From positions 128,836,001-128,900,000 of the forward strand of contig OZ024744.1 in assembly GCA_964016885.1 (NCBI GenBank): a DNA stretch of 64,000 nt. The letters are read 5' to 3'. Made by a program: the position numbers and the translations under genes. Positions 1-64,000 of this stretch are shown one piece after another (the stretch's first letter is position 1; every line of letters starts with the position of its first letter). The notes under the pieces were generated by a model. It had not been told where the DNA came from and searched no databases. It saw only the letters and a program-made list of their open reading frames with translations. Origin of the DNA: Eledone cirrhosa (lineage: Eukaryota).

Positions 1-1748
1 TAAGTTAAGTTGGGGTTAATTTAATTTGGGGTTAAGTTAAGTTAGGGTTAAGTTAAGTTGGGGTTGAGTTAAGTTGGGGTTAAGTTAAGTTGGGGTTATG
101 TTAAGTTGGGGTTAAGTTAAGTTGGGGTTAAGTTAAGTTGGGGTTCAATTAAGTTGCGGATAATTTAAGTTGGGGTTAAGTTAAGTTGGGGTTAAGTTAA
201 GTTGGGGTTAATTTAAGTTGGGGTTAAATTAAGTTGGGGTTAAATTAAGTTGGGGTTAAGTTAAGTTGGGGTTATGTTAAGTTGGTGTTAAGTTAAGTTG
301 GGGTTAAGTTAAGTTGGGGTTAAGTTAGGTTGGTGTTAATTTAAGTTGGGGGTAAGTTAAGTTGGGGTAAGTTAAGTTGGTGTTAAGTTAAGTTGGGGTT
401 AAGTTAAGTTGGGGTTAAGTTAAGTTGGGGTTCAATTAAGTTGCGGGTAATTTAAGTTGGGGTTAAGTTAAGTTGGGGGTAAGTTAAGTTGGGGTTAAGT
501 TAAGTTGGGGTTAAGTTAAGTCGGGGTTAATTTAAGTTGCGGTTAAGTTAAGTTGGGGTTAAGTTAAGTTGGGGTTAAGTTAAGTTGGGATTAAGTTAAG
601 TTGGGGTTAAGTTAAGTTGGGGTTGAGTTAAGTTGGGGTTAAGTTAGATTATTGTTAATTTATTTTGGGGTTAAGTTAAGTTGGGGTTAAGTTAAGTTGG
701 GGTTAATTTAAGTTGGGGTTAAGTTAAGTGGGGGTTAAGTTGAGTTGGGGTTAAGTTAAGTTGGGGTTAAGTTAAGTTGGGGTTAAGATAAGTTGGGGTT
801 AAGTTAAGTTGGGGTTGAGTTAAGTTCGGGTTGAGTTAATTTGGGGTTAACTTAAGTTGGGGTTAACTTAAGTTGGGGTTAAGTTAAGTTGGGTTTATGT
901 TAAGTTGGGGATAAGTTAAGTTGGGGTTAAGTTAAGTTGGGGTTCAATTAAGTTGCGGTTAATTTAAGTTGGGGTTAAGTTAAGTTGGGGTTAAGTTAAG
1001 TTGGGGTTAAGTTAAGTTGGGGTTAAATTAAGTAAGGGCTAAGTTAAGTTGAGGTTATGTTAAGTTGGTGTTAAGTTAAGTTGGGGTTAAGTTAAGTTGG
1101 GGTTAAGTTAAGTTGGGGTTTAAGTTAAGTTGGGGTTAAGTTAAGTTGGGGTTAATTTAATTTGGGGTTAAGTTAAGTTAGGGTTAAGTTAAGTTGGGGT
1201 TGAGTTAAGTTGGGGTTAAGTTAAGTTGGGGTTATGTTAAGTTGGGGATAAGTTAAGTTGGGGTTAAGTTAAGTTGGGGTTCAATTAAGTTGCGGTTAAT
1301 TTAAGTTGGGGTTAAGTTAAGTTCGGGTTAAGTTAAGTTGGGGTTAAGTTAAGTTGGGGTTAAATTAAGTTAGGGCTAAGTTAAGTTGAGGTTATGTTAA
1401 GTTGGTGTTAAGTTAAGTTGGGGTTAAGTTAAGTTGGGGTTAAGTTAAGTTGGGGTTAAGTTAAGTTGGGTTTAAGTTAAGTTGGGGCTAAGTTAAGTTG
1501 GGGTTAAGTTAAGTTGGGGTTAAGTTAAGTTGGGGTTAAGTTAGGTTGGTGTTAAGTTAAGTTGGGGGTAAGTTAAGTTGGGGGTAAGTTAAGTTGGTGT
1601 TAAGTTAAGTTGGGGTTAAGTTAAGTTGGGGCTAAGTTAAGTTGGGTTTAAGTTAAGTTGGGTCTAAGTTAAGTTGGGGTTAAGTTAAGTTGGGGTTAAC
1701 TTAAGTTGGGGGTAAGTTAAGTTGGGTTTGAGTTAAGTTGGGGTTAAG
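1..1748 (+). repeat. G-rich 16-bp tandem satellite (TTAAGTTAAGTTGGGG)n, block 1 (open at window start)
   Basis: Continuous head-to-tail 16-mers with scattered point variants; the consensus has no C on the + strand; the block ends at ...GGGGTTAAG|TTAGGTTTTTCGAAA. Confidence 0.98.
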
Positions 1749-4700
1749 TTAGGTTTTTCGAAAACCTTATATAATCAATTTTTTTTAGGTTTTTCGAAAA
1801 ATGTTATATAATCAATTTTTTTTAGGTTTTTCGAAAAACCTTATATAATCAATTTTTTTTTAGGTTTTTCGAAACACCTTATATAATCAATTTTTTTTAG
1901 GTTTTTCGAAAAACCTTATATAATTAATTTTTTTTAGGTTTTTCGAAAAACCTTATATAATCAATTTCTTTAGGTTTTTCGTAAAACCTTATATAATCAA
2001 TTTTTTTAGGTTTTTCGAAAAACCTTATATAATCAATTATTTTTAGGTTTTTCGAAATACCTTATATAATTAATTTTTTTTAGGTTTTTCGAAAAATCTT
2101 ATATAATTAATTTATATCTGATTTCAAATATTGATTTTTTTAGGTTTTTCGAAAACCTTATATAATCAATTTTTTTTAGGTTTTTCGAAAAAGAATGAAT
2201 TCATATTCGAAATATATACTTCTGCATTAATCTTTTTACGTTTTTCTGATTTTTTGCATGTTTTGAAATTTAAAAAAAACGTAAAAAATTAATGCTTTTA
2301 CAAATATTTTGAAATATTTACTTTCTGGTTTCAAATTTTGCAAATTAAATTTTTTTCTAAAAAAATCAGTTTTCGAAATCAGAAGTTAATATTTCGAAAA
2401 ACGCAATTTAAAAAACTCATATTAATTTTTTTTCGAATGAAGTTTTTTTATGCTTTTAGAAATATTTATATCTGATTTAAAATATTGATTTTTTTAGGTT
2501 TACCTTATATAATCAAACAAATTTTTTTAGGTTTTTCGAAATATCTTATATAATCAATTTTTTTTAGGTTTTTCGAAAAAGAATGAATTTGAGTTCATAG
2601 TCGAAATATATACTTCTGCATTAATCTTTGATTTTTTGCATGTTTTGAAATCTAAAAAAAACGTAAAAAATTAATGCTTTTACAAATATTTTGAAATATT
2701 TACTTTCTGGTTTCTAAGTTTGCAAATTAAATTTTTTTCAAAAAACCTAAAAAAAATCAGTTTTTGAAATCAGAAGTTAATATTTCGAAAAACGCAATTT
2801 GAAAAACTCATATTAATTTTTTTTCGAATGAAGTTTTTTATACTTTTAGAAATATTTATATCTGATTTCAAATATTGATTTTTTTAGGTTTTTCGAAAAA
2901 GAATGAATTTGAGTTCATAGTCGAAATATATATTTCTGCATTAATCTTTTTACGTTTTTCTGATTTTTTGCATGTTTTGAAATTTAAAAAAAACGTAAAA
3001 AATCAATATTTCGAAAAACGCAATTTGAAAAACTCATATTCATTTTTTTTCGAATGAATTCTTTCATACTTTTAGAAATATTTATATCTGATTTTAAATA
3101 TTGATTTTTTTAGGTTTACCTTATATAATCAAATTTTTTTAGGTTTTTCGAAAAAGAATGAATTTGAGTTCATAGTCGAAATATATACTTCTGCATTAAT
3201 CTTTTTACGTTTTTCTGATTTTTTGCATGTTTTGAAATTTAAAAAAAAACGTAAAAAATTAATGGTTTTACAAATATTTTGAAATATTTACTTTCTGGTT
3301 TCGAATTTTGCAAATTAAATTTTTTTCGAAAAAAACCTAAAAAAATCAGTTTTCGAAATCAGAAGTTAATATTTCGAAAAACGCAATTTGAAAAACTCAT
3401 ATTAATTTTTTTTCGAATGAAGTTTTTTTATGCTTTTAGAAATATTTATATCTGATTTCAAATATTGATTTTTTTTAGGTTTTTCGAAAAAGAATGAATT
3501 TGAGTTCATAGTCGAAATATATATTTCTGCATTGATCTTTGATTTTTTGCATGTTTTGAAATTTAAAAAAAAAGTAAAAAATTAATGCTTTTACAAATAT
3601 TTTGAAATATTTACTTTCTGGTTTCAAAGTTTGCAAATTAAATTTTTTTCGAAAAACCTAAAAAAATCAGTTTTCGAAATCAGAAGTTAATATTTCGAAA
3701 AACGCAATTTTAAAAACTCATATTAATTTTTTTTCGAATGAATTCTTTCATACTTTTAGAAATATTTATATCTGATTTCAAATATTGATTTTTTTTAGGT
3801 TTTTCGAAAAATCTTATATAATCAATTTTTTTTAGGTTTTTCGAAAAAGAATGAATTTGAGTTCATAGTCGAAATATATACTTCTGCATTAATCTTTGAT
3901 TTTTTGCATGTTTTGAAATTTAAAAAAAACGTAAAAAAACAATATTTCGAAAAACGCAATTTGAAAAACTCATATTAATTTTTTTTCGAATGAATTCTTT
4001 TATACTTTTAGAAATATTTATATCTGATTTTAAATATTGATTTTTTTAGGTTTACCTTATATAATCAAATTTTTTTAGGTTGTTCGAAAAATCTTATATA
4101 ATCAAATTTTTTTAGGTTTTTCGAAAAAGAATTTGAGTTCATAGTCGAAATATATACTTCTGCATTAATCTTTTTACGTTTTTCTGATTTTTTGCATGTT
4201 TTGAAATTTAAAAAAAACGTAAAAAATTAATGCTTTTACAAATATTTTGAAATATTTACTTTCTGGTTTCAAATTTTGTAAATTAAATTTTTTTCGAAAA
4301 ACCTAAAAAAATCAGTTTTCGAAATCAGAAGTTAATATTTCGAAAAACGCAATTTAAAAAACTCATATTAATTTTTTTTCGAATGAATTCTTTTAGAAAT
4401 ATTTATATCTGATTTCAAATATTGATTTTTTTAGGTTTACCTTATATAATCAAATATTTTTAGGTTTTTCAAAAACCTTATATAATCAATTTTTTTTAGG
4501 TTTTTCGAAAAACCTTACATAATCAATTTTTTTTAGGTTTTTTCGAAAAACCTTATATAATCAATTTTTTACGTTTTTAGAAAAACCTTATATAATCAAT
4601 TTTTTTTATACTTTTAGAAATATTTATATCTTATTTCAAATATTGATTTTTTTTAGATTTTTCGAAATACCTTATATAATCAATTTTTCTAGGTGTTTCG

Positions 4701-4828
4701 AAAAACCTTATATAATCAATTTTTTTTAGGTTTTTCGAAAGACCTTATATAATCAATTTTTTTTAGGTTTTTCGAAAAACCTTATATAATCAATTTTTTT
4801 AGGTTTTTCGACAACCTTATATAATCAA
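1749..4828 (+). repeat. AT-rich composite repeat island 1 (~3.08 kb): ~36-bp palindromic monomers flanking ~255-360-bp palindromic units
   Basis: About 10 copies of TTAGGTTTTTCGAAAAACCTTATATAATCAATTTTTT at 1749-2110. The long-unit marker (GAAT)GAATTTGAGTTCATAG recurs at about 2581, 2901, 3157, 3492, 3849 and 4129. The 36-mers return at about 4430-4828. The island ends CGACAACCTTATATAATCAA|GTTGAG. Confidence 0.95.
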
Positions 4829-7800
4829 GTTGAGTTGGGGTTAAGTTAATTGGGGTTAAATTAAGTTAGGGTTGAGTTAAGTTGGGGTTAAGTTAAGTTG
4901 GGGTTATATTAAGTTGGGGTTAAGTTAAGTTGAGGTTAAGTAAAGTTGGGGTTCAGTTAAGTTGGGGTTAAGTTAAGTTAGGCTTAACTTAAGTTGGGGT
5001 TAATTTAAGTTGGGGGTGAGTTAAGTTGGGGGTAAGTTAAGTTGGGGTTAAGTTAAGTTGGGGTTAAGTTGGGGTTAAGTTAATTTAGGGTTAAGTTAAG
5101 TTGGGGTTGAGTTAAGTTGGGGTTAAGTTAAGTGGTGGTTATGTTAAGTTGGGGTTAAGTTAAGTTGGGGTTAATTTAAATTGGGGTTAATTTAACTTTG
5201 TGGTTAAGTTAATTTGGGGTTAATTTAAGTTGGGGTTAAGTTAAGTTGGCATTGAGTTAAGCTGGGGTTAAGTTAAGTTGGGGTTAAAATAAGTTGGGGT
5301 TAAGTTAAGTTGGGGTTGAGTTAAGTTGGGGTTGAGTTAATTTGGGGTTAAGTTAAGTTGGGGTTAACTTAAGTTGGGTTTAATTTAAGTTGGGGTTAAG
5401 TTAAGTTGGGGTTATAATTAAGTTGGGGTTAAGTTAAGTTGGGGGTAAGATAAGTTGGGGTTAGTTAAGTTGCGGTTAAGTTAAGTTGGGGTTAAGTTAA
5501 GTTGGGGTTAAGTTAAGTTGGGGTTAAGTTAAGTTGGGGTTAATTTAAGTTGGGGTAAAGTTAAGTTGGGGGTAAGTTAAGTTGGGGTTAAGTTAAGTTG
5601 GGGTTAAGTTGGGGTTAAGTTAAGTTAGGGTTAACTTAAGTTGGGGTTGTGTTAAGTGGTGGTTATGTTAAGTGGTGGTTATGTTAAGTTGGGGTTAAGT
5701 TAAGTTGGGGTTAAGTTAAATTGGGGTTAAGTTAAGTTGCGGTTAAGTTAAGTTGGGGTTAAGTTAAGTTGGGGTTAAGTTAATTAGGGTTAAGTTAAGT
5801 TGGGGTTAAGTTAAGTTGGGGTTAAGTTAAGTTGGGGTTAAGTTAATTTGTGGTTAAGTTAAGTTGGGGTTAAGTTAAGTTGGGGTTAAGTTAAGTTGGG
5901 GATAAGTTAAGTTGAGGATAAGTTAAGTTGGGGTTAATTAAGTTGGGTTTAAGTTAAGTTGGGGTTAAGTTAAGTTGGGGTTAAGTTAAGTGGGGTTAAG
6001 TTAAGTTGGTTAGTTAAGTTGAGTTTAAGTTAAGTTGGGGTTAATTTAATTTGGGGTTAAGTTAAGTTGGGGTTAAGTTAATTTGGGGTTAAGTTAAGTT
6101 GGGGTTCAGTTAAGTTGGGGTTAAGTTAAGTTGGGGTTAAGTTGGGGTAAAATTAAGTTGGGGTTAAGTTAAGTTGCGGTTAAGTTAAAATGAGGTTAAG
6201 TTAAGTTGGGGTTAAGTTAAGTTGGGGTTAAGTTAAGTTGGGGCTAAGTTAAGTTGGGGCTAAGTTAAGTTGGGGCTAAGTTAAGTTGGGGTTAAGTTAA
6301 CTTTGGGTTAAGTTAAGTTGGGGTTAAGTTAAGTTGGGGTTAAGTTAAGGTGGGGTTAAGTTAAGTTGGGGTCAACTTAAGTTGGGGTTAAGTTAAGTTG
6401 GGGTTAACTTAAGTTGGGGTTAAGTTAAGTTGGGGTTAAGTTAAGTTGGGGTTAAGTTAAGTTGGGGTTACGTTAAGTTGGGGGTAAGTTAAGTTGGGGT
6501 TATGTTAAGTTGGGGTTACGTTAAGTTGGGTTTAAGTTAAGTTGGGGTTAAGTTAAGTTGGGGTTAAGTTAAGTTGGGGTTAATTTAAGTTGGGGTTAAG
6601 TTAAGTTGGGCTTAATTTAAGTTGGGGTTAAGTTAAGTTGGGGTTAAGTTAAGTTGGGGTTAAATTAAGTTGGGGTTAAGTTAAGTTGGGGTTAAGTTAA
6701 TTTGGGGTTAAGTTAAGTTAGGGTAAAGTTAAGTTGGGGTTGAGTTAAGTTGGGGTAAGTTAAGTAGGGGTTAAGTTAAGTTGGGGTTAAGTTAAGTTGG
6801 GGTTAAGTTAATTTAGGCTTAACTTAAGTTGGGGTTAAGTTAAGTTGGGGGTGAGTTAAGTTGGGGGTAAGTTAAGTTGGGGTTAAGTTAAGTTGGGGTT
6901 AAGTTGGGGTTAAGTTAAGTTAGGGTTAAGTTAATTTGGGGTTGAGTTAAGTTGGGGTTAAGTTAAGTGGTGGTTATGTTAAGTTGGGGTTAAGTTAAGT
7001 TGGGGTTAATTTAAATTGGGGTTAATTTAAATTTGTTGTTAAGTTAAGTTGGGGTTAATTTAAGTTGGGGTTAAGTTAAGTTGGGGTTGAGTTACGTTAT
7101 GGTTGAGTGAAGTTGGGGTTAAGTTAAGTTGGGGTTAAATTAAGTTGGGGTTAAGTTAAGTTGGGGTTGAGTTAAGTTGGGGTTAATTTAAGTTGGGGCT
7201 AAGTTAATTTGGGGTTAAGTTAAGTTGGGGTTAAATTAAGTTGGGGTTAAGTTAAGTTGGGGTTAAGTTAAGTTGGGGTTAAGTTAATTTGGGGTTAAGT
7301 GAAGTTAGGGTTAAGTTAAGTTGGGGCTGAGTTAAGTTGGGGGTAAGTTAAGTTGGGGTTATGTTAAGTTGGGGTTAAGTTAAGTTGGGGTTAAGTTAAG
7401 TTGGGGTTCAGTTAAGTTGCGGTTAAGTTAAGTTGGGGTTAAGTTAAGTTGGGGTTAAGTTAAGTTGGGGTTAATTTAAGTTGGGGTTAAGTTAAGTTGG
7501 GGTTAAGTTAAGTTGGGGTTAAATTCAGTCGGGGTTAAGTTAAGTCGGGGTTAAGTTACGTTGGGGTTAAGTTAAGTTGGGGTTAAGTTAAGTTGGGGTT
7601 GAGTTAAGTTGGGGTTAAGTTAAGTTGGGGTTAAGTTAAGTTGGGGTTAAGTTAAGTTGGGGTTAATTTAAGTTGGGGTTAATTTAAGTTGGGGTTAAGT
7701 TAAGTTGGGGTTAAGTTAAGTTGGGGTAACGTTAAGTTGGGGGTAAGTTAAGTTGGGGTTAAGTTAAGTTGGGGTTAAGTTGGGGTTAAGTTAAGTTAGG

Positions 7801-10800
7801 GTTAACTTAAGTTGGGGTTGTGTTAAGTGGTGGTTATGTTAAGTGGTGGTTATGTTAAGTTGGGGTTAAGTTAAGTTGGGGTTAAGTTAAGTTGGGGTTA
7901 AGTTAAGTTGGGGTTAAGTTAATTAGGGTTAAGTTAAGTTGGGTTTAAGTTAAGTTGGGTTTAAGTTAATTTGTGGTTAAGTTAAGTTGGGGTTAAGTTA
8001 AGTTGGGGTTAAGTTAAGTTGGGGATAAGTTAAGTTGGGGATAAGTTAAGTTGGGGTTAATTAAGTTGGGTTTAAGTTAAGTTGGGGTTAAGTTAAGTCG
8101 GGGTTAAGTTAAGTTGGGGTTAAGTTAAGTTGGTTAGTTAAGTTGAGTTTAAGTTAAGTTGGGGTTAATTTAAGTTGGGGTTAAGTTAAGTTGGGGTTAA
8201 GTTAAGTTGGGGTTAAGTTAAGTTGGGGTTCAGTTAAGTTGGGGTTAAGTTAAGTTGGGGTTAAGTTGGGGTAAAATTAAGTTGGGGTTAAGTTAAGTTA
8301 GGGTTAACTTAAGTTGGGGTTGTGTTAAGTGGTGGTTATGTTAAGTGGTGGTTATGTTAAGTTGGGGTTAAGTTAAGTTGGGGTTAAGTTAAGTTGGGGT
8401 TAAGTTAAGTTGGGGTTAAGTTAATTAGGGTTAAGTTAAGTTGGGTTTAAGTTAAGTTGGGTTTAAGTTAATTTGTGGTTAAGTTAAGTTGGGGTTAAGT
8501 TAAGTTGGGGTTAAGTTAAGTTGGGGATAAGTTAAGTTGGGGATAAGTTAAGTTGGGGTTAATTAAGTTGGGTTTAAGTTAAGTTGGGGTTAAGTTAAGT
8601 CGGGGTTAAGTTAAGTTGGGGTTAAGTTAAGTTGGTTAGTTAAGTTGAGTTTAAGTTAAGTTGGGGTTAATTTAAGTTGGGGTTAAGTTAAGTTGGGGTT
8701 AAGTTAAGTTGGGGTTAAGTTAAGTTGGGGTTCAGTTAAGTTGGGGTTAAGTTAAGTTGGGGTTAAGTTGGGGTAAAATTAAGTTGGGGTTAAGTTAAGT
8801 TGGGGTTAAGTTAAGTTGCGGTTAAGTTAAGTTGCCGTTAAGTTAAGTTGAGGTTAAGTTAAGTTGGGGTTAAGTTAAGTTGGGGTTAAGTTAAGTTGGG
8901 GCTAAGTTAAGTTGGGGCTAAGTTAAGTTGGGGTTAAGTTAACTTTGGGTTAAGTTAAGTTGGGTTTGAGTTAAGTTGGGGTTAATTAAGTTGGGGTTAA
9001 GTTAAGTTGGGGTTAAGTTGGGGTTAAGTTAAGTTGCGGTTAAGTTAAGTTGATGTTAAGTTAAGTTGGGGTTAAGTTAAGTTGGGGTTAAGTTAAGTTG
9101 GGGCTAAGTTAAGTTGGAGCTGAGTTAAGTTGGGGCTAAGTTAAGTTGGGGTTAAGTTAAGTTGGGGTTAAGTTAAGGTGGGGTTAAGTTAAGTTGGGGT
9201 CAACTTAAGTTGGGGTTAAGTTAAGTTGGGGTTAACTTAAGTTGGGGTTAAGTTAAGTTGGGGTTAAGTTAAGTTGGGGTTAAGTTAAGTTGGGGTTACG
9301 TTAAGTTGGGGGTAAGTCAAGTTGGTGTTAAGTTAAGTTGGCGGTAAGTTAAGATGGGGTTAAGTTAAGTTGGGGTTAATTTAATTTGGGGTTAAGTTAA
9401 GTTAGGGTTAAGTTAAGTTGGGGTTGAGTTAAGTTGGGGTTAAGTTAAGTTGGGGTTATGTTAAGTTGGGGTTAAGTTAAGTTGGGGTTAAGTTAAGTTG
9501 GGGTTATGTTAAGTTGGGGTTAAGTTAAGTTGGGGTTAAGTTAAGTTGGGGTTCAATTAAGTTGGGGTTAAGTTAAGTTGGGGTTATGTTAAGTTGGTGT
9601 TAAGTTAAGTTGGGGTTAAGTTAAGTTGGGGTTAAGTTAGGTTGGTGTTAATTTAAGTTGGGGGTAGGTTAAGTTGGGGTAAGTTAAGTTGGTGTTAAGT
9701 TAAGTTGGGGTTAAGTTAAGTTGGGGTTAAGTTAAGTTGGGTTTAAGTTAAGTTGGGGCTAAGTTAAGTTAGGGCTAAGTTAAGTTGGGGTTAAGTAAAG
9801 TTAGGGCTAAGTTAAGTTGGGGTTAAGTTAAGTTGGGGTTAATTTAAGTTGGGGTTACATTAAGTTGATGTTAAGTTAAGTTGGGGTTAAGTTAAGTTGG
9901 GGTTAAGTTAAGTTGGGGTTAAATTAAGTTGGGGTTAAATTAAGTTGGGGTTAAGTTAAGTTGGGGTTAAGTTAGGTTGGTGTTAAGTTAAGTTGGGGTT
10001 AAGTTAATTTGTGGTTAAGTTAAGTTGGGGTTAAGTTAAGTTGGGGTTAAGTTCAGTCGGGGTTAAGTTAAGTCGGGGTTAAGTTAAGTTGGGGTTAAGT
10101 TAAGTTGCGGTTAAGTTAAGTTGGGGTTAATTTAAGTTGGGGTTAAGTTAATTAGGGTTAAGTTAAGTTGGTGTTAAGTTAAGTTGGGGTTAAGTTAAGT
10201 TGGGGTTAAGTTAAGTTGGGTTTAAGTTAAGTTGGGGCTAAGTTAAGTTAGGGCTAAGTTAAGTTGGGGTTAAGTTAAGTTGGGGTTAATTTAAGTTGGG
10301 GTTACATTAAGTTGAGGTTAAGTTAAGTTGTGGTTAAGTTAAGTTAGGGTTAATTTAAGTTAGGGTTATGTTAAGTTGGGGTTAAGTTAAGTTGGGGTTA
10401 AGTTAGGTTGGTGTTAAGTTAAGTTGGGGTTAAGTTAAGTTGGGGTTATGTTAAGTTGGGGTTAAGTTAAGTTGGGGTTAAGTTAAGTTAGGGTTGAGTT
10501 AAGTTGGGGTTGAGTTAAGTTGGGGTTGAGTGAAGTTGGGGTTAAGTTAAGTTGGGGTTAAATTAAGTTGGGGTTAAGTTAAGTTGGGGTTGAGTTAAGT
10601 TGGGGTTAATTTAAGTTGGGTTTAAGTTAAGTTGGGTTTAAGTTAAGTTGGGGTTGAATTAAGTTGGGGTTAAATTAAGTTGGGGTTAAGTTAAGTTGGG
10701 GGTAAGTTAAGTTGGGGGCAAGTTAAGTTGGGGTTAAGTTAAGTTGGGGTTAAGTTAAGTTGGGGTTAATTTAAGTTGGGGTTATGTTAAGTTGGGGTTA

Positions 10801-13800
10801 AGTTAAGTTGGGGTTAAGTTAAGTTGGGGTTAAGTTAAGTTGGTGTTAAGTTAAGTTGGGGGTAAGTTACGTTAGGGCTAAGTTACGTTGGGGTTAACTT
10901 AACCCCAACTTAACTTAACCCCAACTTAACTTAGACCCAACTTAACTGAGCCCCAACTTAACTTAACCCCAACGTAACTTAGCCCTAACGTAACTTACCC
11001 CCAACTTAACTTAACACCAACTTAACTTAACCCCAACTTAACTTAACCCCAACTTAACTTACCCCCAACTTAACTTACCCCCACCTTAACTTACCCCCAA
11101 CTTAACTTAACCCCAACTTAACTTAACTTAACCCCAACTTAAGTTAAGTTTGGGTTAAGGTTGGGGTTAAATTAAGTTGGGGTTAAGTTAAGTTGGGGTT
11201 AAGTTAAGTTGGGGTTAAGTTAAGTTGGGGGTAAGTTAAGTTGGGGTTAAGTTAAGTTGGGGTTAAGTTAAGTTGGGGTTAAGTTAAGTTCGGGTTAAGT
11301 TAAGTTGGTGTTAAGTTAAGTTGGGGCTGAGTTAAGTTGGGGCTAAGTTAAGTTGGGTCTAAGTTAAGTTGGGGTTAAGTTAAGTTGGGGTTAAGTTAAG
11401 TTGGTGTTAAATTAAGTTGGGGTTAAATTAAGTTGGTGTTAAGTTAAGTTGGGGTTAAGTTAAGTTGGGGTTAATTAAGTTGGGGTTAAGTTAAGTTGGG
11501 GTTAAGTTAATTGGGGTTAAATTAAGTTAGGGTTGAGTTAAGTTGGGGTTAAGTTAAGTTGGGGTTATATTAAGTTGGGGTTAAGTTAAGTTGGGGTTAA
11601 GTAAAGTTGGGGTTCAGTTAATTTGGGGTTAAGTGAAGTTAGGGTTAAGTTAAGTTGGGGTTGAGTTAAGTTGGGGGTAAGTTAAGTTGGGGTTATGTTA
11701 AGTTGGGGTTACGTTAAGTTGGGTTTAAGTTAAGTTGGGGTTAAGTTAAGTTGGGGTTAAGTTAAGTTGGGGTTAATTTAAGTTGGGGTTAAGTTAATTT
11801 GGGCTTAATTTAAGTTGGGGTTAAGTTAAGTTGGGGTTAAGTTAAGTTGGGGTTAAATTAAGTTGGGCTTAAGTTAAGTTGGGGTTAAGTTAAGTTGGGG
11901 TTAAGTTAATTTGGGGTTAAGTTAAGTTAGGGTAAAGTTAAGTTGGGGTTGAGTTAAGTTGGGGTAAGTTAAGTTGGGGTTAAGTTAAGTTGGGGTTAAG
12001 TTAAGTTGGGGTTAAGTTAAGTTAGGCTTAACTTAAGTTGGGGTTAAGTTAAGTTGGGGGTGAGTTAAGTTGGGGGTAAGTTAAGTTGGGGTTAAGTTAA
12101 GTTGGGGTTAAGTTGGGGTTAAGTTAAGTTAGGGTTAAGTTAATTTGGGGTTGAGTTAAGTTGGGGTTAAGTTAAGTGGTGGTTATGTTAAGTTGGGGTT
12201 AAGTTAAGTTGGGGTTAATTTAAATTGGGGTTAATTTAAATTTGTTGTTAAGTTAAGTTGGGGTTAATTTAAGTTGGGGTTAAGTTAAGTTGGGGTTGAG
12301 TTAAGTTGTGGTTGAGTGAAGTTTGGGGTTAAGTTAAGTTGGGGTTAAATTAAGTTGGGGTTAAGTTAAGTTGGGGTTGAGTTAAGTTGGGGTTAATTTA
12401 AGTTGGGGCTAAGTTAATTTGGGGTTAAGTTAAGTTGGGGTTAAATTAAGTTGGGGTTAAGTTAAGTTGGGGTTAAGTTAAGTTGGGGTTAAGTTAATTT
12501 GGGGTTAAGTGAAGTTAGGGTTAAGTTAAGTTGGGGCTGAGTTAAGTTGGGGGTAAGTTAAGTTGGGGTTATGTTAAGTTGGGGTTAAGTTAAGTTGGGG
12601 TTAAGTTAAGTTGGGGTTCAGTTAAGTTGCGGTTAAGTTAAGTTGGGGTTAAGTTAAGTTGGGGTTAAGTTAAGTTGGGGTTAATTTAAGTTGTGGTTAA
12701 GTTAAGTTGGGGTTAAGTTAAGTTGGGGTTAAATTCAGTCGGGGTTAAGTTAAGTCGGGGTTAAGTTACGTTGGGGTTAAGTTAAGTTGGGGTTAAGTTA
12801 AGTTGGGGTTGAGTTAAGTTGGGGTTAAGTTAAGTTGGGGTTAAGTTAAGTTGGGGTTAAGTTAAGTTGGGGTTAATTTAAGTTGGGGTTAAGTTAAGTT
12901 GGGGTTAATTTAAGTTGGGGTTAATTTAAGTTGGGGTTAAGTTAAGTTGGGGTTAAGTTAAGTTGGGGTAACGTTAAGTTGGGGGTAAGTTAAGTTGGGG
13001 TTAAGTTAAGTTGGGGTTAAGTTGGGGTTAAGTTAAGTTAGGGTTAACTTAAGTTGGGGTTGTGTTAAGTGGTGGTTATGTTAAGTGGTGGTTATGTTAA
13101 GTTGGGGTTAAGTTAAGTTGGGGTTAAGTTAAGTTGGGGTTAAGTTAAGTTGGGGTTAAGTTAATTAGGGTTAAGTTAAGTTGGGTTTAAGTTAAGTTGG
13201 GGTTAAGTTAATTTGTGGTTAAGTTAAGTTGGGGTTAAGTTAAGTTGGGGATAAGTTAAGTTGGGGATAAGTTAAGTTGGGGTTAATTAAGTTGGGTTTA
13301 AGTTAAGTTGGGGTTAAGTTAAGTCGGGGTTAAGTTAAGTTGGGGTTAAGTTAAGTTGGTTAGTTAAGTTGAGTTTAAGTTAAGTTGGGGTTAATTTAAG
13401 TTGGGGTTAAGTTAAGTTGGGGTTAAGTTAAGTTGGGGTTAAGTTGGGGTAAAATTAAGTTGGGGTTAAGTTAAGTTGGGGTTAAGTTAAGTTGCGGTTA
13501 AGTTAAGTTGCCGTTAAGTTAAGTTGAGGTTAAGTTAAGTTGGGGTTAAGTTAAGTTGGGGTTAAGTTAAGTTGGGGCTAAGTTAAGTTGGGGCTAAGTT
13601 AAGTTGGGGTTAAGTTAACTTTGGGTTAAGTTAAGTTGGGTTTGAGTTAAGTTGGGGTTAATTAAGTTGGGGTTAAGTTAAGTTGGGGTTAAGTTGGGGT
13701 TAAGTTAAGTTGCGGTTAAGTTAAGTTGATGTTAAGTTAAGTTGGGGTTAAGTTAAGTTGGGGTTAAGTTAAGTTGGGGCTAAGTTAAGTTGGAGCTGAG

Positions 13801-16546
13801 TTAAGTTGGGGCTAAGTTAAGTTGGGGTTAAGTTAAGTTGGGGTTAAGTTAAGGTGGGGTTAAGTTAAGTTGGGGTCAACTTAAGTTGGGGTTAAGTTAA
13901 GTTGGGGTTAACTTAAGTTGGGGTTAAGTTAAGTTGGGGTTAAGTTAAGTTGGGGTTAAGTTAAGTTGGGGTTACGTTAAGTTGGGGGTAAGTCAAGTTG
14001 GTGTTAAGTTAAGTTGGCGGTAAGTTAAGATGGGGTTAAGTTAAGTTGGGGTTAATTTAATTTGGGGTTAAGTTAAGTTAGGGTTAAGTTAAGTTGGGGT
14101 TGAGTTAAGTTGGGGTTAAGTTAAGTTGGGGTTATGTTAAGTTGGGGTTAAGTTAAGTTGGGGTTAAGTTAAGTTGGGGTTCAATTAAGTTGCGGATAAT
14201 TTAAGTTGGGGTTAAGTTAAGTTGGGGTTAAGTTAAGTTGCGGTTAAGTTAAGTTGCCGTTAAGTTAAGTTGAGTTTAAGTTAAGTTGGGGTTAAGTTAA
14301 GTTGGGGTTAAGTTAAGTTGGGGCTAAGTTAAGTTGGGGCTAAGTTAAGTTGGGGTTAAGTTAACTTTGGGTTAAGTTAAGTTGGGTTTGAGTTAAGTTG
14401 GGGTTAATTAAGTTGGGGTTAAGTTAAGTTGGGGTTAAGTTGGGGTTAAGTTAAGTTGCGGTTAAGTTAAGTTGATGTTAAGTTAAGTTGGGGTTAAGTT
14501 AAGTTGGGGTTAAGTTAAGTTGGGGCTAAGTTAAGTTGGAGCTGAGTTAAGTTGGGGCTAAGTTAAGTTGGGGTTAAGTTAAGTTGGGGTTAAGTTAAGG
14601 TGGGGTTAAGTTAAGTTGGGGTCAACTTAAGTTGGGGTTAAGTTAAGTTGGGGTTAACTTAAGTTGGGGTTAAGTTAAGTTGGGGTTAAGTTAAGTTGGG
14701 GTTAAGTTAAGTTGGGGTTACGTTAAGTTGGGGGTAAGTCAAGTTGGTGTTAAGTTAAGTTGGCGGTAAGTTAAGATGGGGTTAAGTTAAGTTGGGGTTA
14801 ATTTAATTTGGGGTTAAGTTAAGTTAGGGTTAAGTTAAGTTGGGGTTGAGTTAAGTTGGGGTTAAGTTAAGTTGGGGTTATGTTAAGTTGGGGTTAAGTT
14901 AAGTTGGGGTTAAGTTAAGTTGGGGTTCAATTAAGTTGCGGATAATTTAAGTTGGGGTTAAGTTAAGTTGGGGTTAAGTTAAGTTGGGGTTAATTTAAGT
15001 TGGGGTTAAATTAAGTTGGGGTTAAATTAAGTTGGGGTTAAGTTAAGTTGGGGTTATGTTAAGTTGGTGTTAAGTTAAGTTGGGGTTAAGTTAAGTTGGG
15101 GTTAAGTTAGGTTGGTGTTAATTTAAGTTGGGGGTAAGTTAAGTTGGGGTAAGTTAAGTTGGTGTTAAGTTAAGTTTGGGTTAAGTTAAGTTGGGGTTAA
15201 GTTAAGTTGGGGTTCAATTAAGTTGCGGGTAATTTAAGTTGGGGTTAAGTTAAGTTGGGGGTACGTTAAGTTGGGGGTAAGTTAAGTTGGGGTTAAGTTA
15301 AGTTGGGGTTAAGTTAAGTCGGGGTTAATTTAAGTTGCGGTTAAGTTAAGTTGGGGTTAAGTTAAGTTGGGGTTAAGTTAAGTTGGGATTAAGTTAAGTT
15401 GGGGTTAAGTTAAGTTGGGGTTGAGTTAAGTTGGGGTTAAGTTAGATTATTGTTAATTTATTTTGGGGTTAAGTTAAGTTGGGGTTAAGTTAAGTTGGGG
15501 TTAATTTAAGTTGGGGTTAAGTTAAGTGGGGGTTAAGTTGAGTTGGGGTTAAGTTAAGTTGGGGTTAAGTTAAGTTGGGGTTAAGATAAGTTGGGGTTAA
15601 GTTAAGTTGGGGTTGAGTTAAGTTCGGGTTGAGTTAATTTGGGGTTAACTTAAGTTGGGGTTAACTTAAGTTGGGGTTAAGTTAAGTTGGGTTTATGTTA
15701 AGTTGGGGATAAGTTAAGTTGGGGTTAAGTTAAGTTGGGGTTCAATTAAGTTGCGGTTAATTTAAGTTGAGGTTAAGTTAAGTTGGGGTTAAGTTAAGTT
15801 GGGGTTAAGTTAAGTTGGGGTTAAATTAAGTAAGGGCTAAGTTAAGTTGAGGTTATGTTAAGTTGGTGTTAAGTTAAGTTGGGGTTAAGTTAAGTTGGGG
15901 TTAAGTTAAGTTGGGGTTTAAGTTAAGTTGGGGTTAAGTTAAGTTGGGGTTAATTTAATTTGGGGTTAAGTTAAGTTAGGGTTAAGTTAAGTTGGGGTTG
16001 AGTTAAGTTGGGGTTAAGTTAAGTTGGGGTTATGTTAAGTTGGGGATAAGTTAAGTTGGGGTTAAGTTAAGTTGGGGTTCAATTAAGTTGCGGTTAATTT
16101 AAGTTGGGGTTAAGTTAAGTTCGGGTTAAGTTAAGTTGGGGTTAAGTTAAGTTGGGGTTAAATTAAGTTAGGGCTAAGTTAAGTTGAGGTTATGTTAAGT
16201 TGGTGTTAAGTTAAGTTGGGGTTAAGTTAAGTTGGGGTTAAGTTATGTTGGGGTTAAGTTAAGTTGGGTTTAAGTTAAGTTGGGGCTAAGTTAAGTTGGG
16301 GTTAAGTTAAGTTGGGGTTAAGTTAAGTTGGGGTTAAGTTAGGTTGGTGTTAAGTTAAGTTGGGGGTAAGTTAAGTTGGGGGTAAGTTAAGTTGGTGTTA
16401 AGTTAAGTTGGGGTTAAGTTAAGTTGGGGCTAAGTTAAGTTGGGTTTAAGTTAAGTTGGGTCTAAGTTAAGTTGGGGTTAAGTTAAGTTGGGGTTAACTT
16501 AAGTTGGGGGTAAGTTAAGTTGGGTTTGAGTTAAGTTGGGGTTAAG
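4829..16546 (+). repeat. 16-bp satellite block 2 (~11.7 kb), containing an internal inversion
   Basis: Same TTAAGTTAAGTTGGGG monomer with recurring ordered variant strings, e.g. GTGGTGGTTATG x2 and AAATTCAGTCGGGG. Confidence 0.98.
10897..11140 (-). repeat. Inverted (C-rich on +) segment of the 16-bp satellite, copy 1
   Basis: The sequence switches to (CCCCAACTTAACTTAA)n at GGGGTTAAC|TTAACCCC and back at CCCCAACTTAAG|TTAAGTTTGGG. Confidence 0.96.
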
Positions 16547-18588
16547 TTAGGTTTTTCGAAAACCTTATATAATCAATTTTTTTTAGGTTTTTCGAAAAAT
16601 GTTATATAATCAATTTTTTTTAGGTTTTTCGAAAAACCTTATATAATCAATTTTTTTTTAGGTTTTTCGAAACACCTTATATAATCAATTTTTTTTAGGT
16701 TTTTCGAAAAACCTTATATAATCAATTTTTTTTAGGTTTTTCGAAAAACCTTATATAATCAATTTCTTTAGGTTTTTCGTAAAACCTTATATAATCAATT
16801 TTTTTAGGTTTTTCGAAAAACCTTATATAATCAATTTTTTTTAGGTTTTTCGAAATACCTTATATAATTAATTTTTTTTAGGTTTTTCGAAAAATCTTAT
16901 ATAATTAATTTATATCTGATTTCAAATATTGATTTTTTTAGGTTTTTCGAAAACCTTATATAATCAATTTTTTTTAGGTTTTTCGAAAAAGAATGAATTC
17001 ATATTCGAAATATATACTTCTGCATTAATCTTTTTACGTTTTTCTGATTTTTTGCATGTTTTGAAATTTAAAAAAAACGTAAAAAATTAATGCTTTTACA
17101 AATATTTTGAAATATTTACTTTCTGGTTTCAAATTTTGCAAATTAAATTTTTTTCTAAAAAAATCAGTTTTCGAAATCAGAAGTTAATATTTCGAAAAAC
17201 GCAATTTAAAAAACTCATATTAATTTTTTTTCGAATGAAGTTTTTTTATGCTTTTAGAAATATTTATATCTGATTTAAAATATTCATTTTTTTAGGTTTA
17301 CCTTATATAATCAAACAAATTTTTTTAGGTTTTTCGAAATATCTTATATAATCAATTTTTTTTAGGTTTTTCGAAAAAGAATGAATTTGAGTTCATAGTC
17401 GAAATATATACTTCTGCATTAATCTTTGATTTTTTGCATGTTTTGAAATCTAAAAAAAACGTAAAAAATTAATGCTTTTTTCATTTTTTTTCGAATGAAT
17501 TCTTTCATACTTTTAGAAATATTTATATCTGATTTTAAATATTGATTTTTTTAGGTTTACCTTATATAATCAAATTTTTTTAGGTTTTTCGAAAAAGAAT
17601 GAATTTGAGTTCATAGTCGAAATATATACTTCTGCATTAATCTTTTTACGTTTTTCTGATTTTTTGCATGTTTTGAAATTTAAAAAAAAACGTAAAAAAT
17701 TAATGGTTTTACAAATATTTTGAAATATTTACTTTCTGGTTTCGAATTTTGCAAATTAAATTTTTTTCGAAAAAAACCTAAAAAAATCAGTTTTCGAAAT
17801 CAGAAGTTAATATTTCGAAAAACGCAATTTGAAAAACTCATATTAATTTTTTTTCGAATGAAGTTTTTTTATGCTTTTAGAAATATTTATATCTGATTTC
17901 CAATATTGATTTTTTTTAGGTTTTTCGAAAAAGAATGAATTTGAGTTCATAGTCGAAATATATATTTCTGCATTGATCTTTGATTTTTTGCATGTTTTGA
18001 AATTTAAAAAAAAAGTAAAAAATTAATGATTTTACAAATATTTTGAAATATTTACTTTCTGGTTTCAAAGTTTGCAAATTAAATTTTTTTCGAAAAACCT
18101 AAAAAAATCAGTTTTCGAAATCAGAAGTTAATATTTCGAAAAACGCAATTTAAAAAACTCATATTAATTTTTTTTCGAATGAATTCTTTTAGAAATATTT
18201 ATATCTGATTTCAAATATTGATTTTTTTAGGTTTACCTTATATAATCAATTTTTTTTAGGTTTTTCAAAAACCTTATATAATCAATTTTTTTTAGGTTTT
18301 TCGAAAAACCTTACATAATCAATTTTTTTTAGGTTTTTTCGAAAAACCTTATATAATCAATTTTTTACGTTTTTAGAAAAACCTTATATAATCAATTTTT
18401 TTTATACTTTTAGAAATATTTATATCTTATTTCAAATATTGATTTTTTTTAGATTTTTCGAAATACCTTATATAATCAATTTTTTTTAGGTTTTTCGAAA
18501 GACCTTATATAATCAATTTTTTTTAGGTTTTTCGAAAAACCTTATATAATCAATTTTTTTAGGTTTTTCGACAACCTTATATAATCAA
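16547..18588 (+). repeat. AT-rich composite repeat island 2 (~2.04 kb, deletion derivative)
   Basis: Same junctions and monomers as island 1; lacks 357 bp relative to island 3 at about 17479. Confidence 0.95.
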
Positions 18589-21500
18589 GTTGAGTTTAAG
18601 TTAAGTTGGGATTAATTTAAGTTGGGGTTAAGTTAAGATGGGGTTAAGTTATGTTGAGGTTAAGTTAAGTTGGGGTTAAATTAAGTTGGGGTTAAGTTAA
18701 GTTGGGGTTAAGTTAAGTTGGGGTTAGGTTAAGTTGGGTTTAAGTTAAGTTGGGGATAAGTTAAGTTGGGGTTAAGTTAAGTTGGGTTTAAGTTAAGTTG
18801 GGGTTAAGTTAAGTTGGGGTTAAGTTAAGTTGGGGTTAAGTTAAGTTGGGGTTGAGTGAAGTTGGGGTTAAGTTAAGTTGGGGTTAAATTAAGTTGGGGT
18901 TAAGTTAAGTTGGGGTTGAGTGAAGTTGGGGTTAAGTTAAGTTGGGGTTAAATTAAGTTGGGGTTAAGTTTAGTTGGGGTTGAGTTAAGTTGGGGTTAAT
19001 TTAAGTTGGGGCTAAGTTAATTTGTGGTTAAGTTAAGTTGGGGTTAAGTTAAGTTGGGGTTAAGTTAAGTTGGGGTTGAGTTAAGTTGGGGTTAAGTTAA
19101 GTTGGGTTTAAGTTAAGTTGGGGTTAAATTAAGTTGGGGTTAAATTAAGTTGGGGTTAAGTTAAGTTGGGGGTAAGTTAAGTTGGGGGCAAGTTAAGTTG
19201 GGGTTAAGTTAACTTGGGGTTAAGTTAAGTTGGGGTTAATTTAAGTTGGGGTTATGTTAAGTTGGGGTTAAGTTAAGTTGGGGTTAAGTTAAGTTGGGGC
19301 TAAGTTAAGTTGGAGCTAAGTTAAGTTGGGGCTAAGTTAAGTTGGGGTTAAGTTAAGTTGGGGTTAAGTTAAGGTGGGGTTAAGTTAAGTTGGGGTCAAC
19401 TTAAGTTGGGGTTAAGTTAAGTTGGGGTTAACTTAAGTTGGGGTTAAGTTAAGTTGGGGTTAAGTTAAGTTGGGGTTAAGTTAAGTTGGGGTTACGTTAA
19501 GTTGGGGGTAAGTCAAGTTGGTGTTAAGTTAAGTTGGCGGTAAGTTAAGATGGGGTTAAGTTAAGTTGGGGTTAATTTAATTTGGGGTTAAGTTAAGTTA
19601 GGGTTAAGTTAAGTTGGGGTTGAGTTAAGTTGGGGTTAAGTTAAGTTGGGGTTATGTTAAGTTGGGGTTAAGTTAAGTTGGGGTTAAGTTAAGTTGGGGT
19701 TATGTTAAGTTGGGGTTAAGTTAAGTTGGGGTTAAGTTAAGTTGGGGTTCAATTAAGTTGGGGTTAAGTTAAGTTGGGGTTATGTTAAGTTGGTGTTAAG
19801 TTAAGTTGGGGTTAAGTTAAGTTGGGGTTAAGTTAGGTTGGTGTTAATTTAAGTTGGGGGTAGGTTAAGTTGGGGTAAGTTAAGTTGGTGTTAAGTTAAG
19901 TTGGGGTTAAGTTAAGTTGGGGTTAAGTTAAGTTGGGTTTAAGTTAAGTTGGGGCTAAGTTAAGTTAGGGCTAAGTTAAGTTGGGGTTAAGTAAAGTTAG
20001 GGCTAAGTTAAGTTGGGGTTAAGTTAAGTTGGGGTTAATTTAAGTTGGGGTTACATTAAGTTGATGTTAAGTTAAGTTGGGGTTAAGTTAAGTTGGGGTT
20101 AAGTTAAGTTGGGGTTAAATTAAGTTGGGGTTAAATTAAGTTGGGGTTAAGTTAAGTTGGGGTTAAGTTAGGTTGGTGTTAAGTTAAGTTGGGGTTAAGT
20201 TAATTTGTGGTTAAGTTAAGTTGGGGTTAAGTTAAGTTGGGGTTAAGTTCAGTCGGGGTTAAGTTAAGTCGGGGTTAAGTTAAGTTGGGGTTAAGTTAAG
20301 TTGCGGTTAAGTTAAGTTGGGGTTAATTTAAGTTGGGGTTAAGTTAATTAGGGTTAAGTTAAGTTGGTGTTAAGTTAAGTTGGGGTTAAGTTAAGTTGGG
20401 GTTAAGTTAAGTTGGGTTTAAGTTAAGTTGGGGCTAAGTTAAGTTAGGGCTAAGTTAAGTTGGGGTTAAGTTAAGTTGGGGTTAATTTAAGTTGGGGTTA
20501 CATTAAGTTGAGGTTAAGTTAAGTTGTGGTTAAGTTAAGTTAGGGTTAATTTAAGTTAGGGTTATGTTAAGTTGGGGTTAAGTTAAGTTGGGGTTAAGTT
20601 AGGTTGGTGTTAAGTTAAGTTGGGGTTAAGTTAAGTTGGGGTTATGTTAAGTTGGGGTTAAGTTAAGTTGGGGTTAAGTTAAGTTAGGGTTGAGTTAAGT
20701 TGGGGTTGAGTTAAGTTGGGGTTGAGTGAAGTTGGGGTTAAGTTAAGTTGGGGTTAAATTAAGTTGGGGTTAAGTTAAGTTGGGGTTGAGTTAAGTTGGG
20801 GTTAATTTAAGTTGGGTTTAAGTTAAGTTGGGTTTAAGTTAAGTTGGGGTTGAATTAAGTTGGGGTTAAATTAAGTTGGGGTTAAGTTAAGTTGGGGGTA
20901 AGTTAAGTTGGGGGCAAGTTAAGTTGGGGTTAAGTTAAGTTGGGGTTAAGTTAAGTTGGGGTTAATTTAAGTTGGGGTTATGTTAAGTTGGGGTTAAGTT
21001 AAGTTGGGGTTAAGTTAAGTTGGGGTTAAGTTAAGTTGGTGTTAAGTTAAGTTGGGGGTAAGTTACGTTAGGGCTAAGTTACGTTGGGGTTAACTTAACC
21101 CCAACTTAACTTAACCCCAACTTAACTTAGACCCAACTTAACTGAGCCCCAACTTAACTTAACCCCAACGTAACTTAGCCCTAACGTAACTTACCCCCAA
21201 CTTAACTTAACACCAACTTAACTTAACCCCAACTTAACTTAACCCCAACTTAACTTACCCCCAACTTAACTTACCCCCACCTTAACTTACCCCCAACTTA
21301 ACTTAACCCCAACTTAACTTAACTTAACCCCAACTTAAGTTAAGTTTGGGTTAAGGTTGGGGTTAAATTAAGTTGGGGTTAAGTTAAGTTGGGGTTAAGT
21401 TAAGTTGGGGTTAAGTTAAGTTGGGGGTAAGTTAAGTTGGGGTTAAGTTAAGTTGGGGTTAAGTTAAGTTGGGGTTAAGTTAAGTTCGGGTTAAGTTAAG

Positions 21501-24500
21501 TTGGTGTTAAGTTAAGTTGGGGCTGAGTTAAGTTGGGGCTAAGTTAAGTTGGGTCTAAGTTAAGTTGGGGTTAAGTTAAGTTGGGGTTAAGTTAAGTTGG
21601 TGTTAAATTAAGTTGGGGTTAAATTAAGTTGGTGTTAAGTTAAGTTGGGGTTAAGTTAAGTTGGGGTTAATTAAGTTGGGGTTAAGTTAAGTTGGGGTTA
21701 AGTTAATTGGGGTTAAATTAAGTTAGGGTTGAGTTAAGTTGGGGTTAAGTTAAGTTGGGGTTATATTAAGTTGGGGTTAAGTTAAGTTGGGGTTAAGTAA
21801 AGTTGGGGTTCAGTTAATTTGGGGTTAAGTGAAGTTAGGGTTAAGTTAAGTTGGGGTTGAGTTAAGTTGGGGGTAAGTTAAGTTGGGGTTATGTTAAGTT
21901 GGGGTTACGTTAAGTTGGGTTTAAGTTAAGTTGGGGTTAAGTTAAGTTGGGGTTAAGTTAAGTTGGGGTTAATTTAAGTTGGGGTTAAGTTAATTTGGGC
22001 TTAATTTAAGTTGGGGTTAAGTTAAGTTGGGGTTAAGTTAAGTTGGGGTTAAATTAAGTTGGGCTTAAGTTAAGTTGGGGTTAAGTTAAGTTGGGGTTAA
22101 GTTAATTTGGGGTTAAGTTAAGTTAGGGTAAAGTTAAGTTGGGGTTGAGTTAAGTTGGGGTAAGTTAAGTTGGGGTTAAGTTAAGTTGGGGTTAAGTTAA
22201 GTTGGGGTTAAGTTAAGTTAGGCTTAACTTAAGTTGGGGTTAAGTTAAGTTGGGGGTGAGTTAAGTTGGGGGTAAGTTAAGTTGGGGTTAAGTTAAGTTG
22301 GGGTTAAGTTGGGGTTAAGTTAAGTTAGGGTTAAGTTAATTTGGGGTTGAGTTAAGTTGGGGTTAAGTTAAGTGGTGGTTATGTTAAGTTGGGGTTAAGT
22401 TAAGTTGGGGTTAATTTAAATTGGGGTTAATTTAAATTTGTTGTTAAGTTAAGTTGGGGTTAATTTAAGTTGGGGTTAAGTTAAGTTGGGGTTGAGTTAA
22501 GTTGTGGTTGAGTGAAGTTGGGGTTAAGTTAAGTTGGGGTTAAATTAAGTTGGGGTTAAGTTAAGTTGGGGTTGAGTTAAGTTGGGGTTAATTTAAGTTG
22601 GGGCTAAGTTAATTTGGGGTTAAGTTAAGTTGGGGTTAAATTAAGTTGGGGTTAAGTTAAGTTGGGGTTAAGTTAAGTTGGGGTTAAGTTAATTTGGGGT
22701 TAAGTGAAGTTAGGGTTAAGTTAAGTTGGGGCTGAGTTAAGTTGGGGGTAAGTTAAGTTGGGGTTATGTTAAGTTGGGGTTAAGTTAAGTTGGGGTTAAG
22801 TTAAGTTGGGGTTCAGTTAAGTTGCGGTTAAGTTAAGTTGGGGTTAAGTTAAGTTGGGGTTAAGTTAAGTTGGGGTTAATTTAAGTTGTGGTTAAGTTAA
22901 GTTGGGGTTAAGTTAAGTTGGGGTTAAATTCAGTCGGGGTTAAGTTAAGTCGGGGTTAAGTTACGTTGGGGTTAAGTTAAGTTGGGGTTAAGTTAAGTTG
23001 GGGTTGAGTTAAGTTGGGGTTAAGTTAAGTTGGGGTTAAGTTAAGTTGGGGTTAAGTTAAGTTGGGGTTAATTTAAGTTGGGGTTAAGTTAAGTTGGGGT
23101 TAATTTAAGTTGGGGTTAAGTTAAGTTGGGGTTAAGTTAAGTTGGGGTAACGTTAAGTTGGGGGTAAGTTAAGTTGGGGTTAAGTTAAGTTGGGGTTAAG
23201 TTGGGGTTAAGTTAAGTTAGGGTTAACTTAAGTTGGGGTTGTGTTAAGTGGTGGTTATGTTAAGTGGTGGTTATGTTAAGTTGGGGTTAAGTTAAGTTGG
23301 GGTTAAGTTAAGTTGGGGTTAAGTTAAGTTGGGGTTAAGTTAATTAGGGTTAAGTTAAGTTGGGTTTAAGTTAAGTTGGGGTTAAGTTAATTTGTGGTTA
23401 AGTTAAGTTGGGGTTAAGTTAAGTTGGGGATAAGTTAAGTTGGGGATAAGTTAAGTTGGGGTTAATTAAGTTGGGTTTAAGTTAAGTTGGGGTTAAGTTA
23501 AGTCGGGGTTAAGTTAAGTTGGGGTTAAGTTAAGTTGGTTAGTTAAGTTGAGTTTAAGTTAAGTTGGGGTTAATTTAAGTTGGGGTTAAGTTAAGTTGGG
23601 GTTAAGTTAAGTTGGGGTTAAGTTGGGGTAAAATTAAGTTGGGGTTAAGTTAAGTTGGGGTTAAGTTAAGTTGCGGTTAAGTTAAGTTGCCGTTAAGTTA
23701 AGTTGAGGTTAAGTTAAGTTGGGGTTAAGTTAAGTTGGGGTTAAGTTAAGTTGGGGCTAAGTTAAGTTGGGGCTAAGTTAAGTTGGGGTTAAGTTAACTT
23801 TGGGTTAAGTTAAGTTGGGTTTGAGTTAAGTTGGGGTTAATTAAGTTGGGGTTAAGTTAAGTTGGGGTTAAGTTGGGGTTAAGTTAAGTTGCGGTTAAGT
23901 TAAGTTGATGTTAAGTTAAGTTGGGGTTAAGTTAAGTTGGGGTTAAGTTAAGTTGGGGCTAAGTTAAGTTGGAGCTGAGTTAAGTTGGGGCTAAGTTAAG
24001 TTGGGGTTAAGTTAAGTTGGGGTTAAGTTAAGGTGGGGTTAAGTTAAGTTGGGGTCAACTTAAGTTGGGGTTAAGTTAAGTTGGGGTTAACTTAAGTTGG
24101 GGTTAAGTTAAGTTGGGGTTAAGTTAAGTTGGGGTTAAGTTAAGTTGGGGTTACGTTAAGTTGGGGGTAAGTCAAGTTGGTGTTAAGTTAAGTTGGCGGT
24201 AAGTTAAGATGGGGTTAAGTTAAGTTGGGGTTAATTTAATTTGGGGTTAAGTTAAGTTAGGGTTAAGTTAAGTTGGGGTTGAGTTAAGTTGGGGTTAAGT
24301 TAAGTTGGGGTTATGTTAAGTTGGGGTTAAGTTAAGTTGGGGTTAAGTTAAGTTGGGGTTCAATTAAGTTGCGGATAATTTAAGTTGGGGTTAAGTTAAG
24401 TTGGGGTTAAGTTAAGTTGCGGTTAAGTTAAGTTGCCGTTAAGTTAAGTTGAGGTTAAGTTAAGTTGGGGTTAAGTTAAGTTGGGGTTAAGTTAAGTTGG

Positions 24501-26725
24501 GGCTAAGTTAAGTTGGGGCTAAGTTAAGTTGGGGTTAAGTTAACTTTGGGTTAAGTTAAGTTGGGTTTGAGTTAAGTTGGGGTTAATTAAGTTGGGGTTA
24601 AGTTAAGTTGGGGTTAAGTTGGGGTTAAGTTAAGTTGCGGTTAAGTTAAGTTGATGTTAAGTTAAGTTGGGGTTAAGTTAAGTTGGGGTTAAGTTAAGTT
24701 GGGGCTAAGTTAAGTTGGAGCTGAGTTAAGTTGGGGCTAAGTTAAGTTGGGGTTAAGTTAAGTTGGGGTTAAGTTAAGGTGGGGTTAAGTTAAGTTGGGG
24801 TCAACTTAAGTTGGGGTTAAGTTAAGTTGGGGTTAACTTAAGTTGGGGTTAAGTTAAGTTGGGGTTAAGTTAAGTTGGGGTTAAGTTAAGTTGGGGTTAC
24901 GTTAAGTTGGGGGTAAGTCAAGTTGGTGTTAAGTTAAGTTGGCGGTAAGTTAAGATGGGGTTAAGTTAAGTTGGGGTTAATTTAATTTGGGGTTAAGTTA
25001 AGTTAGGGTTAAGTTAAGTTGGGGTTGAGTTAAGTTGGGGTTAAGTTAAGTTGGGGTTATGTTAAGTTGGGGTTAAGTTAAGTTGGGGTTAAGTTAAGTT
25101 GGGGTTCAATTAAGTTGCGGATAATTTAAGTTGGGGTTAAGTTAAGTTGGGGTTAAGTTAAGTTGGGGTTAATTTAAGTTGGGGTTAAATTAAGTTGGGG
25201 TTAAATTAAGTTGGGGTTAAGTTAAGTTGGGGTTATGTTAAGTTGGTGTTAAGTTAAGTTGGGGTTAAGTTAAGTTGGGGTTAAGTTAGGTTGGTGTTAA
25301 TTTAAGTTGGGGGTAAGTTAAGTTGGGGTAAGTTAAGTTGGTGTTAAGTTAAGTTGGGGTTAAGTTAAGTTGGGGTTAAGTTAAGTTGGGGTTCAATTAA
25401 GTTGCGGGTAATTTAAGTTGGGGTTAAGTTAAGTTGGGGGTACGTTAAGTTGGGGGTAAGTTAAGTTGGGGTTAAGTTAAGTTGGGGTTAAGTTAAGTCG
25501 GGGTTAATTTAAGTTGCGGTTAAGTTAAGTTGGGGTTAAGTTAAGTTGGGGTTAAGTTAAGTTGGGATTAAGTTAAGTTGGGGTTAAGTTAAGTTGGGGT
25601 TGAGTTAAGTTGGGGTTAAGTTAGATTATTGTTAATTTATTTTGGGGTTAAGTTAAGTTGGGGTTAAGTTAAGTTGGGGTTAATTTAAGTTGGGGTTAAG
25701 TTAAGTGGGGGTTAAGTTGAGTTGGGGTTAAGTTAAGTTGGGGTTAAGTTAAGTTGGGGTTAAGATAAGTTGGGGTTAAGTTAAGTTGGGGTTGAGTTAA
25801 GTTCGGGTTGAGTTAATTTGGGGTTAACTTAAGTTGGGGTTAACTTAAGTTGGGGTTAAGTTAAGTTGGGTTTATGTTAAGTTGGGGATAAGTTAAGTTG
25901 GGGTTAAGTTAAGTTGGGGTTCAATTAAGTTGCGGTTAATTTAAGTTGGGGTTAAGTTAAGTTGGGGTTAAGTTAAGTTGGGGTTAAGTTAAGTTGGGGT
26001 TAAATTAAGTAAGGGCTAAGTTAAGTTGAGGTTATGTTAAGTTGGTGTTAAGTTAAGTTGGGGTTAAGTTAAGTTGGGGTTAAGTTAAGTTGGGGTTTAA
26101 GTTAAGTTGGGGTTAAGTTAAGTTGGGGTTAATTTAATTTGGGGTTAAGTTAAGTTAGGGTTAAGTTAAGTTGGGGTTGAGTTAAGTTGGGGTTAAGTTA
26201 AGTTGGGGTTATGTTAAGTTGGGGATAAGTTAAGTTGGGGTTAAGTTAAGTTGGGGTTCAATTAAGTTGCGGTTAATTTAAGTTGGGGTTAAGTTAAGTT
26301 CGGGTTAAGTTAAGTTGGGGTTAAGTTAAGTTGGGGTTAAATTAAGTTAGGGCTAAGTTAAGTTGAGGTTATGTTAAGTTGGTGTTAAGTTAAGTTGGGG
26401 TTAAGTTAAGTTGGGGTTAAGTTAAGTTGGGGTTAAGTTAAGTTGGGTTTAAGTTAAGTTGGGGCTAAGTTAAGTTGGGGTTAAGTTAAGTTGGGGTTAA
26501 GTTAAGTTGGGGTTAAGTTAGGTTGGTGTTAAGTTAAGTTGGGGGTAAGTTAAGTTGGGGGTAAGTTAAGTTGGTGTTAAGTTAAGTTGGGGTTAAGTTA
26601 AGTTGGGGCTAAGTTAAGTTGGGTTTAAGTTAAGTTGGGTCTAAGTTAAGTTGGGGTTAAGTTAAGTTGGGGTTAACTTAAGTTGGGGGTAAGTTAAGTT
26701 GGGTTTGAGTTAAGTTGGGGTTAAG
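18589..26725 (+). repeat. 16-bp satellite block 3 (~8.1 kb), containing the second copy of the inversion
   Basis: Same monomer; variant order matches block 2 at an offset of about 10.2 kb. Confidence 0.98.
21093..21336 (-). repeat. Inverted segment of the 16-bp satellite, copy 2
   Basis: Appears identical by eye to 10897-11140, at offset 10196. Confidence 0.96.
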
Positions 26726-29124
26726 TTAGGTTTTTCGAAAACCTTATATAATCAATTTTTTTTAGGTTTTTCGAAAAATGTTATATAATCAATTTTTTTT
26801 AGGTTTTTCGAAAAACCTTATATAATCAATTTTTTTTTAGGTTTTTCGAAACACCTTATATAATCAATTTTTTTTAGGTTTTTCGAAAAACCTTATATAA
26901 TCAATTTTTTTTAGGTTTTTCGAAAAACCTTATATAATCAATTTCTTTAGGTTTTTCGTAAAACCTTATATAATCAATTTTTTTAGGTTTTTCGAAAAAC
27001 CTTATATAATCAATTTTTTTTAGGTTTTTCGAAATACCTTATATAATTAATTTTTTTTAGGTTTTTCGAAAAATCTTATATAATTAATTTATATCTGATT
27101 TCAAATATTGATTTTTTTAGGTTTTTCGAAAACCTTATATAATCAATTTTTTTTAGGTTTTTCGAAAAAGAATGAATTCATATTCGAAATATATACTTCT
27201 GCATTAATCTTTTTACGTTTTTCTGATTTTTTGCATGTTTTGAAATTTAAAAAAAACGTAAAAAATTAATGCTTTTACAAATATTTTGAAATATTTACTT
27301 TCTGGTTTCAAATTTTGCAAATTAAATTTTTTTCTAAAAAAATCAGTTTTCGAAATCAGAAGTTAATATTTCGAAAAACGCAATTTAAAAAACTCATATT
27401 AATTTTTTTTCGAATGAAGTTTTTTTATGCTTTTAGAAATATTTATATCTGATTTAAAATATTGATTTTTTTAGGTTTACCTTATATAATCAAACAAATT
27501 TTTTTAGGTTTTTCGAAATATCTTATATAATCAATTTTTTTTAGGTTTTTCGAAAAAGAATGAATTTGAGTTCATAGTCGAAATATATACTTCTGCATTA
27601 ATCTTTGATTTTTTGCATGTTTTGAAATCTAAAAAAAACGTAAAAAATTAATGCTTTTACAAATATTTTGAAATATTTACTTTCTGGTTTCTAAGTTTGC
27701 AAATTAAATTTTTTTCGAAAAACCTAAAAAAAATCAGTTTTTGAAATCAGAAGTTAATATTTCGAAAAACGCAATTTGAAAAACTCATATTAATTTTTTT
27801 TCGAATGAAGTTTTTTATACTTTTAGAAATATTTATATCTGATTTCAAATATTGATTTTTTTAGGTTTTTCGAAAAAGAATGAATTTGAGTTCATAGTCG
27901 AAATATATATTTCTGCATTAATCTTTTTACGTTTTTCTGATTTTTTGCATGTTTTGAAATTTAAAAAAAACGTAAAAAATCAATATTTCGAAAAACGCAA
28001 TTTGAAAAACTCATATTCATTTTTTTTCGAATGAATTCTTTCATACTTTTAGAAATATTTATATCTGATTTTAAATATTGATTTTTTTAGGTTTACCTTA
28101 TATAATCAAATTTTTTTAGGTTTTTCGAAAAAGAATGAATTTGAGTTCATAGTCGAAATATATACTTCTGCATTAATCTTTTTACGTTTTTCTGATTTTT
28201 TGCATGTTTTGAAATTTAAAAAAAAACGTAAAAAATTAATGCTTTTACAAATATTTTGAAATATTTACTTTCTGGTTTCGAATTTTGCAAATTAAATATT
28301 TTTCGAAAAAAACCTAAAAAAATCAGTTTTCGAAATCAGAAGTTAATATTTCGAAAAACGCAATTTGAAAAACTCATATTAATTTTTTTTCGAATGAAGT
28401 TTTTTTATGCTTTTAGAAATATTTATATCTGATTTCCAATATTGATTTTTTTTAGGTTTTTCGAAAAAGAATGAATTTGAGTTCATAGTCGAAATATATA
28501 TTTCTGCATTGATCTTTGATTTTTTGCATGTTTTGAAATTTAAAAAAAAAGTAAAAAATTAATGATTTTACAAATATTTTGAAATATTTACTTTCTGGTT
28601 TCAAAGTTTGCAAATTAAATTTTTTTCGAAAAACCTAAAAAAATCAGTTTTCGAAATCAGAAGTTAATATTTCGAAAAACGCAATTTAAAAAACTCATAT
28701 TAATTTTTTTTCGAATGAATTCTTTTAGAAATATTTATATCTGATTTCAAATATTGATTTTTTTAGGTTTACCTTATATAATCAATTTTTTTTAGGTTTT
28801 TCAAAAACCTTATATAATCAATTTTTTTTAGGTTTTTCGAAAAACCTTACATAATCAATTTTTTTTAGGTTTTTTCGAAAAACCTTATATAATCAATTTT
28901 TTACGTTTTTAGAAAAACCTTATATAATCAATTTTTTTTATACTTTTAGAAATATTTATATCTTATTTCAAATATTGATTTTTTTTAGATTTTTCGAAAT
29001 ACCTTATATAATCAATTTTTTTTAGGTTTTTCGAAAGACCTTATATAATCAATTTTTTTTAGGTTTTTCGAAAAACCTTATATAATCAATTTTTTTAGGT
29101 TTTTCGACAACCTTATATAATCAA
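26726..29124 (+). repeat. AT-rich composite repeat island 3 (~2.40 kb)
   Basis: Same junctions; the 5' part is collinear with island 1 at offset 24977, matching the offset of the duplicated ORF. Confidence 0.95.
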
Positions 29125-32100
29125 GTTGAGTTTAAGTTAAGTTGGGATTAAGTTAAGTTGGGGTTAAGTTAAGATGGGGTTAAGTTATGTTGAGGTTAAG
29201 TTAAGTTGGGGTTAAATTAAGTTGGGGTTAAGTTAAGTTGGGGTTAAGTTAAGTTGGGGTTAGGTTAAGTTGGGTTTAAGTTAAGTTGGGGATAAGTTAA
29301 GTTGGGGTTAAGTTAAGTTGGGTTTAAGTTAAGTTGGGGTTAAGTTAAGTTGGGGTTAAGTTAAGTTGGGGTTAAGTTAAGTTGGGGTTGAGTGAAGTTG
29401 GGGTTAAGTTAAGTTGGGGTTAAATTAAGTTGGGGTTAAGTTAAGTTGGGGTTGAGTGAAGTTGGGGTTAAGTTAAGTTGGGGTTAAATTAAGTTGGGGT
29501 TAAGTTTAGTTGGGGTTGAGTTAAGTTGGGGTTAATTTAAGTTGGAGCTAAGTTAATTTGTGGTTAAGTTAAGTTGGGGTTAAGTTAAGTTGGGGTTAAG
29601 TTAAGTTGGGGTTGAGTTAAGTTGGGGTTAAGTTAAGTTGGGTTTAAGTTAAGTTGGGGTTAAATTAAGTTGGGGTTAAATTAAGTTGGGGTTAAGTTAA
29701 GTTGGGGGTAAGTTAAGTTGGGGGCAAGTTAAGTTGGGGTTAAGTTAACTTGGGGTTAAGTTAAGTTGGGGTTAATTTAAGTTGGGGTTATGTTAAGTTG
29801 GGGTTAAGTTAAGTTGGGGTTAAGTTAAGTTGGGGCTAAGTTAAGTTGGAGCTAAGTTAAGTTGGGGCTAAGTTAAGTTGGGGTTAAGTTAAGTTGGGGT
29901 TAAGTTAAGGTGGGGTTAAGTTAAGTTGGGGTCAACTTAAGTTGGGGTTAAGTTAAGTTGGGGTTAACTTAAGTTGGGGTTAAGTTAAGTTGGGGTTAAG
30001 TTAAGTTGGGGTTAAGTTAAGTTGGGGTTACGTTAAGTTGGGGGTAAGTTAAGTTGGTGGTAAGTTAAGTTGGGGGTAAGTTAAGATGGGGTTAAGTTAG
30101 GGTTAAGTTAAGTTAGGGTTAAGTTAATTTGGGGTTGAGTTAAGTTGGGGTTAAGTTAAGTGGTGGTTATGTTAAGTTGGGGTTAAGTTAAGTTGGGGTT
30201 AATTTAAATTGAGGTTAATTTAAATTTGTTGTTAAGTTAAGTTGGGGTTAATTTAAGTTGGGGTTAAGTTAAGTTGGGGTTGAGTTAAGTTGGGGTTGAG
30301 TGAAGTTGGGGTTAAGTTAAGTTGGGGTTGAGTTAAGTTGGGGTTAATTTAAGTTGGGGCTAAGTTCATTTGGGGTTCAGTTAAGTTGGGGTTAAATTAA
30401 GTTGGGGTTAAGTTAAGTTGGGGTTAAGTTAAGTTGGGGTTAAGTTAATTTGGGGTTAAGTGAAGTTAGGGTTAAGTTAAGTTGGGGTTGAGTTAAGTTG
30501 GGGGTAAGTTAAGTTGGGGTTATGTTAAGTTGGGGTTACGTTAAGTTGGGTTTAAGTTAAGTTGGGGTTAAGTTAAGTTGGGGTTAATTTAAGTTGGGGT
30601 TAAGTTAAGTTGGGATTAATTTAAGTTGGGGTTAAGTTAAGTTGGGGTTAAGTTAAGTTGGGGTTAAATTAAGTTGGGGTTAAGTTAAGTTGGGGTTAAG
30701 TTAAGTTGGGGTTAAGTTAATTTGGGGTTAAGTTAAGTTAGGGTAAAGTTAAGTTGGGGTTGAGTTAAGTTGGGGTAAGTTAAGTTGGGGTTAAGTTAAG
30801 TTGGGGTTAAGTTAAGTTGGGGTTAAGTTAAGTTAGGCTTAACTTAAGTTGGGGTTAAGTTAAGTTGGGGGTGAGTTAAGTTGGGGGTAAGTTAAGTTGG
30901 GGTTAAGTTAAGTTGGGGTTAAGTTGGGGTTAAGTTAAGTTAGGGTTAAGTTAATTTGGGGTTGAGTTAAGTTGGGGTTAAGTTAAGTGGTGGTTATGTT
31001 AAGTTGGGGTTAAGTTAAGTTGGGGTTAATTTAAATTGGGGTTAATTTAAATTTGTTGTTAAGTTAAGTTGGGGTTAATTTAAGTTGGGGTTAAGTTAAG
31101 TTGGGGTTGATTTAAGTTGTGGTTGAGTGAAGTTGGGGTTAAGTTAAGTTGGGGTTAAATTAAGTTGGGGTTAAGTTAAGTTGGGGTTGAGTTAAGTTGG
31201 GGTTAATTTAAGTTGGGGCTAAGTTAATTTGGGGTTAAGTTAAGTTGGGGTTAAATTAAGTTGGGGTTAAGTTAAGTTGGGGTTAAGTTAAGTTGGGGTT
31301 AAGTTAATTTGGGGTTAATTGAAGTTAGGGTTAAGTTAAGTTGGGGCTGAGTTAAATTGGGGGTAAGTTAAGTTGGGGTTATGTTAAGTTGGGGTTAAGT
31401 TAAGTTGGGGTTAAGTTAAGTTGGGGTTCAGTTAAGTTGCGGTTAAGTTAAGTTGGGGTTAAGTTAAGTTGGGGTTAAGTTAAGTTGGGGTTAATTTAAG
31501 TTGGGGTTAAGTTAAGTTGGGGTTAAGTTAAGTTGGGGTTAAATTCAGTCGGGGTTAAGTTAAGTCGGGGTTAAGTTACGTTGGGGTTAAGTTAAGTTGG
31601 GGTTAAGTTAAGTTGGGGTTGAGTTAAGTTGGGGTTAAGTTAAGTTGGGGTTAAGTTAAGTTGGGGTTAAGTTAAGTTGGGGTTAAGTTAAGTTGGGGTT
31701 AATTTAAGTTGGTGTTAAGTTAAGTTGGGGTTAAGTTAAGTTGGGGTAACGTTAAGTTGGGGGTAAGTTAAGTTGGGGTTAAGTTAAGTTGGGGTTAAGT
31801 TGGGGTTAAGTTAAGTTAGGGTTAACTTAAGTTGGGGTTGTGTTAAGTGGTGGTTATGTTAAGTGGTGGTTATGTTAAGTTGGGGTTAAGTTAAGTTGGG
31901 GTTAAGTTAAGTTGGGGTTAAGTTAATTAGGGTTAAGTTAAGTTGGGTTTAAGTTAAGTTGGGGTTAAGTTAATTTGTGGTTAAGTTAAGTTGGGGTTAA
32001 GTGAAGTTGGGGTTAAGTTAAGTTGGGGATAAGTTAAGTTGGGGATAAGTTAAGTTGGGGTTAATTAAGTTGGGTTTAAGTTAAGTTGGGATTAAGTTAA

Positions 32101-35100
32101 GTCGGGGTTAAGTTAAGTTGGGGTTAAGTTAAGTTGGTTAGTTAAGTTGAGTTTAAGTTAAGTTGGGGTTAATTTAAGTTGGGGTTAAGTTAAGTTGGGG
32201 TTAAGTTAAGTTGGGGTTAAGTTAAGTTGGGGTTCAGTTAAGTTGGGGTTAAGTTAAGTTGGGGTTAAGTTGGGGTAAAATTAAGTTGGGGTTAAGTTAA
32301 GTTGGGGTTAAGTTAAGTTGCGGTTAAGTTAAGTTGCCGTTAAGTTAAGTTGAGGTTAAGTTAAGTTGGGGTTAAGTTAAGTTGGGGTTAAGTTAAGTTG
32401 GGGCTAAGTTAAGTTGGGGCTAAGTTAAGTTGGGGTTAAGTTGGGGTTAAGTTAAGTTGCGGTTAAGTTAAGTTGATGTTAAGTTAAGTTGGGGTTAAGT
32501 TAAGTTGGGGTTAAGTTAAGTTGGGGCTAAGTTAAGTTGGAGCTGAGTTAAGTTGGGGCTAAGTTAAGTTGGGGTTAAGTTAAGTTGGGGTTAAGTTAAG
32601 GTGGGGTTAAGTTAAGTTGGGGTCAACTTAAGTTGGGGTTAAGTTAAGTTGGGGTTAACTTAAGTTGGGGTTAAGTTAAGTTGGGGTTAAGTTAAGTTGG
32701 GGTTAAGCTAAGTTGGGGTTACGTTAAGTTGGGGTTATGTTAAGTTGGGGTTACGTTAAGTTGGGTTTAAGTTAAGTTGGGGTTAAGTTAAGTTGGGGTT
32801 AAGTTAAGTTGGGGTTAATTTAAGTTGGGGTTAAGTTAAGTTGGGATTAATTTAAGTTGGGGTTAAGTTAAGTTGGGGTTAAGTTCAGTTGGGGTTAAAT
32901 TAAGTTGGGGTTAAGTTAAGTTGGGGTTAAGTTAAGTTGGGGTTAAGTTAATTTGGGGTTAAGTTAAGTTAGGGTAAAGTTAAGTTGGGGTTGAGTTAAG
33001 TTGGGGTAAGTTAAGTTGGGGTTAAGTTAAGTTTGGGTTAAGTTAAGTTGGGGTTAAGTTAAGTTAGGCTTAACTTAAGTTGGGGTTAAGTTAAGTTGGG
33101 GGTGAGTTAAGTTGGGGGTAAGTTAAGTTGGGGTTAAGTTAAGTTGGGGTTAAGTTGGGGTTAAGTTAAGTTAGGGTTAAGTTAATTTGGGGTTGAGTTA
33201 AGTTGGGGTTAAGTTAAGTGGTGGTTATGTTAAGTTGGGGTTAAGTTAAGTTGGGGTTAATTTAAATTGGGGTTAATTTAAATTTGTTGTTAAGTTAAGT
33301 TGGGGTTAATTTAAGTTGGGGTTAAGTTAAGTTGGGGTTGAGTTAAGTTGTGGTTGAGTGAAGTTGGGGTTAAGTTAAGTTGGGGTTAAATTAAGTTGGG
33401 GTTAAGTTAAGTTGGGGTTGAGTTAAGTTGGGGTTAATTTAAGTTGGGGCTAAGTTAATTTGGGGTTAAGTTAAGTTGGGGTTAAATTAAGTTGGGGTTA
33501 AGTTAAGTTGGGGTTAAGTTAAGTTGGGGCTGAGTTAAGTTGGGGGTAAGTTAAGTTGGGGTTATGTTAAGTTGGGGTTAAGTTAAGTTGGGGTTAAGTT
33601 AAGTTGGGGTTCAGTTAAGTTGCGGTTAAGTTAAGTTGGGGTTAAGTTAAGTTGGGGTTAAGTTAAGTTGGGGTTAATTTAAGTTGGGGTTAAGTTAAGT
33701 TGGGGTTAAGTTAAGTTGGGGTTAAATTCAGTCGGGGTTAAGTTAAGTCGGGGTTAAGTTACGTTGGGGTTAAGTTAAGTTGGGGTTAAGTTAAGTTGGG
33801 GTTGAGTTAAGTTGGGGTTAAGTTAAGTTGGGGTTAAGTTAAGTTGGGGTTAAGTTAAGTTGGGGTTAAGTTAAGTTGGGGTTAATTTAAGTTGGGGTTA
33901 AGTTAAGTTGGGGTTAAGTTAAGTTGGGGTAACGTTAAGTTGGGGGTAAGTTAAGTTGGGGTTAAGTTAAGTTGGGGTTAAGTTGGGGTTAAGTTAAGTT
34001 AGGGTTAACTTAAGTTGGGGTTGTGTTAAGTGGTGGTTATGTTAAGTGGTGGTTATGTTAAGTTGGGGTTAAGTTAAGTTGGGGTTAAGTTAAGTTGGGG
34101 TTAAGTTAAGTTGGGGTTAAGTTAATTAGGGTTAAGTTAAGTTGGGTTTAAGTTAAGTTGGGGTTAAGTTAATTTGTGGTTAAGTTAAGTTGGGGTTAAG
34201 TTAAGTTGGGGTTAAGTTAAGTTGGGGATAAGTTAAGTTGGGGATAAGTTAAGTTGGGGATAAGTTAAGTTGGGGTTAATTAAGTTGGCTTTAAGTTAAG
34301 TTGGGGTTAAGTTAAGTCGGGGTTAAGTTAAGTTGGGGTTAAGTTAAGTTGGTTAGTTAAGTTGAGTTTAAGTTAAGTTGGGGTTAATTTAAGTTGGGGT
34401 TAAGTTAAGTTGGGGTTAAGTTAAGTTGGGGTTAAGTTAAGTTGGGGTTCAGTTAAGTTGGGGTTAAGTTAAGTTGGGGTTAACTTGGGGTAAAATTAAG
34501 TTGGGGTTAAGTTAAGTTGGGGTTAAGTTAAGTTGCGGTTAAGTTAAGTTGCCGTTAAGTTAAGTTGAGGTTAAGTTAAGTTGGGGTTAAGTTAAGTTGG
34601 GGTTAAGTTAAGTTGGGGCTAAGTTAAGTTGGGGCTAAGTTAAGTTGGGGTTAAGTTAACTTTGGGTTAAGTTAAGTTGGGTTTGAGTTAAGTTGGGTTT
34701 AATTAAGTTGGGGTTAAGTTAAGTTGGGGTTAAGTTGGGGTTAAGTTAAGTTGCGGTTAAGTTAAGTTGATGTTAAGTTAAGTTGGGGTTAAGTTAAGTT
34801 GGGGTTAAGTTAAGTTGGGGCTAAGTTAAGTTGGAGCTGAGTTAAGTTGGATCTAAGTTAAGTTGGGGTTAAGTTAAGTTGGGGTTAAGTTAAGGTGGGG
34901 TTAAGTTAAGTTGGGGTCAACTTAAGTTGGGGTTAAGTTAAGTTGGGGTTAACTTAAGTTGGGGTTAAGTTAAGTTGGGGTTAAGTTAAGTTGGGGTTAA
35001 GTTAAGTTGGGGTTACGTTAAGTTGGGGGTAAGTCAAGTTGGTGTTAAGTTAAGTTGGCGGTAAGTTAAGATGGGGTTAAGTTAAGTTGGGGTTAATTTA

Positions 35101-38100
35101 ATTTGGGGTTAAGTTAAGTTAGGGTTAAGTTAAGTTGGGGTTGAGTTAAGTTGGGGTTAAGTTAAGTTGGGGTTATGTTAAGTTGGGGTTAAGTTAAGTT
35201 GGGGTTAAGTTAAGTTGGGGTTCAATTAAGTTGCGGATAATTTAAGTTGGGGTTAAGTTAAGTTGGGGTTAAGTTAAGTTGGGGTTAAGTTAAGTTGGGG
35301 TTAAATTAAGTTGGGGTTAAATTAAGTTGGGGTTAAGTTAAGTTGGGGTTATGTTAAGTTGGTGTTAAGTTAAGTTGGGGTTAAGTTAAGTTGGGGTTAA
35401 GTTAGGTTGGTGTTAATTTAAGTTGGGGGTAAGTTAAGTTGGGGTAAGTTAAGTTGGTGTTAAGTTAAGTTGGGGTTAAGTTAAGTTGGGGTTAAATTAA
35501 GTTGGGGTTAAGTTAAGTTGGGGTTGAGTGAAGTTGGGGTTAAGTTAAGTTGGGGTTAAGTAAAGTTAGGGCTAAGTTAAGTTGGGGTTAAGTTAAGTTG
35601 GGGTTAATTTAAGTTGGGGTTACATTAAGTTGATGTTAAGTTAAGTTGGGGTTAAGTTAAGTTGGGGTTAAATTAAGTTGGGGTTAAATTAAGTTGGGGT
35701 TAAGTTAAGTTGGGGTTAAGTTAGGTTGGTGTTAAGTTAAGTTGGGCTTAAGTTAATTTGTGGTTAAGTTAAGTTGGGGTTAAGTTAAGTTGGGGTTAAG
35801 TTAATTAGGGTTAAGTTAAGTTGGGGTTAAGTTAAGTTGGGGTTAAGTTAAGTTGGGGTTAAGTTAAGTTGGGGTTAAGTTAAGTTGGGGTTAAGTTAAT
35901 TTGGGGTTAAGTTAAGTTGGGGTTAAGTTAAGTTGGGGTTACGTTAAGTTGGGGGTAAGTTAAGTTGGTGGTAAGTTAAGTTGGGGGTAAGTTAAGATGG
36001 GGTTAAGTTAGGGTTAAGTTAAGTTAGGGTTAAGTTAATTTGGGGTTGAGTTAAGTTGGGGTTAAGTTAAGTGGTGGTTATGTTAAGTTGGGGTTAAGTT
36101 AAGTTGGGGTTAATTTAAATTGAGGTTAATTTAAATTTGTTGTTAAGTTAAGTTGGGGTTAATTTAAGTTGGGGTTAAGTTAAGTTGGGGTTGAGTTAAG
36201 TTGGGGTTGAGTGAAGTTGGGGTTAAGTTAAGTTGGGGTTGAGTTAAGTTGGGGTTAATTTAAGTTGGGGCTAAGTTCATTTGGGGTTCAGTTAAGTTGG
36301 GGTTAAATTAAGTTGGGGTTAAGTTAAGTTGGGGTTAAGTTAAGTTGGGGTTAAGTTAATTTGGGGTTAAGTGAAGTTAGGGTTAAGTTAAGTTGGGGTT
36401 GAGTTAAGTTGGGGGTAAGTTAAGTTGGGGTTATGTTAAGTTGGGGTTACGTTAAGTTGGGTTTAAGTTAAGTTGGGGTTAAGTTAAGTTGGGGTTAATT
36501 TAAGTTGGGGTTAAGTTAAGTTGGGATTAATTTAAGTTGGGGTTAAGTTAAGTTGGGGTTAAGTTAAGTTGGGGTTAAATTAAGTTGGGGTTAAGTTAAG
36601 TTGGGGTTAAGTTAAGTTGGGGTTAAGTTAATTTGGGGTTAAGTTAAGTTAGGGTAAAGTTAAGTTGGGGTTGAGTTAAGTTGGGGTAAGTTAAGTTGGG
36701 GTTAAGTTAAGTTGGGGTTAAGTTAAGTTGGGGTTAAGTTAAGTTAGGCTTAACTTAAGTTGGGGTTAAGTTAAGTTGGGGGTGAGTTAAGTTGGGGGTA
36801 AGTTAAGTTGGGGTTAAGTTAAGTTGGGGTTAAGTTGGGGTTAAGTTAAGTTAGGGTTAAGTTAATTTGGGGTTGAGTTAAGTTGGGGTTAAGTTAAGTG
36901 GTGGTTATGTTAAGTTGGGGTTAAGTTAAGTTGGGGTTAATTTAAATTGGGGTTAATTTAAATTTGTTGTTAAGTTAAGTTGGGGTTAATTTAAGTTGGG
37001 GTTAAGTTAAGTTGGGGTTGATTTAAGTTGTGGTTGAGTGAAGTTGGGGTTAAGTTAAGTTGGGGTTAAATTAAGTTGGGGTTAAGTTAAGTTGGGGTTG
37101 AGTTAAGTTGGGGTTAATTTAAGTTGGGGCTAAGTTAATTTGGGGTTAAGTTAAGTTGGGGTTAAATTAAGTTGGGGTTAAGTTAAGTTGGGGTTAAGTT
37201 AAGTTGGGGTTAAGTTAATTTGGGGTTAATTGAAGTTAGGGTTAAGTTAAGTTGGGGCTGAGTTAAATTGGGGGTAAGTTAAGTTGGGGTTATGTTAAGT
37301 TGGGGTTAAGTTAAGTTGGGGTTAAGTTAAGTTGGGGTTCAGTTAAGTTGCGGTTAAGTTAAGTTGGGGTTAAGTTAAGTTGGGGTTAAGTTAAGTTGGG
37401 GTTAATTTAAGTTGGGGTTAAGTTAAGTTGGGGTTAAGTTAAGTTGGGGTTAAATTCAGTCGGGGTTAAGTTAAGTCGGGGTTAAGTTACGTTGGGGTTA
37501 AGTTAAGTTGGGGTTAAGTTAAGTTGGGGTTGAGTTAAGTTGGGGTTAAGTTAAGTTGGGGTTAAGTTAAGTTGGGGTTAAGTTAAGTTGGGGTTAAGTT
37601 AAGTTGGGGTTAATTTAAGTTGGGGTTAAGTTAAGTTGGGGTTAAGTTAAGTTGGGGTAACGTTAAGTTGGGGGTAAGTTAAGTTGGGGTTAAGTTAAGT
37701 TGGGGTTAAGTTGGGGTTAAGTTAAGTTAGGGTTAACTTAAGTTGGGGTTGTGTTAAGTGGTGGTTATGTTAAGTGGTGGTTATGTTAAGTTGGGGTTAA
37801 GTTAAGTTGGGGTTAAGTTAAGTTGGGGTTAAGTTAATTAGGGTTAAGTTAAGTTGGGTTTAAGTTAAGTTGGGGTTAAGTTAATTTGTGGTTAAGTTAA
37901 GTTGGGGTTAAGTGAAGTTGGGGTTAAGTTAAGTTGGGGATAAGTTAAGTTGGGGATAAGTTAAGTTGGGGTTAATTAAGTTGGGTTTAAGTTAAGTTGG
38001 GATTAAGTTAAGTCGGGGTTAAGTTAAGTTGGGGTTAAGTTAAGTTGGTTAGTTAAGTTGAGTTTAAGTTAAGTTGGGGTTAATTTAAGTTGGGGTTAAG

Positions 38101-41100
38101 TTAAGTTGGGGTTAAGTTAAGTTGGGGTTAAGTTAAGTTGGGGTTCAGTTAAGTTGGGGTTAAGTTAAGTTGGGGTTAAGTTGGGGTAAAATTAAGTTGG
38201 GGTTAAGTTAAGTTGGGGTTAAGTTAAGTTGCGGTTAAGTTAAGTTGCCGTTAAGTTAAGTTGAGGTTAAGTTAAGTTGGGGTTAAGTTAAGTTGGGGTT
38301 AAGTTAAGTTGGGGCTAAGTTAAGTTGGGGCTAAGTTAAGTTGGGGTTAAGTTGGGGTTAAGTTAAGTTGCGGTTAAGTTAAGTTGATGTTAAGTTAAGT
38401 TGGGGTTAAGTTAAGTTGGGGTTAAGTTAAGTTGGGGCTAAGTTAAGTTGGAGCTGAGTTAAGTTGGGGCTAAGTTAAGTTGGGGTTAAGTTAAGTTGGG
38501 GTTAAGTTAAGGTGGGGTTAAGTTAAATTGGGGTCAACTTAAGTTGGGGTTAAGTTAAGTTGGGGTTAACTTAAGTTGGGGTTAAGTTAAGTTGGGGTTA
38601 AGTTAAGTTGGGGTTAAGCTAAGTTGGGGTTACGTTAAGTTGGGGTTATGTTAAGTTGGGGTTACGTTAAGTTGGGTTTAAGTTAAGTTGGGGTTAAGTT
38701 AAGTTGGGGTTAAGTTAAGTTGGGGTTAATTTAAGTTGGGGTTAAGTTAAGTTGGGATTAATTTAAGTTGGGGTTAAGTTAAGTTGGGGTTAAGTTAAGT
38801 TGGGGTTAAATTAAGTTGGGGTTAAGTTAAGTTGGGGTTAAGTTAAGTTGGGGTTAAGTTAATTTGGGGTTAAGTTAAGTTAGGGTAAAGTTAAGTTGGG
38901 GTTGAGTTAAGTTGGGGTAAGTTAAGTTGGGGTTAAGTTAAGTTTGGGTTAAGTTAAGTTGGGGTTAAGTTAAGTTAGGCTTAACTTAAGTTGGGGTTAA
39001 GTTAAGTTGGGGGTGAGTTAAGTTGGGGGTAAGTTAAGTTGGGGTTAAGTTAAGTTGGGGTTAAGTTGGGGTTAAGTTAAGTTAGGGTTAAGTTAATTTG
39101 GGGTTGAGTTAAGTTGGGGTTAAGTTAAGTGGTGGTTATGTTAAGTTGGGGTTAAGTTAAGTTGGGGTTAATTTAAATTGGGGTTAATTTAAATTTGTTG
39201 TTAAGTTAAGTTGGGGTTAATTTAAGTTGGGGTTAAGTTAAGTTGGGGTTGAGTTAAGTTGTGGTTGAGTGAAGTTGGGGTTAAGTTAAGTTGGGGTTAA
39301 ATTAAGTTGGGGTTAAGTTAAGTTGGGGTTGAGTTAAGTTGGGGTTAATTTAAGTTGGGGCTAAGTTAATTTGGGGTTAAGTTAAGTTGGGGTTAAATTA
39401 AGTTGGGGTTAAGTTAAGTTGGGGTTAAGTTAAGTTGGGGCTGAGTTAAGTTGGGGGTAAGTTAAGTTGGGGTTATGTTAAGTTGGGGTTAAGTTAAGTT
39501 GGGGTTAAGTTAAGTTGGGGTTCAGTTAAGTTGCGGTTAAGTTAAGTTGGGGTTAAGTTAAGTTGGGGTTAAGTTAAGTTGGGGTTAATTTAAGTTGGGG
39601 TTAAGTTAAGTTGGGGTTAAGTTAAGTTGGGGTTAAATTCAGTCGGGGTTAAGTTAAGTCGGGGTTAAGTTACGTTGGGGTTAAGTTAAGTTGGGGTTAA
39701 GTTAAGTTGGGGTTGAGTTAAGTTGGGGTTAAGTTAAGTTGGGGTTAAGTTAAGTTGGGGTTAAGTTAAGTTGGGGTTAAGTTAAGTTGGGGTTAATTTA
39801 AGTTGGGGTTAAGTTAAGTTGGGGTTAAGTTAAGTTGGGGTAACGTTAAGTTGGGGGTAAGTTAAGTTGGGGTTAAGTTAAGTTGGGGTTAAGTTGGGGT
39901 TAAGTTAAGTTAGGGTTAACTTAAGTTGGGGTTGTGTTAAGTGGTGGTTATGTTAAGTGGTGGTTATGTTAAGTTGGGGTTAAGTTAAGTTGGGGTTAAG
40001 TTAAGTTGGGGTTAAGTTAAGTTGGGGTTAAGTTAATTAGGGTTAAGTTAAGTTGGGTTTAAGTTAAGTTGGGGTTAAGTTAATTTGTGGTTAAGTTAAG
40101 TTGGGGTTAAGTTAAGTTGGGGTTAAGTTAAGTTGGGGATAAGTTAAGTTGGGGATAAGTTAAGTTGGGGATTAGTTAAGTTGGGGTTAATTAAGTTGGC
40201 TTTAAGTTAAGTTGGGGTTAAGTTAAGTCGGGGTTAAGTTAAGTTGGGGTTAAGTTAAGTTGGTTAGTTAAGTTGAGTTTAAGTTAAGTTGGGGTTAATT
40301 TAAGTTGGGGTTAAGTTAAGTTGGGGTTAAGTTAAGTTGGGGTTAAGTTAAGTTGGGGTTCAGTTAAGTTGGGGTTAAGTTAAGTTGGGGTTAACTTGGG
40401 GTAAAATTAAGTTGGGGTTAAGTTAAGTTGGGGTTAAGTTAAGTTGCGGTTAAGTTAAGTTGCCGTTAAGTTAAGTTGAGGTTAAGTTAAGTTGGGGTTA
40501 AGTTAAGTTGGGGTTAAGTTAAGTTGGGGCTAAGTTAAGTTGGGGCTAAGTTAAGTTGGGGTTAAGTTAACTTTGGGTTAAGTTAAGTTGGGTTTGAGTT
40601 AAGTTGGGGTTAATTAAGTTGGGGTTAAGTTAAGTTGGGGTTAAGTTGGGGTTAAGTTAAGTTGCGGTTAAGTTAAGTTGATGTTAAGTTAAGTTGGGGT
40701 TAAGTTAAGTTGGGGTTAAGTTAAGTTGGGGCTAAGTTAAGTTGGAGCTGAGTTAAGTTGGATCTAAGTTAAGTTGGGGTTAAGTTAAGTTGGGGTTAAG
40801 TTAAGGTGGGGTTAAGTTAAGTTGGGGTCAACTTAAGTTGGGGTTAAGTTAAGTTGGGGTTAACTTAAGTTGGGGTTAAGTTAAGTTGGGGTTAAGTTAA
40901 GTTGGGGTTAAGTTAAGTTGGGGTTACGTTAAGTTGGGGGTAAGTCAAGTTGGTGTTAAGTTAAGTTGGCGGTAAGTTAAGATGGGGTTAAGTTAAGTTG
41001 GGGTTAATTTAATTTGGGGTTAAGTTAAGTTAGGGTTAAGTTAAGTTGGGGTTGAGTTAAGTTGGGGTTAAGTTAAGTTGGGGTTATGTTAAGTTGGGGT

Positions 41101-44100
41101 TAAGTTAAGTTGGGGTTAAGTTAAGTTGGGGTTCAATTAAGTTGCGGATAATTTAAGTTGGGGTTAAGTTAAGTTGGGGTTAAGTTAAGTTGGGGTTAAG
41201 TTAAGTTGGGGTTAAATTAAGTTGGGGTTAAATTAAGTTGGGGTTAAGTTAAGTTGGGGTTATGTTAAGTTGGTGTTAAGTTAAGTTGGGGTTAAGTTAA
41301 GTTGGGGTTAAGTTAGGTTGGTGTTAATTTAAGTTGGGGGTAAGTTAAGTTGGGGTAAGTTAAGTTGGTGTTAAGTTAAGTTGGGGTTAAGTTAAGTTGG
41401 GGTTAAATTAAGTTGGGGTTAAGTTAAGTTGGGGTTGAGTGAAGTTGGGGTTAAGTTAAGTTGGGGTTAAGTAAAGTTAGGGCTAAGTTAAGTTGGGGTT
41501 AAGTTAAGTTGGGGTTAATTTAAGTTGGGGTTACATTAAGTTGATGTTAAGTTAAGTTGGGGTTAAGTTAAGTTGGGGTTAAATTAAGTTGGGGTTAAAT
41601 TAAGTTGGGGTTAAGTTAAGTTGGGGTTAAGTTAGGTTGGTGTTAAGTTAAGTTGGGGTTAAGTTAATTTGTGGTTAAGTTAAGTTGGGGTTAAGTTAAG
41701 TTGGGGTTAAGTTAATTAGGGTTAAGTTAAGTTGGGGTTAAGTTAAGTTGGGGTTAAGTTAAGTTGGGGTTAAGTTAAGTTGGGGTTAAGTTAAGTTGGG
41801 GTTAAGTTAAGTTAGGGTAAAGTTAAGTTGGGGTTGAGTTAAGTTGGGGTAAGTTAAGTTGGGGTTAAGTTAAGTTTGGGTTAAGTTAAGTTGGGGTTAA
41901 GTTAAGTTAGGCTTAACTTAAGTTGGGGTTAAGTTAAGTTGGGGGTGAGTTAAGTTGGGGGTAAGTTAAGTTGGGGTTAAGTTAAGTTGGGGTTAAGTTG
42001 GGGTTAAGTTAAGTTAGGGTTAAGTTAATTTGGGGTTGAGTTAAGTTGGGGTTAAGTTAAGTGGTGGTTATGTTAAGTTGGGGTTAAGTTAAGTTGGGGT
42101 TAATTTAAATTGGGGTTAATTTAAATTTGTTGTTAAGTTAAGTTGGGGTTAATTTAAGTTGGGGTTAAGTTAAGTTGGGGTTGAGTTAAGTTGTGGTTGA
42201 GTGAAGTTGGGGTTAAGTTAAGTTGGGGTTAAATTAAGTTGGGGTTAAGTTAAGTTGGGGTTGAGTTAAGTTGGGGTTAATTTAAGTTGGGGCTAAGTTA
42301 ATTTGGGGTTAAGTTAAGTTGGGGTTAAATTAAGTTGGGGTAAGTTAAGTTGGGGTTAAGTTAAGTTTGGGTTAAGTTAAGTTGGGGTTAAGTTAAGTTA
42401 GGCTTAACTTAAGTTGGGGTTAAGTTAAGTTGGGGGTGAGTTAAGTTGGGGGTAAGTTAAGTTGGGGTTAAGTTAAGTTGGGGTTAAGTTGGGGTTAAGT
42501 TAAGTTAGGGTTAAGTTAATTTGGGGTTGAGTTAAGTTGGGGTTAAGTTAAGTGGTGGTTATGTTAAGTTGGGGTTAAGTTAAGTTGGGGTTAATTTAAA
42601 TTGGGGTTAATTTAAATTTGTTGTTAAGTTAAGTTGGGGTTAATTTAAGTTGGGGTTAAGTTAAGTTGGGGTTGAGTTAAGTTGTGGTTGAGTGAAGTTG
42701 GGGTTAAGTTAAGTTGGGGTTAAATTAAGTTGGGGTTAAGTTAAGTTGGGGTTGAGTTAAGTTGGGGTTAATTTAAGTTGGGGCTAAGTTAATTTGGGGT
42801 TAAGTTAAGTTGGGGTTAAATTAAGTTGGGGTTAAGTTAAGTTGGGGTTAAGTTAAGTTGGGGTTAAGTTAATTTGGGGTTAAGTGAAGTTAGGGTTAAG
42901 TTAAGTTGGGGCTGAGTTAAGTTGGGGGTAAGTTAAGTTGGGGTTATGTTAAGTTGGGGTTAAGTTAAGTTGGGGTTAAGTTAAGTTGGGGTTCAGTTAA
43001 GTTGCGGTTAAGTTAAGTTGGGGTTAAGTTAAGTTGGGGTTAAGTTAAGTTGGGGTTAATTTAAGTTGGGGTTAAGTTAAGTTGGGGTTAAGTTAAGTTG
43101 GGGTTAAATTCAGTCGGGGTTAAGTTAAGTCGGGGTTAAGTTACGTTGGGGTTAAGTTAAGTTGGGGTTAAGTTAAGTTGGGGTTGAGTTAAGTTGGGGT
43201 TAAGTTAAGTTGGGGTTAAGTTAAGTTGGGGTTAAGTTAAGTTGGGGTTAAGTTAAGTTGGGGTTAATTTAAGTTGGGGTTAAGTTAAGTTGGGGTTAAG
43301 TTAAGTTGGGGTAACGTTAAGTTGGGGGTAAGTTAAGTTGGGGTTAAGTTAAGTTGGGGTTAAGTTGGGGTTAAGTTAAGTTAGGGTTAACTTAAGTTGG
43401 GGTTGTGTTAAGTGGTGGTTATGTTAAGTGGTGGTTATGTTAAGTTGGGGTTAAGTTAAGTTGGGGTTAAGTTAAGTTGGGGTTAAGTTAAGTTGGGGTT
43501 AAGTTAATTAGGGTTAAGTTAAGTTGGGTTTAAGTTAAGTTGGGGTTAAGTTAATTTGTGGTTAAGTTAAGTTGGGGTTAAGTTAAGTTGGGGTTAAGTT
43601 AAGTTGGGGATAAGTTAAGTTGGGGATAAGTTAAGTTGGGGTTAATTAAGTTGGGTTTAAGTTAAGTTGGGGTTAAGTTAAGTCGGGGTTAAGTTAAGTT
43701 GGGGTTAAGTTAAGTTGGTTAGTTAAGTTGAGTTTAAGTTAAGTTGGGGTTAATTTAAGTTGGGGTTAAGTTAAGTTGGGGTTAAGTTAAGTTGGGGTTA
43801 AGTTAAGTTGGGGTTCAGTTAAGTTGGGGTTAAGTTAAGTTGGGGTTAACTTGGGGTAAAATTAAGTTGGGGTTAAGTTAAGTTGGGGTTAAGTTAAGTT
43901 GCGGTTAAGTTAAGTTGCCGTTAAGTTAAGTTGAGGTTAAGTTAAGTTGGGGTTAAGTTAAGTTGGGGTTAAGTTAAGTTGGGGCTAAGTTAAGTTGGGG
44001 CTAAGTTAAGTTGGGGTTAAGTTAACTTTGGGTTAAGTTAAGTTGGGTTTGAGTTAAGTTGGGGTTAATTAAGTTGGGGTTAAGTTAAGTTGGGGTTAAG

Positions 44101-45661
44101 TTGGGGTTAAGTTAAGTTGCGGTTAAGTTAAGTTGATGTTAAGTTAAGTTGGGGTTAAGTTAAGTTGGGGTTAAGTTAAGTTGGGGCTAAGTTAAGTTGG
44201 AGCTGAGTTAAGTTGGATCTAAGTTAAGTTGGGGTTAAGTTAAGTTGGGGTTAAGTTAAGGTGGGGTTAAGTTAAGTTGGGGTCAACTTAAGTTGGGGTT
44301 AAGTTAAGTTGGGGTTAACTTAAGTTGGGGTTAAGTTAAGTTGGGGTTAAGTTAAGTTGGGGTTAAGTTAAGTTGGGGTTACGTTAAGTTGGGGGTAAGT
44401 CAAGTTGGTGTTAAGTTAAGTTGGCGGTAAGTTAAGATGGGGTTAAGTTAAGTTGGGGTTAATTTAATTTGGGGTTAAGTTAAGTTAGGGTTAAGTTAAG
44501 TTGGGGTTGAGTTAAGTTGGGGTTAAGTTAAGTTGGGGTTATGTTAAGTTGGGGTTAAGTTAAGTTGGGGTTAAGTTAAGTTGGGGTTCAATTAAGTTGC
44601 GGATAATTTAAGTTGGGGTTAAGTTAAGTTGGGGTTAAGTTAAGTTGGGGTTAAGTTAAGTTGGGGTTAAATTAAGTTGGGGTTAAATTAAGTTGGGGTT
44701 AAGTTAAGTTGGGGTTATGTTAAGTTGGTGTTAAGTTAAGTTGGGGTTAAGTTAAGTTGGGGTTAAGTTAGGTTGGTGTTAATTTAAGTTGGGGGTAAGT
44801 TAAGTTGGGGTAAGTTAAGTTGGTGTTAAGTTAAGTTGGGGTTAAGTTAAGTTGGGGTTAAATTAAGTTGAGGTTAAGTTAAGTTGGGGTTGAGTGAAGT
44901 TGGGGTTAAGTTAAGTTGGGGTTAAGTAAAGTTAGGGCTAAGTTAAGTTGGGGTTAAGTTAAGTTGGGGTTAATTTAAGTTGGGGTTACATTAAGTTGAT
45001 GTTAAGTTAAGTTGGGGTTAAGTTAAGTTGGGGTTAAGTTAAGTTGGGGTTAAATTAAGTTGGGGTTAAATTAAGTTGGGGTTAAGTTAAGTTGGGGTTA
45101 AGTTAGGTTGGTGTTAAGTTAAGTTGGGGTTAAGTTAATTTGTGGTTAAGTTAAGTTGGGGTTAAGTTAAGTTGGGGTTAAGTTCAGTCGGGGTTAAGTT
45201 AAGTCGGGGTTAAGTTAAGTTGGGGTTAAGTTAAGTTGCGGTTAAGTTAAGTTGGGGTTAAGTTAAGTTGGGGTTAAGTTAATTAGGGTTAAGTTAAGTT
45301 GGGGTTAAGTTAAGTTGGGGTTAAGTTAAGTTGGGGTTAAGTTAAGTTGGGTTTAAGTTAAGTTGGGGCTAAGTTAAGTTAGGGCTAAGTTAAGTTGGGG
45401 TTAAGTTAAGTTGGGGTTAATTTAAGTTGGGGTTACATTAAGTTGAGGTTAAGTTAAGTTGTGGTTATGTTAAGTTAGGGTTAATTTAAGTTAGGGTTAT
45501 GTTAAGTTGGGGTTAAGTTAAGTTGGGGTTAAGTTAGGTTGGTGTTAAGTTAAGTTGGGGTTAAGTTAAGTTGGGGTTATGTTAAGTTGGGGTTAAGTTA
45601 AGTTGGGGTTAAGTTAAGTTGGGGGTAAGTTAAGTTGGGTTTGAGTTAAGTTGGGGTTAAG
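29125..45661 (+). repeat. 16-bp satellite block 4 (~16.5 kb), containing a 5.9-kb tandem duplication
   Basis: Same monomer; rare variants AAGCTA and GGATCT recur at offset 5911. Confidence 0.98.
29990..41810 (+). repeat. 5,911-bp tandem duplication of pure satellite
   Basis: TTAAGATGGG at 30081/35992, the C of AAGCTA at 32708/38619 and ATCT at 34851/40762 are all offset by 5911. Confidence 0.88.
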
Positions 45662-48600
45662 TTAGGTTTTTCGAAAACCTTATATAATCATTTTTTTTTA
45701 GGTTTTTCGAAACACCTTATATAATCAATTTTTTTATGTTTTTCGAAAAACCTTATATAATCATTTTTTTTATACTTTTAGAAATATTTATATCTGATTT
45801 CAAATATTTATTTTTCTAGGTTTTTCAAAAAACCTTATATAATCAATTTTTTTTAGGTTTTTCGAAAAATGTTATATAATCAATTTTTTTTAGGTTTTTC
45901 GAAAAACCTTATATAATCAATTTTTTTTTAGGTTTTTCGAAACACCTTATATAATCAATTTTTTTTAGGTTTTTCGAAAAACCTTATATAATCAATTTTT
46001 TTAGGTTTTTCGAAAAACCTTATATAATCAATTTTTTTAGGTTTTTCGTAAAACCTTATATAATCAATTTTTTTAGGTTTTTCGAAAAACCTTATATAAT
46101 CAATTTTTTTTAGGTTTTTCGAAATACCTTATATAATTAATTTTTTTTAGGTTTTTCGAAAAATCTTATATAATTAATTTATATCTGATTTCAAATATTG
46201 ATTTTTTTAGGTTTTTCGAAAACCTTATATAATCAATTTTTTTTAGGTTTTTCGAAAAAGAATGAATTCATATTCGAAATATATACTTCTGCATTAATCT
46301 TTTTACGTTTTTCTGATTTTTTGCATGTTTTGAAATTTAAAAAAAACGTAAAAAATTAATGCTTTTACAAATATTTTGAAATATTTACTTTCTAGTTTCA
46401 AATTTTGCAAATTAAATTTTTTTCTAAAAAAATCAGTTTTCGAAATCAGAAGTTAATATTTCGAAAAACGCAATTTAAAAAACTCATATTAATTTTTTTT
46501 CGAATGAAGTTTTTTTATGCTTTTAGAAATATTTATATCTGATTTAAAATATTGATTTTTTTAGGTTTACCTTATATAATCAAATTTTTTTAGGTTTTTC
46601 GAAAAAGAATGAATTTGAGTTCATAGTCGAAATATATACTTCTGCATCAATCTTTGATTTTTTGCATGTTTTGAAATCTAAAAAAAACGTAAAAAATTAA
46701 TGCTTTTACAAATATTTTGAAATATTTACTTTCTGGTTTCAAAGTTTGCAAATTAAATTTTTTTCGAAAAACCTAAAAAAATCAGTTTTCGAAATTAGAA
46801 GTTAATATTTCGAAAAACGCAATTTGAAAAACTCATATTAATTTTTTTTCGAATGAAGTTTTTTATACTTTTAGAAATATTTATATCTGATTACAAATAT
46901 TGATTTTTTTAGGTTTTTCGAAAAGTCTTATATAATCAATTTTTTTTAGGTTTTTCGAAAAAGAATGAATTTGAGTTCATAGTCGAAATATATATTTCTG
47001 CACTAATCTTTTTACGTTTTTCTGATTTTTTGCATGTTTTGAAATTTAAAAAAAACGTAAAAAATCAATATTTTGAAAAACGCAATTTGAAAAACTCATA
47101 TTAATTTTTTTTCGAATGAATTCTTTCATACTTTTAGAAATATTTATATCTGATTTTAAATATTGATTTTTTTAGGTTTACCTTATATAATCAAATTTTT
47201 TTAGGTTTTTCGAAAAAGAATGAATTTGAGTTCATAGTCGAAATATATACTTCTGCATTAATCTTTTTACGTTTTTCTGATTTTTTGTATGTTTTGAAAT
47301 TTAAAAAAAAACGTTATAAATTAATGCTTTTACAAATATTTTGAAATATTTACTTTCTGGTTTCGAATTTTGCAAATTAAATTTTTTTCGAAAAACCTAA
47401 AAAAATCAGTTTTCGAAATCAGAAGTTAATATTTCGAAAAACGCAATTTGAAAAACTCATATTAATTTTTTTTCGAATGAAGTTTTTTTATGCTTTTAGA
47501 AATATTTATATCTGATTTCAAATATTGATTTTTTTTAGGTTTTTCGAAAAAGAATGAATTTGAGTTCATAGTCGAAATACATATTTCTGCATTGATCTTT
47601 GATCTTTTGTATGTTTTGAAATTTAAAAAAAACGTAAAAAATTAATGCTTTTACAAATATTTTGAAATATTTACTTTCTGGTTTCAAAGTTTGCAAATTA
47701 AATTTTTTTCGAAAAACCTAAAAAAATCAGTTTTCGAAATCAGAAGTTAATATTTCGAAAAACGCAATTTGAAAAACTCATATTAATTTTTTTTCGAATG
47801 AAGTTTTTTTATGCTTTTAGAAATATTTATATCTGATTTCAAATATTGATTTTTTTAGGTTTTTCGAAAAATCTTATATAATCAATTTTTTTTAGGTTTT
47901 TCGAAAAAGAATGAATTTGAGTTCATAGTCGAAATATATACTTCTGCATTAATCTTTGATTTTTTGCATGTTTTGAAATTTAAAAAAAACGTAAAAAATT
48001 AATATTTCGAAAAACGCAATTTGAAAAACTCATATTAATTTTTTTTCGAATGAATTCTTTTATACTTTTAGAAATATTTATATCTGATTTTAAATATTGA
48101 TTTTTTTAGGTTTACCTTATATAATCAAATTTTTTTAGGTTGTTCGAAAAATCTTATATAATCAAATCTTTTTAGGTTTTTCGAAAAAGAATTTGAGTTC
48201 ATAGTCGAAATATATACTTCTGCATTAATCTTTTTACGTTTTTCTGATTTTTTGCATGTTTTGAAATTTAAAAAAAACGTAAAAAATTAATGCTTTTACA
48301 AATATTTTGAAATATTTACTTTCTGGTTTCAAATTTTGCAAATTAAATTTTTTTCGAAAAACCTAAAAAAATCAGTTTTCGAAATCAGAAGTTAATATTT
48401 CGAAAAACGCAATTTAAAAAACTCATATTAATTTTTTTTCGAATGAATTCTTTTAGAAATATTTATATCTGATTTCAAATATTGATTTTTTTAGGTTTAC
48501 CTTATATAATCAAATTTTTTTAGGTTTTTCGAAAAACCTTACATAATCAATTTTTTTTAGGTTTTTTCGAAAATCCTTATATAATCAATTTTTTACGTTT

Positions 48601-49046
48601 TTAGAAAAACCTTATATAATCAATTTTTTTTATACTTTTAGAAATATTTATATCTAATTTCAAATATTGATTTTTTTTAGATTTTTCGAAATACCTTATA
48701 TAATCAATTTTTCTAGGTGTTTCGAAAAACCTTATATAATCAATTTTTTTTAGGTTTTTCGAAAGACCTTATATAATCAATTTTTTTTAGGTTTTTCGGA
48801 AAACCTTATATAATCAATTTTTTTTATACTTTTAGAAATATTTATATCTAATTTCAAATATTGATTTTTTTTAGATTTTTCGAAATACCTTATATAATCA
48901 ATTTTTCTAGGTGTTTCGAAAAACCTTATATAATCAATTTTTTTTAGGTTTTTCGAAAGACCTTATATAATCAATTTTTTTTAGGTTTTTCGAAAAACCT
49001 TATATAATCAATTTTTTTAGGTTTTTCGACAACCTTATATAATCAA
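45662..49046 (+). repeat. AT-rich composite repeat island 4 (~3.39 kb)
   Basis: Same junctions; has about 155 extra bp near the 5' end and a ~194-bp tandem duplication near the 3' end relative to island 1. Confidence 0.95.
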
Positions 49047-52000
49047 GTTGAGTTTAAGTTAAGTTGGGATTAAGTTAAGTTGGGGTTAAGTTAAGATGGG
49101 GTTAAGTTATGTTGTGGTTAAGTTAAGTTGGGGTTAAATTAAGTTGGGGTTAAGTTAAGTTGGGGTTAAGTTAAGTTGGGGTTAAGTTAAGTTGGGGCTA
49201 AGTTAAGTTGGGGCTAAGTTAAGTTGGGGCTAAGTTAAGTTGGGGTTAAGTTAACTTTGGGTTAAGTTAAGTTGGGTTTGAGTTAAGTTGGGGTTAATTA
49301 AGTTGGGGTTAAGTTAAGTTGGGGTTAAGTTAAGTTGGGGTTAAGTTAAGTTGGGGTTAAGTTAAGTTGATGTTAAGTTAAGTTGGGGTTAATTTAAGTT
49401 GGGGTTAAGTTAAGTTGGGGCTAAGTTAAGTTGGAGCTAAGTTAAGTTGGGGCTAAGTTAAGTTGGGGTTAAGTTAAGTTGGGGTTAAGTTAAGTTGGGG
49501 TTAATTTAAATTGGGGTTAATTTAAATTTGTTGTTAAGTTAAGTTGGGGTTAATTTAAGTTGGGGTTAAGTTAAGTTGGGGTTGAGTTAAGTTGGGGTTG
49601 AGTGAAGTTGGGGTTAAGTTAAGTTGGGGTTAAGTTAAGTTGGGGTTGAGTTAAGTTGGGGTTAATTTAAGTTGGGGCTAAGTTCATTTGGGGTTCAGTT
49701 AAGTTGGGGTTAAATTAAGTTGGGGTTAAGTTAAGTTGGGGTTAAATTAAGTTGGGGTTAAGTTAAGTTGGGGTTAAGTTAAGTTGGGGTTAAGTTAATT
49801 TGGGGTTAAGTGAAGTTAGGGTTAAGTTAAGTTGGGGTTGAGTTAAGTTGGGGGTAAGTTAAGTTGGGGTTATGTTAAGTTGGGGTTACGTTAAGTTGGG
49901 TTTAAGTTAAGTTGGGGTTAAGTTAAGTTGGGGTTAAGTTAAGTTGGGGTTAATTTAAGTTGGGGTTAAGTTAAGTTGGGATTAATTTAAGTTGGGGTTA
50001 AGTTAAGTTGGGGTTAAGTTAAGTTGGGGTTAAGTTAATTTGGGGTTAAGTTAAGTTAGGGTAAAGTTAAGTTGGGGTTGAGTTAAGTTGGGGTAAGTTA
50101 AGTTGGGGTTAAGTTAAGTTGGGGTTAAGTTAAGTTGGGGTTAAGTTAAGTTAGGCTTAACTTAAGTTGGGGTTAAGTTAAGTTGGGGGTGAGTTAAGTT
50201 GGGGGTAAGTTAAGTTGGGGTTAAGTTAAGTTGGGGTTAAGTTGGGGTTAAGTTAAGTTAGGGTTAAGTTAATTTGGGGTTGAGTTAAGTTGGGGTTAAG
50301 TTAAGTGGTGGTTATGTTAAGTTGGGGTTAAGTTAAGTTGGGGTTAATTTAAATTGGGGTTAATTTAAATTTGTTGTTAAGTTAAGTTGGGGTTAATTTA
50401 AGTTGGGGTTAAGTTAAGTTGGGGTTGAGTTAAGTTGGGGTTAATTTAAGTTGGGGCTAAGTTAATTTGGGGTTAAGTTAAGTTGGGGTTAAATTAAGTT
50501 GGGGTTAAGTTAAGTTGGGGTTGAGTTAAGTTGGGGTTAATTTAAGTTGGGGCTAAGTTAATTTGGGGTTAAGTTAAGTTGGGGTTAAATTAAGTTGGGG
50601 TTAAGTTAAGTTGGGGTTAAGTTAAGTTGGGGTTAAGTTAATTTGGGGTTAAGTGAAGTTAGGGTTAAGTTAAGTTGGGGCTGAGTTAAGTTGGGGGTAA
50701 GTTAAGTTGGGGTTGAGTTAAGTTGGGGTTAATTTAAGTTGGGGCTAAGTTAATTTGGGGTTAAGTTAAGTTGGGGTTAAATTAAGTTGGGGTTAAGTTA
50801 AGTTGGGGTTAAGTTAAGTTGGGGTTAAGTTAATTTGGGGTTAAGTGAAGTTGGGGTTAAGTTAAGTTGGGGTTAAGTTAAGTTGTGGTTGAGTGAAGTT
50901 GGGGTTAAGTTAAGTTGGGGTTAAATTAAGTTGGTGTTAAGTTAAGTTGGGGTTGAGTTAAGTTGGGGTTAATTTAAGTTGGGGCTAAGTTAATTTGGGG
51001 TTAAGTTAAGTTGGGGTTAAATTAAGTTGGGGTTAAGTTAAGTTGGGGTTAAGTTAAGTTGGGGTTAAGTTAATTTGGGGTTAAGTGAAGTTAGGGTTAA
51101 GTTAAGTTGGGGCTGAGTTAAGTTGGGGGTAAGTTAAGTTGGGGTTATGTTAAGTTGGGGTTAAGTTAAGTTGGGGTTAAGTTAAGTTGGGGTTCAGTTA
51201 AGTTGCGGTTAAGTTAAGTTGGGGTTAAGTTAAGTTGGGGTTAAGTTAAGTTGGGGTTAATTTAAGTTGGGGTTAAGTTAAGTTGGGGTTAAGTTAATTT
51301 GTGGTTAAGTTAAGTTGGGGTTAAGTTAAGTTGGGGTTAAATTCAGTCGGGGTTAAGTTAAGTCGGGGTTAAGTTACGTTGGGGTTAAGTTAAGTTGGGG
51401 TTAAGTTAAGTTGGGGTTGAGTTAAGTTGGGGCTAAGTTAAGTTGGGGTTAAGTTAAGTTGGGGTTAAGTTAAGTTGGGGTTAAGTTAAGTTGGGGTTAA
51501 TTTAAGTTGGGGTTAAGTTAAGTTGGGGTTAATTTAAGTTGGGGTTAATTTAAGTTGGGGTTAAGTTAAGTTGGGGTTAAGTTAAGTTGGGGTAACGTTA
51601 AGTTGGGGGTAAGTTAAGTTGGGGTTAAGTTAAGTTGGGGTTAAGTTGGGGTTAAGTTAAGTTAGGGTTAACTTAAGTTGGGGTTGTGTTAAGTGGTGGT
51701 TATGTTAAGTGGTGGTTATGTTAAGTTGGGGTTAAGTTAAGTTGGGGTTAAGTTAAGTTGGGGTTAAGTTAAGTTGGGGTTAAGTTAATTAGGGTTAAGT
51801 TAAGTTGGGTTTAAGTTAAGTTGGGGTTAAGTTAATTTGTGGTTAAGTTAAGTTGGGGTTAAGTTAAGTTGGGGTTAAGTTAAGTTGGGGATAAGTTAAG
51901 TTGGGGATAAGTTAAGTTGGGGTTAATTAAGTTGGGTTTAAGTTAAGTTGGGGTTAAGTTAAGTCGGGGTTAAGTTAAGTTGGGGTTAAGTTAAGTTGGG

Positions 52001-55000
52001 GGTAAGATAAGTTGGGGTTAGTTAAGTTGGGGTTAAGTAAAGTTGGGGTTCAGTTAAGTTGGGGTTAAGTTAAGTTAGGCTTAACTTAAGTTGGGGTTAA
52101 GTTAAGTTGGGGGTGAGTTAAGTTGGGGGTAAGTTAAGTTGGGGTTAAGTTAAGTTGGGGTTAAGTTGGGGTTAAGTTAATTTAGGGTTAAGTTAAGTTG
52201 GGGTTGAGTTAAGTTGGGGTTAAGTTAAGTGGTGGTTATGTTAAGTTGGGGTTAAGTTAAGTTGGGGTTAATTTAAATTGGGGTTAATTTAACTTTGTGG
52301 TTAAGTTAATTTGGGGTTAATTTAAGTTGGGGTTAAGTTAAGTTGGGGTTAATTTAATTTGTGGTTAAGTTAAGTTGGGGTTAAGTTAAGTTGGCGTTGA
52401 GTTAAGCTGGGGTTAAGTTAAGTTGGGGTTAAAATAAGTTGGGGTTAAGTTAAGTTGGGGTTGGGTTAAGTTGGGGTTGAGTTAATTTGGGGTTAAGTTA
52501 AGTTGGGGTTAACTTAAGTTGGTTTTAATTTAAGTTGGGGTTAAGTTAAGTTGGGGTTATAATTAAGTTGGGGTTAAGTTAAGTTGGGGGTAAGATAAGT
52601 TGGGGTTAGTTAAGTTGCGGTTAAGTTAAGTTGGGGTTAAGTTAAGTTGGGGTTAAGTTAAGTTGGGGTTAAGTTAAGTTGGGGTTAATTTAAGTTGGGG
52701 TTAATTTAAGTTGGGGTAAAGTTAAGTTGGGGGTAAGTTAAGTTGGGGTTAAGTTAAGTTGGGTTAAGTTGGGGTTAAGTTAAGTTAGGGTTAACTTAAG
52801 TTGGGGTTGTGTTAAGTGGTGGTTATGTTAAGTGGTGGTTATGTTAAGTTGGGGTTAAGTTAAGTTGGGGTTAAGTTAAGTTGGGGTTAAGTTAAGTTGG
52901 GGTTCAGTTAAGTTGGGGTTAAGTTAAGTTGGGGTTAAGTTGGGGTAAAATTAAGTTGGGGTTAAGTTAAGTTGGGGTTAAGTTAAGTTGCGGTTAAGTT
53001 AAGTTGCCGTTAAGTTAAGTTGAGGTTAAGTTAAGTTGGGGTTAAGTTAAGTTGGGGTTAAGTTAAGTTGGGGCTAAGTTAAGTTGGGGCTAAGTTAAGT
53101 TGGGGTTAAGTTGGGGTTAAGTTAAGTTGCGGTTAAGTTAAGTTGATGTTAAGTTAAGTTGGGGTTAAGTTAAGTTGGGGTTAAGTTAAGTTGGGGCTAA
53201 GTTAAGTTGGAGCTGAGTTAAGTTGGGGCTAAGTTAAGTTGGGGTTAAGTTAAGTTGGGGTTAAGTTAAGGTGGGGTTAAGTTAAGTTGGGGTCAACTTA
53301 AGTTGGGGTTAAGTTAAGTTGGGGTTAACTTAAGTTGGGGTTAAGTTAAGTTGGGGTTAAGTTAAGTTGGGGTTAAGCTAAGTTGGGGTTACGTTAAGTT
53401 GGGGTTATGTTAAGTTGGGGTTACGTTAAGTTGGGTTTAAGTTAAGTTGGGGTTAAGTTAAGTTGGGGTTAAGTTAAGTTGGGGTTAATTTAAGTTGGGG
53501 TTAAGTTAAGTTGGGATTAATTTAAGTTGGGGTTAAGTTAAGTTGGGGTTAAGTTAAGTTGGGGTTAAATTAAGTTGGGGTTAAGTTAAGTTGGGGTTAA
53601 GTTAAGTTGGGGTTAAGTTAATTTGGGGTTAAGTTAAGTTAGGGTAAAGTTAAGTTGGGGTTGAGTTAAGTTGGGGTAAGTTAAGTTGGGGTTAAGTTAA
53701 GTTTGGGTTAAGTTAAGTTGGGGTTAAGTTAAGTTAGGCTTAACTTAAGTTGGGGTTAAGTTAAGTTGGGGGTGAGTTAAGTTGGGGGTAAGTTAAGTTG
53801 GGGTTAAGTTAAGTTGGGGTTAAGTTGGGGTTAAGTTAAGTTAGGGTTAAGTTAATTTGGGGTTGAGTTAAGTTGGGGTTAAGTTAAGTGGTGGTTATGT
53901 TAAGTTGGGGTTAAGTTAAGTTGGGGTTAATTTAAATTGGGGTTAATTTAAATTTGTTGTTAAGTTAAGTTGGGGTTAATTTAAGTTGGGGTTAAGTTAA
54001 GTTGGGGTTGAGTTAAGTTGTGGTTGAGTGAAGTTGGGGTTAAGTTAAGTTGGGGTTAAATTAAGTTGGGGTTAAGTTAAGTTGGGGTTGAGTTAAGTTG
54101 GGGTTAATTTAAGTTGGGGCTAAGTTAATTTGGGGTTAAGTTAAGTTGGGGTTAAATTAAGTTGGGGTTAAGTTAAGTTGGGGTTAAGTTAAGTTGGGGC
54201 TGAGTTAAGTTGGGGGTAAGTTAAGTTGGGGTTATGTTAAGTTGGGGTTAAGTTAAGTTGGGGTTAAGTTAAGTTGGGGTTCAGTTAAGTTGCGGTTAAG
54301 TTAAGTTGGGGTTAAGTTAAGTTGGGGTTAAGTTAAGTTGGGGTTAATTTAAGTTGGGGTTAAGTTAAGTTGGGGTTAAGTTAAGTTGGGGTTAAATTCA
54401 GTCGGGGTTAAGTTAAGTCGGGGTTAAGTTACGTTGGGGTTAAGTTAAGTTGGGGTTAAGTTAAGTTGGGGTTGAGTTAAGTTGGGGTTAAGTTAAGTTG
54501 GGGTTAAGTTAAGTTGGGGTTAAGTTAAGTTGGGGTTAAGTTAAGTTGGGGTTAATTTAAGTTGGGGTTAAGTTAAGTTGGGGTTAAGTTAAGTTGGGGT
54601 AACGTTAAGTTGGGGGTAAGTTAAGTTGGGGTTAAGTTAAGTTGGGGTTAAGTTGGGGTTAAGTTAAGTTAGGGTTAACTTAAGTTGGGGTTGTGTTAAG
54701 TGGTGGTTATGTTAAGTGGTGGTTATGTTAAGTTGGGGTTAAGTTAAGTTGGGGTTAAGTTAAGTTGGGGTTAAGTTAAGTTGGGGTTAAGTTAATTAGG
54801 GTTAAGTTAAGTTGGGTTTAAGTTAAGTTGGGGTTAAGTTAATTTGTGGTTAAGTTAAGTTGGGGTTAAGTTAAGTTGGGGTTAAGTTAAGTTGGGGATA
54901 AGTTAAGTTGGGGATAAGTTAAGTTGGGGATAAGTTAAGTTGGGGTTAATTAAGTTGGCTTTAAGTTAAGTTGGGGTTAAGTTAAGTCGGGGTTAAGTTA

Positions 55001-58000
55001 AGTTGGGGTTAAGTTAAGTTGGTTAGTTAAGTTGAGTTTAAGTTAAGTTGGGGTTAATTTAAGTTGGGGTTAAGTTAAGTTGGGGTTAAGTTAAGTTGGG
55101 GTTAAGTTAAGTTGGGGTTCAGTTAAGTTGGGGTTAAGTTAAGTTGGGGTTAACTTGGGGTAAAATTAAGTTGGGGTTAAGTTAAGTTGGGGTTAAGTTA
55201 AGTTGCGGTTAAGTTAAGTTGCCGTTAAGTTAAGTTGAGGTTAAGTTAAGTTGGGGTTAAGTTAAGTTGGGGTTAAGTTAAGTTGGGGCTAAGTTAAGTT
55301 GGGGCTAAGTTAAGTTGGGGTTAAGTTAACTTTGGGTTAAGTTAAGTTGGGTTTGAGTTAAGTTGGGGTTAATTAAGTTGGGGTTAAGTTAAGTTGGGGT
55401 TAAGTTGGGGTTAAGTTAAGTTGCGGTTAAGTTAAGTTGATGTTAAGTTAAGTTGGGGTTAAGTTAAGTTGGGGTTAAGTTAAGTTGGGGCTAAGTTAAG
55501 TTGGAGCTGAGTTAAGTTGGATCTAAGTTAAGTTGGGGTTAAGTTAAGTTGGGGTTAAGTTAAGGTGGGGTTAAGTTAAGTTGGGGTCAACTTAAGTTGG
55601 GGTTAAGTTAAGTTGGGGTTAACTTAAGTTGGGGTTAAGTTAAGTTGGGGTTAAGTTAAGTTGGGGTTAAGTTAAGTTGGGGTTACGTTAAGTTGGGGGT
55701 AAGTCAAGTTGGTGTTAAGTTAAGTTGGCGGTAAGTTAAGATGGGGTTAAGTTAAGTTGGGGTTAATTTAATTTGGGGTTAAGTTAAGTTAGGGTTAAGT
55801 TAAGTTGGGGTTGAGTTAAGTTGGGGTTAAGTTAAGTTGGGGTTATGTTAAGTTGGGGTTAAGTTAAGTTGGGGTTAAGTTAAGTTGGGGTTCAATTAAG
55901 TTGCGGATAATTTAAGTTGGGGTTAAGTTAAGTTGGGGTTAAGTTAAGTTGGGGTTAAGTTAAGTTGGGGTTAAATTAAGTTGGGGTTAAATTAAGTTGG
56001 GGTTAAGTTAAGTTGGGGTTATGTTAAGTTGGTGTTAAGTTAAGTTGGGGTTAAGTTAAGTTGGGGTTAAGTTAGGTTGGTGTTAATTTAAGTTGGGGGT
56101 AAGTTAAGTTGGGGTAAGTTAAGTTGGTGTTAAGTTAAGTTGGGGTTAAGTTAAGTTGGGGTTAAATTAAGTTGGGGTTAAGTTAAGTTGGGGTTGAGTG
56201 AAGTTGGGGTTAAGTTAAGTTGGGGTTAAGTAAAGTTAGGGCTAAGTTAAGTTGGGGTTAAGTTAAGTTGGGGTTAATTTAAGTTGGGGTTACATTAAGT
56301 TGATGTTAAGTTAAGTTGGGGTTAAGTTAAGTTGGGGTTAAATTAAGTTGGGGTTAAATTAAGTTGGGGTTAAGTTAAGTTGGGGTTAAGTTAGGTTGGT
56401 GTTAAGTTAAGTTGGGGTTAAGTTAATTTGTGGTTAAGTTAAGTTGGGGTTAAGTTAAGTTGGGGTTAAGTTAATTAGGGTTAAGTTAAGTTGGGGTTAA
56501 GTTAAGTTGGGGTTAAGTTAAGTTGGGGTTAAGTTAAGTTGGGGTTAAGTTAAGTTGGGGTTAAGTTAATTTGGGGTTAAGTTAAGTTAGGGTAAAGTTA
56601 AGTTGGGGTTGAGTTAAGTTGGGGTAAGTTAAGTTGGGGTTAAGTTAAGTTTGGGTTAAGTTAAGTTGGGGTTAAGTTAAGTTAGGCTTAACTTAAGTTG
56701 GGGTTAAGTTAAGTTGGGGGTGAGTTAAGTTGGGGGTAAGTTAAGTTGGGGTTAAGTTAAGTTGGGGTTAAGTTGGGGTTAAGTTAAGTTAGGGTTAAGT
56801 TAATTTGGGGTTGAGTTAAGTTGGGGTTAAGTTAAGTGGTGGTTATGTTAAGTTGGGGTTAAGTTAAGTTGGGGTTAATTTAAATTGGGGTTAATTTAAA
56901 TTTGTTGTTAAGTTAAGTTGGGGTTAATTTAAGTTGGGGTTAAGTTAAGTTGGGGTTGAGTTAAGTTGTGGTTGAGTGAAGTTGGGGTTAAGTTAAGTTG
57001 GGGTTAAATTAAGTTGGGGTTAAGTTAAGTTGGGGTTGAGTTAAGTTGGGGTTAATTTAAGTTGGGGCTAAGTTAATTTGGGGTTAAGTTAAGTTGGGGT
57101 TAAATTAAGTTGGGGTAAGTTAAGTTGGGGTTAAGTTAAGTTTGGGTTAAGTTAAGTTGGGGTTAAGTTAAGTTAGGCTTAACTTAAGTTGGGGTTAAGT
57201 TAAGTTGGGGGTGAGTTAAGTTGGGGGTAAGTTAAGTTGGGGTTAAGTTAAGTTGGGGTTAAGTTGGGGTTAAGTTAAGTTAGGGTTAAGTTAATTTGGG
57301 GTTGAGTTAAGTTGGGGTTAAGTTAAGTGGTGGTTATGTTAAGTTGGGGTTAAGTTAAGTTGGGGTTAATTTAAATTGGGGTTAATTTAAATTTGTTGTT
57401 AAGTTAAGTTGGGGTTAATTTAAGTTGGGGTTAAGTTAAGTTGGGGTTGAGTTAAGTTGTGGTTGAGTGAAGTTGGGGTTAAGTTAAGTTGGGGTTAAAT
57501 TAAGTTGGGGTTAAGTTAAGTTGGGGTTGAGTTAAGTTGGGGTTAATTTAAGTTGGGGCTAAGTTAATTTGGGGTTAAGTTAAGTTGGGGTTAAATTAAG
57601 TTGGGGTTAAGTTAAGTTGGGGTTAAGTTAAGTTGGGGTTAAGTTAATTTGGGGTTAAGTGAAGTTAGGGTTAAGTTAAGTTGGGGCTGAGTTAAGTTGG
57701 GGGTAAGTTAAGTTGGGGTTATGTTAAGTTGGGGTTAAGTTAAGTTGGGGTTAAGTTAAGTTGGGGTTCAGTTAAGTTGCGGTTAAGTTAAGTTGGGGTT
57801 AAGTTAAGTTGGGGTTAAGTTAAGTTGGGGTTAATTTAAGTTGGCGTTAAGTTAAGTTGGGGTTAAGTTAAGTTGGGGTTAAATTCAGTCGGGGTTAAGT
57901 TAAGTCGGGGTTAAGTTACGTTGGGGTTAAGTTAAGTTGGGGTTAAGTTAAGTTGGGGTTGAGTTAAGTTGGGGTTAAGTTAAGTTGGGGTTAAGTTAAG

Positions 58001-60292
58001 TTGGGGTTAAGTTAAGTTGGGGTTAAGTTAAGTTGGGGTTAATTTAAGTTGGGGTTAAGTTAAGTTGGGCTTAAGTTAAGTTGGGGTAACGTTAAGTTGG
58101 GGGTAAGTTAAGTTGGGGTTAAGTTAAGTTGGGGTTAAGTTGGGGTTAAGTTAAGTTAGGGTTAACTTAAGTTGGGGTTGTGTTAAGTGGTGGTTATGTT
58201 AAGTGGTGGTTATGTTAAGTTGGGGTTAAGTTAAGTTGGGGTTAAGTTAAGTTGGGGTTAAGTTAAGTTGGGGTTAAGTTAATTAGGGTTAAGTTAAGTT
58301 GGGTTTAAGTTAAGTTGGGGTTAAGTTAATTTGTGGTTAAGTTAAGTTGGGGTTAAGTTAAGTTGGGGTTAAGTTAAGTTGGGGATAAGTTAAGTTGGGG
58401 ATAAGTTAAGTTGGGGTTAATTAAGTTGGGTTTAAGTTAAGTTGGGGTTAAGTTAAGTCGGGGTTAAGTTAAGTTGGGGTTAAGTTAAGTTGGTTAGTTA
58501 AGTTGAGTTTAAGTTAAGTTGGGGTTAATTTAAGTTGGGGTTAAGTTAAGTTGGGGTTAAGTTAAGTTGGGGTTAAGTTAAGTTGGGGTTCAGTTAAGTT
58601 GGGGTTAAGTTAAGTTGGGGTTAACTTGGGGTAAAATTAAGTTGGGGTTAAGTTAAGTTGGGGTTAAGTTAAGTTGCGGTTAAGTTAAGTTGCCGTTAAG
58701 TTAAGTTGAGGTTAAGTTAAGTTGGGGTTAAGTTAAGTTGGGGTTAAGTTAAGTTGGGGCTAAGTTAAGTTGGGGCTAAGTTAAGTTGGGGTTAAGTTAA
58801 CTTTGGGTTAAGTTAAGTTGGGTTTGAGTTAAGTTGGGGTTAATTAAGTTGGGGTTAAGTTAAGTTGGGGTTAAGTTGGGGTTAAGTTAAGTTGCGGTTA
58901 AGTTAAGTTGATGTTAAGTTAAGTTGGGGTTAAGTTAAGTTGGGGTTAAGTTAAGTTGGGGCTAAGTTAAGTTGGAGCTGAGTTAAGTTGGATCTAAGTT
59001 AAGTTGGGGTTAAGTTAAGTTGGGGTTAAGTTAAGGTGGGGTTAAGTTAAGTTGGGGTCAACTTAAGTTGGGGTTAAGTTAAGTTGGGGTTAACTTAAGT
59101 TGGGGTTAAGTTAAGTTGGGGTTAAGTTAAGTTGGGGTTAAGTTAAGTTGGGGTTACGTTAAGTTGGGGGTAAGTCAAGTTGGTGTTAAGTTAAGTTGGC
59201 GGTAAGTTAAGATGGGGTTAAGTTAAGTTGGGGTTAATTTAATTTGGGGTTAAGTTAAGTTAGGGTTAAGTTAAGTTGGGGTTGAGTTAAGTTGGGGTTA
59301 AGTTAAGTTGGGGTTATGTTAAGTTGGGGTTAAGTTAAGTTGGGGTTAAGTTAAGTTGGGGTTCAATTAAGTTGCGGATAATTTAAGTTGGGGTTAAGTT
59401 AAGTTGGGGTTAAGTTAAGTTGGGGTTAAGTTAAGTTGGGGTTAAATTAAGTTGGGGTTAAATTAAGTTGGGGTTAAGTTAAGTTGGGGTTATGTTAAGT
59501 TGGTGTTAAGTTAAGTTGGGGTTAAGTTAAGTTGGGGTTAAGTTAGGTTGGTGTTAATTTAAGTTGGGGGTAAGTTAAGTTGGGGTAAGTTAAGTTGGTG
59601 TTAAGTTAAGTTGGGGTTAAGTTAAGTTGGGGTTAAATTAAGTTGAGGTTAAGTTAAGTTGGGGTTGAGTGAAGTTGGGGTTAAGTTAAGTTGGGGTTAA
59701 GTAAAGTTAGGGCTAAGTTAAGTTGGGGTTAAGTTAAGTTGGGGTTAATTTAAGTTGGGGTTACATTAAGTTGATGTTAAGTTAAGTTGGGGTTAAGTTA
59801 AGTTGGGGTTAAGTTAAGTTGGGGTTAAATTAAGTTGGGGTTAAATTAAGTTGGGGTTAAGTTAAGTTGGGGTTAAGTTAGGTTGGTGTTAAGTTAAGTT
59901 GGGGTTAAGTTAATTAGGGTTAAGTTAAATTGGGGTTAAGTTAAGTTGGGGTTAAGTTAAGTTGGGGTTAAGTTAAGTTGGGTTTAAGTTAAGTTGGGGC
60001 TAAGTTAAGTTAGGGCTAAGTTAAGTTGGGGTTAAGTTAAGTTGGGGTTAATTTAAGTTGGGGTTACATTAAGTTGAGGTTAAGTTAAGTTGTGGTTATG
60101 TTAAGTTAGGGTTAATTTAAGTTAGGGTTATGTTAAGTTGGGGTTAAGTTAAGTTGGGGTTAAGTTAGGTTGGTGTTAAGTTAAGTTGGGGTTAAGTTAA
60201 GTTGGGGTTATGTTAAGTTGGGGTTAAGTTAAGTTGGGGTTAAGTTAAGTTGGGGGTAAGTTAAGTTGGGTTTGAGTTAAGTTGGGGTTAAG
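49047..60292 (+). repeat. 16-bp satellite block 5 (~11.2 kb)
   Basis: Same monomer; about 52860-60292 matches 38100-45661. Confidence 0.98.
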
Positions 60293-63200
60293 TTAGGTTT
60301 TTCGAAAACCTTATATAATCATTTTTTTTTAGGTTTTTCGAAACACCTTATATAATCAATTTTTTTATGTTTTTCGAAAAATCTTATATAATCATTTTTT
60401 TTATACTTTTAGAAATATTTATATCTGATTTCAAATATTTATTTTTCTAGGTTTTTCAAAAAACCTTATATAATCAATTTTTTTTAGGTTTTTCGAAAAA
60501 TGTTATATAATCAATTTTTTTTAGGTTTTTCGAAAAACCTTATATAATCAATTTTTTTTTAGGTTTTTCGAAACACCTTATATAATCAATTTTTTTTAGG
60601 TTTTTCGAAAAACCTTATATAATCAATTTTTTTAGGTTTTTCGAAAAACCTTATATAATCAATTTTTTTAGGTTTTTCGTAAAACCTTATATAATCAATT
60701 TTTTTAGGTTTTTCGAAAAACCTTATATAATCAATTTTTTTTAGGTTTTTCGAAATACCTTATATAATTAATTTTTTTTAGGTTTTTCGAAAAATCTTAT
60801 ATAATTAATTTATATCTGATTTCAAATATTGATTTTTTTAGGTTTTTCGAAAACCTTATATAATCAATTTTTTTTAGGTTTTTCGAAAAAGAATGAATTC
60901 ATATTCGAAATATATACTTCTGCATTAATCTTTTTACGTTTTTCTGATTTTTTGCATGTTTTGAAATTTAAAAAAAACGTAAAAAATTAATGCTTTTACA
61001 AATATTTTGAAATATTTACTTTCTAGTTTCAAATTTTGCAAATTAAATTTTTTTCTAAAAAAATCAGTTTTCGAAATCAGAAGTTAATATTTCGAAAAAC
61101 GCAATTTAAAAAACTCATATTAATTTTTTTTCGAATGAAGTTTTTTTATGCTTTTAGAAATATTTATATCTGATTTAAAATATTGATTTTTTTAGGTTTA
61201 CCTTATATAATCAAATTTTTTTAGGTTTTTCGAAAAAGAATGAATTTGAGTTCATAGTCGAAATATATACTTCTGCATCAATCTTTGATTTTTTGCATGT
61301 TTTGAAATCTAAAAAAAACGTAAAAAATTAATGCTTTTACAAATATTTTGAAATATTTACTTTCTGGTTTCAAAGTTTGCAAATTAAATTTTTTTCGAAA
61401 AACCTAAAAAAATCAGTTTTCGAAATTAGAAGTTAATATTTCGAAAAACGCAATTTGAAAAACTCATATTAATTTTTTTTCGAATGAAGTTTTTTATACT
61501 TTTAGAAATATTTATATCTGATTACAAATATTGATTTTTTTAGGTTTTTCGAAAAGTCTTATATAATCAATTTTTTTTAGGTTTTTCGAAAAAGAATGAA
61601 TTTGAGTTCATAGTCGAAATATATATTTCTGCACTAATCTTTTTACGTTTTTCTGATTTTTTGCATGTTTTGAAATTTAAAAAAAACGTAAAAAATCAAT
61701 ATTTTGAAAAACGCAATTTGAAAAACTCATATTAATTTTTTTTCGAATGAATTCTTTCATACTTTTAGAAATATTTATATCTGATTTTAAATATTGATTT
61801 TTTTAGGTTTACCTTATATAATCAAATTTTTTTAGGTTTTTCGAAAAAGAATGAATTTGAGTTCATAGTCGAAATATATACTTCTGCATTAATCTTTTTA
61901 CGTTTTTCTGATTTTTTGTATGTTTTGAAATTTAAAAAAAAACGTTATAAATTAATGCTTTTACAAATATTTTGAAATATTTACTTTCTGGTTTCGAATT
62001 TTGCAAATTAAATTTTTTTCGAAAAACCTAAAAAAATCAGTTTTCGAAATCAGAAGTTAATATTTCGAAAAACGCAATTTGAAAAACTCATATTAATTTT
62101 TTTTCGAATGAAGTTTTTTTATGCTTTTAGAAATATTTATATCTGATTTCAAATATTGATTTTTTTTAGGTTTTTCGAAAAAGAATGAATTTGAGTTCAT
62201 AGTCGAAATACATATTTCTGCATTGATCTTTGATCTTTTGTATGTTTTGAAATTTAAAAAAAACGTAAAAAATTAATGCTTTTACAAATATTTTGAAATA
62301 TTTACTTTCTGGTTTCAAAGTTTGCAAATTAAATTTTTTTCGAAAAACCTAAAAAAATCAGTTTTCGAAATCAGAAGTTAATATTTCGAAAAACGCAATT
62401 TGAAAAACTCATATTAATTTTTTTTCGAATGAAGTTTTTTTATGCTTTTAGAAATATTTATATCTGATTTCAAATATTGATTTTTTTAGGTTTTTCGAAA
62501 AATCTTATATAATCAATTTTTTTTAGGTTTTTCGAAAAAGAATGAATTTGAGTTCATAGTCGAAATATATACTTCTGCATTAATCTTTGATTTTTTGCAT
62601 GTTTTGAAATTTAAAAAAAACGTAAAAAATTAATATTTCGAAAAACGCAATTTGAAAAACTCATATTAATTTTTTTTCGAATGAATTCTTTTATACTTTT
62701 AGAAATATTTATATCTGATTTTAAATATTGATTTTTTTAGGTTTACCTTATATAATCAAATTTTTTTAGGTTGTTCGAAAAATCTTATATAATCAAATCT
62801 TTTTAGGTTTTTCGAAAAAGAATTTGAGTTCATAGTCGAAATATATACTTCTGCATTAATCTTTTTACGTTTTTCTGATTTTTTGCATGTTTTGAAATTT
62901 AAAAAAAACGTAAAAAATTAATGCTTTTACAAATATTTTGAAATATTTACTTTCTGGTTTCAAATTTTGCAAATTAAATTTTTTTCGAAAAACCTAAAAA
63001 AATCAGTTTTCGAAATCAGAAGTTAATATTTCGAAAAACGCAATTTAAAAAACTCATATTAATTTTTTTTCGAATGAATTCTTTTAGAAATATTTATATC
63101 TGATTTCAAATATTGATTTTTTTAGGTTTACCTTATATAATCAAATTTTTTTAGGTTTTTCAAAAACCTTATATAATCAATTTTTTTTAGGTTTTTCGAA

Positions 63201-63713
63201 AAACCTTACATAATCAATTTTTTTTAGGTTTTTTCGAAAATCCTTATATAATCAATTTTTTACGTTTTTAGAAAAACCTTATATAATCAATTTTTTTTAT
63301 ACTTTTAGAAATATTTATATCTAATTTCAAATATTGATTTTTTTTAGATTTTTCGAAATACCTTATATAATCAATTTTTCTAGGTGTTTCGAAAAACATT
63401 ATATAATCAATTTTTTTTAGGTTTTTCGAAAGACCTTATATAATCAATTTTTTTTAGGTTTTTCGGAAAACCTTATATAATCAATTTTTTTTATACTTTT
63501 AGAAATATTTATATCTAATTTCAAATATTGATTTTTTTTAGATTTTTCGAAATACCTTATATAATCAATTTTTCTAGGTGTTTCGAAAAACCTTATATAA
63601 TCAATTTTTTTTAGGTTTTTCGAAAGACCTTATATAATCAATTTTTTTTAGGTTTTTCGAAAAACCTTATATAATCAATTTTTTTAGGTTTTTCGACAAC
63701 CTTATATAATCAA
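60293..63713 (+). repeat. AT-rich composite repeat island 5 (~3.42 kb)
   Basis: Near-identical to island 4, sharing private variants TTCTAGTTTC, GAAAAGTCTT, GCACTAATC and AACGTTATAA, with one extra 36-bp monomer. Confidence 0.95.
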
Positions 63714-64000
63714 GTTGAGTTTAAGTTAAGTTGGGATTAAGTTAAGTTGGGGTTAAGTTAAGATGGGGTTAAGTTATGTTGTGGTTAAGTTAAGTTGGGG
63801 TTAAATTAAGTTGGGGTTAAGTTAAGTTGGGGTTAAGTTAAGTTGGGGTTAAGTTAAGTTGGGGCTAAGTTAAGTTGGGGCTAAGTTAAGTTGGGGCTAA
63901 GTTAAGTTGGGGTTAAGTTAACTTTGGGTTAAGTTAAGTTGGGTTTGAGTTAAGTTGGGGTTAATTAAGTTGGGGTTAAGTTAAGTTGGGGTTAAGTTAA
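63714..64000 (+). repeat. 16-bp satellite block 6 (open at window end)
   Basis: Same monomer; matches 49047 onward. Confidence 0.97.

What the first reader, a model, noticed from the sequence alone, without database searches (positions are those of the whole stretch)
1..64000. Composite cassette of telomere-like G-rich repeat plus palindromic AT-rich island, amplified as a macro-repeat: candidate recombination-maintained telomere or centromere system
Seen: 8-17-kb tracts of a single-polarity G-rich 16-mer alternate with one family of 2-3.4-kb islands. All islands share orientation and junctions, and their starts are 14798, 10179, 18936 and 14631 bp apart. Established parallels: yeast Y' elements between TG1-3 tracts in type I telomerase-null survivors, C. 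elegans TALT templates flanked by telomeric repeats, long complex terminal satellites of telomerase-less Diptera, and composite terminal repeats of Meloidogyne. Drosophila centromeres, where complex islands sit in simple satellite, give an alternative reading. Inference: this may be a natural ALT-like chromosome-end array with the end lying to the right, or a centromeric array. The sequence alone cannot distinguish these from inert satellite.
Basis: partly seen in the sequence, partly recalled or inferred. Interest (0 to 1): 0.75.

Follow-up and report, generated by a model that had tools for sequence, protein, structure and literature searches.

The report
Internal two-satellite mosaic, not a telomere
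The alternating blocks are real, but they lie inside an 8.4-million-base internal block of a 16-letter repeat in a likely octopus genome whose assembled chromosome tips carry the ordinary TTAGGG repeat, so this is not a new telomere system; the AT-rich islands are likely one stray piece of a second satellite that was copied along as the block grew, in what is likely centromere-region heterochromatin (untested).

Summary
Observation confirmed except 'single polarity' (two ~250-bp inverted blocks). The telomere/ALT reading fails. The window is C28:128.84-128.90 Mb of a 136.5-Mb scaffold, inside a 16-mer array at 126.967-135.348 Mb that ends 1.15 Mb before the scaffold end. Of 54 chromosome-scaffold ends, 10 carry correctly oriented TTAGGG and none the 16-mer; a TERT-like exon is present. 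The islands are non-coding tandem subunits (37, 45, ~270 bp) of an AT-rich satellite that forms stand-alone arrays on C18 and C21. Their 24-nt left junction occurs 59 times, only on C28, and 57 of these lie in two zones covering 21% of the array. Flanks are co-duplicated almost without change; no TSD, TIR or ORF. Best reading: one capture, then passive amplification by unequal exchange in likely pericentromeric heterochromatin. Sister 16-mer arrays lie mid-C2, mid-C3 (abutting interstitial telomere repeats) and on C18; CENP-A is untested. Closest known: Tribolium madens TmSat1/TmSat2, human Yq12. The scan noted this same array before in neighbouring windows, with the same reading.

The parts
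1..1748 (+). 16-mer satellite tract (G-rich strand +), part of the 8.4-Mb C28 array
1749..4828 (+). Island 1 (3080 bp): tandem subunits A (37 bp), B (45 bp), C (~270 bp, 7 full or partial copies) of the AT-rich satellite
4829..16546 (+). 16-mer tract, 11.7 kb
10894..11142 (-). Inverted (fold-back) 16-mer block of about 250 bp, both switches at TTAA palindromes
16547..18588 (+). Island 2 (2042 bp; 4 C-type units)
18589..26725 (+). 16-mer tract, 8.1 kb
21090..21338 (-). Second copy of the inverted block, inside a 2935-bp segment identical to 9123-12057
26726..29124 (+). Island 3 (2399 bp; 5 C-type units)
29125..45661 (+). 16-mer tract, 16.5 kb, with an internal 5911-bp duplication
45662..49046 (+). 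Island 4 (3385 bp; 7 C-type units)
49047..60292 (+). 16-mer tract, 11.2 kb
60293..63713 (+). Island 5 (3421 bp); 59930-63161 differs from 45299-48530 at 1 of 3232 bases
63714..64000 (+). 16-mer tract, continues beyond the window

Best explanation
The window is part of an internal 8.4-Mb satellite array in which a 2-3.4-kb piece of a second, AT-rich satellite was likely captured once and then likely copied passively, with its 16-mer flanks, by unequal exchange or template switching; the array is likely centromere-region heterochromatin, with no telomere role. Shown: internal position, TTAGGG at scaffold ends, stand-alone arrays of the island's subunits on C18 and C21, one shared left junction in 59 copies confined to C28, near-identical duplicated segments that span island plus flank, variable subunit numbers inside islands, small inversions copied the same way. 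Inferred: the single capture (junctions share only 3 and 2 bases with the satellite register, no TSD or TIR), the recombination mechanism, descent of the 16-mer from TTAGGG-like hexamers through an older 32-bp repeat, and the pericentromeric position. Untested: CENP-A binding, methylation, transcription.
For: Position: C28 is 136,499,333 bp; array edges at 126,967,460 and about 135,348,100; every probe between them was 16-mer or island. Ends: 10 of 54 carry TTAGGG (CCCTAA at 5 starts, TTAGGG at 5 ends), 0 of 54 the 16-mer. Donor-type arrays: A/B/C subunits without 16-mer at C18:12.846 to at least 13.063 Mb (C subunit 84-87% identical) and at C21:35.14-35.17 Mb inside another satellite; variants at C2:209.17-209.196 and 209.877 Mb. 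One origin: the 24-nt left junction has 59 exact copies, all on C28 (31 at 128.56-129.60, 26 at 132.04-132.74, 2 inverted at 124.64 Mb), with the same diagnostic flank variants. Passive copying: segments spanning flank plus island differ at 5 of 4569, 7 of 3244 and 1 of 3232 bases; spacing is irregular (median 15.6 and 13.5 kb, range 7.4-420 kb) and gaps of 1.6-2.6 Mb are junction-free (0 of 100000 uniform shuffles reach the largest gap). Islands have no stop-free frame above 68 aa, no TIR, no TSD. Heterochromatin setting: probes at C28 100, 115, 118, 120, 122, 124 Mb are other satellites; sister 16-mer arrays at 50% of C2, 49% of C3 and 11-23% of C18; octopod C-bands are mostly centromeric (PMC6160780, passages).
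Against: No chromatin data: the centromere-region claim rests on size and position alone. The long-perfect 16-mer was found on only 3 of 27 chromosome-size scaffolds (C3, C18, C28) plus a composite form on C2, so it is not a universal centromere repeat. On C2 the associated GC-rich repeat sits at two sites 34 Mb apart. 44 of 54 scaffold ends, both ends of C28 among them, lack TTAGGG, so true tips are not seen and scaffold order is taken on trust; the C3 array ends at a 200-N gap. A second island lineage (124.6 and 132 Mb) shares the left junction but has another right junction, so the history is more than one clean insertion. The islands could be the shrunken remnant of an AT block that lay between G-rich repeats, as on C18, rather than an insertion.
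Confidence: 0.72

Rival explanations
1. The array is the functional centromere of C28, and CENP-A would sit on the homogeneous 16-mer or on the island-bearing zones, whose short palindromes could form cruciforms.
For: 8.4-Mb homogeneous array with very recent block duplications; sister arrays near the midpoints of two giant scaffolds; island subunits form separate arrays at one region of C2, C18 and C21; a 75-nt island stretch folds at -12.2 kcal/mol against -3.1 for 64 nt of satellite (one example each, no shuffle control); architecture and sizes resemble the putative (peri)centromeres of Tribolium madens (PMC13081366, section 7 part 1).
Against: 16-mer arrays on only 4 of 27 scaffolds at the stringency used; junction on 1 of 27; islands in 21% of the array's span, in two zones 2.4 Mb apart; megabase telomere-like domains beside Arabidopsis centromeres exclude CENH3 (10.64898/2026.05.10.723265, section 7); a GC-rich repeat with 196-bp spacing (964 exact motif copies on at least C2, C4, C18) is a competing candidate.
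Confidence: 0.2
2. The array is an inert heterochromatic block unrelated to the centromere, like human Yq12, possibly on a sex chromosome.
For: Restricted distribution; C28 is satellite-rich over at least 100-136 Mb; Yq12 shows alternating satellites with tandem duplications across blocks (10.1101/2022.12.01.518724, passages). C28 is listed after the size-sorted scaffolds, as sex chromosomes often are (recalled; not tested).
Against: Sister arrays at the middle of C2 and C3, beside interstitial telomere repeats, fit fusion or centromere sites better than random blocks (inference). This rival shares the amplification mechanism with the best explanation and differs only in location.
Confidence: 0.3
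3. A recombination-maintained (ALT-like) chromosome end with the tip to the right.
For: G-rich strand mostly points towards the nearer scaffold end (58,445 forward against 6,136 reverse 36-mers genome-wide); the array is in the last 7% of C28; C28's own end lacks TTAGGG; the Telomerase_RBD search was blank (uninformative).
Against: 1.15 Mb of other sequence follows the array; inverted blocks; TTAGGG at 10 of 54 ends and 16-mer at none; TERT C-terminal exon in 3 copies on C27 over the Pfam cut-off and matching solved TERT chains; sister arrays are mid-chromosome.
Confidence: 0.02
4. The islands are a non-autonomous mobile element that targets the 16-mer.
For: About 60 copies inside one repeat type; TTAA-rich target.
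Against: All copies share one junction and the same flank variants; no TIR, TSD or ORF; none in the 16-mer arrays of C2, C3 or C18; the subunits are a tandem satellite elsewhere.
Confidence: 0.03

Closest known systems
Tribolium madens TmSat1/TmSat2 intermingled arrays (PMC13081366; abstract and section 7 part 1 read; lead from an earlier AI note)
   Same: Multi-megabase regions (up to 9.7 Mb) of long major arrays (median 14 kb) broken by short minor arrays (median 2.2 kb); conserved transition zones and inversion sites. Here: spacing median 15.6 kb, islands 2-3.4 kb, one conserved junction, repeated fold-backs.
   Different: There both satellites come from one ~110-bp element, cover all chromosomes and form kilobase-scale macro-dyads; here the two are unlike in sequence, the mosaic is on one scaffold, covers 21% of the array's span, and inversions in the window are ~250 bp.
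Human Yq12 heterochromatin, DYZ1/DYZ2 (10.1101/2022.12.01.518724; passages read; lead from an earlier AI note)
   Same: Two satellites alternate in a distal, non-telomeric block; tandem duplications span several blocks, attributed to unequal exchange.
   Different: Blocks there are 20-1600 kb and both satellites are major; here islands are a few kb and a small share of the array.
Megabase interstitial telomeric-repeat domains of Arabidopsis (10.64898/2026.05.10.723265; abstract and section 7 read)
   Same: Large internal telomere-like G-rich arrays near centromeres that grow in place by block duplication, independent of telomeres.
   Different: Those are mosaics of true telomere repeats and centromere repeats and were shown to lack CENH3; the 16-mer is not TTAGGG and its chromatin is unknown.
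Drosophila centromere islands (PMC6516634; abstract read)
   Same: Complex islands within simple satellite.
   Different: Those islands are retroelement-rich, one per centromere and CENP-A-bound; these are about 60 copies of non-coding satellite subunits on one scaffold.
C. elegans TALT (PMC4595603; abstract and opening read) and Meloidogyne composite terminal repeats (PMC10844300; abstract read)
   Same: A sequence block flanked by G-rich telomere-like repeats, amplified by recombination.
   Different: Both act at chromosome ends without telomerase; this array is internal, TTAGGG ends and a TERT-like exon are present.

Membership tests
Telomerase-independent composite telomere (Meloidogyne, TALT, yeast Y') | Located at chromosome ends | tested here: not met
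   Array ends 1.15 Mb before the scaffold end; 16-mer at 0 of 54 ends
Telomerase-independent composite telomere (Meloidogyne, TALT, yeast Y') | Canonical telomere repeat missing or replaced | tested here: not met
   TTAGGG at 10 of 54 ends, all in the expected polarity
Telomerase-independent composite telomere (Meloidogyne, TALT, yeast Y') | Telomerase absent | tested here: inconclusive
   TERT_C exon in 3 copies on C27 (38.8 bits, cut-off 27), best PDB matches all TERT (E 0.002-0.018); Telomerase_RBD search blank; whole gene not found
Telomerase-independent composite telomere (Meloidogyne, TALT, yeast Y') | Uniform G-strand polarity towards the end | tested here: not met
   Inverted blocks in the window, at 133.0 Mb and at the array's right edge
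Telomerase-independent composite telomere (Meloidogyne, TALT, yeast Y') | BAL31 sensitivity, reads ending in the repeat, terminal FISH | not testable with these tools
   No long raw reads were offered
Yeast Y' element | Encodes a helicase (recalled) | tested here: not met
   Longest stop-free frame in any island 68 aa
Drosophila-type centromere island | Island built of retroelements | tested here: not met
   Islands are fully tiled by subunits A, B, C; no ORF
Drosophila-type centromere island | CENP-A enrichment | not testable with these tools
   No chromatin data
Satellite-type centromere or pericentromere | Megabase homogeneous tandem array with recent block duplications | tested here: met
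   8.38 Mb, 94% mean monomer identity, near-identical kb-scale duplications
Satellite-type centromere or pericentromere | One region on most or all chromosomes | tested here: inconclusive
   16-mer on C2, C3, C18, C28; island family on C2, C18, C21, C28; exact-motif searches miss diverged variants and several listings were cut at 100 rows
Satellite-type centromere or pericentromere | CENP-A binding, primary constriction, methylation dip | not testable with these tools
   Needs CUT&Tag, FISH or raw long reads
T. madens-type intermingled satellites | Long major arrays broken by short minor arrays with conserved junctions | tested here: met
   against section 7 of PMC13081366
T. madens-type intermingled satellites | Both satellites from one subunit; macro-dyads of many kb; on all chromosomes | tested here: not met
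   Islands share no 8- or 10-mer with the 16-mer register in island-only bins; window inversions ~250 bp; junction only on C28
Non-autonomous DNA transposon | TIRs, target-site duplication, independent insertion sites | tested here: not met
Heterochromatic interstitial telomeric sequence | Array made of, or derived from, the telomere repeat | tested here: inconclusive
   The 16-mer is not TTAGGG, but the C3 array abuts degenerate CCCTAA repeats (probes at 184.60, 184.70, 184.755-184.769 Mb) and the C28 array passes in the same polarity into a hexamer-built 32-bp repeat; descent is inferred
rDNA intergenic spacer repeats | Present between rRNA units | tested here: not met
   No 16-mer, island or GC-rich repeat in the rDNA stretches of C4, C12, C25 (a few rows of C25 were cut from the output)

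The most novel reading that the evidence does not exclude
The array is the centromere of C28: a telomere-derived 16-bp satellite (TTAGGG to 32-mer to 16-mer) seeded with palindromic AT-rich islands that carry CENP-A, the same repeat set marking the fusion points of the giant chromosomes. It would be a first sequence-level cephalopod centromere and a case of a telomere-derived repeat taking centromere function.
Probability: 0.15. Interest if true: 0.65.

Novelty: new member of a known kind. Interest (0 to 1): 0.27.

Why it matters
As it stands it is a clear example of a satellite junction frozen and amplified inside a giant array, a kind known from beetles and the human Y. Its use is practical: it gives named probes (16-mer, AT-rich A/B/C repeat, 196-bp-spaced GC-rich repeat) and coordinates for locating cephalopod centromeres and for testing whether the four giant chromosomes are fusions. 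My searches found no paper with the 16-mer (none of five 16-letter terms) and none holding three of 'octopus', 'centromeric satellite', 'CENP-A', 'cephalopod chromosomes'; the library lacks most subscription papers. It is not a new telomere system.

Tried and rejected
rDNA spacer origin: rejected; only a broken 18S start lies at C28:126.0 Mb. Rfam over the window and 16 loci: no family in the window. Telomerase_RBD search blank with a blank control, uninformative; a motif scan of 60 kb around the TERT-like exon found no further TERT exon. A junction pattern with one A too many gave 0 matches; corrected. The genome-wide TTAGGG search listed only a C1 interstitial block, so ends were fetched one by one. 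Sequencing runs: no RNA holder listed. Three RAD-seq runs show both repeats but cannot test the junction. Contigs of one sample show the 16-mer at far higher summed depth than the islands, with island variants unlike the window's prevailing; one 108-nt contig of run X5 matches the left junction without a difference but has only 29 bases on the island side, under the tool's bridging rule, and may come from the source study. One run labelled as another organism holds pieces of both repeats (one run, small share, weak). No canonical G-quadruplex motif (loops 1-7) in the window; 422 with loops up to 12, not taken as evidence. Z-linkage of C28 and fusion origin of C1-C4 were not tested.


Full report
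Observation. The window is 64,000 bases without N. Tandem Repeats Finder shows a 16-bp array broken by five AT-rich islands. All 232 TTCGAA sites are in islands, and the four long gaps match the predicted digest. The 16-mer GGGGTTAAGTTAAGTT averages 94% identity over 2929 monomers. One claim fails: two inverted blocks of about 250 bp lie at 10894 and 21090, both switching at TTAA palindromes.

Anatomy of the islands. Each is tiled by three subunits: A (37 bp, with the palindrome GGTTTTTCGAAAAACC), B (45 bp) and C (about 270 bp, 4 to 7 full or partial copies). The A-rich ends and the C-B-A core vary in copy number. GC is 19%, the longest stop-free frame is 68 aa, the ends are not inverted repeats and no target duplication flanks them. 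The left junction shares 3 bases and the right 2 bases with the satellite register, which is weak evidence in such AT-rich DNA.

Where the window lies. It is G000:C28:128,836,001-128,900,000; C28 is 136,499,333 bp. The genome has 3.0 Gb and 27 chromosome-size scaffolds, four of 379-443 Mb. Molluscan hemocyanin genes with seven units in a row whose best single-unit matches are PDB 4yd9 and 1js8 (cephalopod origin and the seven-unit octopod state are recalled) make an octopod likely. The 16-mer array runs from 126,967,460 to about 135,348,100 (8.38 Mb); all probes between were 16-mer or island, though I read only a small part of it. Some probes are partly or wholly inverted (133.0 Mb). On the right it folds back and passes into an older 32-bp repeat, then other sequence for 1.15 Mb.

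Telomere test. I read 2 kb at all 54 ends of the 27 scaffolds: 10 carry TTAGGG, CCCTAA at five starts and TTAGGG at five ends; none carries the 16-mer. The other 44, both ends of C28 among them, stop in other sequence, so true tips are unseen there. A TERT C-terminal exon occurs three times on C27 above the Pfam cut-off and matches only TERT chains in the PDB (4 of 4); the RNA-binding domain search was blank and uninformative, and I did not find the rest of the gene. FISH in another octopus suggested TTAGGG (cited in PMC6160780, passages). TALT and the Meloidogyne repeats are defined by terminal position and absence of telomerase (abstracts). The ALT reading fails.

Origin of the islands. The same A, B, C subunits form a stand-alone array without 16-mer at C18:12.846 to at least 13.063 Mb, flanked by the 32-bp-type repeat, and a smaller one at C21:35.14-35.17 Mb within a different satellite; variants flank a composite array on C2. 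The 24-nt left junction has 59 exact copies, all on C28: 31 at 128.56-129.60 Mb, 26 at 132.04-132.74 Mb and 2 inverted at 124.64 Mb. Copies examined share diagnostic flank variants; the 132-Mb and 124.6-Mb lineage has another right junction. A few islands have lost the left junction (129.42 Mb), so 59 is a lower bound. The two zones cover 21% of the array's span and the largest junction-free gaps are 1.6, 2.4 and 2.6 Mb. The islands are therefore not a required part of the array.

How it grows. In the window, duplicated segments that span flank and island differ at 5 of 4569, 7 of 3244 and 1 of 3232 bases, and the inverted block lies inside a 2935-bp perfect duplicate. There is no fixed macro-unit: spacing ranges from 7.4 kb to 420 kb, median 15.6 kb. 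This is what unequal exchange or template switching in a tandem array would leave (inference; the same is proposed for Yq12, passages). One capture followed by passive copying is the simplest history; a shrunken remnant of an AT block between G-rich repeats is an equal alternative for the first step.

Centromere question. The 16-mer also forms arrays at C3:184.77-185.38 Mb (49% of the scaffold), C18:4.8 and 9.9-10.3 Mb, and a composite with a GC-rich repeat at C2:209.2-209.87 Mb (50%). The C3 array abuts degenerate CCCTAA repeats seen over at least 169 kb, and C1 has interstitial TTAGGG at 49%. This fits centromere or fusion sites and a telomere-like ancestry, TTAGGG to 32-mer to 16-mer (inference). 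Octopod heterochromatin is mostly centromeric. Against: a 102-nt perfect stretch occurs on only 3 of 27 scaffolds, the GC-rich repeat occurs at two distant sites on C2, and telomere-like megabase domains in Arabidopsis exclude CENH3 (section 7). I put pericentromeric or centromeric position at about 0.55-0.6, CENP-A on the array at about 0.2.

Comparison. It works like the intermingled satellites of Tribolium madens (major arrays median 14 kb, minor 2.2 kb, conserved junctions) and like Yq12, but is not a member of either family by sequence. It differs from Drosophila centromere islands, which are retroelement-rich (abstract). rDNA spacers lack these repeats. No paper in the library holds the 16-mer or describes an octopus centromeric satellite under the terms used.

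Earlier notes. After I had recorded my reading, the scan's index showed unreviewed AI notes on neighbouring windows of this array with the same conclusion. They gave me the Tribolium and Yq12 leads, which I read myself; they are not independent support. Their count of 12 chromosomes for the AT-rich family I could confirm for 4 only.

Verdict. Real, undescribed as a sequence, ordinary as a kind: a two-satellite mosaic in internal heterochromatin. Not a telomere system; a testable centromere-region marker. Interest 0.27.

Noticed in passing
G000:C3:184.60-184.769 Mb (L147, L148, L201, L202) and C1:217.9-218.1 Mb (L161): Long degenerate interstitial TTAGGG tracts near the midpoints of two giant scaffolds; C3's abuts the 16-mer array directly. 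Would fit end-to-end or centric fusions.
   Followed up: partly
C2:209.2-209.876 Mb (L059, L097, L098): A 0.68-Mb composite array of short 16-mer tracts alternating with pieces of a GC-rich palindromic repeat, flanked on both sides by AT-rich relatives of the island.
   Followed up: partly
C18:6.73-6.80+ Mb, C2:243.8-244.7 Mb, C4:247.4-247.5 Mb, C28:126.1-126.3 Mb (L066, L068, L153, L157, L158): GC-rich repeat with 196-bp spacing and nested inversions, 964 exact copies of one 37-nt motif; a competing centromere candidate.
   Followed up: partly
C28:135.348-135.371 Mb, C28:124.56 Mb, C18:12.844 and 13.075-13.10 Mb (L142-L144, L204, L166, L171, L200): Older 32-bp G-rich repeat built of telomere-like hexamers (72% matches) lining the edges of both the 16-mer and the AT-rich arrays; likely the 16-mer's precursor.
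   Followed up: partly
C27:13.14, 14.25 and 14.73 Mb (L162-L164): The TERT C-terminal exon is present in three copies with equal score, one on + and two on -; duplication or assembly redundancy not resolved.
   Followed up: no
C28:126.0 Mb (L028) and C18:6.730-6.734 Mb (L153): Broken, internally repeated rDNA fragments beside the GC-rich repeat on both scaffolds.
   Followed up: no
C28:128.585-128.586 Mb (L065): A truncated island folded back on itself, flanked by an inverted 16-mer block: a palindrome of about 1.5 kb centred in island DNA.
   Followed up: no
C21:35.137-35.32 Mb (L187-L193): The AT-rich array sits inside an unrelated ~20-bp G-rich satellite about 0.25 Mb from the scaffold end.
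   Followed up: no
C1:173.7-173.9 Mb, C26:21.9-22.0 Mb, C27:0.06 Mb: Several seven-unit hemocyanin gene copies, tandem on C1 and an inverted pair on C26.
   Followed up: no
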